Made by a program: the position numbers and the translations under genes
Notes under the pieces: generated by a model
The model's input: only the letters and a program-made list of their open reading frames with translations
Database searches by the model: none
Told to the model about the DNA's origin: nothing
Source of the DNA: a virus
DNA: 64,000 bases
Virus record (IMG/VR): IMGVR_UViG_3300032315_001401
Span: 124,018 to 188,017 of that record
Direction: 5' to 3' (one strand)
In this document: positions 1 to 64,000 of the stretch, piece after piece
How the letters are laid out: every line of letters begins with the position of its first letter
Position numbering within the stretch: position 1 is the first letter of the stretch

Positions 1-107
1 AGAATTCGATTGACAGGTCCTCCATAACTTCGAAATATTCTTCCTCTGTGAGTGAGGAATAAATTTTTCTTCCTTTACAAAGAATATTGTAAGATTCGTT
101 AGTCATC

Positions 108-866
108 TCAAATGATTCTTGTTTTTTCGTGCCCAACGCGAATGCGAGGATCGCACCAAATTTCAAATCCCGATTCCTTTGCATCCAAACAGAATGATAC
201 ATCTTCTCCACACATGTCCTGAACCTCACCAGATTCAAATACTTGCATTTTGGGTGCAAACCATGGATACTTCATTTCGGAGTGCTCAAAGACACCATGC
301 TTAATCAGCAACCAACCAAAACCTGCATAATCTACAGTGAATGGTTTACGACGCTTTGAGATGCTTTCAACGGTTTCGTGATTCATCACACCACCATTAT
401 TTCTGAAGTCATCTTCTTCCATCCAATGAGCAACCGAAGTCGTGTGCCCATCTTCTGTTGCATACCAACCAGAAGCAATGTCTCTGTCCATCAGAACCAA
501 TTGCCAAAACTTTTCAGTGTTGAAAACAATGTCAGAGTCAATCCAGAGTTGCCAATCATATTTCAGTTTACCATCCCAAGGAATTTGGTCTGGTCCACGA
601 AGAACATTTGCCCCAAGACACTTGCAACGTGCAAAGTTGACCATTGAGGAATAGTCTTGTGAGATTTGAATACTTGCGCCGCTTTGCACCAAATCAAAAC
701 AGAGTTGTACAAAGTTTTTCAGATAGGTATATGAAACACCTCTACCTGGAAGACAAAAGACAATCGACTTGCCTTTCACCATTTCTCTTGCAAGATTATA
801 GTCCCATTCCTCTGTTGGTTTTTGAGTAGCGGGCGATTTTGCTTTTACCGTAAATCCTTTAGCCAT
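108..866 (-). CDS. Glycosyltransferase (GT-A/family-2-like), conserved cyanomyovirus gene
   Basis: DxD motif in WIDSDIVF; C-terminal GFGWLLIK...GEDVSFC...VGHEK pattern typical of GT2-like phage proteins. Confidence 0.75.
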   Translation of the reverse strand: MAKGFTVKAKSPATQKPTEEWDYNLAREMVKGKSIVFCLPGRGVSYTYLKNFVQLCFDLVQSGASIQISQDYSSMVNFARCKCLGANVLRGPDQIPWDGKLKYDWQLWIDSDIVFNTEKFWQLVLMDRDIASGWYATEDGHTTSVAHWMEEDDFRNNGGVMNHETVESISKRRKPFTVDYAGFGWLLIKHGVFEHSEMKYPWFAPKMQVFESGEVQDMCGEDVSFCLDAKESGFEIWCDPRIRVGHEKTRII

Positions 867-913
867 AATAGAAAGCAGTTACTTCAGTATCATACAACAT
901 TATCTATAAGAAG

Positions 914-1084
914 TCAATCTGCCTCTGAGAGAATGACTTCAGATCCATCCATAGTAAAGCATATCTTAGTATCTTCATACCAAGAAAGTTCATTCATAAT
1001 TTGCTCTGGAATTTTGATGAAGTAGTCTCCACTAATTGGATCAACCTCTATGGGCTCAAAAATATTCCCGGAATTTTTTTTCAT
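914..1084 (-). CDS. AbrB/SpoVT/MazE-like small DNA-binding protein
   Basis: Start refined to MKKNSG; YFIKIPEQIMNELSWYEDTKICF...VIL matches swapped-hairpin pattern. Confidence 0.65.
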   Translation of the reverse strand: MKKNSGNIFEPIEVDPISGDYFIKIPEQIMNELSWYEDTKICFTMDGSEVILSEAD

Positions 1085-1305
1085 TTCTATAAAACCTTTT
1101 TTCGTTTTTATATAGGGAAAAAAATTTTTATAATGAGAGTAATAATTAGCTCGCTTCCGTAACACTTTGTAGGTTACAGGGACCCATCGATTTTATATAC
1201 GGGGGGGTTATCTTATAACGCGCCGCCGGCGGGGGCGGGCACAATACCCGGACCCCTGCCAAACACGAACGAATGGCACTGCCCCTCACGAACAACGCAA
1301 GGGGG

Positions 1306-1596
1306 TCAGGCACCCCGACGCTCCAGAGCAGCAGCGCGGCGATCGTTGCGGTACTGATCACGGGCACGGATCATCACTGCCTCAAGGTCAGCAACCATCA
1401 CGCTGCCCAACCCTGTGACGCGGGTGATGGTCAGACCCTTACCCGAACCAACGGCGTGGGACGAACCACCGGCAGGCAGATCAGAATCACGAACGGAACC
1501 AATAGCAGCACCCCGCCCGTGTTGAGAGTTACGGCTGAGGGTCTCGCCCTTACGGGGACCGCGACGGGGCAGGCGGGTGACGGTGTAAACAGTCAT
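1306..1596 (-). CDS. Hypothetical early protein (Arg/Gly-rich)
   Basis: ATG at 1596 (MTVYTV) just downstream of extended -10 at 1623-1628. Confidence 0.55.
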   Translation of the reverse strand: MTVYTVTRLPRRGPRKGETLSRNSQHGRGAAIGSVRDSDLPAGGSSHAVGSGKGLTITRVTGLGSVMVADLEAVMIRARDQYRNDRRAAALERRGA

Positions 1597-1645
1597 CGGT
1601 TCAGGGGGTGTCGGTTGAGAGTATTGTAGCAGGTCGGCGGAGGGG

Positions 1646-1858
1646 TCACCCCCATTGAGTGCTGCGCCACCCGCTGATGGGGCAGGGGGCAACGTCACCA
1701 GCAAGGGTCTCTGAATACTGGGCGGCGAGGGCAGCGGCAGGCACCCCCCAATGAATGTAGGCGGAGGGGCGGGAACCGTTCTTCAGTTGGTCAGCACGGG
1801 AGATCCACTTGACCTGACGGGTCGCGAGGTCAGAGCAGGCAGCAAGGGGGAAACGCAT
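1646..1858 (-). CDS. Hypothetical early protein
   Basis: ORF directly downstream of -10 at 1886-1891. Confidence 0.55.
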   Translation of the reverse strand: MRFPLAACSDLATRQVKWISRADQLKNGSRPSAYIHWGVPAAALAAQYSETLAGDVAPCPISGWRSTQWG

Positions 1859-1911
1859 CGGGTGTCGGTTGCGGTTGACTTTGAAATTCTACAGGGTCAG
1901 GTGGGCAGGGG

Positions 1912-2100
1912 TCAATACCCCAACCAGACCAAAAACTCACCGGCATCTACAGGTCCGAATTTGGCGGTCGTCCCGTAGTCGGTGCGGAAGTCATCCCAGA
2001 GGGAATGGTCCTTTGCTGCCTGGCAGGCGGTGCTCCAACGAATGCACCCGTTATCATCGGCGCAGTTCAGGAGCAGGGCAGGGAAGGTGGCGAAGGTCAT
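1912..2100 (-). CDS. Hypothetical early protein
   Basis: ORF directly downstream of -10 at 2127-2132. Confidence 0.65.
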   Translation of the reverse strand: MTFATFPALLLNCADDNGCIRWSTACQAAKDHSLWDDFRTDYGTTAKFGPVDAGEFLVWLGY

Positions 2101-2148
2101 CGGTCGGTGTCGGTTGACTTGAGAGTATTGTAGCAGGTCGGGAGGGGG

Positions 2149-2340
2149 TCAACCCTCCCACTCATCCTCTGGGGTCAGCACACAGACCAACGATTCCAGA
2201 TGGCAGCAGTAGCTGTAGTCCTTCCCATGATGGCGGACCTTCCACACTGGGGCACCAGGCAGGTTGGCAGTGTGGGGACTCATTTCAATTCGCTCCACAC
2301 CGTAGGGGGCAAGCATGACCATCGCTTCGGAGATGAGCAT
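2149..2340 (-). CDS. Hypothetical early protein
   Basis: ORF directly downstream of -10 at 2369-2374. Confidence 0.6.
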   Translation of the reverse strand: MLISEAMVMLAPYGVERIEMSPHTANLPGAPVWKVRHHGKDYSYCCHLESLVCVLTPEDEWEG

Positions 2341-2387
2341 CGGAGGGGGGGTTGGTTGACTTGAGAGTATTGTAGCAGGTCAGGGGG

Positions 2388-2549
2388 TCACTGCCCGTCT
2401 GTGTAGTCTCCGATGATGACCCCGTTGCAGCGGACCTGGGCGTACCCGTACTCCTCAGACAGGGAGAGGCAGAGGTCCCATGCGCGGTCCTCATCGGTGG
2501 TCGTGTTCTCCCAGGGAGCGGAAGGGCAGATAACGTCGTAGCGGGTCAT
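2388..2549 (-). CDS. Hypothetical early protein
   Basis: Start refined to MTRYDV because upstream ATG abuts the -10 at 2574-2579. Confidence 0.6.
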   Translation of the reverse strand: MTRYDVICPSAPWENTTTDEDRAWDLCLSLSEEYGYAQVRCNGVIIGDYTDGQ

Positions 2550-2618
2550 GAGGTCGTTTGCTTTGGTTCCCATAGTGTAAACCCCCCACCCGCGTCAGCA
2601 GGCAGGGGGTGTGCGGTT

Positions 2619-2759
2619 TCAGAATTGGACCTCCTGCAGGGTCGGGGCGTCAGCAGGCGCAGCATCCCCAGATTCAGCGGTCAGGGTCTCCAGAATCTGC
2701 AGCAGTTCGGCGCCATTAGCAGCGCGATTCAGCAGGGCAACGGCAAGGTCAGCGGTCAT
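2619..2759 (-). CDS. Hypothetical early protein
   Basis: Start refined to MTADLA; downstream of -10 at 2815-2820. Confidence 0.55.
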   Translation of the reverse strand: MTADLAVALLNRAANGAELLQILETLTAESGDAAPADAPTLQEVQF

Positions 2760-2825
2760 GGTTGAAATAGGGTTGAGGTTTGCTGGGCGTCTTTCAGGGC
2801 GCACCCGCTCCCGTATTGTATCAGG

Positions 2826-2987
2826 TCAGCGGGCGAACTGTGCCAGACTGCTGGGAGCGACGTGAGCAGGCGACCCGCAGGACCGGTAGAAGTCTACCAT
2901 GCTCTGTGCTTCCTCCAGGGTGGGGAACCACTGGGAGCGCCACTCGCAAGCGTTGTAGGGGGTCTGGTAGCGGACTTCGATTCGCAT
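2826..2987 (-). CDS. Hypothetical early protein
   Basis: Start refined to MRIEVRYQ; downstream of -10 at 3011-3016. Confidence 0.65.
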   Translation of the reverse strand: MRIEVRYQTPYNACEWRSQWFPTLEEAQSMVDFYRSCGSPAHVAPSSLAQFAR

Positions 2988-3054
2988 GGGGTTGGTTGCG
3001 TTGTGAGAGAATTCTAGCAGATCAGGGGCAGGGGTCAACCTGCCCCGTAGGGGG

Positions 3055-3234
3055 TCAGCGGATCACCTTGACCACTTCGCCCTTGTGGCGAATCACGATG
3101 GAGGTGAAGGAGGGGTGGAACCCCTTGGCGCTGCGAACGGCACCTGCCAGGGAGGTGCAGTGGGTCATGCAGGATGCTGCATCGGGGGTGGAAGCAGCAA
3201 CAACGGTGAAGTCGCGGGTCTTGGTGGTTGCCAT
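3055..3234 (-). CDS. Hypothetical early protein (59 aa, below ORF-track cutoff)
   Basis: Hand-translated MATTKTRDFTVVAASTP...EVVKVIR; downstream of -10 at 3259-3264. Confidence 0.55.
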   Translation of the reverse strand: MATTKTRDFTVVAASTPDAASCMTHCTSLAGAVRSAKGFHPSFTSIVIRHKGEVVKVIR

Positions 3235-3300
3235 GGGGTGGGGTTGTGAACTGAGAGAATTCTAGCAGGTCAGGGGGTCGGGTGTGACCCCCCAGCGGGT

Positions 3301-3561
3301 TTAGAAGTCGAACACGTCGCCGTTGATTTCAGCGCGGTTGACTTTAGGGTCGTCCCACTTCACACCGTCCGGGGTCTCTTTGGTGCCAAATTGATAGAAT
3401 GCCTCCAGCAGTTCTTCATAGCAGCAGACATCATTTTCCTGAATGAAGTTATGAATGCTCTCATCATTCTCAATCCAGAGCACAACATTCCAGGTCTCAT
3501 AATTGGTCCAACCGTTGTAGGTTTGGTCGGTGAGGCAGGTCTGGTAGGTAGTGGCAGGCAT
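3301..3561 (-). CDS. Conserved phage hypothetical protein (YNGWTNYETW family)
   Basis: YNGWTNYETWNVVLWIEND motif, widespread in phage early regions; downstream of dyad promoter. Confidence 0.7.
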   Translation of the reverse strand: MPATTYQTCLTDQTYNGWTNYETWNVVLWIENDESIHNFIQENDVCCYEELLEAFYQFGTKETPDGVKWDDPKVNRAEINGDVFDF

Positions 3562-3634
3562 TGGTTTGTCTGTGGTTGACTTGTTAATTGTAAGGGGTCA
3601 GGTGGGGGGTTGGTGCCCCCCTTGTGCCAGTTCG

Positions 3635-3820
3635 TCAGGCGGCACACAGGGCAGAGTCCATGCAGACCTCGCGGGTCTCCACCAGCACGTAGTCTACTGC
3701 AATCTGCTGCTCCAGCTCATGAGCGTAGGCGTCAGCAGCAGAGCGGCAATCGAACAGGCGAAGGGTGCTAAAGTCCTGCCCTTCATAGTCGGCACCAGCG
3801 ATGACAGCGTAGACTTGCAT
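3635..3820 (-). CDS. Hypothetical early protein
   Basis: ORF downstream of dyad promoter (-10 at 3848-3853). Confidence 0.7.
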   Translation of the reverse strand: MQVYAVIAGADYEGQDFSTLRLFDCRSAADAYAHELEQQIAVDYVLVETREVCMDSALCAA

Positions 3821-3896
3821 GGGTTGCTCCGTTTGGTTGACTTGTTAATTGTAAAGGGTCAGGGTGGGGTCTGTGGGGTGGTAGTGTGCCACCTTA

Positions 3897-4793
3897 TCAA
3901 CTGGCACACTGGAAGCGCCCGCTGTTGAAATTATGGTATGAAAAGACCTCACGGTTCACCAGTTTGAACATACCAAACTCATTGGTCATGACATAACCTT
4001 CAGCATCAATCCTCTCCTGCCCGATGTAAGCGGCAGGACCATCATTGCGGCACAGATAGAGACAATCATCTTTGATCGACTTTACCAGTGCCCACAATCC
4101 AAGCAGGTTAGGATCGCAGTCGAATTCAGTATTCACAACAGGACGATTCTCACGAATGCAGGCATTCAGTTGTTGCTTGATCTTTGCTGCCTCTTTATCA
4201 GTCACAAACTTCACCGCAAGTGCCATCACCCGTGCAAACTTGCAGACCTCTTCAACATCAGCGAACGATTCTTGCCCGTGCTGGATGTATGCTTGCGGTT
4301 TCACAAATTTGCAGTAGTGTGTATCAGTGATGATAAAGTTCATCGGGTGAGCAACAGCATCACGCAAATCATTCTCTGCCACGTAGACAGTGTGAGGGGC
4401 AACAATAATCTCCTGATAGACTACTTCAGGAAACTTGTAAGTGATCGTGTTGGGAGTATACTCATCGCTATCACCAAACCCAATAAAATCACCTTGAATG
4501 ATACCATTTGTGCGAGGAAGATAATCAAAGCAAGCGTGAAGAATACGCGCAACTTCACCCTGATAGAATGCATCAATCTCTTCATGATTGTGAGCGATAC
4601 GAATCTTTTTCTTGTTAAAGACCGCTTTGGTTCCTACAAAGAACTCACCGCAGGCAGGGTCAATACCCCAGACAATTGCAGGGGCACCATCAATCTTAAC
4701 GCTCAAGTTACCAGGATTGACGAACCAATCCAGAACAGAAAGGTCACCCGTGAGGATAGAATCTTCGGGGTGCTCAAGGTGGGTGTTTTTCAT
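3897..4793 (-). CDS. DUF6267-like protein, possible ligase/nucleotidyltransferase fold
   Basis: THLEHPED N-terminus and SVKIDGAPAIVWG (KxDG motif I-like); own dyad promoter (4800-4859). Confidence 0.6.
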   Translation of the reverse strand: MKNTHLEHPEDSILTGDLSVLDWFVNPGNLSVKIDGAPAIVWGIDPACGEFFVGTKAVFNKKKIRIAHNHEEIDAFYQGEVARILHACFDYLPRTNGIIQGDFIGFGDSDEYTPNTITYKFPEVVYQEIIVAPHTVYVAENDLRDAVAHPMNFIITDTHYCKFVKPQAYIQHGQESFADVEEVCKFARVMALAVKFVTDKEAAKIKQQLNACIRENRPVVNTEFDCDPNLLGLWALVKSIKDDCLYLCRNDGPAAYIGQERIDAEGYVMTNEFGMFKLVNREVFSYHNFNSGRFQCAS

Positions 4794-4846
4794 GAGACTA
4801 TTGTAAGGGGTCCTGTGGGGGTCTGGGGTGGGTCTTGTGCCAGTTG

Positions 4847-5056
4847 TCAGGGTGTCACAGACTCTTTAAGTTGCTCCGCAGGATAGTTAAAAAGTTTATT
4901 AATCCTTTCAACTTCACTCTCAAAAAACTCCATTGCTTCCAAAGGTTCAATGTCATACTTGTCAGCAAGTCTATCAAGTTTCCACCGCAGATTATTCATC
5001 TCCCAAAGTTGGGTGAGAATGAACAAACGAACTTCGTGCTTTTGTGTGTTTTTCAT
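4847..5056 (-). CDS. Hypothetical protein
   Basis: ORF track; co-oriented with neighbours. Confidence 0.55.
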   Translation of the reverse strand: MKNTQKHEVRLFILTQLWEMNNLRWKLDRLADKYDIEPLEAMEFFESEVERINKLFNYPAEQLKESVTP

Positions 5057-5113
5057 TTCAAATGAGGTGCAATTTGTGTTTGAAGTTAGGGAGGCATTGT
5101 GCCCCCCGATTCT

Positions 5114-5461
5114 TTATGTGAACATGAAACCATTCACAAACTCACTCTCATTGTAGACAGGAGAAGTTCCTGCCTGCCCAATGAACTTGTGAACGAACCA
5201 ATCGAAGTTCCGTTGCAACACACATTCGCCCTTGATTCCGTGCTCTTTGAGAATCGCATTCAAACGCGATTTGGTGGTTGCAGACTGATAACCACCATCA
5301 AAGATTTGCACGAAGTTGTCACCAATGGTAGCAATGTGATTGCCGAACAGAAACACTTTGGACTCTTGAGTTTCAGCGTCAAAGGTGACTTCAGTGTTGC
5401 CAGACTTCCAGTTCAGGGAGTCACGAATGGCAGCATTCATCTGGGTTTCGATCTTGCGCAT
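5114..5461 (-). CDS. Conserved phage hypothetical protein
   Basis: VFLFGNHIA...DGGYQSATTKSRLNAIL pattern; dyad promoter at 5488-5547. Confidence 0.7.
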   Translation of the reverse strand: MRKIETQMNAAIRDSLNWKSGNTEVTFDAETQESKVFLFGNHIATIGDNFVQIFDGGYQSATTKSRLNAILKEHGIKGECVLQRNFDWFVHKFIGQAGTSPVYNESEFVNGFMFT

Positions 5462-5542
5462 TTGGGGGTTTCCCTCTCAACAAAGGTAGTATGGACCAGA
5501 TTGGGGGGAATCGCAACCCCCCTTGTGCCACTTTCCCAGGTG

Positions 5543-5785
5543 TCACAATCCCAATAGGTATTGAGCATACTCTACAGCATCTTCACGCTTTTTGAATCTT
5601 GCCGGAAATCCACTGTAACGAAGTTGACGATACTTAAACTTTCGTTCAGAATTTACAATAACATCGTTAGAATAGATCCAAAGTTCCCAACGACCTTGAG
5701 AATCATCTTTGTTGATTTTTTTATTTTTATTGGTGATGTAGGGTCTTTGGATGTGCCCTTTTTTGGTGGTTTGGTTGACGATCAT
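5543..5785 (-). CDS. Hypothetical early protein
   Basis: ORF downstream of dyad promoter at 5813-5871. Confidence 0.55.
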   Translation of the reverse strand: MIVNQTTKKGHIQRPYITNKNKKINKDDSQGRWELWIYSNDVIVNSERKFKYRQLRYSGFPARFKKREDAVEYAQYLLGL

Positions 5786-5858
5786 GAGATGCAGTGTCTC
5801 AAGGACGAATGTAATTTATCAGGCTCGGGGGGAATCGCAACCCCCCTTGTGCCAGTTC

Positions 5859-6044
5859 CTAGACTGTCACATCCTCCAGCAGTTCGGGATAGTATTCACG
5901 AACCTCTGTAATCAGTTCGTCTTCATTGTATTTGTCGTAATTTTCCATCAGATAATCATAACAAAGACCCACCAAAGTTTCCATGTCCATGCCATCAATA
6001 ATTTGCTGGACCAGGTGATTTTGAAGTTCAGAACGGTTCATCAA
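5859..6044 (-). CDS. Acidic hypothetical protein
   Basis: ORF track; D/E-rich. Confidence 0.6.
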   Translation of the reverse strand: MMNRSELQNHLVQQIIDGMDMETLVGLCYDYLMENYDKYNEDELITEVREYYPELLEDVTV

Positions 6045-6760
6045 TTGTCTCCAAAGTTGTTAGAAAGAAAGTCTTCAAGTTCAGTGAGTTTGCTCTCACT
6101 CATGTTCCAAATATATTCACTGATAACAGTATCCAAAAGGTCAGCATCTTCACGACACTTCTCTTTCAAAAACCACTCAAGTTCGGTTCGGTTAGTCATC
6201 TAAACAGTGGCGGTAGGTTTGATTCAGGCGAATGAGAATGTCATCCCAGAACTCTTTGTCCTCATCATCATTGTATTGGTTGTTATCTTCAACCAAACGA
6301 ATCAGATTGTTGAGGTCATCAGGGGTGAGATAGTTCATTCAGCACCCTCCAACATTTCGAGCAGAGTATCATAAAGCACGGCAACATCTGTGCCCACAAT
6401 CTCATTCAGTTCTGCTTCAGATTCATCATCGGCAAACGATTCAGTGTGAAACTCAATGAACCTACGAAGAGCATCAATCTGCTCAAAGGTGAGGGTAGTT
6501 TGAGTCATTTACGAAGAGGAGAATTGTAGTAACGACGAAAAGCAGTGAGAAGAATAATGCCCGTTGAAACAACACCAACCAAACCAAGGAAGGTGACAGC
6601 ATCTCCAGTGAAAGTGTAAGTGTCAGGATTCATTTCAGTAATCATAATTTGCGTTCAGGTATTCATTGACATCGAACTTCTCATCACGAAGTTCGGGAAT
6701 GTCAAGGTCGAAGATCTCCCCGGGAGCATCTTGAATCTCACTCCAGAGTTCATCAAACAT
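6041..6760 (-). CDS. Five translationally coupled micro-ORFs (6041-6199, 6192-6338, 6335-6508, 6505-6645, 6635-6760)
   Basis: Hand-translated 41-57 aa ORFs with ATGA-type overlaps; four acidic, one with a TM segment (6505-6645); downstream of dyad promoter 6785-6844. Confidence 0.6.
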
Positions 6761-6839
6761 GGTCTGTCTCTCAGGGACGAATGTAATTTATCAGGGTTTG
6801 GTCAGGGTCGCAAGGGGTCTTGTGCCACCTTGTCAACTG

Positions 6840-7028
6840 TCACATCATATCACCCTCAGCGATCAAACCCATGATCTCCCTTGCCGTAGCAGCAAAGTTA
6901 ATGTGATCTTCCAAACCTTCTTTGGAGTATACTTCAAAGAGATCAGTTTCCCGATAAGTATCAAGAATCAACTGGCAAGCATCATAAAGTGCTGCGACGT
7001 TATGTTGACGGGTTGGGAAGGAAATCAT
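6840..7028 (-). CDS. Hypothetical early protein
   Basis: ORF downstream of dyad promoter 7051-7110. Confidence 0.6.
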   Translation of the reverse strand: MISFPTRQHNVAALYDACQLILDTYRETDLFEVYSKEGLEDHINFAATAREIMGLIAEGDMM

Positions 7029-7110
7029 CGAATTTCTCAGCGACGAATGTAAATTATCAGGAATTTACCCCCAGCGCAAGGGGGTTTGTGCCACTTCGAG
7101 AACTGTCACA

Positions 7111-7263
7111 CTAGACGAAGATATCGACCTCTTTGATGCTAACATCGACATCTTCGTCACCTTCGAGTTCTAATACTCTGCGCCAATTAATATCCTCAAG
7201 ATCTAAATCATCATAACACTCTACATCTAGAGTAACACGTACTAGGCGTTTGTGTGCTATCAT
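7111..7263 (-). CDS. Small acidic protein (50 aa)
   Basis: Hand-translated MIAHKRLVRVTLDVECYDDLDLEDINW...DIFV. Confidence 0.6.
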   Translation of the reverse strand: MIAHKRLVRVTLDVECYDDLDLEDINWRRVLELEGDEDVDVSIKEVDIFV

Positions 7264-7269
7264 GATATA

Positions 7270-7410
7270 TTATGCATAATGCCTGTATGCTAGGTCCTGA
7301 TAATCATGTGTGTCTCGTGCATAATCATCATCTAGATCTAGTGTATAATGCTCATCTAGATCCGCGTAATCGTTCGTGTATGTGTAGTCGAAATCGTAAT
7401 CGTCGTACAT
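7270..7410 (-). CDS. Asp/Tyr-rich micro-protein (46 aa)
   Basis: Start refined to MYDDYDFDY; 14 D, 1 E, 10 Y; downstream of TATAAT at 7442-7447. Confidence 0.55.
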   Translation of the reverse strand: MYDDYDFDYTYTNDYADLDEHYTLDLDDDYARDTHDYQDLAYRHYA

Positions 7411-7412
7411 AG

Positions 7413-7627
7413 CTCGTCGAGATCGTGTGAGTGACTTGTGTATTATAGCATAGAGCTCGACGAGATTGCAATAGGTATGCACATATCTCGACGAGATTCG
7501 TATGGTAGTATATATGAATCTAGATGCTTCTAGATGGGTCTCGACTAGATTATATGAGAATCTCGTAACATAATGCCTCGTCGAGATTCTATCATACTTT
7601 CATAAGAATGTCAAGTCTCGTCTAGAT
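7413..7627. repeat. Six quasi-palindromic CTCGWC(G/T)AGAT repeats
   Basis: Copies at 7413, 7456, 7487 (within ATCTCGACGAGAT 7485-7497), 7540, 7577, 7617. Confidence 0.9.
7586..7614 (-). promoter_or_regulatory. Sigma70-type promoter TTGACA-N17-TAGAAT
   Basis: -35 at 7614-7609, -10 at 7591-7586, 17-nt spacer. Confidence 0.8.
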
Positions 7628-7663
7628 TTTATGAGGGTCTGTGAATTTTTATGGGGGCGGGGG

Positions 7664-7692
7664 TTGACAAACTGCGAGTCTTATGCTACGCT
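7664..7692 (+). promoter_or_regulatory. Plus-strand sigma70-type promoter TTGACA-N17-TACGCT with TGn extension
   Basis: -35 7664-7669, TG at 7684-7685, -10 7687-7692; no downstream ORF. Confidence 0.65.
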
Positions 7693-7785
7693 CGCTTAGC
7701 TCACAAGACCTGGAGGGGTTTATAAGCATTTAAGACACAAAAACCCGGACACATTTATAAGCACTTATAAGCATTTAAGACAAAG

Positions 7786-7826
7786 TTTTCCACACAAATA
7801 CAATACTTTTCCACAGGTTTTCCACA
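7786..7826 (+). promoter_or_regulatory. Three DnaA-box-consensus 9-mers TTTTCCACA
   Basis: Exact copies at 7786-7794, 7807-7815, 7818-7826, followed by AT-rich tract about 7828-7890. Confidence 0.7.
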
Positions 7827-8005
7827 ACTAAACAAAATACACTTATATATTTTTTAATACATTTTTTTAATTAATTTAACCTTTTTTATCCTTTCTTTCT
7901 TGTGCTGCTGTCTGTGCTAAATGAATATTTGTATGAAGACGTTGTAGATTTGCATAACGATTATGCTGACGTGTGATAACAGAGTTTGCTTTAATTCTTG
8001 CAGCA

Positions 8006-8266
8006 TTAACATTTGACTGCTGTGATGTAGGAATCTGTTCCATGAATTGAAAGAACGTCTTCATTGCTATACTTAAGACTGTAATGATATTTAGAATCTG
8101 GTTGATTATCATTCCAATGTCTTACCACTCCTGCAATAATAAAAGCATTAGTAATCAAATAAGATGCAAAGATGAATGTTCGAATCAATGCTATCTTATC
8201 TGACTCCTTATTACATTTGGATGCTTTCTCTCCTAATGCTTTTGCCCACAGTCTCCACAACTTCAT
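8006..8266 (-). CDS. Conserved cyanophage membrane protein
   Basis: WRLWAKALGEKA...IALIRTFIF...TNAFIIAGVVRHW with a hydrophobic helix. Confidence 0.65.
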   Translation of the reverse strand: MKLWRLWAKALGEKASKCNKESDKIALIRTFIFASYLITNAFIIAGVVRHWNDNQPDSKYHYSLKYSNEDVLSIHGTDSYITAVKC

Positions 8267-8451
8267 TTATCAGATTCTTTTAAAAGTTTAACTTGATTCC
8301 ATTGACTCTTATACACCAACACACAAGTATCATTCACTCTGTAATCACCAACTCTTACGCAGATTGAAATGTATTCATCACAGATAAATCGGACTTCACC
8401 AATCCAATCCCTATACTGAACAACAATACCTTCACTGAAAGTTGGTCTCAT
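8263..8451 (-). CDS. Hypothetical protein
   Basis: ORF track; ATGA overlaps with neighbours. Confidence 0.6.
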   Translation of the reverse strand: MRPTFSEGIVVQYRDWIGEVRFICDEYISICVRVGDYRVNDTCVLVYKSQWNQVKLLKESDK

Positions 8452-8732
8452 ACAAATGCTGCTGTTAATGGAGTTTGTTTCAGTTGCATTGCTGTATAAG
8501 GAGTTGTGTCTTTTGGATTTATACGCTTACCAATGGTCTTACTATTAATGGGGGAGAAATACTCTTTTGTTTTGGTGTTGTAAAATCCCCAGATACATTT
8601 AACAGGTTTGCCAAGATTATAATCAAAGCACCGATCATAACAAATCCAAATCGCGGTGACATTGCGCTTGAAATCTTCATATTCATAATGCATTCCTTTT
8701 GGTGCTTTGTGAGGAAATTCAATCGTTGTCAT
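8448..8732 (-). CDS. Conserved cyanophage hypothetical protein
   Basis: Start refined to MTTIEFPHKAPKG; IWGFYNTKTKEYFSPINSK motif. Confidence 0.65.
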   Translation of the reverse strand: MTTIEFPHKAPKGMHYEYEDFKRNVTAIWICYDRCFDYNLGKPVKCIWGFYNTKTKEYFSPINSKTIGKRINPKDTTPYTAMQLKQTPLTAAFV

Positions 8733-8879
8733 AAACTGCACGAAGATACTTGGGATTGGTGCCGGCAGCAACATAGTGTTGGAGCATTGAGTCACATTGC
8801 TCCTTTGTCAGTTTCTTGGCATCTTCCTCAATCAGTTCCCAACCATGAGAAAACAATTCTTCAATACGATACAGTTGTG

Positions 8880-9110
8880 TCATGTGGTAAATGCCTCCAG
8901 AATACCAGAGTCATACTCTTCTTGCAATGCAAACTTTTGAGCGTTGATGATTCTTTCCATAATGCGATCGGTATAACGATCATCAAACTGTTTTTCATCT
9001 GCCAGAAGAGTAAATGCTTCGGTGTCAGATTCTGCAATCAGATTAATCAGACCACCATATTCACTGGAAGGAAACGGAACCCAGTAGTCTACAATGTAAA
9101 GATACTTCAT
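8880..9110 (-). CDS. Conserved cyanophage hypothetical protein
   Basis: YIVDYWVPFPSSEYGG; host-like promoter upstream. Confidence 0.65.
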   Translation of the reverse strand: MKYLYIVDYWVPFPSSEYGGLINLIAESDTEAFTLLADEKQFDDRYTDRIMERIINAQKFALQEEYDSGILEAFTT

Positions 9111-9133
9111 TTCTTGTGTTAAATTACTCCTTA

Positions 9134-9162
9134 ATTTTAGTCGAATGTATAGGATTTGTCAA
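9134..9162 (-). promoter_or_regulatory. Sigma70-type promoter TTGACA-N17-TAAAAT
   Basis: -35 9162-9157, -10 9139-9134. Confidence 0.7.
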
Positions 9163-9549
9163 CTGTCGATTCAACTCAACTTTCATCTGAATCAAACGCG
9201 AATGTAGATAAACAGCATACTCATTGGTTGAAAGCAATGAGATCAGATTCTCAATTTGCAATAATGCCAGAATCAGTTTGGTGTTCTCATTCATAGAAAC
9301 TCTGCAACAAAATAATCAACCGTCAGTTCAAGTTTAGCAGCAGTGTTCTCAATATAATCATCAACCAATTCGGGTGCATCCTCTTGAAGAATATGATAAT
9401 ACTGATACCACATAGGAGAAAGAGATTCAATCATTTGTGAGGGCGGTTGTAGGACTCAAACAGTTTAGCATCTCTCTGAATCAGAAAGGCATTGTAACCA
9501 ATCAACAGAGATAGAATGACAATGCAATAGGCAATCGTTTTGCGATTCA

Positions 9550-9783
9550 TCAGCACGCTCCTGCCATTGGATTCACATTCACCGATTCGGTATTGAAACC
9601 GGTCACATTATAACCCAGACCAATACGCTCTTCACACTCACGCTCAAAGTCACGCTTGCTGATACACTTGGTGCTCATTGTATCCACACCCTGAAACTTC
9701 AGCACCTTGTACATAAATTGAGTGCTTCCTTGAATCGGATAATAATCAACAACCATCGTGCCAGTGGTAGAGGTCAGTTGCAT
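9550..9783 (-). CDS. Hypothetical early protein
   Basis: ORF downstream of dyad promoter 9810-9868. Confidence 0.65.
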   Translation of the reverse strand: MQLTSTTGTMVVDYYPIQGSTQFMYKVLKFQGVDTMSTKCISKRDFERECEERIGLGYNVTGFNTESVNVNPMAGAC

Positions 9784-9817
9784 TGAGAGTGTCTCGCGAT
9801 TACCTTTGTATTATAGG

Positions 9818-10021
9818 TCAGAACGACGGCACCACGTCGTTGCGTATGCCAGTTTCCGAACTGTCCATCTGCTCATAGAGAGTGTAAAGTTTGTTGTACA
9901 GTGCTGGCACACTTCCATACTCTCTGGCAATCATTCTTTCTTCTCTGATCTCCAGAAGTTGAAGTGCAGATAAAATCACACCAATTTCATGAACATTCAG
10001 TCTTACAAAATCTTCAGTCAT
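9818..10021 (-). CDS. Hypothetical protein
   Basis: ORF track. Confidence 0.6.
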   Translation of the reverse strand: MTEDFVRLNVHEIGVILSALQLLEIREERMIAREYGSVPALYNKLYTLYEQMDSSETGIRNDVVPSF

Positions 10022-10230
10022 TATTTCAATTCAATACGATCAAATACTAGCATACCAATTTCAAAAAGTAAATCTTCATCCATATCTCCCATCACACTGC
10101 GAATCCCTTCAACCACAGCAGTCTGCATGTATTCAGTGAATCCTTCATCCTCATAGATGTAATTGATAATTGCAGGTTTGAGTGCATCCGCAATCTTGGA
10201 AACAGAAGTGTTAGAGAGTTTCATTGTCAT
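10021..10230 (-). CDS. Hypothetical protein
   Basis: ORF track; coupled to neighbour. Confidence 0.6.
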   Translation of the reverse strand: MTMKLSNTSVSKIADALKPAIINYIYEDEGFTEYMQTAVVEGIRSVMGDMDEDLLFEIGMLVFDRIELK

Positions 10231-10384
10231 TGAATGTTGAGATACTTTTCGTTGCGAATCATATGGTCAAGAACTTCACCAATCATTTGACGGTAAGTTT
10301 CATCATAGTTTTTGCTACACTCTTCATAAGCATCATACAGTTTGGTGTAGAGTGTATCCCAGTGTTGACGAGTAATAACAGTCA

Positions 10385-10600
10385 TCAGTAGTGTGCCTCC
10401 GAATAATCAAGTTGAGCAGAATACTTTGCAATGGCATCATAACACTTTGCCCGCATACCATCATCGGCACCCACAATGAACTCAAAGCAATACTTCATAC
10501 GCTGCTCGGGATGTGAATTGATTCGTGCAATCTCTTGCTGTTGCTTGTTGTAAGCAAACATCTCACGGTCAGCAAAACTGGTGGTGTAGTAGGGGTGCAT
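10385..10600 (-). CDS. Hypothetical early protein
   Basis: ORF downstream of dyad promoter 10627-10685. Confidence 0.65.
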   Translation of the reverse strand: MHPYYTTSFADREMFAYNKQQQEIARINSHPEQRMKYCFEFIVGADDGMRAKCYDAIAKYSAQLDYSEAHY

Positions 10601-10627
10601 CAGGCGTTTCCGTTGATTACCTTGTAA

Positions 10628-11104
10628 TTATACTGCCTGCATCAGGCGGTTCCGGAACCACTGTGCCACTTTGGGGGCTGGCACAGGGTTCTTCTCAATC
10701 AAATACTCCAGATATAAGGTTTCTTCTTGCTCTCGTGCCTCAATTTCATGCGGTTGATGCCAATACTCAATATCTTCGACGCATTCTTTACCATAATACA
10801 TTTTTCCACGCTTGGACCGCAGCGAACCCACTACCCACTGTCGCAGATGTGTCAGTTCGTGCAAAAGAGTTTTTATATACAACTCCTTACACATATGCGT
10901 GTCAAGTTCAATCAGGAACTCACGGGGACGATAAGATTCTCCCACATAGTCACAGTAACCATAAACTGCTTCACGACGCAGACCACGATGAAGAATCTCC
11001 ACTTCAATCTTGTGTCGTGGCAGAAACTTATTCAAAAACCAAGAGGTAACGTCCTCACAGAGGCGTTTAGAGTAACCATATCCAGAAGTTTGAATGTAAG
11101 ACAT
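10628..11104 (-). CDS. Zn-dependent metallopeptidase-like protein (HExxH)
   Basis: TLLHELTHLRQ and PHEIEA; start refined to MSYIQT. Confidence 0.75.
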   Translation of the reverse strand: MSYIQTSGYGYSKRLCEDVTSWFLNKFLPRHKIEVEILHRGLRREAVYGYCDYVGESYRPREFLIELDTHMCKELYIKTLLHELTHLRQWVVGSLRSKRGKMYYGKECVEDIEYWHQPHEIEAREQEETLYLEYLIEKNPVPAPKVAQWFRNRLMQAV

Positions 11105-11162
11105 TGCCCCCAATGCAAAAACCAAATGAATGAAAACATGAAAAGCAAACGGTCAAAGTTAT

Positions 11163-11552
11163 TCAATTGCATCCGAACATTGCTCCTCCAATTGCAGCAC
11201 CCACAGGAACAGACCAATAATATCCATTGCCACGACTCATACTTGCAGCAACACCACCACCTAATAGAGCACCCAATACAGACCGGGTTGGATTACAATA
11301 TCTTCTACCATATCCACCATAACCATTCCCATAATACTGATTGGCAGGTCGATATCCTTGATTTACATTGTTGCAAGGAACATTGTAAGATTGCACACTC
11401 ACACCACCGGGAACATAATTACCATATTGATCATATCCACCGGGTCGATAGACTTCTTGATTCTGAGTGCAGACTGCAAACTGATTGACCTGCTGTGCCT
11501 GAACTGGAACAGATAGAAGTGTCAGTGGAAGAAGAAAAAGAAGTTGTTTCAT
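11163..11552 (-). CDS. Secreted/membrane protein with glycine-zipper C-terminus
   Basis: Signal peptide MKQLLFLLPLTLLSVPVQA; GALLGGGVAA...VGAAIGGAMFG. Confidence 0.65.
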   Translation of the reverse strand: MKQLLFLLPLTLLSVPVQAQQVNQFAVCTQNQEVYRPGGYDQYGNYVPGGVSVQSYNVPCNNVNQGYRPANQYYGNGYGGYGRRYCNPTRSVLGALLGGGVAASMSRGNGYYWSVPVGAAIGGAMFGCN

Positions 11553-11555
11553 TGT

Positions 11556-11909
11556 TCAGCGAGCGTAAAGATAATCACCCGCCCAATCGGCATTCTCAAG
11601 CAACCATTCACGCTGCTCAATGATGCGAAGGTCATAACGAACACCTTTGGCAGGTGCTTTAGTGCTGGCAGGTTTATACACTTCACCAGTTTTCTTATCA
11701 ATGAAGCAATGAATACTATCAAGACGATTGTTAATGAACATGTGAATCTTGTGATACTTACGACCAGTAGATGTCAATTCAAAATGATAATCTTTAGGAG
11801 CATTTTGACCTAGAGCATCACACAGCATGTGAGCATACTTGGTAACATTCAACTGAATGGTGTTACGGGCGTCTTGCTGGGCAGCGTAGTCAGCGAAGGT
11901 GGCAGTCAT
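11556..11909 (-). CDS. Conserved phage hypothetical protein
   Basis: Start refined to MTATFADY; HCFIDKKTGEVYKPASTKAPAKGVRY motif; dyad promoter 11931-11990. Confidence 0.7.
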   Translation of the reverse strand: MTATFADYAAQQDARNTIQLNVTKYAHMLCDALGQNAPKDYHFELTSTGRKYHKIHMFINNRLDSIHCFIDKKTGEVYKPASTKAPAKGVRYDLRIIEQREWLLENADWAGDYLYAR

Positions 11910-12132
11910 CGGTTGATTGCGTATGTGCTTATTATAGGGGCACACAGGCGCCTCTGGGAGGGTCAGTATGCCAGTTCTGAATCTGGCACATAGTAGTCGT
12001 CTTCTCCCAAGTATCCCATCCAATCTGCAGGTTCAGAACCATAAATTTCAATCTCACGGATTTCGTCAATCAATTCAGACAGTTCAACAGAATTCATTGG
12101 AGGTTCTCTCAACTACAAGTATATTATAACAG

Positions 12133-12155
12133 AAAACCCGCCTTTTGGGCGGGTT
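12133..12155 (-). terminator. Intrinsic terminator nested in a dyad promoter
   Basis: AACCCGCC/GGGCGGGTT hairpin followed by a T-run on the minus strand. Confidence 0.7.
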
Positions 12156-12318
12156 CCTTGTGGCAGTTACTGAACTGGCGGTGGAAGTTGTGGGTGATTC
12201 ATTTCTACTGTAGTCTTTTGAAGATTAAACATTGCACCGTCAAGAACTTTGGCAATAGGACCAAACCCAACAGTTGCAGCGATAATCCCAAAAATCACAC
12301 CAGAAATGAAGTTAAACA

Positions 12319-13320
12319 TCACTGATTCAAAGAAACAACACCACCATCAGGATCTACATCCACAATTTGAGAAGGACGAACACCAAACTCAAAAGGAGTC
12401 CAGTTACGATCTTCTTTCAATTTGAGAGCGCAAAGTTTTACAGCATCCCACAACTCCATCAATTCATCTTTTGTAGAATCAATGATTTCAGTTGCCTTGT
12501 CTGCTTTTTTGCCACTAGGAATATACAAGTGAACTTTAGATCTCCTACCTTCCGCAACATCTTTCAAAATGTGGGAGAAATTGCGAGGAACATATGTTCC
12601 ATTCGGTTCAGCACAAATAATGCGTCCAGCAAAACCTTCTTCATCAATTTTACCACCAGAGGTATATCCTTCAGCAGCAAGATATTCTTCTGCCTCATTA
12701 CAAGTAAAGGTGCGAAGACTTTTATCTGGATAGGATTTACTGTGAATTTTCTTAACAATTCCAGTCACTTTTTTCTGTTCAAAAGTATGAGGAATAGAGT
12801 TCACCCAATCACGAATTTCATCTTTTGAAACAAGATGATCTTGACGATTGACCCAATTAAGACCACGAGTCACAAAATCTTCATCTGTAGAAGATTTACT
12901 TGCAGGGTGACTATTTGCGCCCAGACCAATCTCATCAAAAAGATCTTCCAGAGTATAACCGTCGTTAATTTCATAGACATCAAATGCCCAAGCAACTTGT
13001 CCACGACGGGTCAGGGCACGAAAACGAGTGAAACCATCAATCAGTTTCAAAACTCCTTCAGCATAAGTAACAATAGGGGGAAGTTGATCGTAACGAATAC
13101 CACACTCAAATTCACCATACAGGTTTTCCGTGTTGATATTGTCAGTGCCACCAGAACGAGCACGATTTTTGATTGTCTTACCACCAACATCAATATTGGA
13201 CAGATCTTCTACAATGGTAGTTTTGTAGGTTCCAGTGCGAAACTTCCTTCGTTTTTCCACAGAAGGAAGACGATTTACGTCAGGAACTTCACAAATGCTA
13301 ATAGGGGTGTGTGTAGACAT
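12319..13320 (-). CDS. ParB/Srx-like domain protein
   Basis: LPPIV...LKLIDGFTRFRAL (ParB N-terminal DGxxR motif); start refined to MSTHTP. Confidence 0.65.
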   Translation of the reverse strand: MSTHTPISICEVPDVNRLPSVEKRRKFRTGTYKTTIVEDLSNIDVGGKTIKNRARSGGTDNINTENLYGEFECGIRYDQLPPIVTYAEGVLKLIDGFTRFRALTRRGQVAWAFDVYEINDGYTLEDLFDEIGLGANSHPASKSSTDEDFVTRGLNWVNRQDHLVSKDEIRDWVNSIPHTFEQKKVTGIVKKIHSKSYPDKSLRTFTCNEAEEYLAAEGYTSGGKIDEEGFAGRIICAEPNGTYVPRNFSHILKDVAEGRRSKVHLYIPSGKKADKATEIIDSTKDELMELWDAVKLCALKLKEDRNWTPFEFGVRPSQIVDVDPDGGVVSLNQ

Positions 13321-13390
13321 AATAAGTAATAAAATGCAAACTGCAGGATTAGATTGAGTGTTTGGCAAATTGCCTTTTCAATCTCCAAGT

Positions 13391-13419
13391 ATTATAGGGC
13401 AAGCGGGCAGGAAAGTCAA
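13391..13419 (-). promoter_or_regulatory. Sigma70-type promoter TTGACT-N17-TATAAT
   Basis: -35 13419-13414, -10 13396-13391. Confidence 0.75.
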
Positions 13420-13438
13420 GGGTTCTGTTTCGGTTTTG

Positions 13439-14107
13439 TCACATAAAGGACAGAACGCTCTCGGTTTGGTTGTGTATCCTTTCTTGTGTCATTTGGAAAT
13501 ATTCTGGATTCATTTCAACACCAATAAAGTTTCTACCACACTGTTTTGCAGCAACACCAATTGCACCACTTCCCATACAAGGATCAAATACAGTGTCACC
13601 AATGTTTGAACTTGCCTCAATCAATCTTGTCATAAGTTTAACTGGCTTGGGTGTTGGGTGATCTTTATATCTCTCTGTTGCACAACGCCAGACAGCAGAT
13701 TTACAGTGCTCATTGAACACTGCTCCCGACTTTTTGGCAAACACACAATTCTCTATACTGGACAACCATATATGTTGTCCGTTCATTGGAGAAGGATTAG
13801 TTTTCTCCCATATACAGTGCCTCACAGATAAACCGTGCTCGATCAATCGGTTGCGGATATGTGAGACCTGAACTGAACCACAAAAAATATAAATGCTCCC
13901 GTAAGTCACGCGAACAACTTCATCGATAAAGTTGTCAAGTGGAAATGTAATAATGTCTGCGTGACTTTTGTCAAGATTTCTCAATCCACCACTCTTACGA
14001 TTTACCTCATCATATGGTATATCTGTAAGAGTAAGCGAAATGCTCCCATCAGCAAGTGACGGGAGCACATTCATACAATTATCGTTATATAATTTTACTT
14101 CACTCAT
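13439..14107 (-). CDS. DNA methyltransferase, N4-C/N6-A beta class
   Basis: Motif IV LTDIPY, HPTPKP, motif I FDPCMGSG, FIGVE. Confidence 0.9.
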   Translation of the reverse strand: MSEVKLYNDNCMNVLPSLADGSISLTLTDIPYDEVNRKSGGLRNLDKSHADIITFPLDNFIDEVVRVTYGSIYIFCGSVQVSHIRNRLIEHGLSVRHCIWEKTNPSPMNGQHIWLSSIENCVFAKKSGAVFNEHCKSAVWRCATERYKDHPTPKPVKLMTRLIEASSNIGDTVFDPCMGSGAIGVAAKQCGRNFIGVEMNPEYFQMTQERIHNQTESVLSFM

Positions 14108-14118
14108 ACATTTTTGAT

Positions 14119-14523
14119 TTATTTATTCATTTGTAGTGTAGGGACAGGCATTCCACCTTCAGTGGGAACATAGATGGTCACATTACCTTTGTTGGAACCT
14201 TCTTCCAGTCCAGTAATGTACAGATACTGAAGATACTCACGGTTATCTTTCAGTGAATTGCCGATGATTTGGTTTGCTTTTGCAACACCAGTGGCACGGA
14301 TCACTTCAGCATCAGCAAGTTGTTGAGCACTATCTTTCTTTGCTTGTGCCTCCAGAACTGCAACTTGACGAGTGTATTCTGCTTTTTGAAGTTCTGCCTT
14401 ACCTTGCAGAGATTGTGCCCACACATTATAGAGAGGACCAACCACTGCATTGATAATCATCAGACTCAAAAGAAAGGAAACGCCAATGATACTAGCGTTA
14501 CGAAGAGTGTTATCAGGTTTCAT
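14119..14523 (-). CDS. Membrane protein with SPFH/band-7-like C-terminal coiled coil
   Basis: N-terminal TM helix; GKAELQKAE...AEVIRATGVAKANQII...YLQYLYI...IYVPTE. Confidence 0.6.
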   Translation of the reverse strand: MKPDNTLRNASIIGVSFLLSLMIINAVVGPLYNVWAQSLQGKAELQKAEYTRQVAVLEAQAKKDSAQQLADAEVIRATGVAKANQIIGNSLKDNREYLQYLYITGLEEGSNKGNVTIYVPTEGGMPVPTLQMNK

Positions 14524-14660
14524 TTTGTTTCTCCAACATAAACATAATCAGGATGTTTGACTTTGAAAGCCTCTACTTGTTCTTGAGTTTTCAGGAACAC
14601 CGAAAGCGTAGTGTTAGGATGTTCCTTATAATAATACTTTACACGAATCATATTCATAAA

Positions 14661-15047
14661 TCAAGCAGCAAGGGCACCAGAGGGAATTTCAACGACTTCA
14701 GGAAGTTTGCTGTCGTCAAACTGATGCATATTATAGCACACCCATTCACCACTACGGAAGACATAGGCATACTCTTCACTGTTGCCAGGAAGAAGATACT
14801 CACACAGGTCAGCATCAAGGCGAGGAGGGCAATTCTCACCACGAGCACTATAATACTCGGGTTTCTTATCTTCTGCCCAACAAGTGCTCATCTCACCACC
14901 ATCAATCAGTTCAGCAGCAAGTTCTTTGCTGTTGTAGTGGGTGCGAAGAATGCGACCCAACCATTCGGGATAACCATCCCAATGGTGGTAAGCAGAGAGA
15001 ATAGAACCGTCAGCAAGTTCAAGACCGATGCGAGAGCGAGTTGCCAT
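14661..15047 (-). CDS. Conserved phage early hypothetical protein
   Basis: TRSRIG...YHHWDGYPEWLG...EEYAYVF; dyad promoter 15074-15132. Confidence 0.7.
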   Translation of the reverse strand: MATRSRIGLELADGSILSAYHHWDGYPEWLGRILRTHYNSKELAAELIDGGEMSTCWAEDKKPEYYSARGENCPPRLDADLCEYLLPGNSEEYAYVFRSGEWVCYNMHQFDDSKLPEVVEIPSGALAA

Positions 15048-15071
15048 TGGGGCGTTTCGTTGATTACCTTG

Positions 15072-15860
15072 TTAGTATAGGGCATCCACCAGCGGATTCT
15101 GGGGGTCTTGTGCCACTTCCTCAACTGGCACACCATTGATCCTTTGTTGAGCAATCGAAAAGTATTCTTCCTCTCGCTCAATGCCGATAAAGTTTCTATT
15201 TTCCATTTTAGATGCGATTCCAGTGGTGCCAGCACCCATACAGGGGTCCAGCACCAGATCTCCCTCATTAGAGAATGTTCTAATCAACCAACGATAAAGA
15301 TCTACTGGTTTTTGTGTGGGATGGTATTTTCCTTCACCTTCTGCAGTCTTGAAGTAAATGACACTGCGAGGATACCTCAACCCACTATCATTCTTTACAT
15401 GAACTGCTTTTGTCTGAACACCATATGCTTCAGTATCTCTTACTGCAGTTCCCTTATCATATGGGGTTCCTTGTGTCATTTGGGGATTGTATGTTGGTTG
15501 CTTCTTATAAAACACTACAATATCTTCGTGAGCACGTAGAGGTTGTTTCTTGGCATTCAGATAACCAGTTGCTTTTGATTTTTCCCATACCATTGTATAC
15601 TTGAAGTTCCTATAGTTTGAGGCAATAAGGACACTTGTAAATGGTTGTGCTGCTGTTGATATGATGGGGCACGTTGGTTTGCATATGCGGTCAACATGCT
15701 CCCAAAACTTGGGATAATCAATGACGGTATCCCATTCATTTCTTTTGTTCAGAGTTCCATAAGGAAAATCTGTCAATAACAAATCGATGCTCTGGGGAGC
15801 AAGATTCCCCAGAACATCGAACATATCATTATTGTGTAATACTATTGGAGATGTACTCAT
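15072..15860 (-). CDS. DNA methyltransferase, N4-C/N6-A beta class
   Basis: Motif IV LTDFPYG, HPTQKP, motif I LDPCMGAGTT, FIGIE. Confidence 0.92.
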   Translation of the reverse strand: MSTSPIVLHNNDMFDVLGNLAPQSIDLLLTDFPYGTLNKRNEWDTVIDYPKFWEHVDRICKPTCPIISTAAQPFTSVLIASNYRNFKYTMVWEKSKATGYLNAKKQPLRAHEDIVVFYKKQPTYNPQMTQGTPYDKGTAVRDTEAYGVQTKAVHVKNDSGLRYPRSVIYFKTAEGEGKYHPTQKPVDLYRWLIRTFSNEGDLVLDPCMGAGTTGIASKMENRNFIGIEREEEYFSIAQQRINGVPVEEVAQDPQNPLVDALY

Positions 15861-16407
15861 AGAACCGATTTAACTCGTTTAAGTCTAAACTAAATTTTTC
15901 ACGATAAATCGGTTTCTTGGAATCTCTCTTCTTAATATCATTAACAACAAATAATTCAAAACTCCTACCCGTTGCTTCTTTGCAAAGTGCTTGATAGTAT
16001 CGGAGTGTTGATTCTGCAATAGATTTTTGCCCACAGAAGAGAACAAATTTAACATCACTGTCGGATGCTCTTGAAATCTCAATGAAGTTCGCAACTGCTC
16101 TCATACAATATGAAGCATCAAGATATGCTTTACATTCGACAGCTATCTTCAAAATGTTTTCGAGAGTTCTGATGTGACGATCCACTTGTACATTGTCCCT
16201 ACTTTCATTCAAGCAATGTGCAGTCAAATAGTCGTTTTTAAGAGATTTTAATTGAGAAATTAAAGAAACTATATCGTCAACAAGATGTTCAAAAAGATCT
16301 CCAGAAGCATTTGCTGCTGCTCGTGGACCTTTTCGATCATAAATTTGCTGTAGGTTATTAAGATCACGGACATAATTTTGGACCGCGATGGATGATTCGG
16401 TAAACAT
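15829..16407 (-). CDS. PD-(D/E)xK nuclease, putative restriction endonuclease
   Basis: GDLFEHLV...QVDRH...VECKAYLD; overlaps the MTase start by 32 nt; start refined to MFTESS. Confidence 0.6.
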   Translation of the reverse strand: MFTESSIAVQNYVRDLNNLQQIYDRKGPRAAANASGDLFEHLVDDIVSLISQLKSLKNDYLTAHCLNESRDNVQVDRHIRTLENILKIAVECKAYLDASYCMRAVANFIEISRASDSDVKFVLFCGQKSIAESTLRYYQALCKEATGRSFELFVVNDIKKRDSKKPIYREKFSLDLNELNRFYEYISNSITQ

Positions 16408-16537
16408 AGATTTTTCGTAATTGAATTCGACCTTTACTGTTGTGGGGGCACCTGTCGAACATTCCCTTATCCACAAAATCATAATACAATAAAAATGGGG
16501 GTTTGTCAACCCCCATATGCCAGTTTGCTAACTGTCC

Positions 16538-16750
16538 TCAACTATCATACATCCTACACTCTAATGCGTCAGGATTAGCATCGCAATAAAGTTCAAAAGC
16601 ATTCGGATCGTGATCATCATTGGGATGATTTGCTTTATATGATTTAAGTGATTGCAATTCTTCTTCGGTATGTCTTCTTGCTTGTGGAGATGACATAGGA
16701 TCATTCAAAAGATCCTTATCTCTTTGAATGTGTTGATCTATAGTGCTCAT
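16538..16750 (-). CDS. Conserved cyanophage protein with CP12-like C-terminus
   Basis: Ends in FELYCDANPDALECRMYDS, matching the CP12 C-terminal YCxxNPxAxECxxYD pattern; ATAAATA at 16771-16777. Confidence 0.7.
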   Translation of the reverse strand: MSTIDQHIQRDKDLLNDPMSSPQARRHTEEELQSLKSYKANHPNDDHDPNAFELYCDANPDALECRMYDS

Positions 16751-16780
16751 TGTTTTTTATCGGTATGGTATATTTATTTT

Positions 16781-16987
16781 TTACTCACTTAAGGGACTAC
16801 CTCTCCAATTCTTTGGTGGAGGTGGGTCACATTTTCCTTCAAGCGAACGAACTAACAATTCGGTAAATTTTTCCATTTTTTGAGGATGAACTGTAGCAGG
16901 GTTGTCATTAATTGCCTCTTTGAGTGCTACAAGTTCTTCCCATTCTTCAGGAGTGAGAATTTCGGGTCCTGTTTTTGCAAGTGTCAT
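16781..16987 (-). CDS. Conserved cyanophage hypothetical protein
   Basis: LTPEEWEELVALKEAINDNPATVHP; start refined to MTLAK. Confidence 0.6.
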   Translation of the reverse strand: MTLAKTGPEILTPEEWEELVALKEAINDNPATVHPQKMEKFTELLVRSLEGKCDPPPPKNWRGSPLSE

Positions 16988-17082
16988 AGTGTTGTTGCGG
17001 TGTGTCCCAAATGTTAGCATTTCAATATATTAATATCTAGTAACTTAATGTTTTCTTTGGGATCGCGTTACAAACATTTACA

Positions 17083-17565
17083 TTATAATTCAACAATTGT
17101 ATCTCTTTTAACATCAATGAATAAAAATTCCATCGATTCATCTGAAAGATTTCCACCGTCATGAATATTATTCATAACATCATATACCTGAACAATACCC
17201 TCTTTCCAATATATTTTTTCGCCCATCCAAGTCATATAGCATTTTTTTCTGTCTGGTATAGTTAAAGGTATTTGAATTCTTTTGTAAGGTTCTCGATAAA
17301 TGTTCGGATCTTTATGTGCTATCAATATAGTTCCTGGTTCAAACAAAGAATATCCAGAATATAATATACTATCATTTTGATGTATTCGAAATATTTCATC
17401 TGTCATAAATTTTTTTCGAATTAAAATAGTTTTCGAAATACTTTTCAACCAATAATGTGGTATAAACTTATTACAATACCCATTTGTAGTTGGAGCTTTT
17501 TTAGTTGGAAAACTAGTTATCTTTGCCCACTTATATAAAGTTTGCAAATCATTTTGACTGACCAT
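17083..17565 (-). CDS. Asp/Asn beta-hydroxylase-like Fe(II)/2OG oxygenase
   Basis: PGTILIAHKD (HxD), RIQIPL, distal H in NNIHDGGN. Confidence 0.7.
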   Translation of the reverse strand: MVSQNDLQTLYKWAKITSFPTKKAPTTNGYCNKFIPHYWLKSISKTILIRKKFMTDEIFRIHQNDSILYSGYSLFEPGTILIAHKDPNIYREPYKRIQIPLTIPDRKKCYMTWMGEKIYWKEGIVQVYDVMNNIHDGGNLSDESMEFLFIDVKRDTIVEL

Positions 17566-18286
17566 AATATTTCGAAAAAGGATTATTCGGATAAGTTCTA
17601 TAAAATTTAACTATAGTTCTTTCATTATTTAATTTAATTTTTATATGAAAGAAAAAATCATCTTCCAAGTAATTAATAAATTTTTTATCATAAAGATTTA
17701 TTTTACTTTGATCAATATCAAAATGATTTAATAGAATATTTTTTATCTTATAAAAATTTTCTTTCGTTTGAAATGGAAATATTTCTATATTAATGGAATT
17801 ATCAATAAAATTTCCAATCTTGTCAAAATCACCAGCAATCCATACATCATAATATATATTTTTGAAATATTTAATAATTTTAATTGTATCACTAAAAAAT
17901 TTTGATTTAAAAGATTTATATGTATTTAAATAAAATCCACATTTAAAATTACTTTCAAATGGAATTTTACGTGTAAAATAAAGAACGGGAAAATTTACAT
18001 TAATATTAAAAAAATTTAAAGTATCTTTGTCTAAGTATTCATTTGGACCTTTACTTAGATAAGAAATATGAAAATAATCACCATCAGATGTAGTATTTGA
18101 TGACGTAATATTGCACTCATATTTTGATAAGTCCAGTTTTGGACATAAATTCAATAGTTGATTTTCTATTTTTTTTAAATTAGATTTCTGAGGAAAATTA
18201 TTTCCAAATTTATCAACACAAAAATGATGAGAAACATGATTGCTACCCTCTGTAATCTCTTTTTCAAACATTTTGTATCTTATCAT
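17549..18286 (-). CDS. Unknown protein, paralogue 1 of a tandem pair
   Basis: Co-linear similarity to 18290-19060 over the full length (PVLYFTRKIPFE, IVKFYRTYPNNPF identical). Confidence 0.75.
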   Translation of the reverse strand: MIRYKMFEKEITEGSNHVSHHFCVDKFGNNFPQKSNLKKIENQLLNLCPKLDLSKYECNITSSNTTSDGDYFHISYLSKGPNEYLDKDTLNFFNINVNFPVLYFTRKIPFESNFKCGFYLNTYKSFKSKFFSDTIKIIKYFKNIYYDVWIAGDFDKIGNFIDNSINIEIFPFQTKENFYKIKNILLNHFDIDQSKINLYDKKFINYLEDDFFFHIKIKLNNERTIVKFYRTYPNNPFSKYYGQSK

Positions 18287-18289
18287 AAC

Positions 18290-19060
18290 CTAATAGTTTT
18301 TTAGAAAGAATTGCATTGCAGAATATTGCAAATATTGCTGCAAAAATGGATTATTTGGATAAGTTCTATAAAATTTTACTATTTTACCATTATTAGTTAT
18401 TTTTATTTTTATATAAAAATAAAACTTATCAAGACTATAATTTTCAAACTTTTTATCATACAAATCAATTTTTTCTTTTTTAACATCAAAGTTTTTTAAC
18501 AAAATTTCTTTAATTTCATAGAAATTTCTTTTTGACTGAATGGGAAGTATTTCTATATTAATACTATTATCAATAAACTTCCCATCAAACGTAAAATCAC
18601 CTGCTAAATGCCCACCGGTTTTTACATTATTAAACAAAGAAATAATTTCAACAGTTTCATTAAAAAATTTAGATTTAAATGTTTTATAAGTGTCTAGATA
18701 AAAACCACACTTAAAAGTTTCTTCAAATGGTATTTTTCTGGTAAAATAAAGAACAGGAAAGTTAACGTCAATTTTGAAAGATTCTAAAATTTCTTTGTTT
18801 AAAAACTTTTTATTGGGATTAAGAGGATCAGTCACATAAGAAATATGAATATAATTATTTGGAGATGTAGTATTTGATGATGTTATAGTGCATTCATAAT
18901 CATATTTTGATAAGTCAAGATTGATACTAGATAATTGTTTTTCAAGAATATACTGTTTGGATTTTGGGTGAAAATGATTTGCAAATTTATCTACACAAAC
19001 ATGAGATTCAATATGATTACCTTTGGTGATTTCCTTTTCAAATAATCGATATCTTATCAT
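18290..19060 (-). CDS. Unknown protein, paralogue 2 of a tandem pair
   Basis: Co-linear similarity to 17549-18286. Confidence 0.75.
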   Translation of the reverse strand: MIRYRLFEKEITKGNHIESHVCVDKFANHFHPKSKQYILEKQLSSINLDLSKYDYECTITSSNTTSPNNYIHISYVTDPLNPNKKFLNKEILESFKIDVNFPVLYFTRKIPFEETFKCGFYLDTYKTFKSKFFNETVEIISLFNNVKTGGHLAGDFTFDGKFIDNSINIEILPIQSKRNFYEIKEILLKNFDVKKEKIDLYDKKFENYSLDKFYFYIKIKITNNGKIVKFYRTYPNNPFLQQYLQYSAMQFFLKNY

Positions 19061-19758
19061 TTTGAAAATACCTCAGAATGATTTTTACCCTTAATAACTT
19101 TCTTATCAGATCCATAATAAATCCAAAATGTACCAGAGTACCTAATACCAGAAGTAACGGGTTTTACTTTATGATAAAACATCCAGTTTGATGGAGAGAT
19201 AATAACATCGCCAATTGAAGGACGATAAGTTTTATTGCACGAAGCAAAATGCAACTCACCTCCAGTATACTCGTTGTTATCATTTAAGTAAACATTGCAG
19301 GTTAAAATATTTTTTCTTCTCATAAACCACATAGGAAATATCTCTTCAATGATATCATCATAATGATACTTAAATTCGGATTGATTATTATATCTTCTTA
19401 CAATCATTTCTGAAGGATGAAGATTTTTGTTCCCATAATATGCCCAATTAAAACCTCTAACTCTTTCAGAATATTGTTTTAAACCTTTAGTTAAAGCTTT
19501 ATTTTTGATACTTCCAATGATCTCAATATCAGGATCAAAATAAGAATCTGTTTTATCGTTTAATAAACCATCAGTATAGGGAGCAGACTTATCTCTTTCA
19601 CCATTTGAGTTTAAATTATGAATGAGTTGCTCACATTCATTTGGATTAATAAAAGACTTTAGATACAAAATATGATCAGATAAATTTAATAAAAACTTAT
19701 CTTGATCAATTTCATTCTCAATTGAATCTACATTAGTAGATATTTTTAAGTTTTCCAT
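19057..19758 (-). CDS. Fe(II)/2OG oxygenase, prolyl-4-hydroxylase-like
   Basis: HYD...YLND..YTGGELHF...HKVKPVTSGIRYS. Confidence 0.88.
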   Translation of the reverse strand: MENLKISTNVDSIENEIDQDKFLLNLSDHILYLKSFINPNECEQLIHNLNSNGERDKSAPYTDGLLNDKTDSYFDPDIEIIGSIKNKALTKGLKQYSERVRGFNWAYYGNKNLHPSEMIVRRYNNQSEFKYHYDDIIEEIFPMWFMRRKNILTCNVYLNDNNEYTGGELHFASCNKTYRPSIGDVIISPSNWMFYHKVKPVTSGIRYSGTFWIYYGSDKKVIKGKNHSEVFSK

Positions 19759-20492
19759 TATTTTTTAAATACGAATGTTGAAAGTCCAACACCAGATAAA
19801 ACATTTTTTAAATTTCTTTTTAAGTATCTAGAACTTATTTCTAAAGTCTGAAGGTGTTTGGTTTTTTGATTTTTTTGAATCGTAGATAAGTTATTTAACC
19901 AGTAATCAAGGGTTGGTTCAAGAGCATAATCATAATGATCTTCAAAATAGATTAAATCAAAATTGTGAGATTTAAACATGTCGATCCATTTATCTTTACT
20001 ATAAGTTTTCATTAGAAAATTATTTAAGTATTTTTCACAATGAGAAATATCAGTTTTTAAATAATAATCTCTTACAATAATTTGATTTGAAGATTTTGAA
20101 AGTTGGGTTAGAACACTATCAGGTTGATATAAATGACAAAATGATTCAATAAACACTATTGAATCATACACCTGATTAAAATTATAGTCAAGTAAATCAC
20201 AAAGTATTACATTTTCAGATATGTTTTCTTTTACATATTCATATTGACGTTTTGAGTTTGTAATTGAAATAACCTCACAACCCAAATCTTTTTGAATTAC
20301 TTTTGCTGGTCCACCCCAACCACATCCACAATCTAAAATTTTAGAATTGGGTTTGAGGAATTGATAAAGATGTTGAACTGCATTATACATTATATCACCA
20401 TCTCCCCACCCAACATGATAGTGAAGATCCTCACCTAAAACTTTTTTCCATAATTCTGGATCTGTATCAGAATAAAAATCTTCAATTTTCAT
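19758..20492 (-). CDS. Class I SAM-dependent methyltransferase (small-molecule/lipid type)
   Basis: LHYHVGW, ILDCGCGWGGPA, IVFIESFCH. Confidence 0.85.
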   Translation of the reverse strand: MKIEDFYSDTDPELWKKVLGEDLHYHVGWGDGDIMYNAVQHLYQFLKPNSKILDCGCGWGGPAKVIQKDLGCEVISITNSKRQYEYVKENISENVILCDLLDYNFNQVYDSIVFIESFCHLYQPDSVLTQLSKSSNQIIVRDYYLKTDISHCEKYLNNFLMKTYSKDKWIDMFKSHNFDLIYFEDHYDYALEPTLDYWLNNLSTIQKNQKTKHLQTLEISSRYLKRNLKNVLSGVGLSTFVFKK

Positions 20493-21120
20493 TTAACACC
20501 ATTGTCCTATTTAAATCTACTATTAAATTTATCCGATCTTTTGAGGTATTATTCCAACCCCTATGCTCATAAAAATCATTAAATGCAACACATTTTCCTG
20601 CATTCCAACTTCTACATTCATTTTTTACACAAAATATTATATCACCTTCAGGAACTATTAGTCCAAGATGAACTCTAATAATATTTTTGCTTCCCCTATG
20701 CGGAGGAATAATGCCATTTGCTGGGAATTTAGCAACAGAAATTGAAGTTACTTCAGAAAATTTAGAAAGTAATGATATCGTTTTAGGAAATATTTTTTTA
20801 CCAATAGGAGTTGGATTTGACTGATTTGAAATTATTAAAGTTTCCCATATTTGCTTATCGTTCAGTTGTAGCTCATATCTGCTATGAGATTTTTTAAGAG
20901 CATTCAATTTAATTTGAGATTCATCCACGTTAGCCATATTTTTAGAGACTTCGTGCATATCTTTCCAAATTAAATAATTTTTATCAACTCTCAACAAATC
21001 AAAAAAGTTAAAAGTTGATTTAAAATTAAATTTTAAATATTCTTCTAGAATTATGAAATAATTAGATTCTAACGAATTGCAAACGTTAAACCTAGAAGTG
21101 TTAAGGAAACTCATAATCAA
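20482..21120 (-). CDS. Aspartyl/asparaginyl beta-hydroxylase domain protein
   Basis: IIPPHRG...IRVHLGLIVP...W..GKCVAFNDFYEH...N...DRINLIVD. Confidence 0.88.
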   Translation of the reverse strand: MIMSFLNTSRFNVCNSLESNYFIILEEYLKFNFKSTFNFFDLLRVDKNYLIWKDMHEVSKNMANVDESQIKLNALKKSHSRYELQLNDKQIWETLIISNQSNPTPIGKKIFPKTISLLSKFSEVTSISVAKFPANGIIPPHRGSKNIIRVHLGLIVPEGDIIFCVKNECRSWNAGKCVAFNDFYEHRGWNNTSKDRINLIVDLNRTMVLNEN

Positions 21121-21718
21121 TATGCAAAACTTTTAAGGGAGAATATTTACATTCAAAATAATACTCATGATTTTCATAACCAAAGTTAGTTTTCATTGGT
21201 GATGTAATATCAACTTTTTTTCCTTTAATTTTTAATTCAATATTATCTGGAACATTAGAATAAAATATAATGTTATTATATTTATTTTTATATTTCCATG
21301 GATCTTTATGCTTTGGAGTTCCATTAAATGCTTCTATGTAATGGACACCATATATTCTTTTATCTGAAAATAAATCAATCAGAGATGGGTCAATTGATAT
21401 ATTATTTTTCAAATATCCATTTTCAATTTTATTATATTTTTTTCCCTCTAGCATAAAATCATCTACAGTAGATTTTTTGTAAATTAAATGAGAATAACAC
21501 ATATCCTCAGAAAATTTTATCCACAAAAATCTTAGTCTATGTTTTTTTGAATTCTTTTCCATCAAAAAATGACTCATCTTTGATGAAAAATTTCTTAGCG
21601 TAGGATTCTCCAAATCCCATTCTCTAAAAACAAACCATTTATCATTATCACAATTTAAATTATCAAGAAAATTTTGTATTTTATCTTTATTATTTAAAAT
21701 TTTATCAACTAGTTCCAT
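21101..21718 (-). CDS. Divergent Fe(II)/2OG or cupin-fold protein
   Basis: TPKHKD (HxD) and distal HEY; in operon with AspH-like genes. Confidence 0.5.
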   Translation of the reverse strand: MELVDKILNNKDKIQNFLDNLNCDNDKWFVFREWDLENPTLRNFSSKMSHFLMEKNSKKHRLRFLWIKFSEDMCYSHLIYKKSTVDDFMLEGKKYNKIENGYLKNNISIDPSLIDLFSDKRIYGVHYIEAFNGTPKHKDPWKYKNKYNNIIFYSNVPDNIELKIKGKKVDITSPMKTNFGYENHEYYFECKYSPLKVLHIDYEFP

Positions 21719-22230
21719 AACTCAAATACACCAACATCACTATTTTCTTGAATATCAATACTGTATTCTACATTTTGGTTTAAATCAGAATAGTCATATT
21801 GAACAAAACTTTTACCATTTACAATACAAGATCCCTTCAAACAAACTATACAAGAATATGATGCATTTGATGATATTATTTTTTCATTTTTTTCCATCAA
21901 TTTAGCAGTCCAATTTTCATTTTTCCTCCATGGATTAAATGAAATAAACTTACTATTTTCTAAAGATTCACAAACTACATGAGAATTGACATAATCTTTC
22001 AAATTAATAAGAATTCCAGATGATCCTCCCCCTTCTTTTTGTATAACATTTCCATCCTTGATAACATAAAATCTACCATAACCATACTCCAAGTATGTAA
22101 ATTGAGTAAATCTTTCTTCAGATTTTTCAAATCCAATGCAACCTTTTGGTGCTTGATGGACGCAAAGAAAAAATTTCTTTGATCTATAGGTCGTATTAAA
22201 TGATCCTGATTCTGATTTTGAAAAGTTCAT
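21709..22230 (-). CDS. Cupin/double-stranded beta-helix-like hypothetical protein
   Basis: beta-rich; SCIVCLKGSCIVNGK pattern. Confidence 0.45.
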   Translation of the reverse strand: MNFSKSESGSFNTTYRSKKFFLCVHQAPKGCIGFEKSEERFTQFTYLEYGYGRFYVIKDGNVIQKEGGGSSGILINLKDYVNSHVVCESLENSKFISFNPWRKNENWTAKLMEKNEKIISSNASYSCIVCLKGSCIVNGKSFVQYDYSDLNQNVEYSIDIQENSDVGVFELWN

Positions 22231-22232
22231 AT

Positions 22233-22598
22233 TTACCCATTATTCTCTAAAAATTTATCAAAGGTATCTAGGTCATCTTTAAGTTCCTTTTCTTTCTTCT
22301 GGTCGTGATAATAAGACCAGAGAGCATTATGCACATCCATGAGATTATCAATCCAGAAACCTGCAGGATAAATTCCTAGTGTATCTTGAAGACCACGATG
22401 ACTGGTTCCTTCACTTTCTGCTTTACACATAATATAGCAGATTGCCTGAACCATATCAATCTTATCTGATTCAGAAAGCATAAAATACTTTCCTACTGCT
22501 CTTTGCTTTGCTTCTTCAGATTCTTTCTGGAGTTGTTTGCAAGCATCAGAATCCCACCATTCTTGTAGGGATTTGCCGAATTCGTTATGTTCAGTCAT
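22233..22598 (-). CDS. Conserved cyanophage hypothetical protein
   Basis: Start refined to MTEHNEF. Confidence 0.65.
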   Translation of the reverse strand: MTEHNEFGKSLQEWWDSDACKQLQKESEEAKQRAVGKYFMLSESDKIDMVQAICYIMCKAESEGTSHRGLQDTLGIYPAGFWIDNLMDVHNALWSYYHDQKKEKELKDDLDTFDKFLENNG

Positions 22599-22821
22599 CT
22601 TTATGAAAAAAATTGCCAAAGAATCCGGAGTCGCCCTGTTTACGATTCTCAAGTTTATCCAGAAGACTATCGGTGGTTTGTAGAGTTTCAATGCGATGAA
22701 TAAGGTCTGCAATCACACTACAAACCATTGGACGCTCTTGACGGGCAGCATATGATAGAGCATTACGCAGTGCCGCTTCTGCTTCTTTAAGTGATTCTTC
22801 AACTGATTGTGATAGTGCCAT
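22591..22821 (-). CDS. Conserved cyanophage hypothetical protein
   Basis: MALSQSVEESLKEAEAALRNALSYAARQERP. Confidence 0.7.
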   Translation of the reverse strand: MALSQSVEESLKEAEAALRNALSYAARQERPMVCSVIADLIHRIETLQTTDSLLDKLENRKQGDSGFFGNFFHKDD

Positions 22822-22823
22822 AA

Positions 22824-23408
22824 TTAATTCGCCTTTTTAATAAGATAAGATCCATCACCATTATCTACCCATTCAATTCTATCACCTTCTTTAAAATCCG
22901 CTGCTTCTAATAGGTCTTCGGGAAATGTTATACAATATTCATCTTTATCAGTATCTTCATCTCTGACCACTTCAACAGGAAGAACCCACTTTTTTACTTT
23001 ATCCTTCTTTTGATTAGCAACAAGATACTCAAGATCACTATGACCCCAAGGTCTCATACCATCATCCTCCACTTCTTCTGGATAATAGTTTTCTTCCCAA
23101 ACTTCCCAGAAATCATTCCAAGATTTTTTGCATTCTTCTGACGAATCATCGTTATCACACACAAGATGTTCTTTTTTCTCAACATATTCATCATATGCAG
23201 GAATATGACCCTTACCATTACCATTCAGGAGTGCCAAGAGATCATAACAACGACCAGTATGATGCTTGAAGTAATGATACTCTTCATTCACAATACCTTT
23301 GATAGTATCATAGATTTCTTGTGGGGATACTTCAGCAGAAACCAAAGCATCTCTCACCCAAGTCTCAAGTCGTTCAAGTGAATACTTTTTGTAGTCAAAG
23401 TTGTCCAT
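22824..23408 (-). CDS. Hypothetical protein with C-terminal AbrB/MazE-like domain
   Basis: C-terminal WVLPVE...YCITFPEDLLEAADFKEGDRIEWVDNGDGSYLIKK; start refined to MDNFDY. Confidence 0.65.
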   Translation of the reverse strand: MDNFDYKKYSLERLETWVRDALVSAEVSPQEIYDTIKGIVNEEYHYFKHHTGRCYDLLALLNGNGKGHIPAYDEYVEKKEHLVCDNDDSSEECKKSWNDFWEVWEENYYPEEVEDDGMRPWGHSDLEYLVANQKKDKVKKWVLPVEVVRDEDTDKDEYCITFPEDLLEAADFKEGDRIEWVDNGDGSYLIKKAN

Positions 23409-23555
23409 TTTGATGCTCCTTAACTGCTTGTTCAATTATAACACCCAACTCTTTGCCGGTCAATCCATTCAACCATTTCCAGTTTGGGTCTTGCGGGTCC
23501 CAATCTGCCGTATAAGACCCATCGGCATTTTGTGTGATTTTAAAAGTATCTTCCA

Positions 23556-23804
23556 TCAGAACCAAGAACCATTCAGTGACTTATGAGATTGCTTCAGTGC
23601 TTTGTAAAGTTTTTTAATTTCTTGATAGGATTCTTCTGGTTTCATCTTCCCACCAATTGCCATATTCACCAGATAGGAAACATGATGAGAAAAGTTATTG
23701 AGATTGTTGATTTGAGCAATTTCAAGAAAACTTATTCCGGCATCTGGATTGATTGGAGGAGTTGGAAATAAAAACTCCTCTTTTGCTTGCTTTGCAGTTG
23801 TCAT
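23556..23804 (-). CDS. Conserved cyanophage hypothetical protein
   Basis: ORF track; ATGA-coupled. Confidence 0.65.
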   Translation of the reverse strand: MTTAKQAKEEFLFPTPPINPDAGISFLEIAQINNLNNFSHHVSYLVNMAIGGKMKPEESYQEIKKLYKALKQSHKSLNGSWF

Positions 23805-24037
23805 TTGTCAAGTGTATAATTATTTAAATTATAAGGTTCTGATGCCAGAATGTCAATCCTTTCATCTATACCATTCATAGAGTTCATAATTTCATAAAGA
23901 ACATTTGTGGTTTCAATGTTTTCTTCTTCAAGTTTTTGAACTTTCATTTCCAACTCTGATAACCTTTTATAAACATCATCCATAGGGACTTCATCTAACT
24001 TGCCCCACTTCTTTTGAAACCAGTTTGGATCACTCAT
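23801..24037 (-). CDS. Coiled-coil hypothetical protein
   Basis: ORF track. Confidence 0.65.
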   Translation of the reverse strand: MSDPNWFQKKWGKLDEVPMDDVYKRLSELEMKVQKLEEENIETTNVLYEIMNSMNGIDERIDILASEPYNLNNYTLDK

Positions 24038-24184
24038 AATACACCTACAGACTTTAAATAACGACGATATGCCATAAACCTACCCACACTTGGTTGCCCT
24101 GAAACATTCAATTGATGGCAGATTTCACAATATTGAATCCATTCATACCAAGGAGTAGTAGGATCTAATTCGTGATAAGGATAA

Positions 24185-24394
24185 TCAGAGTTTTCCACCT
24201 ACCTGCCCAGTATAAGTTTTGGATTCAGTGAAACCTTCCTGCCGTCCTTTAAGGAGAAAACGGGTTGCTGAAATACACGACTCTTCAGTGAGAGAGGTGA
24301 TAAGTCCATTACCTTCTTTGTCCGTTGAATACCAGAGTCCATACTTTTTCTCATCAACATAAAAGGCATCATCGATTAGTTTCTTTTCGGTCAT
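24185..24394 (-). CDS. Conserved cyanophage hypothetical protein
   Basis: LIDDAFYV...GLW.S...ITSLTEESCISATRF. Confidence 0.65.
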   Translation of the reverse strand: MTEKKLIDDAFYVDEKKYGLWYSTDKEGNGLITSLTEESCISATRFLLKGRQEGFTESKTYTGQVGGKL

Positions 24395-24689
24395 TGACTT
24401 TCTTTACAGTTTCGTGCAGTTCTTTAAGTGCTTGAATGGTTTCAGGAGTTTCTTCCCAACTCCAATCATTGTCATTTTTGTCTTTATAAGTTCTTTCAGT
24501 CATACTTGTAACTCAATTTAATGTCTTTCTTTTTTAGATTGTAACGGTCAATGTGCTGCTTTCGATGGTCTTCAGTTTGAAAATAGCACTTGCGGGTTTC
24601 TTTTCCGTCTTTATGCACCAATTTGTAAGGAAATTGGTCAAAAGGAAACTCTTCAGTGTGTTCCATAATGTTGATTGCTCACGGTTTTG

Positions 24690-24718
24690 AGTATAGGATG
24701 AGATGTGGGATTTGTCAA
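24690..24718 (-). promoter_or_regulatory. Sigma70-type promoter TTGACA-N17-TATACT
   Basis: -35 24718-24713, -10 24695-24690. Confidence 0.75.
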
Positions 24719-24719
24719 G

Positions 24720-24947
24720 TCATTTAAATCCCTTTGTCTTCTCTTTGATATCTAACACTTCAATATGACTCAAAAATTGATTTGCTGTTTGCAACCACGC
24801 TGCCTGCACTTCCATATAATCTTCAAAAACAATCTCTCTACCATTAGAAAGAATTAACTTATAGTGATGACGATTATAAGGGTCGTTTGATGTTTGTTTG
24901 AATGTCTTCACTTCTTGTTTATTGTTGTCAGTAGAGTCCAAAACCAA
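24720..24947 (-). CDS. Conserved cyanophage hypothetical protein
   Basis: FKQTSNDPYNRHHYKL motif; start uncertain. Confidence 0.55.
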   Translation of the reverse strand: MVLDSTDNNKQEVKTFKQTSNDPYNRHHYKLILSNGREIVFEDYMEVQAAWLQTANQFLSHIEVLDIKEKTKGFK

Positions 24948-24996
24948 ACCTCCAAAAGAATTAGAATAATAATCTCAACAAATACTGGTGGCAGAC

Positions 24997-25347
24997 TCAT
25001 TCTTCATCATTCCACGGAGGAACTTTTTGCATAATCTCTTTAATTCTTTCCACCACAGCAGGGTCTGGTGGTTCATTGATTCGTCGCACAAGTTCATCAT
25101 ATGCTTCTGCGGATACAATAATCCTTTCTGGTTCTTGTGCCAATCTCAACCTGCGTTCTGGACTGATAGTTAGATTGTAAGGGTCATCATAATCATAGAT
25201 GTATTCTTGAAACCACCCAATACTCAAACTCTCCCAGAACTCACCATAACCCCATTCATCACCATCATTATAACAGTCAAGAATATACAGGACATTACGA
25301 AATCCATCAAGAAAGTATTCCCATTTTGTTGGGGTTTCAAATCTCAT
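24997..25347 (-). CDS. Hypothetical protein
   Basis: ORF track. Confidence 0.65.
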   Translation of the reverse strand: MRFETPTKWEYFLDGFRNVLYILDCYNDGDEWGYGEFWESLSIGWFQEYIYDYDDPYNLTISPERRLRLAQEPERIIVSAEAYDELVRRINEPPDPAVVERIKEIMQKVPPWNDEE

Positions 25348-25756
25348 TATTTTTCCTCACTCGTTCAAGAAATGCAGTTGCTTGCTCATCCAATCGTGCA
25401 ATCAAATCCTCAATATCACTAATTGCAATCTCATTATACTCACGATTGAGGTTCTCACAACGCAAAGCATCAATCATAGATTGAAATGCAATCATTTGTT
25501 GATGTTCTGGTGTGATGGGTGTGCCGTGAGTAAGTCCAGCACATTCCATATTGTAGTAATCATTATATCGTTGAAGAACACGATTACTCTTCTCACGACG
25601 CTCCGCTTCTTCAAACATTTCGTCAGGGTATGGTTCTTGATTTCTCATAAGTTCTTTCAACCTCTGTTTGCCGTATTCAGTGAGTTCGTGTTTTTGTTTG
25701 CGGAGTTCTTCTATTTCTTCTTGTGTGAGATTGACCCAAGGCATATCATCGTTCAT
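25337..25756 (-). CDS. Hypothetical protein
   Basis: ORF track. Confidence 0.65.
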   Translation of the reverse strand: MNDDMPWVNLTQEEIEELRKQKHELTEYGKQRLKELMRNQEPYPDEMFEEAERREKSNRVLQRYNDYYNMECAGLTHGTPITPEHQQMIAFQSMIDALRCENLNREYNEIAISDIEDLIARLDEQATAFLERVRKNNEI

Positions 25757-26355
25757 CGCAACATCTCCTTGATTTTACGCAAACAATCATTAAATCCATC
25801 CACAAGCAATTCAGTATCTACATTTTGACTTCCTGCTGCCGATTGTTCTTTAGGCAACCATCTCTCCACTAAATCTACAAACTCATCACAATAATATCCA
25901 AGTTCATCTCTTACCATATTGTAGAGTTTTTGAGATTTATGTTTCTCCACCAATCTATTCACAACCTCATCGGTAATGTATGAAGCAGGATTATCTTTCT
26001 TATCCCACTCTACTTCATCAGCAACTTCATCTGGTGTATATTTTTTATAAGGATACTCTTCTATTTGTTTCATAACTTGCTTCTGGTAGTAATCTTCAAG
26101 AACTCCATATACATTTACATCTCTGACCTGACGGATATAATCTTCTCCCCTTCTTCGCACAAACCACACATAAGCACCAGAAAAACTATCCGTGTATTCA
26201 ATTCTATAATATGTTTTTGTATCATAATCTACTATATCAACTTTACCCTGACGCATCAGCATCATATCAGGTTCTTTTTCTGCTTCTTCAAGTTTATTGA
26301 GTTTCTCTTGAAGAATAGCAATATCTTCTTTGAGTTGTTGAATGGTTTCAGTCAT
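25753..26355 (-). CDS. Hypothetical early protein
   Basis: Downstream of dyad promoter 26379-26438. Confidence 0.7.
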   Translation of the reverse strand: MTETIQQLKEDIAILQEKLNKLEEAEKEPDMMLMRQGKVDIVDYDTKTYYRIEYTDSFSGAYVWFVRRRGEDYIRQVRDVNVYGVLEDYYQKQVMKQIEEYPYKKYTPDEVADEVEWDKKDNPASYITDEVVNRLVEKHKSQKLYNMVRDELGYYCDEFVDLVERWLPKEQSAAGSQNVDTELLVDGFNDCLRKIKEMLR

Positions 26356-26437
26356 AAGGAGGTTTGTTTCATAGGGTTATTATACGACAAAAGGCACCCG
26401 TTTTCAAGTGCCTCTGTTCCAGTTTGAGAAGTGTCCT

Positions 26438-26914
26438 TTAATCGGGATACTTCCCCTTTCGCACCTCATTAAACCAAAGTCCTTCAAGCAGACGACGAGT
26501 TTCACCATCCATAATAACAGCAAGCATCATACCATCAACAGTATGCTTTTTCTTAAACCAATTATGACTTTCATCATTAAATTGAAGACGAAGATATTCT
26601 TCATCATTATAAGAGACAAACTCAAACTTACCACCAAAATCAAACTCCATTTTTGGTTGAGATTTATGTGTCTCAATCTCTTTGAGGAGTTCCAGTTTCT
26701 TTTGAAGCACTTTGATTTCTGCTTCTGTCTTTTCAATATCAGATTTGTAAGTCATTTGTTTCAGGTAAGGAGTAGCATCCATCACACCATCTTTCATTGC
26801 TTGTCTAAAGGCATTACGCAGACCTTCATCAACTTCTTCGGGATGTTGCTTCCTTGGTTCCCAGTTTGTTGGTTGTCCTTCGTTGATTTCAGTTGGTTTC
26901 CAATCGTTATTCAT
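26438..26914 (-). CDS. Hypothetical protein
   Basis: ORF track; shares a coiled-coil segment with 25753-26355. Confidence 0.65.
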   Translation of the reverse strand: MNNDWKPTEINEGQPTNWEPRKQHPEEVDEGLRNAFRQAMKDGVMDATPYLKQMTYKSDIEKTEAEIKVLQKKLELLKEIETHKSQPKMEFDFGGKFEFVSYNDEEYLRLQFNDESHNWFKKKHTVDGMMLAVIMDGETRRLLEGLWFNEVRKGKYPD

Positions 26915-26952
26915 TTAAGTGATTACTTATAAGATAATTTATTAAAGTTCAT

Positions 26953-27225
26953 TTAGTCAGTTCCAGCATATTTCATATGAGTATCATATCCACCTCTACT
27001 ATAACCTTTATCATAGGACAAAATCATCAATTTTCGTATATCTCTCCATACAGCAGTAGGAAGTGGATAAAATTCCATAAGAGCATCAAGTTGATCTAAA
27101 AGTTCAGGAATTTCTTCAAATTTTTGTTCTAATGTCTGGGGAGTTGGTTGATATTCAGTCATCGGTTCTGGTAAAAAACCTTCATGGATAATTCGTGGTT
27201 TTGGAAACTCTGGTTTATTCATCAT
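26953..27225 (-). CDS. Hypothetical protein
   Basis: ORF track. Confidence 0.6.
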   Translation of the reverse strand: MMNKPEFPKPRIIHEGFLPEPMTEYQPTPQTLEQKFEEIPELLDQLDALMEFYPLPTAVWRDIRKLMILSYDKGYSRGGYDTHMKYAGTD

Positions 27226-27234
27226 ATCTCCGCA

Positions 27235-27492
27235 TCAATAATCATAAAATTGATCGGTTACTTTATAATCTTTATCCCGCACACGACCAGCATAAGGATC
27301 AATGGAACTTACAGATTCTTCCATATCAGGAACAACTTCATAACGGTAAATATAATCGGCATTTCCACCACAATCAACAGAGATTACATTTCCGTCAGGT
27401 AAAGTACCAATATAATTGAAAGTGTACTTATAGTAACTTGAAAATTTCACCTTTACTTCACCGTATTTTTCAATAAATTCTTCTTTTGTCAT
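27235..27492 (-). CDS. Conserved phage hypothetical protein
   Basis: YGEVKVKFSSYYKYTFNY; dyad promoter 27526-27585. Confidence 0.7.
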   Translation of the reverse strand: MTKEEFIEKYGEVKVKFSSYYKYTFNYIGTLPDGNVISVDCGGNADYIYRYEVVPDMEESVSSIDPYAGRVRDKDYKVTDQFYDY

Positions 27493-27573
27493 TTTAGGTC
27501 AGCAGGGTTGTTTGTCTATGAGAGTATTATACGACAAAAGGCACCCGTTTTCAAGTGCCCCTGTGCCAGTTCT

Positions 27574-29176
27574 TCAAGTGTCCTTCTCTACCTCTTTTTC
27601 CAGTTGCTTATAAAGAGCATATTCGTATCCACACAAAAATGCACTTTCCACCCAACTGATAAGAATTTGTTTCCTTTGGTTCTCATCCTCAATTTTTATG
27701 TCGTCCATAAAGTATTCATACCGATATGTAAATCTACCATAAAAATCTTCATAAAACCACTTGTTAAATGAAAGTTGAGCATCTTCTTGGGGGTCAAGAT
27801 ATTCATTAGCAGGATGTTTCATAGTGTATCAAAAGGTTGTTGTGCGTCTTGATACCATACTCTACTAAAACACAACCATTTCTCTGTGTCGTGCTCCATC
27901 TGTGCCATCCAGTGCAAACCTTCAGTATCTACAGCATCAAGATAATGAACACCAGTCTTGGGGCAGATGACTCTGGATACTTGTGTGAATTTTAGTTTGT
28001 TAGTCATCATCAGAACTCCAAGTATTCATTTTGGTGCTTACATTACTACTTTCCCAACCTTCATCGTATCCTACTTTGAAACCTTCTGTGTAGATTAATG
28101 CAGAAAATTTCAAGAGTTGTTTTTTGGTTGATGTAATATTATCTGGAAATTCATCAAACCCACAGGTTTTAGCAAGTTTTAGGATTTGTTCGTCAGTCAT
28201 TCTTCCAAACTCTTAATACATTTTTGAATCAGGTCATTCCATCTCTTTGGAGTAAGTTTCTCACTCGCATAAGAACTCCTAAAAGGATACTTATACCAAG
28301 TCAAACGGAAGTTTTCACTTGGGATTTCAAAGTTAGGTTTATCCATTTCATCTTCTTCATCACCCCAATAATAAGGACGGATGATAAAGAAATCGTTGGA
28401 GAAATGTGGAGTGTATCCATAATCTTTTTCTCCTGTCTTTTCTGTAATCGCATCAATAAGGATTTGGAATGGACCACCCATCCATTTCTCACGAGGAACA
28501 CTATATTCCTCTGTGGGATTTCCAAATAACATTTGTCCGATTTCAAGTTCAGTCATTTTCTTTCATACAAGGGTATTCAAACTTTTCACCAATACATTCT
28601 AACATAGTGCGGGCAAAGGTAATCTCACCATAAGCACAACCATCTTCAAAGGCATCATCATAACTACCAGCACTTGGAGTATAATCATCTCCATATACAT
28701 CATAGCAGTGTTTTACCTCTGCGAATTCTTTGAGAACCTTGAGGAGAAGTGTGAGTTTTTCTTCGTTAGTCATTTCAGTCATTTTTCATCATCATCAAAA
28801 ATTACTCTACTGCTACAATTGTTTAGATAGTTCCAAAACCACCACATATCATCAGCACCCATATATTCTTCATACTTTTCACCATATTCACTATAATAAA
28901 TGTGAGGATACATTACTCTAAACCACCAATCAAAACACCATCTCCACATCAATCTTCGCAACCAGAATTGTTGAAGTTCATATGGAAGTTTCATTTCAAT
29001 CCACTCATACAAATGGAACAAAGACAATCATCAGTTTTAGGAACTCTAAACATTATGTGATTTCCAGAGCAACAATCTCTATCACCACATTTCATACAAT
29101 TATCACAAACCCACTCTTTTTGATTACGACATTTGACGAAATCTTCAAGAGTATAGTTTTGAAGAAGGTTAGACAT
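27574..29176 (-). CDS. Run of seven coupled short ORFs (27574-27822, 27819-28010, 28000-28200, 28197-28556, 28549-28782, 28779-29027, 28991-29176)
   Basis: ORF track; overlapping starts and stops; headed by dyad promoter 29200-29258; last ORF is Cys-rich. Confidence 0.65.
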
Positions 29177-29246
29177 CAGGTGTCTGTGTGTATGAGAGTA
29201 TTATAAGGCATCCAGAGACACCCAGAGCATCCCCTGTGCCAGTTCT

Positions 29247-29935
29247 TCAAGTGTCATTCAGGTTCTCCAAAGCATCAATAAAATATTCTACACAATCTTT
29301 AGGAATACGAAATTCTGTTGTTTTTGAAAGTGGTTGTTCAAAATAAACAATTCTTACAAAATCTACCTCTTCCCAAAATTGAAAACTCCAACCTTCTTCT
29401 TCATTTTGAATGATTTGTTGTTTTTTGATGTTGTATTTCATTTAGTTTTTACACCTCTTCTTCTATCGTGTTCGTCAACTCTTGCCTTATCAACATTTCT
29501 ACCCCAAATATCATATCCTTGTGTTTGAATGAACTTTTTGTTCCTTTCATCTTTCTTTTCAAATCTGTTCATTTCAATTCCTCAATAAGTTCATCACGCA
29601 TTTGTTTGAGATTGTCTCCTGCCCAAATGTCAAGAGTTCTGTCGGCAAGTTTAACTGCTTCCCAAAGTTTAGGATAGTTCCTCCAATCTACTACATCCTC
29701 ATCAAGAGCAATCAGCAACTCAAGAATACAGAGTTTGTAAAGTTTTTCTTGGTCAGTCATTTCAGTTCTGGTGTTGTTTGAGGTGAAGTTGGATACATTC
29801 CATAACATTATCAAGAGTTAGAGCACTACCCTCATAGTAGTAATCCATATTCATTACATCTGTGACTTTGAGTTTGTAATAAAATCTATCATCAGGGAAA
29901 TACTGGTGGATGTCGATGTGAGTTTCGTAGTCCAT
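29247..29935 (-). CDS. Short early ORFs (29247-29441, 29569-29760, 29762-29935)
   Basis: ORF track plus hand-translated MDYETHIDI...; headed by dyad promoter 29958-30016. Confidence 0.6.
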
Positions 29936-30165
29936 CGGTTTGGTTGCTTATGAAGTCATTATAGACCAAAAGGAGCACCTGTGGGATGCTCCTGTGCCAG
30001 TTCTTCAAGTGTCCTCACCAAAGTTCTTATAAATCGCATCCACCCATATCTTATCAATATATTTCCTATCTTCATCAGTAATCATATTTGCTCTCATATA
30101 CTCTTCAAAGGTGATGTTATTATCATCCAAGTATTTTTGGAGTTCTTTGAGAGTTTCTTCAGGGT

Positions 30166-30360
30166 TCATTTCTCATCACCCTCTGGTTCTTCGGCAGTTA
30201 CATAGGTGACTTCCATATCAGCATAAGCAAGAATATCCATAATCTTATTCATAGTTCTTGCCCTTACATCATCTGGAAACTTTCCACCATAATTCACAGT
30301 TATCAAACTATGATAGATTATATCGTGAATAACATATAAATCAGCAGCAGTTAGTTTCAT
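30166..30360 (-). CDS. Hypothetical protein
   Basis: ORF track. Confidence 0.55.
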   Translation of the reverse strand: MKLTAADLYVIHDIIYHSLITVNYGGKFPDDVRARTMNKIMDILAYADMEVTYVTAEEPEGDEK

Positions 30361-30657
30361 TTTTCATTTCCAAAATGTTCAAGTAAAGCACGAGCAAGTC
30401 CTCTTACGATTTCTTCATCATACCACCAATCTTCACCATCACTCAAATAACCTTGAATAAAATTATCAAGTTCTTCGTCTGTTGGTTTAGTCATTTTTCT
30501 ACCTTTCGTGGGTCTTTACCTTTATGCCAAATAGTATGAAGTTCATCAACACGATTTTCCCAAATCATAGTATCTACAATATAGTCATATGGGGTTTCAT
30601 AAGTATCTTCATACACTTCTCTAATGAAGATAGATTTATTTACTGATTGGGGGTATT

Positions 30658-31185
30658 TCATTTCTCATCCACCCATCTAATAGAAAGACATTTATTCATA
30701 AACCACCGAGTAATAGCATTCGGTTTAGTCGGCATATAGAACCTCAAATAACCATTTCCAATCGTATAATAACCTTCGTGTTTATTTCCTTGTTTGATTA
30801 TAAAACTGGAAGCAATATTATTTGTTCCAAGAGAAGTGCTATAAGTTAGTATAGATTTTTGTGGAAATTGTCCGTGTTCCTTCGCATACTCAAAGTTCTC
30901 AATAATTCTATTGAACTTTGTTTCATACAAAGTTTCAGCAATATACTTTGACTTATAAAAACTATTCTTCGTTCTCTCAATCAAATCATCAAACTTCTCC
31001 TCACATTCTTGTTGGATTTCTTCTAATGATTTGGGTGGTTCGGGAATATCAAGATAAGGTTTGATTACATCAAAATACTCAAAATCTTCTGTGTAATAAA
31101 AAGCACCACAAACATAAGGAAGAATACTTTGAGGTGCTCCTTTGAGTTTTTTTGGATTGAGTTTATATCCTATTTTTTCAGTCAT
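30658..31185 (-). CDS. Hypothetical protein
   Basis: ORF track. Confidence 0.65.
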   Translation of the reverse strand: MTEKIGYKLNPKKLKGAPQSILPYVCGAFYYTEDFEYFDVIKPYLDIPEPPKSLEEIQQECEEKFDDLIERTKNSFYKSKYIAETLYETKFNRIIENFEYAKEHGQFPQKSILTYSTSLGTNNIASSFIIKQGNKHEGYYTIGNGYLRFYMPTKPNAITRWFMNKCLSIRWVDEK

Positions 31186-33225
31186 TTTTCATTCTCATTA
31201 ATAGGGGGGGGGGCAATCAATCCTGGTGGAATTACATACCAGATAATGTTGTTTGTTTTGCGAATATCTGTTAGAGCATACATAAACTCATCAATAGTAT
31301 TGAAAGATAATACTTCAAAGTCCTCTTCTTGATGAAGAGAAATCTTTTTATTTTGAATATCTACCACATATTTTATTGGAGTTTTAAGGAGTTCAGTCAT
31401 TGGTGATAATAATCCCAAATCCGTTGTTCCACCAATTCTAACACATCAGGAGGCACATATGAAGTGTCTGTGGTTGTTGGAAGTTTTGCGACTTCCTCAC
31501 AGATAAGTTCCAGTTCCATTAGGGTATAGTCAATCATTCTTCAATCTCCACATTTCCCCAACGATGAAGTGCTTCACGAATAGTATTTCTAACTTCGGGA
31601 TAAAGATTGTAATACCCTCCAATCTCATCCCAAAGTTCATCAATTTGTTCGTCAGTTGGTTCAGTCATAATCAATAATCAACTCCTTCTACTCTATTATC
31701 CCAATTTGGTCTCATTACACCTTTTTTATCCCAATTTGCTCTCACATCTTTAAACCTAAAATCATAAAGTCGTTGAACAGCACCATTGCGATTTATGATT
31801 TCGTTTTCCAACTGACGAATGTAGATATAAACTGGTTCGGGCACTTCAAAGTTTTGAAGGTCTTTATAGGGCATAATGTAGCACGAAATGTAGGATTTAG
31901 TCATTTCACTTCACCTCATTATAAAATACAGGAACTTCACCACAAATAGAATTTGCTGAATTAATCACGGTATAAGACTTCCTACATTCTATCACAATCT
32001 CATAAGATTTCAAGAACATCTCCCTATCCTTTTGAGTATTGTAAGTGTTTAGTAGTTCCATAGAAAGGAAATAACCAGTGACGATAAGAAGTGGAATGAT
32101 GAGAGTGAAAATAAAGAGTTTCACAGTGCCTCCAATTCATCAACAAGTTCAAGAATATTCTTTTCAGTAATACCAATATATTTAAGTTGATTGACTAACT
32201 CACGGAGAGAAGAAGAAAGTGCTTCTTTCATATCATCTGTGGGTTCTACAATCAATTCTGCTTTGAATGTTTCCCAGATTTGGTATGCTGTGTTAGTCAT
32301 TGTGGTTCTCCAAAAAGTCCAGTGTATCCAGTGGAATAAGATGTTTCGTAGCAACCATCATCATAACCCATTTGATAGATTTTTTGGGCAAACTTCAAGA
32401 AGTCTTTTTCATCACATTCCCAGTAAATGTCGTGTGTTGTTTTACATATGTGTCTATCAAACCCATAGGTGTTAGCAAGTTTGATGACTTCTTCATCTAA
32501 AATCATTAGAGTGCCTCCAGTTCCTCACACAATTCTAACACATCAGCACACATAATCACACCAGGACTTTGTTGGAGTTGGTTGATAGTTTCACGGAGAA
32601 CATTAGCAATCGCATCATCATTAAGTTTTTCAATAATAAAATCTTGTCTTTTATCTGCGAAAGTGAGATAAAATGCTTCCCTAATCGTTTGTGCTCTTTC
32701 AGTCATATTAGTAATTTTAGTTTTTTTGAGAGGACCATAAACTTGTTCCATTAGATTTTGGAAATCCTTTTCAATACCAAACATTAGAGTTCCTCCAATT
32801 CATCAATGATACCATCAATATCTTTCAAACAATCATCATAACCAAGAACATACATCACATTTAGTTCATCCTTAAAATCAACAGGATTTTGTCCTGATAG
32901 TTGCTTACGAAGATGTTGAAGAACCTCTTGAAGCATCCAAGCAGTATTGTGTGCTTCACTTTTACAAATAACTTTTAGGAGTTCTTCTGCTCGTTGTTGA
33001 TTAGTCATTTCAGTTCTTAAAGAGTTTGTAGATTGCGTCTGCGAGTGCGAGTGCCTCTTCTTTATCCATAGTAATATGATTAACTCGTTTATCTCCTTCT
33101 CCCTTGCGAATTTCCCAATAGGAAATGGTGAAACCTTCACAACCTACATCAAGGTTAAGATCTTCAGCAGTATACCAATAATCTGCGTGGTTTTGGATGC
33201 GAATTTGAGTTGTGATGTCAATCAT
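31182..33225 (-). CDS. Run of short early ORFs (31182-31400, 31671-31904, 31906-32124, 32121-32300, 32297-32506, 32506-32784, 32784-33008, 33010-33225)
   Basis: ORF track with refined starts; headed by dyad promoter 33249-33307; includes three ELE(A/E)L-ending paralogues. Confidence 0.65.
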
Positions 33226-33292
33226 CAGATGTCCTTGTGTATGAGAGTATTATAAGGCACTCACAGGGTCTGTGGTGAGGTCTTGTGCCAGT

Positions 33293-34960
33293 TTAGAAAG
33301 TGTCCTTCTTTATAGATTTCTCCACAATCTCTAATAATTTTTTAGGAGTAATGGAACGAAGTGCTTCATTTTCTTTTCGCAATCTTTCAACTTCCTTTCT
33401 AATTTGTTTGTTGTCTTCTCTAATTTGTTTGATTTCTTCTCTAAAACCAGACAACCAATCAGTCATAATACATTTCCTCTTCATACTTGACATAATCTGT
33501 GCAAAGATTACAGAAGAAATCTCCACCATTATCTTCTGGATGTGTCATACAATACACCCACTCACTCCAACATTCACCAAACCAATAATACCCAGCAGAA
33601 AGTTTCTCAAAGAAATTCATAGGACGATTGTAGAGTTTCGTCATTTTTCTTCCCGATTACTAATAAAAACTTTGAGAGTTCTTCCGTCATCCTGAAAAGA
33701 CAACTCTACCTTATTGTTGTCATCCCAATTCACATAAGACCTTCCATCTTGGTCAATCACTTCTACACGGGTTACATTATCAGTTGAGTAAGTCATAATA
33801 CCTCACACAAAGGGAAAACTTTTATACTACTTATAAATCCTGGTTTTGTGTATTTTTCTCTGTAATCTGCTGCGAATACTTTTGCTTCTTCTTTGGTTTC
33901 AAAAACTCCAAAGTATCTATGAAGTCCTTCTACACCCTCATATTTGTTATAAAGTCCCACTATCCACTTATGAGAATGTTCTGGGTATGTGTCGTTTTCG
34001 GCAATCCAGTCGTAGTATGCGTCCTTATTCATTCCACCCCCCAAAGTATTCAGTGAAAAATTCAAAAGCAAGAGATTGTTTGTTGTTATTAAGTTCTACA
34101 CCAAAAAAAGAACTGGCAAGAAAAGAAAGTGTGATATGAAATCCACCAGAAGACCAATGATGAGCAGTAGGATTTTCATAATTCACCCACAGGAATGAAC
34201 GATTTTTGAAGATACCAAACTGCCAAGTATGAGAGGTTTCACCTTCATCCCAGACTTTTTTATCGTATTGAAAGAGTTTCATTTCCTCACCTCACAAGCA
34301 GGAGTCATACCAACTAAGGTTGCAGCAAGTTTCAATCCACCAAGCACCGCAGTTGGAGCAATAAAAATCAACAACAGAATGCCAAGTGGAATGGCAACAT
34401 ATTCTTCAAAAAAACTTTTCATCACAGCAACTCCATTTTACATTTACCATTCACATCATAAACCACTTTGACTTGATAATCTACTGACATATCTGCTCTC
34501 CACATAGCATCTTTGAACTCTTGTGTTTCTTTTTCTGGGTATTTGGGAACAATTTTCATATTCTCATCATACTCATTACAATTCACATCACCAAGATAAT
34601 GGAGATTTAGATAACGACGGAGTTGTTGTCTTTGTTCGTGGTCAAGTTGAATTCTTACAAATGTGATGAATTCGTTTGATACTGGGAGTTCTTCGTTAGT
34701 CATTCTACAATCAGGCAATAACGACATTGGAAAGCAAAAGTTTCTTTTTGCCAGATTTTCTTCACACCATTTTCTTCCCAAGAATACACAACTTCATACC
34801 AAGGGTCTGTGCTTCCATAAGAATTGAGACCTTCAACGGTCACATAACCTTTAGAACCATCTGCCCGTGCCCAACGAGAACCAACTTGGATTTCGTGTGG
34901 TTTGAAGAAATGACGGACAACTGCTTTGCGTCCATCTATAATTTCGGTTTCGTAGTCCAT
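33293..34960 (-). CDS. Run of short early ORFs (33293-33466, 33459-33644, 33793-34032, 34025-34282, 34422-34703, 34700-34960)
   Basis: ORF track with refined starts; headed by dyad promoter 34983-35041. Confidence 0.65.
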
Positions 34961-34992
34961 CGGTTTGGTTGCTTATGAGAGTATTATAAGGC

Positions 34993-35016
34993 AAAAAGGG
35001 GTCTTATGGAGACCCC
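34993..35016 (-). terminator. Intrinsic terminator nested in a dyad promoter
   Basis: GGGGTCT/AGACCCC hairpin followed by TTTTT on the minus strand. Confidence 0.75.
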
Positions 35017-35026
35017 CTGTGCCAGT

Positions 35027-35474
35027 TTAGAGATTGTCCTCTTCCTGCTTTTCAATATCAAAGATTGCATTTAGAAACTCCAAACCATACTTACCCACAA
35101 CCCACGCATCTTTATCCTCAAAGAACCTATCACCAATGGTTCTCATATCATAACACTCTTTGCCTTTATCAAAGAAGGCAATCACATAACAGTTCTCTTG
35201 TCCTGAACCATTAGATTGATACCACTTGACGAGTTCATACTTGTTGTTGCATTTACTCCAACGGAACTCAATGTTACGAAATCTCATTGTTCTCCAACAT
35301 AGTTTTAATTTGTTGGAGGTCTTCTATTCTTTGTTTAGTAAGGTCGTATTGTTCTACATACCAATCAATATCATTGACTTCGTGATTGGTTTCTTCACGA
35401 ATGTCCCATTCAAGACATTGTAGGTGTCCTTCTTGGTCTTGTATGAAGTAGTTGAGAGTATCAAGGAGTGACAT
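35027..35474 (-). CDS. Two conserved cyanophage hypothetical ORFs (35027-35287, 35274-35474)
   Basis: ORF track. Confidence 0.65.
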
Positions 35475-35745
35475 TTTCGGGAACAGGGGGAGGAGGTGTT
35501 ACTGGTGGTAGTATAGCAGGTTGTGGTGCTACTGTTTGAACTGTAGGTGGTGGAAGTTTGACTGGTTCTGGAGCAACTTGTGGTTGTTGTGCTTGGTCAA
35601 GTTTCTTTTCCAACTCCATTACCTTTTGGTCCAATGGACTCAAAGGAACTTCTTTTTGCGAATCTGCAAGTTTCCAACCAGTTGCACCGGCAGCAAAGAT
35701 ACTTGCGAGAGCAGCAAAGACTGAAATTGTTTTAGAAAAACTCAT
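35461..35745 (-). CDS. Membrane-anchored protein with Pro-rich tail
   Basis: N-terminal hydrophobic helix; QPQVAPEPVKLPPP...PPPPVP. Confidence 0.65.
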   Translation of the reverse strand: MSFSKTISVFAALASIFAAGATGWKLADSQKEVPLSPLDQKVMELEKKLDQAQQPQVAPEPVKLPPPTVQTVAPQPAILPPVTPPPPVPENVTP

Positions 35746-35957
35746 TCAATAACCTCCCAATGTGCGTCAGATTTGTCACCGAAACGATTAGTGCCAGTTC
35801 TTGTGCTTACCCAGAAGAAGTATTTGCGATTTTCTGATGCCAAGAACAACTCACCACCAGTATCCTGCTCTACAATACAGACAGGGTTACTGTCCATAAT
35901 GTTAGCAAGACGATTCTTCGCTTTGCTGGACTTTGGTTTGACTGTTACTTTTCTCAT
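35742..35957 (-). CDS. Conserved cyanophage hypothetical protein
   Basis: VTVKPKSSKAKNRLANIM. Confidence 0.65.
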   Translation of the reverse strand: MRKVTVKPKSSKAKNRLANIMDSNPVCIVEQDTGGELFLASENRKYFFWVSTRTGTNRFGDKSDAHWEVIE

Positions 35958-36174
35958 TTTGAATCTCAAGTTTCAGTTTGCGAATACCAGTAATAAAGTA
36001 AGCAAAATCACGAGTCTCTGTAATGGGTTTGATTTCACCACACACTCCACACTTTGACTCATAAACGGAGGAGCATCCTACAGAATACACTCCATACTTC
36101 TTCCCACAATCAAAACAAGTATTGTAAGCATTCTCAAGTTTCTTCAGGAGTGCTTTTTTTTCTTTGAGGTTCAT
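35902..36174 (-). CDS. Zinc-ribbon-like small protein
   Basis: CFDCG...CGVCG; start refined to MNLKEK; dyad promoter 36221-36280. Confidence 0.6.
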   Translation of the reverse strand: MNLKEKKALLKKLENAYNTCFDCGKKYGVYSVGCSSVYESKCGVCGEIKPITETRDFAYFITGIRKLKLEIQNEKSNSQTKVQQSEESSC

Positions 36175-36317
36175 AGCAGAGTTCAACTCCGTATTTGTTT
36201 TTGAGGTTGTCTGTGAGGTAATCATACAGCAGGTCGGCAAATCCGTAGTGGGGTCTTGTGCCAGTTTCAATACTGCCACTCGTTGCGACCGTCCAAAAAA
36301 TATCAAGCGTTTTTTTA

Positions 36318-37281
36318 TCAGGTAAAGTCTTCATCATTTAACTCCACATCATCTGTAAGGTCTTTTAGTCTATTAAAGAAATCTTCATCTACGGGATAGA
36401 CCTTTTCTTCACCACGATCGATTCTATCACACATTTCCATCAGGTATTCTAAAAACTCTTTGGGATATGTTTCATCAAGATTGATAGAAGTCCAAAACCA
36501 ATTATAACATTCTTCGTATGGGTCGTCATTCTTCAGTAGAGCATAACTCTCATAGTTTCCACTAATAAGGTCTCTCCACATCTTGAAGTTGTTCCAGACT
36601 TCTCTCCAACCAGTTTGGAAACAATGCCCGAAGTAATACTCAAACCAGTTCAGTTTCGTCTTCATTCATTTTCTCCAGATAATCCCATTTCCAAGTGCGA
36701 CTCAAGACATCAATATCAAAACCAAACTTATATGCCCAGAAGAGAATACTCAACAGACCATTGCTTCCACAAGTAAATTGAAAATATGGAAAACTGGGAT
36801 AATCATTCCAACTCACAGAAAGTTGAAGCAAACTCCAACGCTTAATATTAATAATTTGAACATACCAATTGTGCCCGAAATCGTAATAGTGTTTAAATTT
36901 AATCAGTTTCATTGATTCAGTTCCTCTGCAAGTTGTAACATATCATTCTTATCCAAAACAATTCTACCATCTTGTGCCTGAAAAAACTGAATATTTTCTG
37001 CTGCAACCTGTAGAATCGCAGAAACCAGTTTTTCTTCTGTGTCAGCACCAGCATTCCGTGCTTCCCAGATTTTATTCATAAACTCTTGTGCTCTATCAGT
37101 CATCTTTAGTTACATCCTCAAAGTCAAACCATTCATACAGGGAATTCATCGCACCATCAACCACACAATCAACCACAGCATCCTGGTGTGGGTTCTCTAC
37201 ATGCTTATGGGCACGGTTGTATCCAAAGCGGACACCTTCTTCCAGTGCCATCTCCAATACCTTACGAAAGTTGGGTTTCAT
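36318..37281 (-). CDS. Four coupled short ORFs (36318-36665, 36640-36912, 36909-37103, 37096-37281)
   Basis: ORF track. Confidence 0.65.
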
Positions 37282-37772
37282 TTTTTTAATTTATATGCAA
37301 TAGTAACTCTTAAATCTGTATATTTTTTAGATGGTGCCTTACCACAATGCACCCAATTGGATGGAAACATTATACCAGTATTTGGTATTGGATGTATGTT
37401 GTTAATTAACCCATTAGGTTCAAGAATAACCGTTTCACCGCCCCAAGAAAAGTTCCAATTTTTTGCTGGATAGTATAGAAAGGTATATGCATCATCATCC
37501 GGATCATCAATATGAAATTCACCATCTAACCCAAAAGTCTGCCCATTTGCATAAACTCTCTGTATAGAAAATTCATCTCCAATTAATTTTTTTATATTGG
37601 AGAACAAATCTTGAGTAAAGAAAGAATTATTTTCTAGATTCATATACCAAAAAAAGTTTTTAGAACCTGCATTACTAACATGCCAGAATTCCCAATTTGG
37701 TTTAGTCAAATATTCCCAAATTTTATCTACTTGTTCTTGATTGAATATTTCAGTGTATTGATTTATTGTCAT
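37278..37772 (-). CDS. Fe(II)/2OG oxygenase
   Basis: RVYANGQ...FHIDD...WGGET...FPSNWVHCG...R. Confidence 0.85.
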   Translation of the reverse strand: MTINQYTEIFNQEQVDKIWEYLTKPNWEFWHVSNAGSKNFFWYMNLENNSFFTQDLFSNIKKLIGDEFSIQRVYANGQTFGLDGEFHIDDPDDDAYTFLYYPAKNWNFSWGGETVILEPNGLINNIHPIPNTGIMFPSNWVHCGKAPSKKYTDLRVTIAYKLKK

Positions 37773-37825
37773 AAAGATTTTAACCCATTCAAAACTTATT
37801 AAAGGTGTTCAGCAAGATTTCTGCA

Positions 37826-38523
37826 TTACTTCAGGGAATTTGGATTTGATTGTTTGAATTCCTTTTCAAGTTCTTTTGCAAGTTTCAAAGCACGACGCCA
37901 TATTAAGTATTTTACCACAGGATTGCGTGGATTGTGAAGTAACCACCACTTTTTCTTTTCAAACCAAATTCCTACTAATTTTGAAATAAGATTCACCATA
38001 ATTGCAACACTATTATCAGTTACGATAAAGTAAGCAATTACGGCAAAAGCAAAAAACCAAAAGTAGTAGGAAGATGTCATTGAATTAAAGCATTATGTCT
38101 ATTTAATACCGTTAAACTGCCTCATAAATCGCACACACTTTTGAAATTGCTCCCATTGCTTGTCAGAAAAATTATCCGATGCATAAGGAATTTGCACGAC
38201 TGCAGCGCAAACCCGATTCACATTTACAGTAATCATCATTTCATTTGCAGATGCTGGAGTTGCACACGCAATCAGAAATGGAATTGCAAGAAGTTTTTTC
38301 ATAGAAATTCGTCAAGAGTTGAAACAGATGCACCTTTTGCCGCCTTTTGAATGTAGGACTTTGCGGACTTATAGTTGTTTGCAGTGTGAACTTGTTGTCC
38401 TTTGTAAATGATGATGTATTTTTTGCCGGTCCAGCACACTGCTGCCCATTCACCATCTTTGCTTACGAAACCATTTGGGTCTCCTGCAGTTGGATTTAGA
38501 AGACCCTCATTTTGGATATTCAC
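37826..38523 (-). CDS. Three short ORFs (37826-38080 TM, 38099-38302 signal peptide, 38299-38523)
   Basis: ORF track; hydrophobic N-termini in the first two. Confidence 0.6.
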
Positions 38524-38708
38524 CGATTGTTTCCACCAGTAACATTTACAATGCGAGCATTTGGATTTCTTGCCTTTACAACCTCTTGTGCCTCACGAGG
38601 ACTGTTTGCATAAACCTCTTCAGCAAGTCGATGATTGCCTGCAACAAAGATTACGTTGTATTTCATGGGAAGGGGGGTTGGGGTAACGTGGATAGTATAG
38701 CAGAAAAG

Positions 38709-39935
38709 TCAGCGCCTGACAACGCTGACGGCAACCTCACCTTGCTTGAAGATGATATCCACCACATTCTGGACTGCCTTCGCAGTGCCCGTAGATGCCT
38801 TGTCAAAGACCGGGCAGACCACCAGACCATAGGATTTGGCATAGGACGCCAGGTCGCCTGCCTGAAGGGCACCAGAGCGGATTCCAGCAGCGTCTTGGGG
38901 GTGCAGACGCAGCGTCCTACCAACGGTCTGACCGATGCCCACAACGTCCATAGAGCGCAAGAATACGACCGCCTCCAGAGCAGAAATGTTGATGCCTTCT
39001 GCCAGAATGCTGTGATGCAGGACCACAAACTTTTTGTCAGGGTCTTTGCCCCAAGCATTCAGAGTGTCAAAAAATACCTCACGATTGACCTTCTGCCCAT
39101 CAATGAATGCACCGTGCTTGGCAGTGATGTGCAGCACAGAGTAACCTTGCTCTGCAAGTTGGTCGGCAAAGTCAGATTCAGACAGTAGAGCAATGATGTG
39201 GCGAGTTGCCTTTGCACACACCAGAATCTTATCAACAGGATTGCCCTGAATGATTTGCATCAGATACTCACAGTCCCGTTGGGCAATATCTTCGCCCTTG
39301 ACCGACAGACGCATCGGAACAGTAATCACTTTGGGGGGAATGATATAACCACCCTGCACCAATTCAGGAGCAGGAACTTTAGCAATGATATTGCCATACA
39401 CAGCAACATCATTCATACCAGGTTTTGCAACAGTGGCAGAATACTTGGGCGTTGCAGTAAAGAAGTAGCAACGCTTTGCTTCAGCAGCAAAATGCTCTAC
39501 GGCAGGAAAGAAGTGACGTTGAACGCTGTTGTGTGCCTCATCAAAGTAAATCGTATCCACCTCAATATCTGCCTTTGCAAGTTGCTGCAGAGAATTGTAA
39601 GTGGTGAAAATCAGTTTGTGACCTTGAGTTTGCTCATACCAAGTACGAATCATATTGGGGCGGGTGCTGCTGAAGTGATGCGTCTCACCACTGTGACAGT
39701 GCAACACAGAAGCATTGGTGATAAACTCAAGGTATTCAGCAGACAACTGCTCTGCCAGGAGGATGCGCGGTGCCGTCACTACAACAGTCTTGGGGGTAGC
39801 AGACTCAAACACACGCAGAGCATCAAAGATGCCCACGTTGGTCTTACCACCGCCAGTAGGAAACACACAGATACCTTTGAGATGCTGTGCCAGAGCATCC
39901 AGAGCAACTTGTTGGTGAGGACGAAGTTGAATCAT
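38709..39935 (-). CDS. SF2 DEAD/DEAH-box helicase (ResIII-like)
   Basis: Q motif LRPHQ, PTGGGKT, DEAH, TAT, EGIN, QTVGR; start refined to MIQLRP; own dyad promoter. Confidence 0.9.
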   Translation of the reverse strand: MIQLRPHQQVALDALAQHLKGICVFPTGGGKTNVGIFDALRVFESATPKTVVVTAPRILLAEQLSAEYLEFITNASVLHCHSGETHHFSSTRPNMIRTWYEQTQGHKLIFTTYNSLQQLAKADIEVDTIYFDEAHNSVQRHFFPAVEHFAAEAKRCYFFTATPKYSATVAKPGMNDVAVYGNIIAKVPAPELVQGGYIIPPKVITVPMRLSVKGEDIAQRDCEYLMQIIQGNPVDKILVCAKATRHIIALLSESDFADQLAEQGYSVLHITAKHGAFIDGQKVNREVFFDTLNAWGKDPDKKFVVLHHSILAEGINISALEAVVFLRSMDVVGIGQTVGRTLRLHPQDAAGIRSGALQAGDLASYAKSYGLVVCPVFDKASTGTAKAVQNVVDIIFKQGEVAVSVVRR

Positions 39936-39968
39936 CGGTCTCATTGAATATAGGAATATTATAGCAGC

Positions 39969-39991
39969 AAAAAGGGGGTCGCAAGACCCCC
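39969..39991 (-). terminator. Intrinsic terminator nested in the helicase promoter
   Basis: GGGGGTC/GACCCCC hairpin plus TTTTT on the minus strand. Confidence 0.75.
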
Positions 39992-40014
39992 ATGTGCCAG
40001 TTGTGAAAGTGTCC

Positions 40015-40665
40015 TTATAAGACCAGATACTTTTGAGAGTATAGCACTGACCACATTCGTTCTGCGGTATAAGCATAACCGATATTATTTTTTCTCTCAA
40101 AAATGTTTAAATATTTTTTATAAAAACTTTTTGAATAGTGACGAATTCTTTCTGATGATACGCAAAATTGACCACAAGTAGCATATTCAACTTTTTTAAA
40201 CTCAGGTTCTTTTCCAAAAAGTTCTACATAAGTTTCAAATAATTCAGTTTCATTTATATTTTCAGTAGTGTACCAATCTGTTAAGGGGATATAATCAAAA
40301 TCTTCTACTTGAATTTTTTCCCTTCTTTCTAAATCTAAAAAACAATCTAAAAATCTTTCTACATTCCCAATAAAATGATAATGGGGACTTCCTTGTAAAA
40401 ATATCAAATGATTTGGCAGAGTATCATAATTATTCACAATATGGTACACCCAACTATGATGCTCTAGTCCAATATTTTTTAAACGAATATATGGATAAGG
40501 TAGATTGTCGTCACCCTTATTATAGATTATAGAATAATCTAGATATGGATTAATCCATGATAAACCCTCATCATAACGGGTCACAATAATATTGGTATCT
40601 TTACCAGAAAGGTTCTTTGGCGTATCCAAAATATTCAAAATCATTTTTATAAGTTTCCTGTACAA
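40015..40665 (-). CDS. DUF3431-like protein
   Basis: IVTRYDEGLSWI...IYNKG...NIGLE...YHIVNNYDTLP...IFLQG. Confidence 0.75.
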   Translation of the reverse strand: MYRKLIKMILNILDTPKNLSGKDTNIIVTRYDEGLSWINPYLDYSIIYNKGDDNLPYPYIRLKNIGLEHHSWVYHIVNNYDTLPNHLIFLQGSPHYHFIGNVERFLDCFLDLERREKIQVEDFDYIPLTDWYTTENINETELFETYVELFGKEPEFKKVEYATCGQFCVSSERIRHYSKSFYKKYLNIFERKNNIGYAYTAERMWSVLYSQKYLVL

Positions 40666-41317
40666 AATGAATCAATTCATCAGTATATAATTTACGATAA
40701 TTGCGATCATATTCTGCTTGATTAAATTTAAACTTATTAACCTCTTTGAGTTTAAAATCTCTTTCCAAATCTACCAAATCTGTTTCCATTTTATAAATTT
40801 TATCACATTTTACATCGCCATTAATGTCTTTTAAATAATTAACTTGATTTACAAGATAATTACAAGGATCCATTTTCAATATTTTGTTAATTTTTTCATG
40901 ATTTATAAATTCGCTTGGAGATGGTATAGAAAATTCAAAATACTTATCCAGATAATAAATGCTTGCATAATAATGAGATATAAACTTTGTATATGGGTTT
41001 CTGACAATTGTCATGATTTTTTCACCATTATACATTCCGGATTTTTGCCATACCCAAAGAGGGGAGTGTTGCACCTCAAATAATAATTCCGACTTAGCAA
41101 TATTAAAATATTCAACGGGTATTAAACCGGTTTTTACACATTCACTTTCATACTGCTCCCAAAGTAAATCTACAATAGGAGCATCAATATCATTAAAATT
41201 TTTATCAAAAATAAAATATTCTCCAGAATAATATTTAATGATGATTTTCTTAAGATTCCCACCAGATGTTTTTGGTATGTGAATATACATCCACCCATCG
41301 TCAATTAACTTAAACAT
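40601..41317 (-). CDS. Sulfotransferase (Sulfotransfer_2-like)
   Basis: HIPKTSG (5-PSB) and VRNPY..FIS (3-PB) PAPS-binding motifs. Confidence 0.85.
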   Translation of the reverse strand: MFKLIDDGWMYIHIPKTSGGNLKKIIIKYYSGEYFIFDKNFNDIDAPIVDLLWEQYESECVKTGLIPVEYFNIAKSELLFEVQHSPLWVWQKSGMYNGEKIMTIVRNPYTKFISHYYASIYYLDKYFEFSIPSPSEFINHEKINKILKMDPCNYLVNQVNYLKDINGDVKCDKIYKMETDLVDLERDFKLKEVNKFKFNQAEYDRNYRKLYTDELIHFVQETYKNDFEYFGYAKEPFW

Positions 41318-41342
41318 TTATCTATAAGTTTCTTCAGTTAAA

Positions 41343-41690
41343 TCAATCCAATTTAATCTTATTCATTCTATACGAAGTTGCTATCAATTCTTGAGTATTA
41401 ATAGCAATAACACGATTTAATTGTGTTTTAATATCTGTACTTTCAAGTAATTCAAATTCTGTATTTTGCGGCAAAGTTGGTTCTTCAGATTCTTGTTGCA
41501 GAATAATATGTGCCCCAGATCTCATAATGGAAGAAACAAATTGATAATAATCACTACAATCAATATTGCAACAATCAATTGCAACGGGTGGATAATCATC
41601 TATTGGTTTTGGTGCATTTTGTCTACAAAATTTTATGATTATCTGATCTGTTTCTTCAATATACTCTACTATTTTGAATATGAAATTCAT
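41343..41690 (-). CDS. Hypothetical late protein
   Basis: ORF track; CTAAATA at 41717-41723. Confidence 0.65.
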   Translation of the reverse strand: MNFIFKIVEYIEETDQIIIKFCRQNAPKPIDDYPPVAIDCCNIDCSDYYQFVSSIMRSGAHIILQQESEEPTLPQNTEFELLESTDIKTQLNRVIAINTQELIATSYRMNKIKLD

Positions 41691-41738
41691 AACTGATTTT
41701 TTGGTATAATAAACTTTATTTAGTTATTGAAGTAAAAT

Positions 41739-42296
41739 TTACTCTTGCATTAATCCCCAAGAAGATAAAATATATTTTGTTTGATTTATAGGAGGATTTC
41801 CTCTATGAGTATGAGTAAATCCTGCAGGAAAAATAATAAGTCTGCCTGCTTTTGACTGTACTCTTTTATTTAAATATAAAAATTCGGTCTCACCACCTTC
41901 TTCAATTTCATTCAAATACAATTGAACTACAAAAACTCTTGATGCTGAGCATAAATTAGAACTCTCATAATGCCAATCATGAAATCCACCACCAGCAGGA
42001 ATTTTCTTTGCTTTTACATCATAAATTAAAAATTTTCCCTTTGATAAGATACTATATGTTGAAATATAATTATCAATACAAGTTTTGATTGCTGGGAAAA
42101 AATGCTCACCAATCCAAGTCCAAGCAGATAGATCATAATTGTGAGACATATTGCTAAACTTATGGTCTATTCTATGACTTTTCTCATCTGCTTGAAAAAT
42201 CATTGTATTTTTTTCTAGTTCTTCAATATAGTTTATAAAGTAATCACATTGTTGTTGTGATAAAACATTGTCATAAATCGATAAAAAATCTTTCAT
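41739..42296 (-). CDS. Fe(II)/2OG oxygenase (HxE variant)
   Basis: GFHDWHYE...YLN...GGETEF...FPAGFTHTHRGNPP...K. Confidence 0.88.
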   Translation of the reverse strand: MKDFLSIYDNVLSQQQCDYFINYIEELEKNTMIFQADEKSHRIDHKFSNMSHNYDLSAWTWIGEHFFPAIKTCIDNYISTYSILSKGKFLIYDVKAKKIPAGGGFHDWHYESSNLCSASRVFVVQLYLNEIEEGGETEFLYLNKRVQSKAGRLIIFPAGFTHTHRGNPPINQTKYILSSWGLMQE

Positions 42297-42306
42297 TGAA
42301 ATTAAA

Positions 42307-43308
42307 TTAAGTTACTGAACCATTATACTGTATTGTACCATGTAATGTGCCACTTCCAGAAATTGTAACTGATCCACTACCAGAAGTTACAATAATTCCA
42401 TTTCCATTTGAACCTGCAGGACCACCCGATCCACTAGTTACATTACCACTACCATCACCACCCTTTTGGGCAGCATTACTCGGATCTCCACCTGCTCCAC
42501 CAGCACCAGCAGCTGCCCCGCTACTGCTGCCACCAGGACCACCCAATCCTCTTACCGTAGCAGTTGAATCATTACCATCAGTACCTTTTGAACCAAAACC
42601 ATAGACTCCACTATCTGTAGTAAATCCTTTTGTTCCAATAGAATATCCTGCACCACCACCGCCACCTCCTCCAGAGGATCCAGCATCCTGTTGGTTTTTA
42701 TCTGGATCATTTGAAGCATTGCCACCGCCACCACCACCACCATAACCGGATTGAATATATCCATTATTAATTAATGTTGCTCCAGAATATTCTATGCCCA
42801 GAGCACTAGTTCCATCACCTCCAGCACCACCATTTGCATCTCCACCTTTACCACCAACACCGAAAATTTGCCCAGAAGATCCAACATCTAGTTGAAGAGT
42901 TGTTCCAGAATCCCAAGACCCAGTTCTTAATGCAACATTACTCACCGATCCGGATGTAGATCCAAAAGTTTTATTAATATTAATGAAAACTTTTATACCA
43001 GAAGTGTTAGCCGGAGCTCCTCTAAATCCCCCTATAACTCTTAAATTGCCGTTATTATATTTTGCTCTAGCGTTTGTTCTAAATTCTGCCGATCCAGAAT
43101 AACAATCAACAATAACATTTAATTTTTTACTATAAAAATCACTGAATCTAATTGTCCCAGATTGAGAAATTCCCGTATCAAGTGGTAAATTATTTAAAGA
43201 TCCAACACTTTCAGAAACTCGATACAACCCGAATCTATTACTAGTCGGAACTCCAAATTCATTTGCAATTTGAGAAAACCTTATTGGTCCAGAACCTTGA
43301 AGTGCCAT
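42307..43308 (-). CDS. Glycine-rich tail-associated structural protein, paralogue A
   Basis: LQGSGPIRFSQIANEFG N-terminus; GGGGG tracts; paralogous to 55651-56886. Confidence 0.7.
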   Translation of the reverse strand: MALQGSGPIRFSQIANEFGVPTSNRFGLYRVSESVGSLNNLPLDTGISQSGTIRFSDFYSKKLNVIVDCYSGSAEFRTNARAKYNNGNLRVIGGFRGAPANTSGIKVFININKTFGSTSGSVSNVALRTGSWDSGTTLQLDVGSSGQIFGVGGKGGDANGGAGGDGTSALGIEYSGATLINNGYIQSGYGGGGGGGNASNDPDKNQQDAGSSGGGGGGGAGYSIGTKGFTTDSGVYGFGSKGTDGNDSTATVRGLGGPGGSSSGAAAGAGGAGGDPSNAAQKGGDGSGNVTSGSGGPAGSNGNGIIVTSGSGSVTISGSGTLHGTIQYNGSVT

Positions 43309-43323
43309 TTATAATCTTTTTTT

Positions 43324-44019
43324 TTATTTATAGGTTTTCCAGTATTTTTGATGAATATATCCCATCGAATGAGATAAGTGTTCTTCCTTTAAAACTAATG
43401 TTATGTCACCAACAACTGCTAATCTTTCACCTTCAAAATTCGAAATCATAGAACTTGTTGAATGTATAGTTTTACTTGGAAAAGCAATTATATTTCCTTC
43501 ATTAGGAACCATAAAAAAAGTTTCACAATTTATATCATTATATTCTTTAACGAATTGTCTAGAATAATCTGGATGATCTTTTGTCATTCCAAGGAATAAA
43601 CTATTTGGCAAATGTTGATTTGAAAATTTTAATGCATGAGCATTTTGTGGAACATTTACATAATATGCAAAAGAAATGTGACTAGTTGAATGAATATGCC
43701 AAGGAATTTGATCTTTTGAATTTTGAGATCTCGACAACCAAGTTTTAGTAATGACAAAATCAAAAACATCCTTGAGCAAGAGAACATTTTGAGCATAATT
43801 TTTAATATGTTCAATAATGTCTTCGAACAAAGGATTCAAACTTTCTTCTAGATGCAATAAAGGATTACCGACATTTTCACTCACAGTCGTGTTAAATTGA
43901 TCTCTTTCCCAATCAAATTTTGGATAAACTTCATAAAATAATTTTTTATGGTTTATGTGATTTTCAATTTTTCCAACATAAGCAGTTGTCGGGAAAAAAT
44001 TAATAACTTCAAAATTCAT
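43324..44019 (-). CDS. Putative Fe(II)/2OG oxygenase (TIGR02466-like)
   Basis: FFPT...WHIHSTSHISFAYYV...FPSKTIHS. Confidence 0.75.
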   Translation of the reverse strand: MNFEVINFFPTTAYVGKIENHINHKKLFYEVYPKFDWERDQFNTTVSENVGNPLLHLEESLNPLFEDIIEHIKNYAQNVLLLKDVFDFVITKTWLSRSQNSKDQIPWHIHSTSHISFAYYVNVPQNAHALKFSNQHLPNSLFLGMTKDHPDYSRQFVKEYNDINCETFFMVPNEGNIIAFPSKTIHSTSSMISNFEGERLAVVGDITLVLKEEHLSHSMGYIHQKYWKTYK

Positions 44020-44034
44020 AGTTTGTTATGCAAA

Positions 44035-45984
44035 TTAAACAGATGTACCACTAATATATTTCCATCCAGAAGTAGATGAATCATAATATTCTAAACGATT
44101 TAAATTAACATTATACACCATTGCACCACCTAACATGCCGGTTAAATTATTTCTTTGAGTTGTCGTCACTCTTGGTGGATACATATACATCTTATTTGCA
44201 GATGCACCAGTTGCCTCTTTTCCAGCGTCTGAAAAATCAACAAAAGATTTTAATGAAGTAGTTCCTACACCAACAGCACCAAATATAGCATTTGTATTTA
44301 AAGCATCAAATCCTACACCATCTGTAATAGAAGATGTTTTGACACCAACAGATCCTTGTTGATTGACAATAAATTTATTAGTTGGAAGTGAATTAATTTC
44401 TAACGGATTATTATTTGGATTTGTTGTTCCAATTCCTACAGAAAACTCAAATAGTGCTTTGTCAGTAACTTTAATATCATTAAATGTAGAAATTCCAGAT
44501 AAAGCATTTACATTTCCAGTCAAATTGCCGTTTACATCAGCAGTAAATGAACTCAATACAAGTGATCCATTAATGCTTAAGTTTCCAACAATTTCTACAT
44601 TATTGCCAAAATAAGCATTAGAAGTAACAGTTGATGTTCCAACAACATGTAAAGTATTTGATGGAGTTGTAATACCAACACCCAAATTACCACCGTAAGT
44701 CAAAGTCATCAATCTAGCAAAATTTTTCCTTCTGTGCCAGTAGAAATTGCCAGTGCTAATTCCAGGAGTCCCTGCTTCTAGATAAAAGTTTAAATTTCCA
44801 GTGGAATAGTTGAGAATGTCTAAAGAGTTTTGATCACTGTATGGAAAAAGACCCGATGTGTTTCCAAATCTTAAGACACCATTAGAAGCTTCTAAAGAAT
44901 TACTTCTTCCAATTGAAATTATTGCAGATTGTGTATCACTAGTAACTAAAATAGAAGCAGCAGTGGCATTTCTGATTTGAAAATTTCCAATTGGACTATT
45001 TGTCCCTATACCAATACTTGTTTGAGCAACTAAATTTGTGGTTGTTGTAAGACCAGAAACACCAAGAGTTGTTGCAGTTACAATTCCATTTGCATTTATA
45101 TTTGTAACAGCGATATTTGGACTTCCAGATAAAGAAGTTGCAGTTGTTGCGGTTCCAGTTAAGTTGCCGACAAAAGTAGTTGCAGTTACAATTCCACCAA
45201 CATTAATATTTGATGGAAGTCTGCTATTAGATAGTGTTCCTGAAGAAATATTGGAAGCATTAATTCCAGAAATATCAGTTCCAAATCCACTAAAACTATA
45301 ACCAGTTATAATACCAGAGAGATTAATATTTGATGGAAGTCTGCTATTAGATAGTGTTCCTGAAGAAATATTGGAAGCATTAATTCCAGAAATATCAGTT
45401 CCAAATCCACTAAAATTATATCCGGTTATAGTGCCAGTGACATTAATATTTGATGGAAGTCTTGCAGTATTTAATGTTCCTGATGAGATATTGGTAGCAT
45501 TAATTGATGTAATATTATCACCAGATCCAACAAAACTTGAAGCAGTTACAATTCCAGCATATGTTGCGTTTCCATTGTTATTAATTGTGACTCCAACACC
45601 AACTTGAAAATTGCCCGTTGGAAGAGTTGTACCAATTCCAACTTTTGATGTGGTAGAAATATTTCCGGCAGAAACATACCACCCATCAACGGCAATAGCG
45701 TAAATTCCGGTTAAACCAGCAGCACTTCCGGAGAAAGATGCTGCCGTCACTACTCCAGAAGTATTGATATTTTGCGCTGTTAAAAATCTAACTGTTGCAA
45801 CTCCAACATTCAATTGACTTACAGTTATAAGTCCGGTGACTCTAGTGTCTCCATATACATTCAAAAGATAAGATTCTGGAATTGTTGTTCCAATTCCAAC
45901 CAAACCATTAGCATTTACAACAAAGTTGTCATTATCAACTTGAACCCCATTCCTAAAGTTAAATGACTTATTATAATTTGCCAT
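44035..45984 (-). CDS. Tail fibre/structural protein
   Basis: KSFNFRNGVQVDNDNFVV N-terminus; repeated VGIGTT motifs; ATAAATA at 46005-46011. Confidence 0.75.
   Translation of the reverse strand: MANYNKSFNFRNGVQVDNDNFVVNANGLVGIGTTIPESYLLNVYGDTRVTGLITVSQLNVGVATVRFLTAQNINTSGVVTAASFSGSAAGLTGIYAIAVDGWYVSAGNISTTSKVGIGTTLPTGNFQVGVGVTINNNGNATYAGIVTASSFVGSGDNITSINATNISSGTLNTARLPSNINVTGTITGYNFSGFGTDISGINASNISSGTLSNSRLPSNINLSGIITGYSFSGFGTDISGINASNISSGTLSNSRLPSNINVGGIVTATTFVGNLTGTATTATSLSGSPNIAVTNINANGIVTATTLGVSGLTTTTNLVAQTSIGIGTNSPIGNFQIRNATAASILVTSDTQSAIISIGRSNSLEASNGVLRFGNTSGLFPYSDQNSLDILNYSTGNLNFYLEAGTPGISTGNFYWHRRKNFARLMTLTYGGNLGVGITTPSNTLHVVGTSTVTSNAYFGNNVEIVGNLSINGSLVLSSFTADVNGNLTGNVNALSGISTFNDIKVTDKALFEFSVGIGTTNPNNNPLEINSLPTNKFIVNQQGSVGVKTSSITDGVGFDALNTNAIFGAVGVGTTSLKSFVDFSDAGKEATGASANKMYMYPPRVTTTQRNNLTGMLGGAMVYNVNLNRLEYYDSSTSGWKYISGTSV
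45202..45480. repeat. 120-nt (40-aa) tandem repeat inside a fibre gene
   Basis: Units start at 45202, 45322, 45442; the first two are identical over about 94 nt. Confidence 0.85.
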
Positions 45985-46003
45985 CTTTTGAATACATTTT
46001 TAG

Positions 46004-49000
46004 TTATTTATCTTGGAGTTTTTGTTCAAGATTCTCTACTTTATTAGACAACTCTTTAATTGCCTCTATAAGAAGTGGAACAAGTTTTTGATAATCAACT
46101 GCCAGATATCCATTATCTCTTGTAATAACTGCCTCTGGAAGAACTTCAAGAATTTCTTGTGCAATCACGCCAACATCATTTCCAGATTTATTTGATTTTT
46201 CATTCCAATCATAAGTATTGCCACTAATTGAAAGAATTTTACTAAGAGAATTATCGATTGGAACAATATTATCTTTCAATCTCCGATCAGAACTATAATA
46301 AGCAATAATGTCTTGTGTAACTCTTAACTCACCATTAATTGTTGTAACATCAGTATCTGTGTCTCCAAGAGTCGTGTTTCCACTAACATTTAATGTTCCA
46401 GCAACTGTCACATTTGTGCCAGAGAGAGTAATGGCAGTTGAACCATCAGATGCTTTAATATCATTACCGTTAATCTTAAGGTCACCAGCAATTATTGCAT
46501 CAGATCCAGAAAGACTGATTGATACTGAACCATCAGATGCTTTAATATCATTACCGTTAATCTTAAGATCGCCAGCAATTATTGCATCAGATCCAGAGAG
46601 AGTAATGGCAGTTGAACCATCAGATGCTTTAATATCATTACCGTTAATCTTAAGATCGCCAGCAATTGTTGCATCAGATCCAGAAAGACTGATTGATACT
46701 GAACCATCAGACGCTTGAATATCATTGCCCCCTATACGAAGATCACCAGCAATTGTGGTTAATGTATTGGAAGTTAGAGTAATATTAGTATTACCATCAG
46801 ATGCTTGGATGTCATTACCATTAATTTTAAGATCGCCAGCAATTGTAGTTAATGTATTGGAAGTTAGAGTAATATTAGTATTACCATCAGATGCTTGGAT
46901 GTCATTACCACCTATACGAAGATCACTACTTACAACTACAACTCCAGTTCCATTTGGTGTGAATATAATATTGCCATTTGTATTTGTAGAACTCAATACA
47001 TTTCCATCCAATCTCAAATTATCAATATTGAGTAAAGTATTAACATTAACACTGCCAGTAAATGTAGAGTTACCAGCAACATTTAAGTTTTCGCCAATTC
47101 CAACTCCACCTTTAACAGTTAGAGCACCTTTTCCAGATGAATCTGAAGTTGCCGTATTAGTGATTCTAACTTGACCACTGAATGTGACTGCATCTTTTGC
47201 TCTGATTTGCTTGTTGAATGTAACCGGACCATCAAACTGTGAAAGAATTGTACCAGAATCTCCACCTTCTACAAGAAGTCTTTCCTTAACAGTAACTTCA
47301 TCATAAACAACACTAGATTTGGAAGGATCTTCACCAGTTACTGTTGGAGTTGGAATATCATATGATGTGATCTCACCCGAAGTTGAAGATGTTTTGGTGT
47401 TTCCACTGAAGAAATCACCGTTATTGTTCATACCAGTATAGACAACAATACCACCAGATCTTTCTTGCGATTGAACAAGGAAGTCCTCTCTTTCAGTAAG
47501 AGATCTAACTTGTATTTGGGGCAATCCTGTCGAATAGTTTCCAGGACCATATCCAAGATACTCAAATGTATGTCCAGAGGCACGAAGAATTGATGGTCTA
47601 CGGAATTCAACTGGGATTGGGTTAATCTTACGAATTAGTGACCCTGCATCGTGACTTTCTTTTCTAGTTCCAAGAACACCACGAATCACTGTAAATTGAG
47701 AATCGTTACTTGAGGAAGTAATTCTCATTACTTCATTATCAATTTGAATATAAGATCCCATTGAGAATCTTGCGCCAGTGCCAATACCTGAAGCAATGGA
47801 AGAAACTTGAAGAGTCGTTGCTGCAGAATCATCAGTAATTGCTACCGTAAGTCTTACAATTTCATTTCCATAGAAAGAAGTTTGACGAATACCAAAGTTT
47901 TCTTCCCTAATATCAGAAATTGCATCATTCGCTGACAATCCATGCTTTAATACATAACCGTCTGTAACACTTAATGATTGATTTGTAATCGCAGTAAATG
48001 TGGTTACACCTACTCTTTCCTTAACTAGATAATCTCCAGCATTATTGTTGGAAGAATCAATGACTCTAAACTTGTTTCCCGCTAACAATCCGTGCGGAGT
48101 TGTAGTTGTAAATGTTGTAATTCCAGTTGCTGAACTATAACTTGTAGTTGTAATTCTAGAAGATGGTGCTATAGTTATAACATATTGACCAACAACTGGT
48201 GTTGGATCGCCAGCAGTTTTAGCAATCGAAATTTGTGTTGTTGAGTTAATCGCACTAATACGATGATAAGAATCAGATGTAGTGCCGATGCCAGTAATCT
48301 GCACTACCTCTCCAATGCCCGTGGAAATTCCTGCAGTTGATAGAGTATATCTTGCACCACCATTTCCTGCACCAATTCTAGTCGAATCGAAGTAAAGTGC
48401 ATCTCCATTTGTATAACCAGATCCAGCAGAAATAATATCAGCGGAAATTACACCACCACCAGAAACAACAACTTTTGCTGTTGCTCCTTTCCATGTTCCA
48501 ACAAGTGGATCTGCATTTCCATTTAAAAGTTTTACATCATAATAGGTGCCATCATTATATGTTGCTGCACTAGTAAGTGTGCCAAGAGCAATACTACCAA
48601 GACCATGATTTCTTCCAAAAGTAAGAGTAGCACTAGTTGCTGGATCAACTGAAGAAACAGAAGTTATTGGTTGTCCAATTCCCAAAGATGTGACAAATTT
48701 ATCAACAGTTTCTCTAGTAATACTCTTTTTCAAATCACTTGTATTTGTATCTCCAATTGGAGCACGAAGAGCAAATGTCTTTGCTGCCGGTGGATTGGAA
48801 TTAATATTATCCCTATCCAATTGAGGATAAAGGTCTACAGGACTTTGAGAATACTTTAGATTTGTAAATTCTTCTGTAATTGCATTGTTTGCATTTAAAA
48901 TATATAAATGATAAATTCCATCCTGTTGTCCTTCAACGTAAGAAGAAATTACTTCATTTCTATAGATATAAAGATTCTGTTGAATATCATTTCTTTCAAA

Positions 49001-51793
49001 GCGAGGAAGATCTCTAACTTGATCATCCGTAACTCTCAAGTTAATATTATTTGTACTAGAAGCACCTGGAGTATGAACTCTTCCAGTTAAATCAGTAGTA
49101 GAGTATGTAAATGACATATCATTTACAACAGAAGCAACTCGGAATCTTCCATTGTATCCACGATTATATGTTCCTGCAGTATTACTACTATCAGTTACAT
49201 TTTTGATAATTACAATATCTCCAGTATTCAAATCGTGTGGAAGTTCAGATAAAACTGTAATTGTTCCTGAACTTTCTGTACAAGTTGTAATAAATCTCTG
49301 ATTTTTATTATAATTGTAATCGGTACTTGCAATACTGGTTCTTGTAAAATCATTAGGTCTTGCACCGGTTGTGCTAGAATTTTGAATAATAAATCCATTT
49401 TCCGGATCTTTTGCACCGGAAAGTTCTTTTGGAATTACCGCTCGGATCTTATAAACTCTCTCATCCAAACTTCTCTCATCAATAATTCTTTTGACATAAG
49501 TAAGATCTGTTGTCTCACTTAATTCTGCAACTCCAAGAGTATTGAGTTGATTATAAATTTGGTTTGCACTATTTACAGTAACATACCAGTTTCCTGCAGC
49601 AGAGTCAAATTGAATTGGTGATCCAATATCGCCAGCAATTTTATCAGAAACTCTACTATGAACTTTCAGTTGAGTTCCACCATAAAGAGTCAGTGCTTCA
49701 TTATTCAGAGCGTTTGTGAATGATGTCCCAAGTTTGATTTGAGTAGAATTAACACGAATTGCATAATAAACAACATGAGGAGTTACATTTTCAGGTAAAT
49801 CGCCAGTTTCACTATTGATAATAATCTTTTCACCAGTTTGAATCGTATGAGTTCCAAGAGTTAAAATTGAGGAAGATACGCTGGTCACATCATATGACTT
49901 GATGGAACTTGTAACTCCATCCTGCATGTAAATGTTTGCAGAATATTCAGTGCCACTAATTGAAAGATAAAGTTTATCATTTACTCTTGCACCAATTCGG
50001 TATCCTTGAGTGACACTTACAGGAATACTATCTGGCGCATTTAATCCATAGAGATATAATTTACTTCCAGTTGGATTATAAATTGCATTGGTTGTCAATG
50101 AAACATCGAGTGACAACCATTCAATATCCTCTTCTACTAAACTAATGTCTCTTGGACCAATAATGGATGTAATAAAAGCATTATTATCTTTTGCAAATGC
50201 TGCTGCCTTATACCCATCAGAGTTAAGTGAGATTTGTCCAAAGTTAGAGTTAGAGTTAGTGATTGAGGCATCACCACCAGACTCAAGATCAAAGTGCTTG
50301 TTAAATCCAATTGCGAAAACTGATACGATTTGAATAAAAGCATCATTTGTCACTTTAATGTGACTTGTTTCCCATCCATTACGATAGATGGCATTTGGAT
50401 CTAGGTGATAAATTTTTGTGGTATCAGTTTGGGAAGCACCTGTCGGCAAGTCTCCACCAGTGACAGTGCTATAAATGACCCCATTATAAGATCTTGTTTG
50501 TTTATCATACTTTACAAAAGCACGATCATCTTTTTGAAGTGACACAGCGGTAAACTGTGCTACAACCATTGAACGGAATCCTGATGCTTTGCTTCCATCA
50601 GCGTGCATTCCATTCATACCCCAAACTGATCTCAATGAACAGTTAAAGATATAAGGAGACGCTCCAGATACTGTATCAGTCTCTACAGTTACAGTTGCTG
50701 CTGATGCACTTGGAGTGGCAGGTAGAGTGATTGGGAATGTTTCAAGTAAATATGTAAATTGAGTATCGCTAATAACAGATTGAACAATTGTAGCGATATT
50801 ATATTCTGGTGAAGAAACTCCTTTGATTTTAATTGGAGTTCCTAGATTCAAATTATGTGCATCTGAAGTTGTTACAGTAACTTGCGTGCTTGCTGTGGTT
50901 CCATTGCCAGAAAAAATTGAAGCAATTGATACTGGATCTGATGCAAATGCACCAACAATTTGCCATTCTGGATTTCTCTTTGCAAAATCTTCACTACTTG
51001 CAGGAAACTTCGCAGTTGTTGGAATTGGACGATATGAATTAAAAGCATTCGATAACTTGCTATAATACATATCAAGGTCAGTTAGACCATAAGTTCCAAC
51101 TTCATTGACACCATCAGCATACTCAAAGCAAGTCAGTTTGTGATGAGAGAATCTTGGTTTTGATTGATAATTGCTTGTGAAGAATGTTGGGTGGGTATAA
51201 ACAAGACCAGAATCATCTCCATCAAAGAAAGAAAACTGCCAGAAATAGCAAGCACCAGTAACTCTAAAAATTGCTGATTTAGCAACTAATGGATCTGTTG
51301 GGTTAGGAACATACTTTGGTCTGACTTTTGTTTTTCTTAAGTCAAGACCTACGATAGAGGTGCCTCTGGGAACTACAACACCACCATTAATACTATTAAA
51401 CTTATAGAGAATATTATCTTCTTGCGTTAAGTCAAAATTGGAATCTAATTCCAATGATAATACACCTTGTGCAGGAGATCCAATTCCTCCCGTTGGTGGG
51501 ACTGCATAGGCAGACCCACCATTATCATAAATTGCATAACCAGGTCTATTATCAATTAAATGCTCACCTGGCCAAACTAAAATAGTTGTCTTTTCTACTA
51601 AATCATTATCCTTTCCATTCACAAAAGAAAATCTTGCCGCTTCTAGCAGTGCTCTTTGTATGGTTTTAAACGGTTGAGCAAGAGAGTTGCCAGTATTCGT
51701 AATTGAATCTGTAGCGTCTAAATCATTTGGATTTACATATAATGTACGTCCGTCAACATTTTTGATAAAGTTGTCAAGTTTGTTGAGTGGCAT
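46004..51793 (-). CDS. Large tail fibre/baseplate-associated protein with C-terminal S74 chaperone
   Basis: TLYVNP...PFKTIQRAL N-terminus; SDRRLKDNI...GVIAQE...YQKLVPLLIEAIKEL; CTAAATA at 51826-51832. Confidence 0.85.
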   Translation of the reverse strand: MPLNKLDNFIKNVDGRTLYVNPNDLDATDSITNTGNSLAQPFKTIQRALLEAARFSFVNGKDNDLVEKTTILVWPGEHLIDNRPGYAIYDNGGSAYAVPPTGGIGSPAQGVLSLELDSNFDLTQEDNILYKFNSINGGVVVPRGTSIVGLDLRKTKVRPKYVPNPTDPLVAKSAIFRVTGACYFWQFSFFDGDDSGLVYTHPTFFTSNYQSKPRFSHHKLTCFEYADGVNEVGTYGLTDLDMYYSKLSNAFNSYRPIPTTAKFPASSEDFAKRNPEWQIVGAFASDPVSIASIFSGNGTTASTQVTVTTSDAHNLNLGTPIKIKGVSSPEYNIATIVQSVISDTQFTYLLETFPITLPATPSASAATVTVETDTVSGASPYIFNCSLRSVWGMNGMHADGSKASGFRSMVVAQFTAVSLQKDDRAFVKYDKQTRSYNGVIYSTVTGGDLPTGASQTDTTKIYHLDPNAIYRNGWETSHIKVTNDAFIQIVSVFAIGFNKHFDLESGGDASITNSNSNFGQISLNSDGYKAAAFAKDNNAFITSIIGPRDISLVEEDIEWLSLDVSLTTNAIYNPTGSKLYLYGLNAPDSIPVSVTQGYRIGARVNDKLYLSISGTEYSANIYMQDGVTSSIKSYDVTSVSSSILTLGTHTIQTGEKIIINSETGDLPENVTPHVVYYAIRVNSTQIKLGTSFTNALNNEALTLYGGTQLKVHSRVSDKIAGDIGSPIQFDSAAGNWYVTVNSANQIYNQLNTLGVAELSETTDLTYVKRIIDERSLDERVYKIRAVIPKELSGAKDPENGFIIQNSSTTGARPNDFTRTSIASTDYNYNKNQRFITTCTESSGTITVLSELPHDLNTGDIVIIKNVTDSSNTAGTYNRGYNGRFRVASVVNDMSFTYSTTDLTGRVHTPGASSTNNINLRVTDDQVRDLPRFERNDIQQNLYIYRNEVISSYVEGQQDGIYHLYILNANNAITEEFTNLKYSQSPVDLYPQLDRDNINSNPPAAKTFALRAPIGDTNTSDLKKSITRETVDKFVTSLGIGQPITSVSSVDPATSATLTFGRNHGLGSIALGTLTSAATYNDGTYYDVKLLNGNADPLVGTWKGATAKVVVSGGGVISADIISAGSGYTNGDALYFDSTRIGAGNGGARYTLSTAGISTGIGEVVQITGIGTTSDSYHRISAINSTTQISIAKTAGDPTPVVGQYVITIAPSSRITTTSYSSATGITTFTTTTPHGLLAGNKFRVIDSSNNNAGDYLVKERVGVTTFTAITNQSLSVTDGYVLKHGLSANDAISDIREENFGIRQTSFYGNEIVRLTVAITDDSAATTLQVSSIASGIGTGARFSMGSYIQIDNEVMRITSSSNDSQFTVIRGVLGTRKESHDAGSLIRKINPIPVEFRRPSILRASGHTFEYLGYGPGNYSTGLPQIQVRSLTEREDFLVQSQERSGGIVVYTGMNNNGDFFSGNTKTSSTSGEITSYDIPTPTVTGEDPSKSSVVYDEVTVKERLLVEGGDSGTILSQFDGPVTFNKQIRAKDAVTFSGQVRITNTATSDSSGKGALTVKGGVGIGENLNVAGNSTFTGSVNVNTLLNIDNLRLDGNVLSSTNTNGNIIFTPNGTGVVVVSSDLRIGGNDIQASDGNTNITLTSNTLTTIAGDLKINGNDIQASDGNTNITLTSNTLTTIAGDLRIGGNDIQASDGSVSISLSGSDATIAGDLKINGNDIKASDGSTAITLSGSDAIIAGDLKINGNDIKASDGSVSISLSGSDAIIAGDLKINGNDIKASDGSTAITLSGTNVTVAGTLNVSGNTTLGDTDTDVTTINGELRVTQDIIAYYSSDRRLKDNIVPIDNSLSKILSISGNTYDWNEKSNKSGNDVGVIAQEILEVLPEAVITRDNGYLAVDYQKLVPLLIEAIKELSNKVENLEQKLQDK
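46441..46925. repeat. Six DLKINGNDI(K/Q)ASDG repeats (87-90 nt period)
   Basis: Units at 46441, 46528, 46615, 46702 (87 nt apart) then two about 90-nt units. Confidence 0.85.
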
Positions 51794-51828
51794 TTTATTA
51801 TAACTTCTAAAATATTTCTATGTTTTAT

Positions 51829-52122
51829 TTAGTTAGTGAGATCCTCCTCATTAAGACCATCTGGCAAGTCTTCTGGGTTTTCCAAATCAACATCAAAGAA
51901 GCAAGGATGCGCTTCCTCATCTATCAAATAGAAAGAATTTAAGTATAAGTCTTCTGGTTCATATGCTAGATATTTGTCTGCTTCTCTACAAAGATCCTGA
52001 TCATATAAATGCCCTTCAGGAAGTTCATCAAAGGTAAATGGAATCTCGTTGATGAAATACATTTTCACAATCATACTGCCATTGTTATACCAACAGTATG
52101 CGTGAGTGATTTTATAAGACAT
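51829..52122 (-). CDS. Conserved cyanophage hypothetical protein
   Basis: IVKMYFINEIPFTFDELP; ATAAATA at 52144-52150. Confidence 0.7.
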   Translation of the reverse strand: MSYKITHAYCWYNNGSMIVKMYFINEIPFTFDELPEGHLYDQDLCREADKYLAYEPEDLYLNSFYLIDEEAHPCFFDVDLENPEDLPDGLNEEDLTN

Positions 52123-52146
52123 AGGATGTATTCCCATATCTTATAT

Positions 52147-52587
52147 TTATTTTTTATTCTTACCCCTATAGGTGTCTGTTTGAGCGTGACAGTTGGGGCA
52201 CAGGATACGAAGGTTTTCTAAACGATTATCGTGATGGTTGCCGTTTATGTGGTCTAATTCTATAGGTGCTGGTTTTCCATTCCATTCAGTTATGCCACAG
52301 CACTCACACTTATGTTGTTTGAGACCTTCTGTAATTAATCTTTTTTTCAATCCGTGTGATGAATATGATATTTTTCTTTCATTTGTTAAAAGTTCTTCAA
52401 TTGGTGCAGGATTATACCCAGAAATTTTAAAATGATTAAAATCCAAATTTAACTCTATTGCTCTTTTTTTAAGTAAGGAATTTGTAGATTTGGACTTATT
52501 TAAGTAAAAAGCAACCTCTGTAAAACTTTTACATTTTGGTATAGCATCAATTAATTGTTCGTCTTTCCAAGTGGGTTTTTGTCCCAT
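52147..52587 (-). CDS. HNH endonuclease (putative free-standing homing endonuclease)
   Basis: CECC...ELDHINGNHHDNRLENLRILCPNCH. Confidence 0.9.
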   Translation of the reverse strand: MGQKPTWKDEQLIDAIPKCKSFTEVAFYLNKSKSTNSLLKKRAIELNLDFNHFKISGYNPAPIEELLTNERKISYSSHGLKKRLITEGLKQHKCECCGITEWNGKPAPIELDHINGNHHDNRLENLRILCPNCHAQTDTYRGKNKK

Positions 52588-52610
52588 ATTTACCTTATAA
52601 TAGTTATTAT

Positions 52611-52618
52611 TATTTATA
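52611..52618 (-). promoter_or_regulatory. T4-type late promoter TATAAATA
   Basis: Exact match 23 nt upstream of the HNH start codon. Confidence 0.7.
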
Positions 52619-52664
52619 TAATAACTGGTTGGAAATAATAAAATATTTGTTTTCTACCATTTTA

Positions 52665-52737
52665 TAGGCGTGGTCGGATTCGAACCGACCCTGGAGGCGT
52701 TTTAAGCGCCCTGTCTCTGCCGCTGGACTACACGCCC
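52665..52737 (-). tRNA. trnL-UAA: tRNA-Leu(UAA), short variable loop
   Basis: Acceptor GGGCGTG/CACGCCT, anticodon loop CTTAAAA, T-arm GTCGG-TTCGAAT-CCGAC, A73; no encoded CCA. Confidence 0.88.
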
Positions 52738-52779
52738 GTGTATGAGACCATTATAAACTCAAAGAGTTCTAATAGTCAA

Positions 52780-52851
52780 TGCTCGTTGTCGGTTCTGCCC
52801 CGACCTTCGGCGCTTTATGAGAACGCTGCATTCCTAGATTGCTAAACGAGC
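52780..52851 (-). tRNA. tRNA with CAU anticodon (elongator Met or Ile2), atypical T-loop
   Basis: Acceptor GCTCGTT/AACGAGC, loop CTCATAA, T-arm GTCGG-GGCAGAA-CCGAC; lacks initiator features. Confidence 0.8.
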
Positions 52852-52874
52852 ATTCGCTATTCGCAAACAGCGAA

Positions 52875-52946
52875 TGGGAATACTGGGAGTTGAACCCAGA
52901 CTAAGCCCTTATAAGGAGCCCGCTCTAACCATTAAGCTATACTCCC
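52875..52946 (-). tRNA. trnI-UAU: tRNA-Ile(UAU)
   Basis: Acceptor GGGAGTA/TATTCCC, loop CTTATAA, T-arm CTGGG-TTCAACT-CCCAG. Confidence 0.9.
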
Positions 52947-52994
52947 ATAAAAGTTGCCTTGAAGCAACATATAAGACCTATATGTGGTCTTGAC

Positions 52995-53165
52995 TCAACT
53001 TCCCTCTTCGTGATCAGTGTGTATTCGTATGAGTTCGTCATCTGCGGGCGCCATAACCGCCGCGTTACCATTTTCATCTATTATTCCTAAACTTTCTCCA
53101 TTTTCAACTCGTTCCATAAGTTCATCAAAACGATCTTGAAATTCTTCTACTGTAAAAACTTCCAT
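52995..53165 (-). CDS. Phd/YefM antitoxin-like small protein
   Basis: Hand-translated MEVFTVEEFQDRFDELMERVENGESLGI...NAAVM. Confidence 0.55.
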   Translation of the reverse strand: MEVFTVEEFQDRFDELMERVENGESLGIIDENGNAAVMAPADDELIRIHTDHEEGS

Positions 53166-53168
53166 TTC

Positions 53169-53360
53169 TTAAAAAGGATTACTATATGCTAGGCAATCAT
53201 CACTTACCTGAGTACGCACAACTTCCAGTACATTCATGAACTGCTCAACATTTTCACATTCTACAACTCTTTCACTACCTTCACTTGAATAAAGATAGAA
53301 CTTACGTGCCAGAGTATCCACGACGCAGCGGGACAGAAACTCTTCGGTGTTGGCAGGCAT
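53169..53360 (-). CDS. Conserved cyanophage hypothetical protein
   Basis: VVDTLARKFYLYSSEG...EQFMNVL. Confidence 0.7.
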   Translation of the reverse strand: MPANTEEFLSRCVVDTLARKFYLYSSEGSERVVECENVEQFMNVLEVVRTQVSDDCLAYSNPF

Positions 53361-53385
53361 TTGGTCTTGTGTCGATTACCTTGAT

Positions 53386-53414
53386 ATTATAGGGCATCCG
53401 GGCGCGGGTGTCAA
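53386..53414 (-). promoter_or_regulatory. Consensus sigma70 promoter TTGACA-N17-TATAAT driving the tRNA operon
   Basis: -35 53414-53409, -10 53391-53386. Confidence 0.85.
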
Positions 53415-54034
53415 GCGTATAGACTCAGACCAAAAAATTGAGTCACACAAATTCTACCATTTAAGTCATTCAAATTCTCCGAATCCATAGAAATTTTAGA
53501 AACTTCATGTTTAATGTTAGATGGAAATATTACAGTACAATTGTTAGATACTTCAATTGTTATATCATAGTCAGTAAATGTTAAACTACCACCTTCAAAT
53601 TTTTTAGGTTGTTTATAAAACCAAGTTAGGCAAGTCAAAAATGCACTATCAGTATGTGGATGATAATAATTTCCATTTTCATAATAAGAAATGAGAGTAT
53701 TATCTTGATTAAAGAATATATTTTTAAAAAACCAACTGGGGTGATTATTATAAATTTCTTCTTTGTTTAATATGAGTTTTTTACCTACTTTGTAGATATT
53801 TGAAAAATCAAATTCTTTATAGATATCTGTAATCCATAATCCTGAATTATTTTTCTTATAAACTTTTTCACCATCAACTGTGTCATAAGCACTTCCGGTT
53901 TTTTCTGGCGAATTAAATTTCTTACTATAATAAAGAAATTTAAGTTCATCCCAAATTAAATTTAATTCATCCTCTGTAAAGGTATTCTTTATTGCTATGA
54001 AGGGAAATGGATTTTCATAATGCGTTATTTTCAT
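53411..54034 (-). CDS. Fe(II)/2OG oxygenase, prolyl-hydroxylase-like
   Basis: YYENGNYYHPHTD...FEGGSL...FPSNIKHEV...R. Confidence 0.88.
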   Translation of the reverse strand: MKITHYENPFPFIAIKNTFTEDELNLIWDELKFLYYSKKFNSPEKTGSAYDTVDGEKVYKKNNSGLWITDIYKEFDFSNIYKVGKKLILNKEEIYNNHPSWFFKNIFFNQDNTLISYYENGNYYHPHTDSAFLTCLTWFYKQPKKFEGGSLTFTDYDITIEVSNNCTVIFPSNIKHEVSKISMDSENLNDLNGRICVTQFFGLSLYA

Positions 54035-54113
54035 AATTAAAAAATTAATATAATTTATTAGTTAAACAATTTTATAATAAAATAGAAGAAAGTAATATTT
54101 TTAATGTGTATAA

Positions 54114-54671
54114 TTAATGATTATTTAAATAATCTTCCACTGGTCTATGGCACCCAAACATCCACAAAATTCTTGAGGTGTTTCCTTCTACTTCAGTTAC
54201 ATAATGAGACTCTTCTGATGCATAATAGCAATGAAGATCTCCCACAGATATATCTCTAAAAACATTATTAATATAAAGTTTTCCCCCAGATTCTGCAGAT
54301 TGAGTTAAAATATTACATCTAAATGTCGCAAGACCCTCTTTAGATCTAGGGTCCATATGTTTATATACATTACCTCCAGGAAAAGTAACAGATGTTACTA
54401 TACCCTCGCTTCCATGCCCATGTATTACTGGATAATTTTTAATATTTAAAAATTCTTGGATTTGATTTGAAATTTCATAAACAATAAGTGGATATTTTTT
54501 ATCATTCATATACATTCTACTAGTAAGTCTTTGTCTATATGCAAAAGATGTCCCCCAAGATTCTTTAGTTATACCAGGACCAATCCAACCACTTTTTACT
54601 CCAAGAATTGATATTTCATTTAATAATTTGCATTTTTCTTTAGATAAAAAATTTGGAAAATGCAACATCAA
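54114..54671 (-). CDS. Fe(II)/2OG oxygenase
   Basis: VYKHMD...SGGKL...ESHYVTEVEG..SR. Confidence 0.8.
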   Translation of the reverse strand: MMLHFPNFLSKEKCKLLNEISILGVKSGWIGPGITKESWGTSFAYRQRLTSRMYMNDKKYPLIVYEISNQIQEFLNIKNYPVIHGHGSEGIVTSVTFPGGNVYKHMDPRSKEGLATFRCNILTQSAESGGKLYINNVFRDISVGDLHCYYASEESHYVTEVEGNTSRILWMFGCHRPVEDYLNNH

Positions 54672-55621
54672 ATTAAATCGGTTGAATATTCAAACATCTC
54701 AAATTCCTCTAAACATCTTTCTTGTATCGCTTTCATAGATTCTTCCGTATATACATCAACATACCTCTCTCCATTGATATCATTAAGTTTTTGATTTGAC
54801 CATTTTACACCATTTTGCTCAAAAAAAGATTTACCCTGTGTATTCAAATCTTCAAATTTTATAATTTTTAAACGCTCATCATACCCATTAAGGAAAAAAG
54901 TTTGTCTTTGCATAAAATAGTAGTGATCATAATTTCCTTCTGATAAAGAAATTGCAAAATCATTAAAATTAGTTTCTACTTCTGGAAATTCCAAATTGCC
55001 AGGCAATCCATAAACTCTAGACCACTTCCATAAACTATAAATTCTATCATATGGATTTCTAACAATCGATATAAATTTTACTCTTTCATCATTTGATAAT
55101 TCTATATATTTTTTCACAAACGAAATTCTAGGAGCATTTTTGATTGGAATAGAAAAAATATTATTATTTACAAAAGGATCCAAAATTTTAGATGTTTCTA
55201 TGGATTCTTTTATTCTAGATTTTATAAAAGTTCCTGCAGTTTTGGGAATGTGAATATAAATCCATGCTTCTTTATCCTGATCGGTTAAATCATTTTGAGA
55301 ATTTAAAATATTATTTAAGGTTTCATCATTTCCGGCAGTGCTACTACCATTTAAAACATATATTTCTTTAGTTTCATCAAAAGTTACATCAGGAAAACTT
55401 TTTTCAGTATAAGATTCTAATGCATCAAGATATGGTTGCAAAATTGAAACATCATTAAAGGTTGTATTCACTATAGAATCTTGCTTAAATTCAACAGTTC
55501 CTTCACCATTTTCCCATTCTATACGTTCTATATGGGTATCATTAAAATTCCACTCTGGGATATTTAATGATTCTTCATCGGTTTTTATCCACCTCATTGA
55601 TGGAACAATGGTTATTTTCAT
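54668..55621 (-). CDS. Fusion: small N-terminal domain plus C-terminal sulfotransferase
   Basis: HIPKTAG and VRNPYDRIYS in the C-terminal 200 aa; unrelated N-terminal ~105 aa; CTAAATA at 55643-55649. Confidence 0.78.
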   Translation of the reverse strand: MKITIVPSMRWIKTDEESLNIPEWNFNDTHIERIEWENGEGTVEFKQDSIVNTTFNDVSILQPYLDALESYTEKSFPDVTFDETKEIYVLNGSSTAGNDETLNNILNSQNDLTDQDKEAWIYIHIPKTAGTFIKSRIKESIETSKILDPFVNNNIFSIPIKNAPRISFVKKYIELSNDERVKFISIVRNPYDRIYSLWKWSRVYGLPGNLEFPEVETNFNDFAISLSEGNYDHYYFMQRQTFFLNGYDERLKIIKFEDLNTQGKSFFEQNGVKWSNQKLNDINGERYVDVYTEESMKAIQERCLEEFEMFEYSTDLI

Positions 55622-55650
55622 TATTTTTAATTTGCTATTGGATATTTAGA

Positions 55651-56886
55651 TTAAGTTATTGAACCATTATACTGTATTCCACCATATACTGCACCACTTC
55701 CCGAATATGCATACGAAGCACCGGAAGTTATAATAATTCCGTATCCATTTGATCCTGCAGGTCCTCCTGTTCCCTTTGGTTGGTTTCCTGAAACTCCATC
55801 TTGTCCGTTTTGAGGAGCATTACTTGGATCACCACCCGGTCCACCATTACCAGCTACAGCTCCACCACCACTACCACCAGAACCACCCAATCCTCTAACT
55901 GTATCTGTCGAATCATTTCCATTACCACCTACTCCACCAAAACCATAATAACCATTAGATGACCCAAATCCTTTGGTTCCAATAGGAAGTCCAGCACCAC
56001 CACCACCGCCACCTCCGGAGGAACCAGCATCTTGTTGGTTTTTATCTGGGTCATTCGCAGATGTTCCACCGACTCCACCACCACCATGCCCACATTGAAT
56101 ATAACCATTATTAGTTAAAGATGTCCCATATTCTATGCCTAAAGCACTAGTTCCATTTCCCCCCGGATTTAAAGTGTAAGAACTATATGTTACACTCCAG
56201 TTCCTACGCGCTTCATATATCCCCAATCCACCTTTACCAAATGGAATAACCGTGTAATTACCAGGATACCAACCAGAAGTCCAATCTCCAGCAGGTGGAC
56301 CAGGTTCGGAATTTTTACACCAAATTGGACCTCGTAATGATCCTTTTATATCTCTATAACCAACACAATAACTTGCATAAACAGCAGTTCCACTTTCGGT
56401 TACTGTAGTTACGCTGTAATCCCCACCTCTTCCTCCCGCACCAAATATAGCCGCATTTGAACCCAAAAGAACTTCAAGAGATGCTGATGTTCCCCAAGTA
56501 CCAGTTCTCAATGCTACATTGCTGATAGCTCCGGCAGCAGATCCTATTCTTTTATTGACACTGACTAATATTCTTTTTTGACTTGGATCTGCAGGTTTAG
56601 ACTTAAACCCCCCGATTACACTAATGCCACTATTTTGATCATATTTTGATCGCATATTAACTCTATATTCTTCACCACCAGATATATCTAGAACGATGTT
56701 TAATCGTTTTCCCCTCAATTGACTAAAACTAATTGGACCACTTTGAGGAATTCCTGAATCAAGAGGTAAATTTGAATAAAGAGCTGCTGATTGTGATATT
56801 CTATATGCTCCCAAAGATTTGGATCCATTTCGTCCAAACTCCGATTCTATATCAGAAAAGTTTATACGACCGCTTGGAGTAGGCAT
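55651..56886 (-). CDS. Glycine-rich tail-associated structural protein, paralogue B
   Basis: SGRINFSDIESEFG N-terminus; shares NDPDKNQQDAGSSGGGGGGGAG with 42307-43308. Confidence 0.7.
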   Translation of the reverse strand: MPTPSGRINFSDIESEFGRNGSKSLGAYRISQSAALYSNLPLDSGIPQSGPISFSQLRGKRLNIVLDISGGEEYRVNMRSKYDQNSGISVIGGFKSKPADPSQKRILVSVNKRIGSAAGAISNVALRTGTWGTSASLEVLLGSNAAIFGAGGRGGDYSVTTVTESGTAVYASYCVGYRDIKGSLRGPIWCKNSEPGPPAGDWTSGWYPGNYTVIPFGKGGLGIYEARRNWSVTYSSYTLNPGGNGTSALGIEYGTSLTNNGYIQCGHGGGGVGGTSANDPDKNQQDAGSSGGGGGGGAGLPIGTKGFGSSNGYYGFGGVGGNGNDSTDTVRGLGGSGGSGGGAVAGNGGPGGDPSNAPQNGQDGVSGNQPKGTGGPAGSNGYGIIITSGASYAYSGSGAVYGGIQYNGSIT

Positions 56887-56898
56887 TGAAAATCCTCC

Positions 56899-59800
56899 TT
56901 ATTTTGATTTCTTAAGTTCTTCAATTTCTACTTTCAGTTCTTTAATTGCTTCCACTAATAATGGAACAAGTTTTTCATATTTCACGGTTAGATAATTATT
57001 GTCTGCTGGAGCAGGTGCAACTGCTTCTGGCAGAACAGACTGAATTTCCTGAGCAGAAACACCAGAATGTCTTTGCTTAGGATTAAATCCAAGTTCTTCA
57101 CCAATTTGATTGAAACTATAAGTAAATCCTCTCAGAGAACAAACTTTTTCTAAAGCATTGTCAATAATTTCAATATTTTCCTTCAGTCTTTCATCAGAAG
57201 CAAAAGCAGTAATATCACCAGCAACAACAACATTTGTTCCATCGAATGTGAAATTTGCAGAGGTAGTGGCTTGATTACTTGCGTTCTTATAAAGAACTTG
57301 ATTTGCATTTCCAACATTTATGTTTGAATTAGAAGCTGCTTGTTGCGCTGAAAGTGTTGCTTGAGATGCAGATTGTGCTGCTTGTCCCGCAGACCCCGCT
57401 GCTGCCCCTGCAGATTGTGATGCTGCTGTCGCAGACCCCGCTGCTTGTCCAGCAGAACCCGCTGCTGCTCCTGCAGATTGTCCTGCTGCTGTTGCAGATC
57501 CAGATGCTTGGGCAGCAGATTGTCCTGCTGCTTGTGCTTGTGCAGCAGATTGTGCAGCAGATTGTGCAGATGCTCCTGCAGATTGTGCTGCTTGTCCCGC
57601 AGACCCCGCTGCTGCCCCTGCAGATTGTGATGCTGCTGTCGCAGACCCCGCTGCTGCTCCCGCAGATTGTCCTGCTGCTTGTGCTTGTGCTGCTGATTGC
57701 GCAGCAGATTGTGATGCTGCGTTTGCGGATTGTGCTGCTTGTTGTGCAAATGGTTGCGCTGCTGCTGCACCAGCCTGTGCTCCTGCTGTGGCACCTGCTT
57801 GCGCCCCTGCAGCGGCGCCTGCTGCTGCAGCGGCAGTAGTCGTTAGTGTTATAGTTGCATTAGCGCCAGATGCAGTTGCTGTTATATCAGCACCAACAAA
57901 GTTAATTGAAGTAACTCCACCAGAAGTTCCTACTGTTATTCCCTCATCTTGAATTGTAATTCCACCAATTGCCTGCTGTGAAGATCCACCAAAAGTAACA
58001 GATCCATTTACAGTTAAATTGCCAGTTATCGTAGTTTGACTTGCTTCTAGATAAAGATCGTCATCAGCATCATTTTTAATACCAATATGTAATCTTGTAT
58101 TTTCTCCAGATTCTACATAATATCTAATAAATGCTTCATCTCCAGAACCTCCTCCAGGATCACTATTCCAAACAATACCTTTATCACCAGTTCCTGCAGA
58201 AGGAATGATTTTACCACCAGAAGATAAATTACCACCTACAGTTAATAAATTTGTAGAAGGTTGATAACTTAATCCAGAATTTGTATAGACTGCTTCATAA
58301 TCAGCAGGGGAATTATTACTATCAACAAAGGTTGGGTAAAAAGTATTTACACTTACACTAGATACTGTTTTAATTTTATCTGCTTGACCAGCAGTGGATC
58401 CACTTAAATTAAAAGTTCCTGCTGATGTTATTCTACCTTTAGCATCAACAGTAAATGTTGGTATTGTATTTGGTGAAGAACCATAAGTTCCTGCTGTCAC
58501 ACCAGAGTTTGCTAGAGTTGCTCCTGAAGATACATTAGTAGATCCATCAAAGTTAACGTTCCAAGCAAGATCTCCAGTAATTGCAATATTTCTTGAGTTT
58601 AGTAATTTAGTTGCAGTATCAGCATTGCCAGTAATAGCACCAACAAATGTAGTAGCATGAACTTCATTCCATTTATTAGAGGCACCACCTAAATTTAAAG
58701 TTCCCGAAGTTCCCTGTGGTAATAAATTGCCAGAACTATCAAGAAGAAGACGTGAAGTATTGTTAGTATAAATTGCTAAAGAACCGTCAGTTGAACCTCC
58801 ACCTCTTATAAACTGTAAGAAAGTATTCCATCCAGTTCCAGAATAATTAATACCAAATCTCGATACTTCTTGACCACTGGCATTAGTTGCAGAACCATTT
58901 TGTGCAGATAATTGGAAATTATTATCTGCACCACGAGTTAATATGGTAGTAACTGAAGATGCTGTGGTTTTACTTACATTTAAATTAGAAACTGTAAGTG
59001 TATCTGTGCTTGTATTATAAGAAATTCCAGCATCGGTATAAAGTGCTTCATAGGCAGCAGTAGAATTATTACTATCTACAAATGTTGGATAAAAAGTAGC
59101 ACCAGTTTCTGTAGTTACTGTTTTAACTTTATCAGCATTTGCAACTGTTGCATTGGCAAAATCAATAGCAACATTAGATGCTGAAGTGATTCTTCCTTTA
59201 GAATCTACGGTAAATTGACCTACATTGGTCGAATTTCCATAAGTATTAGCAGATACTCCAGTATTTGCTAAAGTTCCGGTTGCAGTTACATTTGCACTTC
59301 CATCAAAGTTAACGTTCCAAGCAAGATCTCCAGTAATTGCTATATTTCTAGCAGTTTGAAGTTTTGTAGCAGTATCAGCATTGCCAATAAATTGCCCATT
59401 AAATGTAGTAGCATAAACTTCATTCCATCTCAAAGAACTAGAACCTAAATCTCTGCTATTATTGGTCAATGGTAAAATATCACTATTAACTCCAGCAGTA
59501 AAGACAACTGTATCTGTACTAACATCTCCTAACGTTACATTACCATTAAAATTTACATTACTATTGAAAGTTGATATTCCAGAAACAATTAAATTATCAT
59601 CAATTGTTGTGGTGCCCCCCGCACTATCAATTGTCAAATTACCTGTTGTAGTATCAATTTCATTATCACCCGTAATGCCAATTTGAATATTGTCAATATA
59701 AGCACCACCATTAGCATCAATATGACTATCAAAAGTGCTAATGCCAACGACTTTTAAATTTCTTGTTGTAGTAAGTCCAGAAACACCAAGTGTTGCAATG

Positions 59801-61416
59801 GTAGCAATACCAGTAACTTGAAAATCTTTGGTTTTTAAAAATTCAGTGAATTCTGCTTTTCTACCACTAATTTCATCATAGTAAACATCATCTAAAACAT
59901 ATAAATCTCCACCGACATAAAGATCTCCACCAGTGGTTGTAATACCCCCCAAAGTCGCTAGTGCAACTGCACCACCAACATTTAATCTCTTTTCAATTCC
60001 AACTCCACCTTCAGTATAGATTGAACCAGTATCTTTATTGGTAGATTCTGTAGTATCATTTATATAAAGAGCATCTCTAATTTCTGCGGTTCCGGCAGAT
60101 GAGTCTAATATTAAATTTCCAGTGTTTGTGCTAACTGTGTTTGTGTCTAATTTAATATTATCAAATGTTCCTACTCCAGTAACACTTAAATTATTGATAG
60201 TAACTTGCGAATCAAACGTTGAAATACCAGTGACTTTTAAACGATTAAGTGTTGTAGATTCATAAACTTGAAGATTTTGAGTTGTAGTGAATCCAGTTAC
60301 GCCTAGATCACTATTAATATTTGCTTTTTGTAAAAATGTCGATACTCCGGTGACATATAAACTAGTTACATCAATCGCACCAACTAATTTTGATGCAGTT
60401 ACAATTCCAGTAAAATAAGCACTTGTTCCCGTTACAAATCCAATAGTTGTAACTCCAGTTACAAAAAGATTACGAGTTGTTGAAGTGCCAGATACTGCAA
60501 GAGTTCCAGTGGTTGTAACTCCAGTTACACGCAAATTATCAATTATAGTACCACCTTTAAATGATGAAATGCCAATCACATCTAAAGTTGTTTTTGGATA
60601 AGTACTTCCAATACCTACTCTCGAATTAATTTCATCATATACAAAAGTTGAAGCGCCATCAACTAATCCCGCACTATTATTATATTGGATATTCTGATAT
60701 GTTCCACCTGCTCCAGCACGAATTGTAGATTGGTTTATCCAAAGAACCCCACCAAAATTATTTTTTACTAAAACTTGAGAATTTGATCCTGGACTATCTG
60801 TATAATCGTAGATTGTTCCAGTTAATCTCAAATCTCCCTGAACATGCAATTCTTGTGTTGGATTTGAAGTTCCTATACCAACTAAACCAGCATCAGTAGT
60901 TGTGAGTACTGTTCCACCAGTTCCAACAGTAATTCTATCTCCAGCAGTAAATAATCCAGTTACTTTATCAAATGTTAATTTTGTTGAAGTTCCAAATTCA
61001 TTATTATCATTAAATAAAACTTGTTTATTAATTCCAGGAGAAAATACAGTGACAGTTACGCCAATTCCAGGACTTCCATTGGGGTTTAAATAACCTTTTG
61101 CACTAACAGCTGCACCAACAAAATTGACTTGAGAAATACTACTTACACCAGCATTATTTGGTACAACAACTCCTTCATCATATACGGTAATTGATCCGGG
61201 AATTAATCCACCACCTACAGGAATCCAATATCGTTCTCCAGGAACACCCAAAACAGAAATGATTTGATATTGTTGTCCAATAGGAAGAGTCTGAGGAACT
61301 AATGATGGATCGCCAAGATTTGGTTCAGCATCTGAGAGAGATAAGTACCTGTTCCTATCATTTGGTATTTCAGATTGAGAAGTTCTTTTAACTCTTCCAC
61401 TTAAATATTTTGCCAT
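56899..61416 (-). CDS. Long tail fibre with C-terminal S74 chaperone
   Basis: Two ADTATKL..RNIAITGDLAWNVNFDGS repeats; SDERLKENI...GVSAQE...YEKLVPLLVEAIKEL. Confidence 0.85.
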   Translation of the reverse strand: MAKYLSGRVKRTSQSEIPNDRNRYLSLSDAEPNLGDPSLVPQTLPIGQQYQIISVLGVPGERYWIPVGGGLIPGSITVYDEGVVVPNNAGVSSISQVNFVGAAVSAKGYLNPNGSPGIGVTVTVFSPGINKQVLFNDNNEFGTSTKLTFDKVTGLFTAGDRITVGTGGTVLTTTDAGLVGIGTSNPTQELHVQGDLRLTGTIYDYTDSPGSNSQVLVKNNFGGVLWINQSTIRAGAGGTYQNIQYNNSAGLVDGASTFVYDEINSRVGIGSTYPKTTLDVIGISSFKGGTIIDNLRVTGVTTTGTLAVSGTSTTRNLFVTGVTTIGFVTGTSAYFTGIVTASKLVGAIDVTSLYVTGVSTFLQKANINSDLGVTGFTTTQNLQVYESTTLNRLKVTGISTFDSQVTINNLSVTGVGTFDNIKLDTNTVSTNTGNLILDSSAGTAEIRDALYINDTTESTNKDTGSIYTEGGVGIEKRLNVGGAVALATLGGITTTGGDLYVGGDLYVLDDVYYDEISGRKAEFTEFLKTKDFQVTGIATIATLGVSGLTTTRNLKVVGISTFDSHIDANGGAYIDNIQIGITGDNEIDTTTGNLTIDSAGGTTTIDDNLIVSGISTFNSNVNFNGNVTLGDVSTDTVVFTAGVNSDILPLTNNSRDLGSSSLRWNEVYATTFNGQFIGNADTATKLQTARNIAITGDLAWNVNFDGSANVTATGTLANTGVSANTYGNSTNVGQFTVDSKGRITSASNVAIDFANATVANADKVKTVTTETGATFYPTFVDSNNSTAAYEALYTDAGISYNTSTDTLTVSNLNVSKTTASSVTTILTRGADNNFQLSAQNGSATNASGQEVSRFGINYSGTGWNTFLQFIRGGGSTDGSLAIYTNNTSRLLLDSSGNLLPQGTSGTLNLGGASNKWNEVHATTFVGAITGNADTATKLLNSRNIAITGDLAWNVNFDGSTNVSSGATLANSGVTAGTYGSSPNTIPTFTVDAKGRITSAGTFNLSGSTAGQADKIKTVSSVSVNTFYPTFVDSNNSPADYEAVYTNSGLSYQPSTNLLTVGGNLSSGGKIIPSAGTGDKGIVWNSDPGGGSGDEAFIRYYVESGENTRLHIGIKNDADDDLYLEASQTTITGNLTVNGSVTFGGSSQQAIGGITIQDEGITVGTSGGVTSINFVGADITATASGANATITLTTTAAAAAGAAAGAQAGATAGAQAGAAAAQPFAQQAAQSANAASQSAAQSAAQAQAAGQSAGAAAGSATAASQSAGAAAGSAGQAAQSAGASAQSAAQSAAQAQAAGQSAAQASGSATAAGQSAGAAAGSAGQAAGSATAASQSAGAAAGSAGQAAQSASQATLSAQQAASNSNINVGNANQVLYKNASNQATTSANFTFDGTNVVVAGDITAFASDERLKENIEIIDNALEKVCSLRGFTYSFNQIGEELGFNPKQRHSGVSAQEIQSVLPEAVAPAPADNNYLTVKYEKLVPLLVEAIKELKVEIEELKKSK
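57330..57845. repeat. Ala/Gly/Ser/Gln low-complexity coding repeat
   Basis: AAGQSAGAAAGSA-like units; GC-rich; long duplicated block near 57389 and 57599. Confidence 0.85.
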
Positions 61417-61418
61417 GT

Positions 61419-62090
61419 TTATGTGGTGCTATTTTCAAGAATACTGCAAACAAATTCCATTTGTAATGGTGCAACTAATCCACCACTCACATAAGTATGA
61501 GCAATTCCGGCAACGACTCCAGAATTAGTTACAAAGGTTTTAGAAGTTCCTACGCTTCCAATAATACTATTTACGACAAATGATTGTTGTGGAGATGGGA
61601 AAATTGTGGTTGTAATGCCATATGCACCAGAAGCACACGTAAAAGCAAGTCCACTCATTGTAACTTCATCACCCACATTAAAATTATGAGCACTAATTGT
61701 GGTAACTGTAGTAACTCCTGTGTTATTATTATATAAACAACCGGTCACAGACACAATTCCAGTTTGTGTGCCTTCAATGACAAGAGAATCTGTAACAATC
61801 GCAGTTCTTTCTAAAACTAAACGACCATCAATAATTACTATAGCATCATTTGGCGGAACTTCTGCTTTTTTAATAACACGTATATTTCTTGTATTTCCTG
61901 CGGTTCTTTGAGAAGTACTTTTTCTACGATGCGTCATCGTAGCTGTTGGATAAGTATTCACTCCAACATTCGCAACTTGAGCATAAAGAACAATTGCAGA
62001 AACTCCCGTTGGAGTTGTATATACCGTTTGCTCTCCCGGAGCAATTGGAACTGCAATAGTTAAAAATTTATTAAGTGGTGCAACTGCCAT
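61419..62090 (-). CDS. Conserved cyanomyovirus structural protein
   Basis: APLNKFLTIAV...VYTTPTGVSAIVLYAQVANV. Confidence 0.65.
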   Translation of the reverse strand: MAVAPLNKFLTIAVPIAPGEQTVYTTPTGVSAIVLYAQVANVGVNTYPTATMTHRRKSTSQRTAGNTRNIRVIKKAEVPPNDAIVIIDGRLVLERTAIVTDSLVIEGTQTGIVSVTGCLYNNNTGVTTVTTISAHNFNVGDEVTMSGLAFTCASGAYGITTTIFPSPQQSFVVNSIIGSVGTSKTFVTNSGVVAGIAHTYVSGGLVAPLQMEFVCSILENSTT

Positions 62091-62093
62091 ATT

Positions 62094-63998
62094 TTACCTC
62101 AACGCAAGTATAAGTGGTGTAACTTCTGCCTGAATCGCTTTACTAAAATCTCTTCCTCTAATTGTAGAGGTAGGTTGATTAATTTGAAATCCTTCGCCAA
62201 TGTCAAAATTACCTTTCTGATCTGTACTCGTAAATGGAATTTGTGCTCCATCTAAAGCAACAATTTCATTTGCTTTAATTGGAACCGCACCAGTAAATGG
62301 TGTTGCTGTATTTATATCAGTACCAGTGCCAATATATTCGAAAGAATGTGAACTTGTTAAAATCCTACTAATTCTTCTAAATGAAACTTGCTCCCCACCA
62401 AATAACTCATAGGGAATAAACTCAGTAAATGTAACTGTTGAGATTCCCGAAGAATTTGGTGTTGCAGAATCAACTGCATAATAAATTGGTCTTGTAATAA
62501 CTGTTGCTGCTGCTCCAACTGCAGCACCACCGTCAATAAAAACTTCTAGATTTTGTGTTGCCAGATAATTTCTACCACTATTAACAACATCAATTGCAAT
62601 AATTTCCCCAGTAACTTCATCAATAGTTGGACTTAATTCTGCAATAATTCCTTGCGGACCTTTTGGTTGTTGAGATAAATCGACAGAATCGCGAATAATT
62701 ACTGTTGGTGGTGATGCAGCACTAAATCCACTTCCACCAGCACTAACTACCACTTCTTGTATTTCAACCATTGGTTGCTGTATTATTCCAGTACCAACAG
62801 TGTCTGCATAATTATTCAAATTTATTTTAAAAAATACATTCTGCCCATCATAAGGTCTTCTATTATTTCCAATGCCCGTAAATGTAACAGTATCACTTCC
62901 AGCATTGACTCCAGCCTGCCCTCTAGTAGGAGGATAAGTTCCTACAGATCCTGTAAATTCTGTAGATCCAATTCCAACAGCATATAATGCATAATTACCA
63001 AAAGAAGAGTTAGAGTTTGTTAAGTCACAAGATCCTCCAGTATCACAATAAATTCCAATATTACAGTTAATCGTGAAAATAGAAACTAACTGAGCATAAC
63101 CATTATTAGTAATCGAAACACCAATTCCATTTTCATTATATTGAGTAAATGAATCACAAACCATACATTTAAGATCATTTCCAGGTGTGGATGCGGTTGC
63201 ATGATCTCCATTAATTTTCATCCCAATACTGCCCGACATAAAATTGGTGCAGTTTCTCACATAAGGACTTCTCCATCTGCCAGTAGATCCTTCCGTTGTA
63301 GGTCCTGGAGCAATATATCCAGTAACAGCATAATCTGATGGACTTGTTGGAGGAAACGCCACTGCCCCACATCCAGTATGAGCAATACCAATACTAGTTC
63401 CTGAAAAATTTAAATTTTCAATTAAACATCCACGTCTTACATGGAAAACATCCTTAGTTACATTAATTGGAACAACTTTTACAAGACGCAAGTCCTGCCC
63501 TGATACAGAAACATCTGTACGAAGTCCAATTGGATTATTTTCAAAGTAAACACCAGAGCGAACAAAAATTGTATCTCCTTCTTGAGCAATTGAAGCCGCT
63601 GCACCTATTGTTCTTTTAGCATCACCTTCAAGGAATCCACTATTTGAATCACTTCCATCCATTGTAACCCAAATAGCATTTTGTGTTTGGACTCCGGGAG
63701 GTCTCCAAGAAACTCCAGTCCCAACAGATGAAAGACGATAATCAAATTTTCCAGTTGCTGTGCTATTATTTACATCAATTAAAGAAGAATTAAGTTCTAT
63801 AGTATTTTGAAATACTGCAGTGCCATCTACATTTAAAGTAGAATTAAGATCCGTAGCACCATCGACTTCTAAAGTATCATTAAGTGTTGTTGCTAGATCA
63901 ACATCTAAAGTATTATTAAGTGTTGTTGCCCCATCAACATCCAATGTTGCATTAAGTGTTGTTGCTAGATCAACATCTAAAGTATTATTAAGTGTTGT
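62094..63998 (-). CDS. Tail/baseplate structural protein, 5-prime truncated by the window edge
   Basis: Frame open to the window end; 12-aa ATTLNNTLDVD(G/L) repeats; beta-helix-like GDTIFVRSGVYFE region. Confidence 0.75.
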   Translation of the reverse strand, partial: TTLNNTLDVDLATTLNATLDVDGATTLNNTLDVDLATTLNDTLEVDGATDLNSTLNVDGTAVFQNTIELNSSLIDVNNSTATGKFDYRLSSVGTGVSWRPPGVQTQNAIWVTMDGSDSNSGFLEGDAKRTIGAAASIAQEGDTIFVRSGVYFENNPIGLRTDVSVSGQDLRLVKVVPINVTKDVFHVRRGCLIENLNFSGTSIGIAHTGCGAVAFPPTSPSDYAVTGYIAPGPTTEGSTGRWRSPYVRNCTNFMSGSIGMKINGDHATASTPGNDLKCMVCDSFTQYNENGIGVSITNNGYAQLVSIFTINCNIGIYCDTGGSCDLTNSNSSFGNYALYAVGIGSTEFTGSVGTYPPTRGQAGVNAGSDTVTFTGIGNNRRPYDGQNVFFKINLNNYADTVGTGIIQQPMVEIQEVVVSAGGSGFSAASPPTVIIRDSVDLSQQPKGPQGIIAELSPTIDEVTGEIIAIDVVNSGRNYLATQNLEVFIDGGAAVGAAATVITRPIYYAVDSATPNSSGISTVTFTEFIPYELFGGEQVSFRRISRILTSSHSFEYIGTGTDINTATPFTGAVPIKANEIVALDGAQIPFTSTDQKGNFDIGEGFQINQPTSTIRGRDFSKAIQAEVTPLILALR

Positions 63999-64000
63999 TG

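Follow-up and report, generated by a model that had tools for sequence, protein, structure and literature searches.

The DNA analyzed here (the window, 64,000 nucleotides) comes from a viral record of 188,017 bp, of which it forms the final 64 kb. The phage belongs to the Kyanoviridae and is a T4-like cyanomyovirus; its DNA matches are all Synechococcus and Prochlorococcus myoviruses, and among cultured phages S-SRM01, a freshwater Synechococcus phage, is its closest relative. An initial annotation, made from the letters alone, had drawn attention to what it called the largest gene-free gap, and positions 7411 to 7875 (465 bp) do form the largest ORF-free gap within the 64-kb window. This gap is bounded by the start of a 46-amino-acid (aa) ORF (positions 7270 to 7410) and the stop of a 78-aa ORF (positions 7876 to 8112), and the genes on either side lie on the minus strand. 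The elements that had been described within it were all found in place and are far from what chance would give. The palindromes, the outward promoter that we call P(+), its leader, and the AT-rich element described below occur only here in the 188-kb record, each without a second copy. A tRNA scan found none in the gap, and an Rfam search at E values of up to 1 gave no match across positions 6500 to 9000.

The palindrome array and the leftward operon

The left part of the gap (positions 7413 to 7627) carries six CTCGWCKAGAT sites, at 7413, 7456, 7487, 7540, 7577, and 7617, as originally annotated, with start-to-start spacings of 43, 31, 53, 37, and 40 bp. The full palindrome reads aATCTCGWCGAGAt, and a perfect copy lies at positions 7485 to 7497. 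Neither the exact pattern nor its 8-mer core, TCGWCGAG, occurs anywhere else in the 188,017-bp record; with one mismatch allowed, CTCGWCKAGAT gave 10 matches versus 1.5 expected, and none of 100 shuffles reached 10. Related phages carry arrays of 3 to 9 copies, mostly on one strand and ~30 to 45 bp apart, in at least 120 viral contigs. Across 696 distinct palindrome copies, the 13-mer aATCTCGWCGAGAt alone is conserved and the flanks are random, which suggests that the palindrome is a self-contained dyad site to which a dimeric protein would bind, rather than part of a promoter core. The idea that it forms the core of a repeated promoter was rejected because the 696 copies have no conserved −10 or −35 element at a fixed distance. 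That it is the early-promoter element reported for phage Syn9 appears unlikely, since the motif has no copy in Syn9. When we scanned 185,579 cellular genomes for palindrome pairs, the only matches were single two-copy ones in high-GC taxa, such as could arise by chance or within coding sequence. No cyanobacterium was among the matches listed, and so there was no sign of a host array.

A sigma70-type promoter, TTGACA-17-TAGAAT with a TG extension, reads leftward out of the array on the minus strand (positions 7614 to 7586) and agrees with the consensus at 11 of 12 positions. The palindrome at 7577 to 7587 covers its −10 element and start region. A second leftward promoter-like site, TTGCAA-18-TATAAT, also with a TG extension (minus strand, positions 7442 to 7471; 10 of 12 consensus positions), lies between palindromes. 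Among the matches listed, a consensus leftward promoter is found inside the array in 23 of 65 loci. In 16 of these 23, it sits at a fixed 48 to 53 bp from the −35 element of P(+) with a palindrome over its −10/+1 region, as in the window, and in further loci of this set a palindrome fills the promoter spacer. From their placement, the ATCTCGWCGAGAT palindromes appear to occupy operator positions on the leftward promoter and, although they had been correctly spotted, they are better read as a candidate regulatory or architectural protein-binding array than as the iterons of an origin.

The leftward promoter faces two small acidic genes. The first leftward gene from the gap, ORF-A (minus strand, positions 7270 to 7410), encodes 46 aa rich in Asp and Tyr and is present in 62 of 64 loci. 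Its ends are conserved (N-terminal MYDDYD.DYTY and C-terminal DYARD..DY..LAYRHYA), with in-frame length variation between them. In relatives, the DLDE motifs of ORF-A are encoded by the palindrome word GATCTCGACGAG, in the frame GAT CTC GAC GAG, implying that the array extends into the ORF-A gene. The second gene of the leftward operon, ORF-B (minus strand, positions 7111 to 7263), encodes an acidic 50-aa protein that matches phrog_12516 (function unknown) with an E value of 1.6e-16, and its homologues adjoin the module in 59 of 64 loci among the matches listed. Alignment gave a conserved ORF-B core, KRxVxVTLDIxCYDDLDLExIxW, of which the N-terminal segment KRxVxVTLD is basic and strand-like. 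Pfam searches with ORF-A and ORF-B returned no family at a meaningful score.

The coding use of the palindrome word raises the question of whether the motifs might be functionless repeats that arose through chance, slippage, or degeneration of the neighboring DLDE-coding gene, and the variable copy number of the TTATAAG repeats described below would fit such an origin. Set against this are the conservation of the words, as opposed to their random flanks, in more than 100 divergent contigs and the shuffle statistics of the palindrome, and we find this explanation barely credible. The array could also be a centromere-like or architectural site, similar to parC, that is bound by a small adjacent protein, with the rest of the gap serving as its promoter region. 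The arrangement of 4 to 9 palindromes at 30- to 45-bp intervals, over a promoter and beside tiny conserved genes, is what such a site would look like. However, an AlphaFold2 model of ORF-B (pLDDT 83) had no fold match in the PDB, ribbon-helix-helix proteins included, and ORF-B had no Pfam match either. In addition, no partition ATPase was seen within 4.5 kb (as judged from gene clusters only), and no requirement for partition is known in lytic T4-like phages. A partition site is therefore a very unlikely description of the array.

The outward promoter, the boxes, and the AT-rich element

To the right of the array, immediately after a run of G residues (positions 7652 to 7663), lies P(+), which reads TTGACA-AACTGCGAGTCTTATGC-TACGCT on the plus strand (positions 7664 to 7692), with a spacing of 17 and a TGn extension. 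Both of the divergent sigma70 promoters that had been proposed are thus present, but the −10 element of P(+), TACGCT, is weak, and the consensus scan did not list it. Its −35 element, TTGACA, is of the host sigma70 type and not that of a MotA-dependent middle promoter. Sites of the form TTGACA-N16-18-TAnnnT number only 3 on the plus strand of the record, P(+) being one of them, versus 26 on the minus strand. Among the matches listed, P(+) is kept, spacer included, as cTTGACAAACTGCGCGTCTTATGnTACGCT in 66 of 91 arrays, on the same strand and within 200 bp.

P(+) has no ORF downstream, and none lies between it and the AT-rich element ~160 nt away. Its leader, CGCT(T/A)A..TCACAAGAC..GGAGG (plus strand, positions 7693 to 7719), is conserved in alignments, unique in the record, and seen in relatives as CGCTnAnnTCACAAGAC..GAGG. 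A structured small RNA made from P(+) found no support, as the predicted fold of the transcript was no better than that of shuffled sequences (z = −0.82), no intrinsic terminator was found on either strand of the locus, and there was no Rfam match. The leader runs into iteron-like TTATAAG(C) repeats (plus strand, positions 7705 to 7777), whose three copies of the unit TTATAAGCA, in 28-nt units, start at 7720, 7755, and 7765, as first noticed. Related loci have between 0 and 8 copies, and the number is not constant even among near-identical phages.

The repeats are followed by the three exact 9-mers that had been picked out within 41 bp. These are perfect cyanobacterial DnaA boxes, TTTTCCACA, at 7786, 7807, and 7818 (positions 7786 to 7826), all on the P(+) strand; their starts are 21 and 11 bp apart, leaving spacers of 12 and 2 nt. 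An A-rich junction, ACTAAACAAAATACAC (plus strand, positions 7827 to 7845), which is partly common to other cassette types in the form ACAAAAnACAC, connects the last box to an AT-rich element at positions 7846 to 7890, a candidate DNA-unwinding element whose core, TTTTTTAATACATTTTTTTAATTAA, occupies positions 7850 to 7874. The AT-rich tract had been reported before, and its composition, 90% A+T in 60 nt, places it in the top 0.05% of windows of the record. The element adjoins the stop codon of the minus-strand gene that comes next, the 78-aa right-hand ORF, which lies outside the module and was found in 9 of ~120 related loci among the matches listed. To the right of the AT-rich element, the sequence diverges even among near-identical phages, and the genes there vary.

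Conservation of the module and exchange of its cassette

A scan of IMG/VR for two palindromes 15 to 45 bp apart recovered the same module from at least 120 viral contigs of the cyanomyovirus lineage. The order of its parts is fixed: the two tiny acidic genes, the palindrome array over the leftward promoter, P(+), the leader, the TTATAAG repeats, a three-site 9-mer cassette, the junction, and the AT-rich element. This order was identical in every locus examined, including those of cultured phages, and the module lies in unannotated gaps of S-SRM01, P-SSM5/P-SSM2, Sf-CH8/CH5, and the single-cell virus AG-345-L05. The model cyanomyovirus Syn9 has neither the palindrome nor ORF-B. As read from sequence, this comparison establishes the locus as a genome-unique, lineage-conserved noncoding module built of short words with the shape of protein-binding sites.

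The 9-mer cassette is not the same in all of these phages. Among the matches listed, 65 distinct modules comprised 12 with DnaA boxes, 37 of the TTCTCA type, and 16 with other sites, and none carried both main types. The DnaA-box class, about one-fifth of the modules, has two or three T(T/C)CCACA sites. The TTCTCA class, characterized by TTCTCAAT-type sites, has the layout TATTCTCAA, ~13 nt, ATTGATTCTCAAT, ~12 nt, TTATTGAGAAT, and the + + − orientation of its three sites fits recognition as double-stranded DNA rather than as RNA. P-SSM5 and Sf-CH8 provide an example of the remaining class, with GATACT..AGTATC. The same junction and AT-rich element stand behind all cassette types; the junction of relatives reads either GAATGTTATAAAACAC or ACAAAAnACAC, and the AT-rich element, TTTTTTAATACnTTTTTTTAATTAAATTTAA, is conserved in DnaA-box and TTCTCA-type loci alike.

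Exchange of the cassette is most easily seen in three loci, the window, L030, and L026, that are ~97% identical over the array, both promoters, and the leader. Within the ~50-bp cassette, the window and L030 have DnaA boxes and L026 has TTCTCA-type sites, and the number of TTATAAG copies differs as well. The three sequences reconverge at the junction and the AT-rich element and diverge again beyond it. No flanking gene within 4.5 kb correlates with the cassette type; in that interval there are only small ORFs of unknown function, with no initiator-like gene and no Pfam or PHROG replication annotation. At the level of sequence, it is shown that the short protein-site-like words of the module are under strong selection and that the 9-mer cassette is exchangeable between close phages. 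Conservation at the syntenic locus of related phages, which had been proposed as a check, holds for the module in at least 120 contigs, but most relatives carry another 9-mer cassette. It follows that the DnaA boxes are an exchangeable allele and not part of the module core and that DnaA is not essential to the module.

Several observations bear on whether the boxes of this allele are genuine. A count of TTWTNCACA, also suggested at the outset, revealed no enrichment across the window (13 sites versus 13.5 expected), but the local cluster of three perfect boxes is a signal in itself: TTTTCCACA occurs 8 times in the record, and 3 of these copies fall within the 41 bp of the cassette. Thirteen distinct loci have the three-box layout. 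Pairwise identity among them is 97% over the 27 box positions, against 43% over the 12 nt upstream of the boxes and 48% over the 30 nt downstream. All of their boxes are on the P(+) strand, with spacers of 11 to 12 nt and 2 to 3 nt, which would separate the box centers by approximately two turns of the helix in the first case and one in the second. We also searched for the pattern box-N11-13-box-NN-box in 185,579 species genomes and found it in 119, most of them cyanobacteria. At one cyanobacterial oriC locus (L158), the arrangement is TTTTCCACA-12-TTTTCCACAggTTTTCCACAggcaaaaaacaaataac followed by an AT-rich stretch; in the window it is TTTTCCACA-12-TTTTCCACAggTTTTCCACAactaaacaaaatacac followed by the AT-rich element. 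The junction ACTAAACAAAATACAC resembles the GGCAAAAAACAAATAAC that follows the last box of L158.

The word TTTTCCACA is a cyanobacterial DnaA box to which binding of DnaA has been shown in vitro (PMC4674748). Given perfect consensus boxes in a host-type arrangement, we consider the three boxes likely targets of host DnaA in vivo, and for the same reason we rate such binding higher than a function of the locus as an origin. The bacterial basal unwinding system has at least three DnaA-trios (NAN) within 16 bp of the box (PMC8287927). After the last box of the window, a 3-nt gap is followed by AAA CAA AAT, and other DnaA-box loci have GAATGTTATAAAACAC. In our reading, DnaA-trios beside the boxes showed no clear conservation, which we counted against the origin reading. 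Tandem copies of TTTTCCACA are common in unrelated viruses (118 of 123 places in viral contigs were outside this module), so that DnaA boxes in viruses are not new per se. Their presence in a module of T4-type phages is new to the literature that we searched, in which we found no paper on DnaA boxes in cyanomyoviruses.

The initial annotation had offered, as one of two possibilities, a decoy that titrates DnaA and stalls host replication. In its fuller form, such a sink would resemble datA, with the boxes, multiplied over replicating phage genomes, withdrawing DnaA and shutting off initiation at the host chromosome. The boxes are perfect and of high affinity, and phage genomes reach high copy number, but three boxes are a small number, only about one-fifth of the modules have any, and the rest have unrelated sites at the same position. 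Moreover, the position and strand of the boxes are fixed relative to the promoter and the AT-rich element, a geometry for which a sink has no need. We found no specific support for this idea and consider it unlikely.

A candidate origin and its relation to known systems

The other possibility, an origin-type control locus with real DnaA boxes, is supported by the comparative data, provided that the boxes are taken as one of several cassette alleles. We propose that the locus is most likely an origin for lytic replication that is linked to the control of an early operon, to be precise, a modular, transcription-activated origin that in this phage would recruit host DnaA. We put the probability of this reading, and of origin function as such, at about 0.5. 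The order of the parts, with a promoter, iterons, initiator sites, and an unwinding element, is that of theta-type origins and resembles that of transcription-activated phage origins.

Under this proposal, host RNA polymerase would fire P(+) at positions 7664 to 7692, and the transcript, which lacks an ORF and a predicted fold, would pass over the TTATAAG units and then the trio of 9-mer sites before entering the AT-rich element ~160 nt downstream. There, transcription might open or prime the element, as it does at the R-loop origins of T4 or when ori-lambda is transcriptionally activated. The role of the three-site cassette would be to load a protein by which the origin is melted or marked. 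Here, host DnaA would be that protein, given that the box-12-box-2-box arrangement and the A/T-rich core of cyanobacterial oriC are both reproduced in the cassette; sister phages would use another factor, which would bind the TTCTCAAT-type or GATACT-type sites. Meanwhile, a dimeric protein bound to the six ATCTCGWCGAGAT palindromes would sit over the leftward promoter and regulate the two acidic early genes, and it may also organize the locus. A bolder and decidedly more tentative version is that of a plug-and-play origin, in which a constant chassis (the outward promoter, iterons, and AT-rich element) would accept interchangeable ~50-bp cassettes that set the initiator. The cassette of the present phage would then be a miniature host oriC core from which DnaA might start replication or time it by the DnaA-ATP state of the host.

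The same promoters and operator-like sites can be accounted for by an early-gene regulatory switch that is not an origin. Repressor operators would then act on the divergent promoters, P(+) would give a noncoding or antisense RNA or insulate the early operon, and the cassette would consist of transcription factor sites, with DnaA coupling phage expression to host replication. In 23 of 65 loci, palindromes overlap the leftward promoter, either at its −10/+1 region or within its spacer; the array is closely accompanied by two small genes of early type; P(+) converges with the minus-strand gene upstream; and DnaA is well established as a transcription factor (PMC8203912). All of these observations favor a switch. 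However, since the right-hand gene is variable, there is no constant antisense target, and the RNA from P(+) has no predicted structure, terminator, or Rfam match. Nor does a switch account for the conserved AT-rich element that invariably comes after the three-site cassette or for the oriC-like spacing of the boxes. We view a switch without origin function as the main rival reading, though a clearly less probable one than an origin.

A number of observations were counted against the origin reading as well. T4-type phages are known to initiate replication independently of DnaA, and the complete T4 set for recombination-dependent replication is encoded by cyanomyoviruses (PMC2984593). Counted on this side as well are the lack of a nearby initiator gene, the lack of correlation between flanking genes and cassette type, the absence of DnaA boxes from most relatives, the absence of the palindrome and ORF-B from Syn9, the weak −10 element of P(+), and a cumulative GC skew over the whole record that is monotonic, without inflection. 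In T4-type genomes the skew follows transcription, and this curve is uninformative on the origin.

Bacterial origins offer a close parallel to the cassette. Tandem DnaA boxes beside an unwinding region form a conserved basal unwinding system in bacteria, and the DnaA homologues tested in that work included the one from S. elongatus (PMC8287927). The locus shares with bacterial and cyanobacterial oriC the box TTTTCCACA, an interval of 2 nt within the final pair of boxes, a further box 12 nt upstream of that pair, placement of the boxes on a single strand, and an A-rich and then AT-rich tract downstream. Tandem boxes at bacterial origins are recognized by a gap of no more than 3 bp, and the gap is 2 nt here and 2 to 3 nt in the 13 three-box loci. 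The locus differs from oriC in that it belongs to a virus, lies between small phage ORFs and not beside dnaA or dnaN, has only three boxes, and shows no clear DnaA-trios. Theta-type origins of plasmids and phage-plasmids, such as RK2 oriV, P1 oriR, and that of pSC101, contain iterons, DnaA boxes, and an AT-rich region. Like the present locus, they combine direct repeats with clustered host DnaA boxes and a neighboring AT-rich unwinding tract in one compact noncoding locus. In contrast to these, the present locus has no adjacent gene for a Rep-type initiator, belongs to a lytic T4-like myovirus, carries an exchangeable set of boxes, and includes an outward promoter in the conserved unit.

Among phage origins, ori-lambda and those of T4 invite comparison. 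In lambda, DnaA footprints boxes downstream of pO and stimulates transcriptional activation of ori-lambda, which proceeds from pR/pO (PMC3985674 and references therein). That origin and the present locus both have a phage promoter with a short noncoding transcript, DnaA boxes downstream of it, iterons, and an AT-rich tract, but the iterons of lambda lie inside the O gene, and its O and P proteins recruit DnaB; no O- or P-like genes are present here. The T4 origins oriF and oriG consist of a promoter and a downstream unwinding element and are primed by an R-loop, and T4 oriE has iterons and the small genes for RepEA and RepEB. The likeness to T4 extends to the type of virus, a promoter reading into an AT-rich element, repeats, and tiny early genes alongside. 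The promoters of T4 origins are MotA-dependent middle promoters, and T4 origins use no DnaA and are without DnaA boxes. The present locus differs from them in its P(+) of host sigma70 type, its DnaA boxes, and its lack of sequence similarity. Cyanomyoviruses have neither motA nor asiA (PMC2984593).

A single theta origin is reported to have been predicted for Syn9, which is the sole statement that we found on how replication starts in T4-like cyanophages (PMC2984593). The module described here offers a concrete candidate origin, and it is carried by the cultured phages P-SSM2/P-SSM5, S-SRM01, and Sf-CH8. T4-like cyanophages rank with the ocean's most abundant viruses. The natural swaps of the cassette between phages supply ready-made controls for specificity. 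If DnaA is indeed used, this would break the T4 paradigm of replication independent of the host initiator. It would also tie phage replication to the cell cycle and energy state of the host, with a bearing on the dependence of cyanophage infection on light and nutrients.

A coding sequence that shares the palindrome word

The first gene transcribed leftward from the gene-free gap, ORF-A (window 7270-7410, minus strand), has homologues in the related loci L011-L129. Its products are Asp/Tyr-rich proteins of 42-60 aa that follow the pattern MYDDYDLDYTY...DLDEDYARD..DY..LAYRHYA. The word GATCTCGACGAG constitutes the intergenic palindrome and also supplies the codons for the DLDE motifs of ORF-A, and as a consequence the coding sequence overlaps the binding-site array. 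ORF-A might be a DNA mimic; alternatively, the gene might have given rise to the palindrome array.

Surroundings of the module

A few kilobases from the origin-like module, the gene for a 349-aa protein of the unknown PHROG phrog_27790 (window 12319-13368, minus strand) adjoins a DNA methyltransferase gene (13439-14107, minus strand; phrog_67, E = 1e-58). Window positions 1200-4000 form an island of ~60% G+C, compared with 35-40% for the genome, within which very small ORFs lie in a run. From 17200 to 20000 and beyond, the G+C content is very low (17-30%), and this island contains several minus-strand ORFs of 230-260 aa; its composition suggests a block gained horizontally.

Module elements in other contigs and in cultured phages

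Tandem DnaA boxes of the cyanobacterial type, TTTTCCACA-N2-3-TTTTCCACA, are also present outside the module: >100 further viral contigs (L374-L485), which differ in their G+C content, carry them. They may represent other phage or plasmid-like origins or else host contamination.

In loci with the third cassette type (phage P-SSM5, L487 1740-1830; L009 3140-3200; and L052), the AT-rich element carries on its minus strand TATAAATA, which is the T4/cyanophage late-promoter consensus and would direct leftward reading through the module. The AT element of the window lacks TATAAATA. The module of phage Sf-CH8 (L486 1290-1720) has no CTCGWCGAGAT array but contains the outward promoter P(+), the leader, a GGATAGTATCC palindrome, and the AT element. 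Thus, the right half of the module is able to exist without the palindromes.

Follow-up and report, generated by a model that had tools for sequence, protein, structure and literature searches.

A fibre-linked array of dioxygenase and halogenase genes is known from Syn9 (and Syn10), where it is numbered gp32-gp54. The genome was described by Weigele et al. 2007, and the array was analysed by Iyer, Abhiman, de Souza and Aravind in 2010 (PMC2938197). The latter study also predicted that in certain bacterial operons, co-encoded tail-collar or collagen-like proteins are hydroxylated and then sulfated.

The cluster described here is a sulfotransferase-bearing variant of this Syn9-type array (Iyer et al. 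2010). It lies in the final 64 kb of the 188-kb IMG/VR record IMGVR_UViG_3300032315_001401; this whole stretch of 64,000 nucleotides is called the window below. The order of genes is the same as in Syn9: fibre genes, Gly-rich tip or 'assembly' proteins (gp38 and gp39 in Syn9), tandem and distantly related 2OG dioxygenases, and a helicase. In both, the enzymes come from several families and are not recent duplicates. Unlike Syn9, the window has no halogenase and no detected MINA/JmjC member; a Pfam scan of its two modules gave no match to PF04820 (Trp halogenase) or JmjC. It does have a sulfotransferase in each of the two modules and a DUF3431 gene in one. The present arrays are also short, at 2-3 enzymes per module, with part of the set detached and 20 kb away, and the adhesin family differs. 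A tblastn search with the adhesin found no match in cultured phages, and matches only in two single-cell-derived marine virus records.

The adhesins have the polyglycine-rich sandwich fold of gp38 from T2/S16/PP01-type phages (6F45, 9V85) and of the Pam3 gp24 tip (PMC9608196). As in the gp38 systems, the gene is found directly behind the distal fibre gene, and there is a variable insert, probably at the receptor-binding end. A sequence search against the solved gp38 proteins gave no significant match. None of the gp38 systems described so far is known to have oxygenase or sulfotransferase genes beside it.

The bacterial operons, which combine beta-hydroxylase/PhyH-type dioxygenases with sulfotransferases, follow the same logic: a co-encoded fibrous protein would be hydroxylated and the hydroxyl then sulfated, as a prediction in both cases. 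Their proposed substrates are collagen-like or tail-collar proteins, whereas here we have a lytic phage with gp38-type adhesins. Pelagimyophages and cyanomyophages have a host-recognition cluster (HRC; Zaragoza-Solas et al. 2020, PMC7029224) that is likewise a hypervariable tail-fibre island with seemingly unrelated enzymes. Its conspicuous enzymes, however, are glycosyltransferases, read as host-surface modifiers, whereas those of the window are oxygenases and sulfotransferases in tight association with an adhesin gene.

Gene order in the window

The stretch is the distal tail-fibre host-recognition cluster of an uncultured, S-SRM01-like T4-type cyanomyovirus, S-SRM01 being the nearest isolate to the 188-kb record. 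It holds two fibre sets, each made of a long S74 fibre, whose end is a self-cleaving intramolecular chaperone, and a gp38-type glycine-rich adhesin, followed by a variable enzyme cassette. An earlier, sequence-only reading had described two fibre modules here, each with oxygenase and sulfotransferase genes. Both are confirmed as described, and all the ORFs claimed for them are present on the minus strand, at the positions given below. All features that follow are on this strand.

Module B starts upstream of the range of that reading, with the fibre protein FIB3 (62094..63944; phrog_17885 tail fiber, E 2.5e-148). A 223-aa protein (p223, 61419..62090, phrog_1276) sits between this gene and the next fibre gene; it is kept in locus L019, where the order FIB3-p223-FIB-S74-GP38 recurs. 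Then come the 1505-aa distal fibre FIB-S74_B with a C-terminal S74 chaperone domain (56899..61416; PF13884, E 2.7e-15) and GP38_B (55651..56886), a glycine-rich adhesin of the gp38 type that is 411 aa long and carries an insert of 84 aa rich in Tyr, Trp and Pro. The enzymes are SulfoT_B, a Sulfotransfer_2 protein with an N-terminal extension (54668..55621; PF03567), the 2OG-Fe(II) oxygenase-fold protein oxyE (54114..54668), the start of which overlaps the SulfoT_B stop, and oxyB (53411..54034; 2OG-FeII_Oxy_3, PF13640, E 1.5e-7).

A perfect TTGACA-17-TATAAT promoter (53386..53414) parts module B from an intervening block (51829..53360) with a DUF7294 gene, a small ORF, tRNA-Ile(UAU), tRNA-Leu(UAA), an HNH endonuclease and a 102-aa gene. 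This last gene is conserved, and many loci have it ahead of FIB-S74.

The genes of module A are tightly packed, with intergenic gaps of 10-48 nt or overlaps. It opens with the 1929-aa distal long-tail-fibre protein FIB-S74_A (46004..51793; S74 domain, PF13884, E 3e-16; phrog_529), the second fibre protein FIB2 (44035..45984; phrog_3269, tail protein) and oxy5 (43324..44019; 2OG-FeII_Oxy_5, PF13759, GC 0.28). The 333-aa gp38-type glycine-rich adhesin GP38_A (42307..43308) is followed by the P4H-like 2OG oxygenase oxyA (41739..42296; 2OG-FeII_Oxy_3, PF13640), the 115-aa conserved accessory protein sm, which has no enzyme signature (41343..41690), and the 238-aa PAPS-type sulfotransferase SulfoT_A (40601..41317; PF03567). 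The DUF3431 gene (40015..40665) overlaps the end of SulfoT_A. Its label held (PF11913, E 1e-13), and among the surveyed loci the gene is found outside the present record only in L002/L043. A strong intrinsic terminator, with a 7-bp stem of which 6 pairs are GC and then TTTTT, closes the module (39974..39991).

The helicase (38709..39940), which bounds the cassette in most related loci, probably has its true start after the terminator. Just past it is a further 2OG-FeII_Oxy_3 gene, oxyC (37278..37772), an arrangement also seen in L060 and L081-83. A detached low-GC cluster (17083..22230; GC 0.21-0.28 throughout) lies 20 kb from the modules among non-structural genes. It contains aspH1, two u250 paralogues, oxyD, a SAM methyltransferase (CMAS type), aspH2, an unidentified gene and the cupin 'cup'. 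In other phages its members adjoin the adhesin gene, and they are contiguous in L012, L016, L066, L085 and L105. Within the 188-kb record, both sulfotransferases, both S74 fibres and the sole PF13759 gene all fall inside the two modules. The cassette enzyme genes are compositionally foreign (GC 0.21-0.31).

The two modules are not a recent duplication: the sulfotransferases are 23% identical, the oxygenases are unrelated (the two Oxy_3 proteins, oxyA and oxyB, can barely be aligned), and the fibres have only the S74 end in common. Despite this 23% identity, both sulfotransferases of the record sit behind the two adhesin genes.

The sequence-only reading had also pointed to late-type TAAATA motifs in both modules. 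A T4-late-promoter-like motif, TATAAATA, does occur 17-24 nt upstream of the GP38_A start (43325..43332), but such motifs are no more common in the window than chance would have it: TAAATA was seen 57 times against 74 expected, and TATAAATA 3 times against 5.2.

Adhesins, oxygenases and sulfotransferases

The two S74 fibres score 59.8 and 56.8 bits against PF13884, where the cut-off is 22, and an alignment of the two S74 ends has the Ser...Lys cleavage motif in both (SDRRLK and SDERLK). FIB-S74_A has 82.6% nucleotide identity to S-SRM01 gp050, and FIB2 shares 54% identity with gp051, a tail fibre of the same phage.

The 'Gly-rich paralogues' of the earlier reading are indeed two paralogues (GP38_A and GP38_B are 48-71% identical), and judging from structure prediction they are gp38-type adhesins, since their fold matches gp38. 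The AF2 model of GP38_A (pLDDT 90.9) was matched by Foldseek to 9v85 (E 6e-7) and 6f45_D (E 3e-4) with probability 1.0. These are the gp38 proteins of PP01 and S16, in which glycine-rich motifs form a polyglycine-II sandwich. The PF05268 profile gave no hmmscan match to the GP38 proteins even at E 10; precomputed annotation lists PF05268 for most homologues, and GP38_A has more than 2347 of these. GP38_B contains 22 Tyr and 5 Trp.

Membership of the 2OG-Fe(II) oxygenases was decided on the H-x-D/E...H iron triad plus a basic 2OG-binding residue, with oxyE judged by motif and fold alone. The invariant residues are H109-x-E111, H162 and K174 in the oxyA family, H127-x-D129, H176 and R194 in the oxyB family, H84-x-D86 and H135 in aspH1, and H87-x-D89, H142 and R155 in oxyC. 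The triad of oxy5 is a variant (H108-x-H110, H186, R199). Pfam bears out the oxygenase labels given earlier to the ORFs at 43324, 41739 and 53411, as 2OG-FeII_Oxy_5, 2OG-FeII_Oxy_3 and 2OG-FeII_Oxy_3 respectively. The ORF at 54114, oxyE, has no Pfam or PHROG oxygenase match, but in the ESM Atlas the protein has the 2OG-oxygenase fold (TM 0.74-0.88) with matches to PF13640 and HalD clusters, and it carries an HxD motif (KHMDP).

The prolyl 4-hydroxylases (P4Hs) of PBCV-1, a viral enzyme of the collagen type, and of B. anthracis hydroxylate proline in extended polyproline-II-type peptides. They are the nearest solved relatives of oxyA (5C5T for PBCV-1, 3ITQ and 5HV0 for B. anthracis; E 4e-6 to 2e-3), from which oxyA differs by having H-x-E in place of H-x-D in the invariant core. 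The nearest solved relative of aspH2 is human AspH. Two non-catalytic helpers, sm and cup, are part of the cassette set; no conserved catalytic residues were found in the sm alignment.

Both sulfotransferase labels are right, and the protein at 54668 is a fusion, as had been proposed. SulfoT_A (40601) scores 31.5 bits and SulfoT_B 22.6 against a PF03567 cut-off of 22, and SulfoT_B has an extra N-terminal part of about 110 aa, of unassigned kind. Its sole orthologue found, in L019, is likewise fused. PAPS-binding motifs are present in both: HIPKTSG / HIPKTAG for the 5'-phosphosulfate loop and RNPY...S for the 3'-phosphate. In SulfoT_A, residues H13, P15, K16, T17, S18, G19, H84, R106, N107, P108 and S114 are invariant in 26 homologues. 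Its AF2 model (pLDDT 89) has a generic sulfotransferase fold with weak matches to SULT2A1, TPST1, HS3ST, HS6ST and HS2ST (E >= 0.05), and a profile search against the PDB gave E >= 0.09. As modelled, the fold gives no clue to the acceptor.

The window had been noted to lack a PAPS-synthesis gene, and this extends to the whole 188-kb record, a search of which found neither an APS kinase nor an ATP sulfurylase, nor any GT2 glycosyltransferase. Synechococcus elongatus, used as search control, has APS kinase and ATP sulfurylase, so a host can supply PAPS.

Related loci

The survey covers 72 non-identical related loci, all from one phage family. In the two modules, as in about 75 related loci, the adhesin gene is directly behind the distal fibre gene. 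In 57 of the 72 (79%), the gene directly after the adhesin is a 2OG oxygenase; in 65 (90%) one lies at most three genes away, and 68 have at least one before the helicase or contig end. Cassettes differ in their number of oxygenases, between 1 and 5. Most often it is oxyA that comes directly behind the adhesin gene; oxyA is present in 48 of 72 cassettes, and its orthologue keeps this place across adhesins that are only 40-60% identical. Related cassettes contain oxyB 39 times, and sm is found in 42 of 72, usually followed by cup.

In 9 loci FIB2 is found behind the enzymes, which even so accompany the adhesin; they also do so where the helicase is placed elsewhere and the far flank is a ribonucleotide reductase (RNR) gene. 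Trp halogenases occupy the same slot in 13 loci and in S-SRM01, whose gp053 has 9 Trp. Adhesins with a halogenase have 3.5 Trp versus 1.9 without (p = 9e-4), a difference that rests on about 3-4 clades. Adhesin Pro content is not higher where oxyA is present in the surveyed loci.

The linkage of fibre and enzyme genes that had been expected in other genomes is thus strong for the 2OG oxygenases. It is not supported for the sulfotransferases, a rare extra found in 1 of 80 adhesin loci. Near-identical adhesins occur both with and without one; L004, L006, L011, L014 and L015 have a sulfotransferase and no adhesin, and relatives in other phages adjoin DNA polymerase or RNR genes. Oxygenase genes are also found elsewhere, as in Syn33, beside gp3 and uvsY for example.

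What the enzymes may act on

The best explanation, tentative as it is, is that the enzymes modify fibre-tip proteins and thereby change adsorption. During infection, the enzymes would be produced from the tightly packed transcription units that also hold the fibre-tip genes, and the tip proteins would be modified ahead of assembly. Hydroxylation by the oxygenases would fall on side chains of Pro, Asp or Asn within or close to the polyglycine/polyproline-II-like domain or the variable insert. In the present lineage, the sulfotransferase would add an O-sulfate with host PAPS. As a result, the receptor-binding tip would differ in its surface chemistry or its stability. The sulfotransferase acceptor is the least certain step.

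In favour of this, peptidyl hydroxylases are the closest relatives with a solved structure for both oxyA and aspH2, and the catalytic residues are conserved. Also counting for it are the fold match of the adhesin, the oxygenases that adjoin it in the surveyed loci and stay with it when gene order changes, the halogenases in the same slot together with the higher Trp number of those adhesins, the close gene spacing with one TATAAATA ahead of GP38_A and a terminator at the end, the place of both sulfotransferases behind the two adhesin genes, the PAPS that a host can supply, and the prediction of Iyer et al. 2010 for bacterial operons. A homologous oxygenase in S-TIM4, ORF23, adjoins the most-mutated structural gene, ORF24, and gained mutations during host adaptation (PMC6224464). 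Against it, the middle phase is predicted for ORF23, and its product is missing from virions (PMC6224464). Synteny within a single phage family may be inherited rather than selected, and hypervariability is known for this interval, an island in which accessory genes gather (PMC7029224). There are sulfotransferase homologues without an adhesin and, in other phages, beside DNA polymerase or RNR genes, and the window's own aspH, oxyD and cupin genes are 20 kb off. The near-identical adhesins with and without a sulfotransferase, the adhesin Pro content that does not rise with oxyA, the few clades behind the Trp difference and the uninformative sulfotransferase fold weigh against it as well. Of the virion-decoration pathway first put forward, the oxygenase-adhesin linkage, the protein-hydroxylase relatives and the tight packing of module A up to its terminator are in support; the glycosylation step (no glycosyltransferase is present), the sulfotransferase linkage and the late motifs are unsupported.

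The published reading of the homologous Syn9 cluster is a different one (Iyer et al. 2010, PMC2938197): oxygenases, methyltransferase, sulfotransferases and, in relatives, halogenases would make or tailor a secondary metabolite or free peptide, a small amino-acid-derived compound, in the infected cell, and fibre adjacency would be incidental. Many distinct dioxygenase families together do resemble a biosynthetic cluster, oxyE is similar to enzymes of the HalD/BesD type, whose substrates are free amino acids, and the detached cluster has its CMAS-type methyltransferase; the non-virion, middle-phase S-TIM4 homologue fits as well. This is nonetheless unlikely, as the surveyed cassettes contain no peptide synthetase, carrier protein or exporter, their oxygenases vary in number as those of a fixed pathway would not, the enzymes stay with the adhesin gene when loci are rearranged, and the nearest solved relatives act on proteins. 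PF05118 includes the lipid A hydroxylase LpxO, which counts for yet another target, the host surface. Lipid A or LPS, sulfated exopolysaccharide or surface glycoproteins would be hydroxylated or sulfated, blocking superinfection or progeny sticking to debris. Such a role was proposed for glycosyltransferases in the pelagimyophage HRC (PMC7029224). Carbohydrates are the typical acceptors for Sulfotransfer_2 members and for phrog_3347 ('galactose-3-O-sulfotransferase'), the window has a lipid methyltransferase of the CMAS type, and several loci have a sulfotransferase with no adhesin. The small, soluble-looking enzymes, on which an informal look noted no signal peptides or membrane anchors, and the lack of sugar-activating or glycosyltransferase genes make this improbable too, and it leaves the tight oxyA-adhesin pairing unexplained.

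Work on cyanophages commonly reads such genes as ordinary auxiliary metabolic genes (PMC3037559, PMC9602691). The oxygenases would consume 2-oxoglutarate, as Sullivan et al. 2010 have it in their nitrogen-status model, or act on unrelated targets in the cell, in a hyperplastic interval that merely tolerates insertions. Foreign composition, the HNH endonuclease and tRNA genes in the same interval, and oxygenase genes at other sites such as those of Syn33 all agree with this. However, the interval contains little besides oxygenases, halogenases and sulfotransferases instead of a random mix of accessory genes, oxyA holds its place behind divergent adhesins, and the enzymes move with the adhesin; we rate this reading as quite improbable.

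To return to modification of the fibre tip, its fullest form is doubtful but conceivable: phage-encoded enzymes that hydroxylate receptor-binding tips and, here, O-sulfate them with host PAPS, the cassette being a host-range diversification system. If true, it would provide the first case of a sulfated virion protein in a phage, and a natural substrate class for the many orphan 2OG oxygenases of cyanophages. The swappable oxygenase/halogenase/sulfotransferase cassette would then be a chemical diversification system for host range.

Two fibre modules and the block between them

The window is the terminal 64 kb of a 188,017-base IMG/VR virus record, whose completeness is estimated at 84%. Among 50,697 phage records, its nucleotide-level relatives are cyanomyoviruses only. 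The best of these, the freshwater Synechococcus phage S-SRM01 (Kyanoviridae), matches along the long fibre gene alone, where identity is 82.6%. S-SRM01 is syntenic here, with a fibre ending in an S74 domain (gp050), another fibre (gp051), a tryptophan halogenase (gp052), the Gly-rich 'gp37-gp38 adhesin tip' protein gp053, a small ORF and a helicase.

The sequence-only reading described twin tail-fibre modules, A and B, and every ORF it named was found, on the minus strand. The anatomy of these modules is real, and clearly non-random. Pfam and PHROGs identify two fibres with a C-terminal Peptidase_S74 (46004 in A, 56899 in B), plus a second fibre protein, FIB2 (44035). They also identify a 2OG-FeII_Oxy_5 oxygenase (oxy5, 43324), two 2OG-FeII_Oxy_3 oxygenases (oxyA at 41739, oxyB at 53411), DUF3431 at 40015 and Sulfotransfer_2 at 40601 (SulfoT_A) and 54668 (SulfoT_B), the latter with an additional N-terminus of about 110 aa. 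ORF 54114 has no family match, even at E 10. In the ESM Atlas its model groups with 2OG-FeII_Oxy_3 and HalD-type clusters (TM 0.72-0.88), and an H-x-D motif is present, which makes its earlier assignment as a 2OG oxygenase reasonable.

Pairwise comparison of the A and B proteins rules out that one entire module arose as a recent tandem copy of the other. The Gly-rich proteins GP38_A (42307) and GP38_B (55651) are 48-71% identical, the sulfotransferases only 23%. The two Oxy_3 proteins are hardly alignable, and the S74 fibres have the S74 end alone in common. A kinship between the SulfoT_B extension and the small ORFs behind the Gly-rich genes (the 'sm' family) was also discarded, as BLAST, HMM and phmmer gave no similarity; the extension's sole relative, in locus L019, is likewise fused.

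The genes of module A are closely spaced, either 10-48 nt apart or overlapping, and a strong terminator directly after DUF3431 closes the module. The helicase ORF beyond it (38709-40100, minus strand), as listed, reads through the terminator at 39974-39991. Its true start is probably a Met near 39940, giving about 410 aa as in S-SRM01. The argument from late-promoter motifs did not hold up: TATAAATA (3 observed, 5.2 expected) and TAAATA (57 observed, 74 expected) are not enriched above chance in the window. One copy of TATAAATA precedes the start of GP38_A by 17-24 nt.

Following module B, a perfect sigma-70-type promoter (TTGACA-N17-TATAAT, 53386-53414, minus strand) overlaps the end of oxyB and faces a DUF7294 gene, which points to an early-type unit between the two fibre modules. 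Also between the modules, on the same strand, are genes for tRNA-Leu(UAA) (52665-52737), tRNA-Ile(UAU) (52874-52947) and an HNH endonuclease (52147-52587) with TATAAATA upstream. The HNH gene holds the same position in S-SRM01, L004 and L060, the latter two being loci fetched for comparison.

Adhesins and their oxygenases

The 333-aa GP38_A was modelled by AlphaFold2 from 32 homologues, with a pLDDT of 90.9. The PDB matches of this model are gp38 adhesins only, namely the PP01 gp38 receptor-binding domain (9v85, E 6e-7, probability 1.0) and gp38 in the S16 gp37-gp38 tip complex (6f45_D, E 3e-4, probability 1.0). By sequence, hmmscan gave no match for the adhesin, and a PDB search gave low-complexity noise only. 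Metagenomes hold more than 2347 homologues, the majority already annotated as PF05268. A collagen-like nature is ruled out, since there is no G-X-Y periodicity and the fold is of gp38 type. Given this fold match, each module is predicted to be a distal fibre with its own tip adhesin, the arrangement of T2/S16-type phages. S-SRM01 ORF53 was previously assigned in the same way by HHpred (PMC8557907), and the glycine-rich tip of Pam3, gp24, has a solved structure (PMC9608196). What chiefly sets GP38_B apart from GP38_A is an insert of 84 aa, rich in Tyr, Trp and Pro.

Related loci were surveyed by calling genes in all of them and labelling these with profile HMMs grown from the window proteins. 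As a query, the full adhesin alignment was overwhelmed by poly-Gly patterns; a narrower alignment gave the survey set. IMG/VR contains at least 295 adhesin relatives, of which 80 were fetched. Oxygenase counts are over 72 non-identical loci, each of which continues for 1.5 kb or more on the downstream side of the adhesin gene.

For oxygenases, the proposed linkage between fibres and enzymes stands. A 2OG oxygenase is the immediate next gene after the adhesin in 57/72 loci (79%), and lies at most three genes away in 65/72 (90%). At least one, and at most five, come ahead of the helicase or contig end in 68/72. The commonest order is FIB-S74, FIB2, GP38, oxyA, [oxy5], sm, cup (a cupin), [aspH], [oxyB], helicase, where aspH is another 2OG oxygenase. 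The biggest unlabelled clusters in this interval are further PF13759 oxygenases, flavin Trp halogenases (13 loci), weak PF13640, DUF6445 and DUF6356. A small three-gene unit in the unrelated Pelagibacter phage HTVC027P (L041, 6400-8061) has an oxyA-like 2OG oxygenase, 33% identical, and adjoins tail-collar and tail protein genes.

Among solved structures, oxyA is closest to collagen-type prolyl 4-hydroxylases (P4H) from Bacillus anthracis (E 4e-6) and the algal virus PBCV-1. Iron- and 2OG-binding residues are invariant inside each oxygenase family. Conserved catalytic residues were looked for in 'sm' and 'cup' and none were found, so these are better candidates for assembly helpers. A link between adhesin Pro content and the presence of oxyA was dropped, as the trend is opposite to expectation.

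A detached cluster at 17083-22230 (minus strand) is very AT-rich (GC 0.21-0.28). It encodes two AspH-like proteins (aspH1, aspH2), two u250 paralogues of about 250 aa with no family assigned, the P4H-like oxygenase oxyD, a CMAS-type methyltransferase and a cupin. Of these, aspH2 has its closest solved structures in human aspartyl/asparaginyl beta-hydroxylase (E 7e-14 to 3e-13). In L012, L016, L066, L085 and L105, members of this cluster are contiguous with the adhesin cassette.

Sulfotransferases and halogenases

Fibre-tip modification by the sulfotransferases is a much less secure case than for the oxygenases. PAPS-binding motifs are kept in both proteins. The SulfoT_A model (pLDDT 89) matches every sulfotransferase class only weakly, so the acceptor can not be read from the fold. 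That PAPS-synthesis genes are missing was borne out for the whole record, which has neither APS kinase nor ATP sulfurylase; a Synechococcus genome taken as control encodes both of these PAPS-pathway families.

The expected linkage is limited for these enzymes, with a sulfotransferase in only 1/80 adhesin loci. Homologues are scarce (43 proteins and 25 viral loci), and tblastn with SulfoT_A found no match among the 50,697 phage records. An identical sulfotransferase is also present on a 231-kb contig. In L004, L006, L011, L014 and L015 the gene either separates FIB2 from the helicase or comes immediately after the helicase, and neither an adhesin nor an oxygenase accompanies it. Relatives in other T4-like or unrelated viral contigs adjoin DNA polymerase, RNR or baseplate hub genes. 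Adhesins that have a sulfotransferase beside them are only weakly richer in Tyr (p = 0.048, n = 6). This was rejected as evidence of tyrosine sulfation, because the signal is weak, Tyr-rich adhesins also occur without a sulfotransferase, and near-identical adhesins are found with one (L002) and without (L027, L044). The literature search found no paper linking a sulfotransferase to phage fibres.

Adhesins beside Trp halogenases contain more Trp than others (3.5 versus 1.9, p = 9e-4, from 3-4 clades only). S-SRM01 gp053 (L001, 10835-11923) has a Trp- and Cys-rich insert, with 9 Trp. Higher-Trp adhesins adjoining flavin Trp halogenases were seen in S-SRM01 and in loci L050-L103. This suggests adhesin Trp as a possible natural substrate of VirX1-type viral halogenases.

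What the cassette may do

Fibre-linked enzyme arrays are not new. Iyer et al. 2010 described a fibre-proximal tandem dioxygenase/halogenase array in Syn9, which is confirmed here to lie behind the fibre genes and two Gly-rich proteins, ahead of the helicase. The set in the window is a sulfotransferase-bearing, halogenase-free variant of this type of tailoring array, on gp38-type adhesins. The Syn9 array was interpreted as secondary-metabolite biosynthesis (PMC2938197), and metabolite tailoring is a rival explanation here too. A cyanophage genome can contain as many as two dozen 2OG-Fe(II) oxygenase genes, usually classed, untested, as metabolic helpers (PMC3037559, PMC9602691). For bacterial operons with beta-hydroxylase or PhyH-type dioxygenases and sulfotransferases, Iyer et al. 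2010 also predicted that co-encoded collagen-like/tail-collar proteins are hydroxylated, then sulfated (PMC2938197). S-TIM4 encodes a 2OG oxygenase, ORF23, that shares 36% identity with oxyA. During experimental evolution the adjoining ORF24 mutated in 13 populations (21 mutations), a level matched by ORF35 only, with more mutations in ORF35 and ORF108 only; ORF23 mutated in two. Virions did not contain ORF23 in that study, and the Syn9 homologue of this protein belongs to the middle phase (PMC6224464).

The enzymes could also remodel the host envelope. Zaragoza-Solas et al. 2020 termed the fibre island of pelagi- and cyanomyophages a host-recognition cluster, and interpreted its glycosyltransferases as host-surface modifiers (PMC7029224). 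The present record has no GT2 glycosyltransferase. Or these may be plain accessory genes, gathered in a hyperplastic interval. The enzyme genes have a GC of 0.21-0.31, versus 0.34-0.42 for fibres and adhesins and 0.359 for the entire record, and so have the look of a mobile gene pool of foreign composition. They use ATA 2.7x and TTA 1.5x as often as the fibre genes, so the phage tRNAs may serve this foreign cassette. Elsewhere, window positions 2001-4000 have a GC of 0.58, far higher than the rest. The enzymes remain with the adhesin under altered gene order: nine loci have GP38-[enzymes]-FIB2, and some have GP38, a convergent oxyB, then RNR in place of the helicase. In eight loci the enzymes are placed after FIB2.

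The oxygenase-adhesin pairing is most economically explained if the enzymes modify the fibre tip, a reading held tentatively, as a serious possibility somewhat short of probable. The near-constant pairing of a P4H-like orthologue with a gp38-type adhesin, in a slot replaced or extended by halogenases or sulfotransferases, gives a concrete substrate hypothesis that is cheaply testable. Even should this hypothesis prove false, the cassette clearly marks the host-recognition island. If it is true, natural substrates would be named for viral halogenases and oxygenases of biocatalytic interest. The host range of abundant ocean and lake phages would then be set by post-translational chemistry besides fibre sequence, and host prediction from sequence would be affected.
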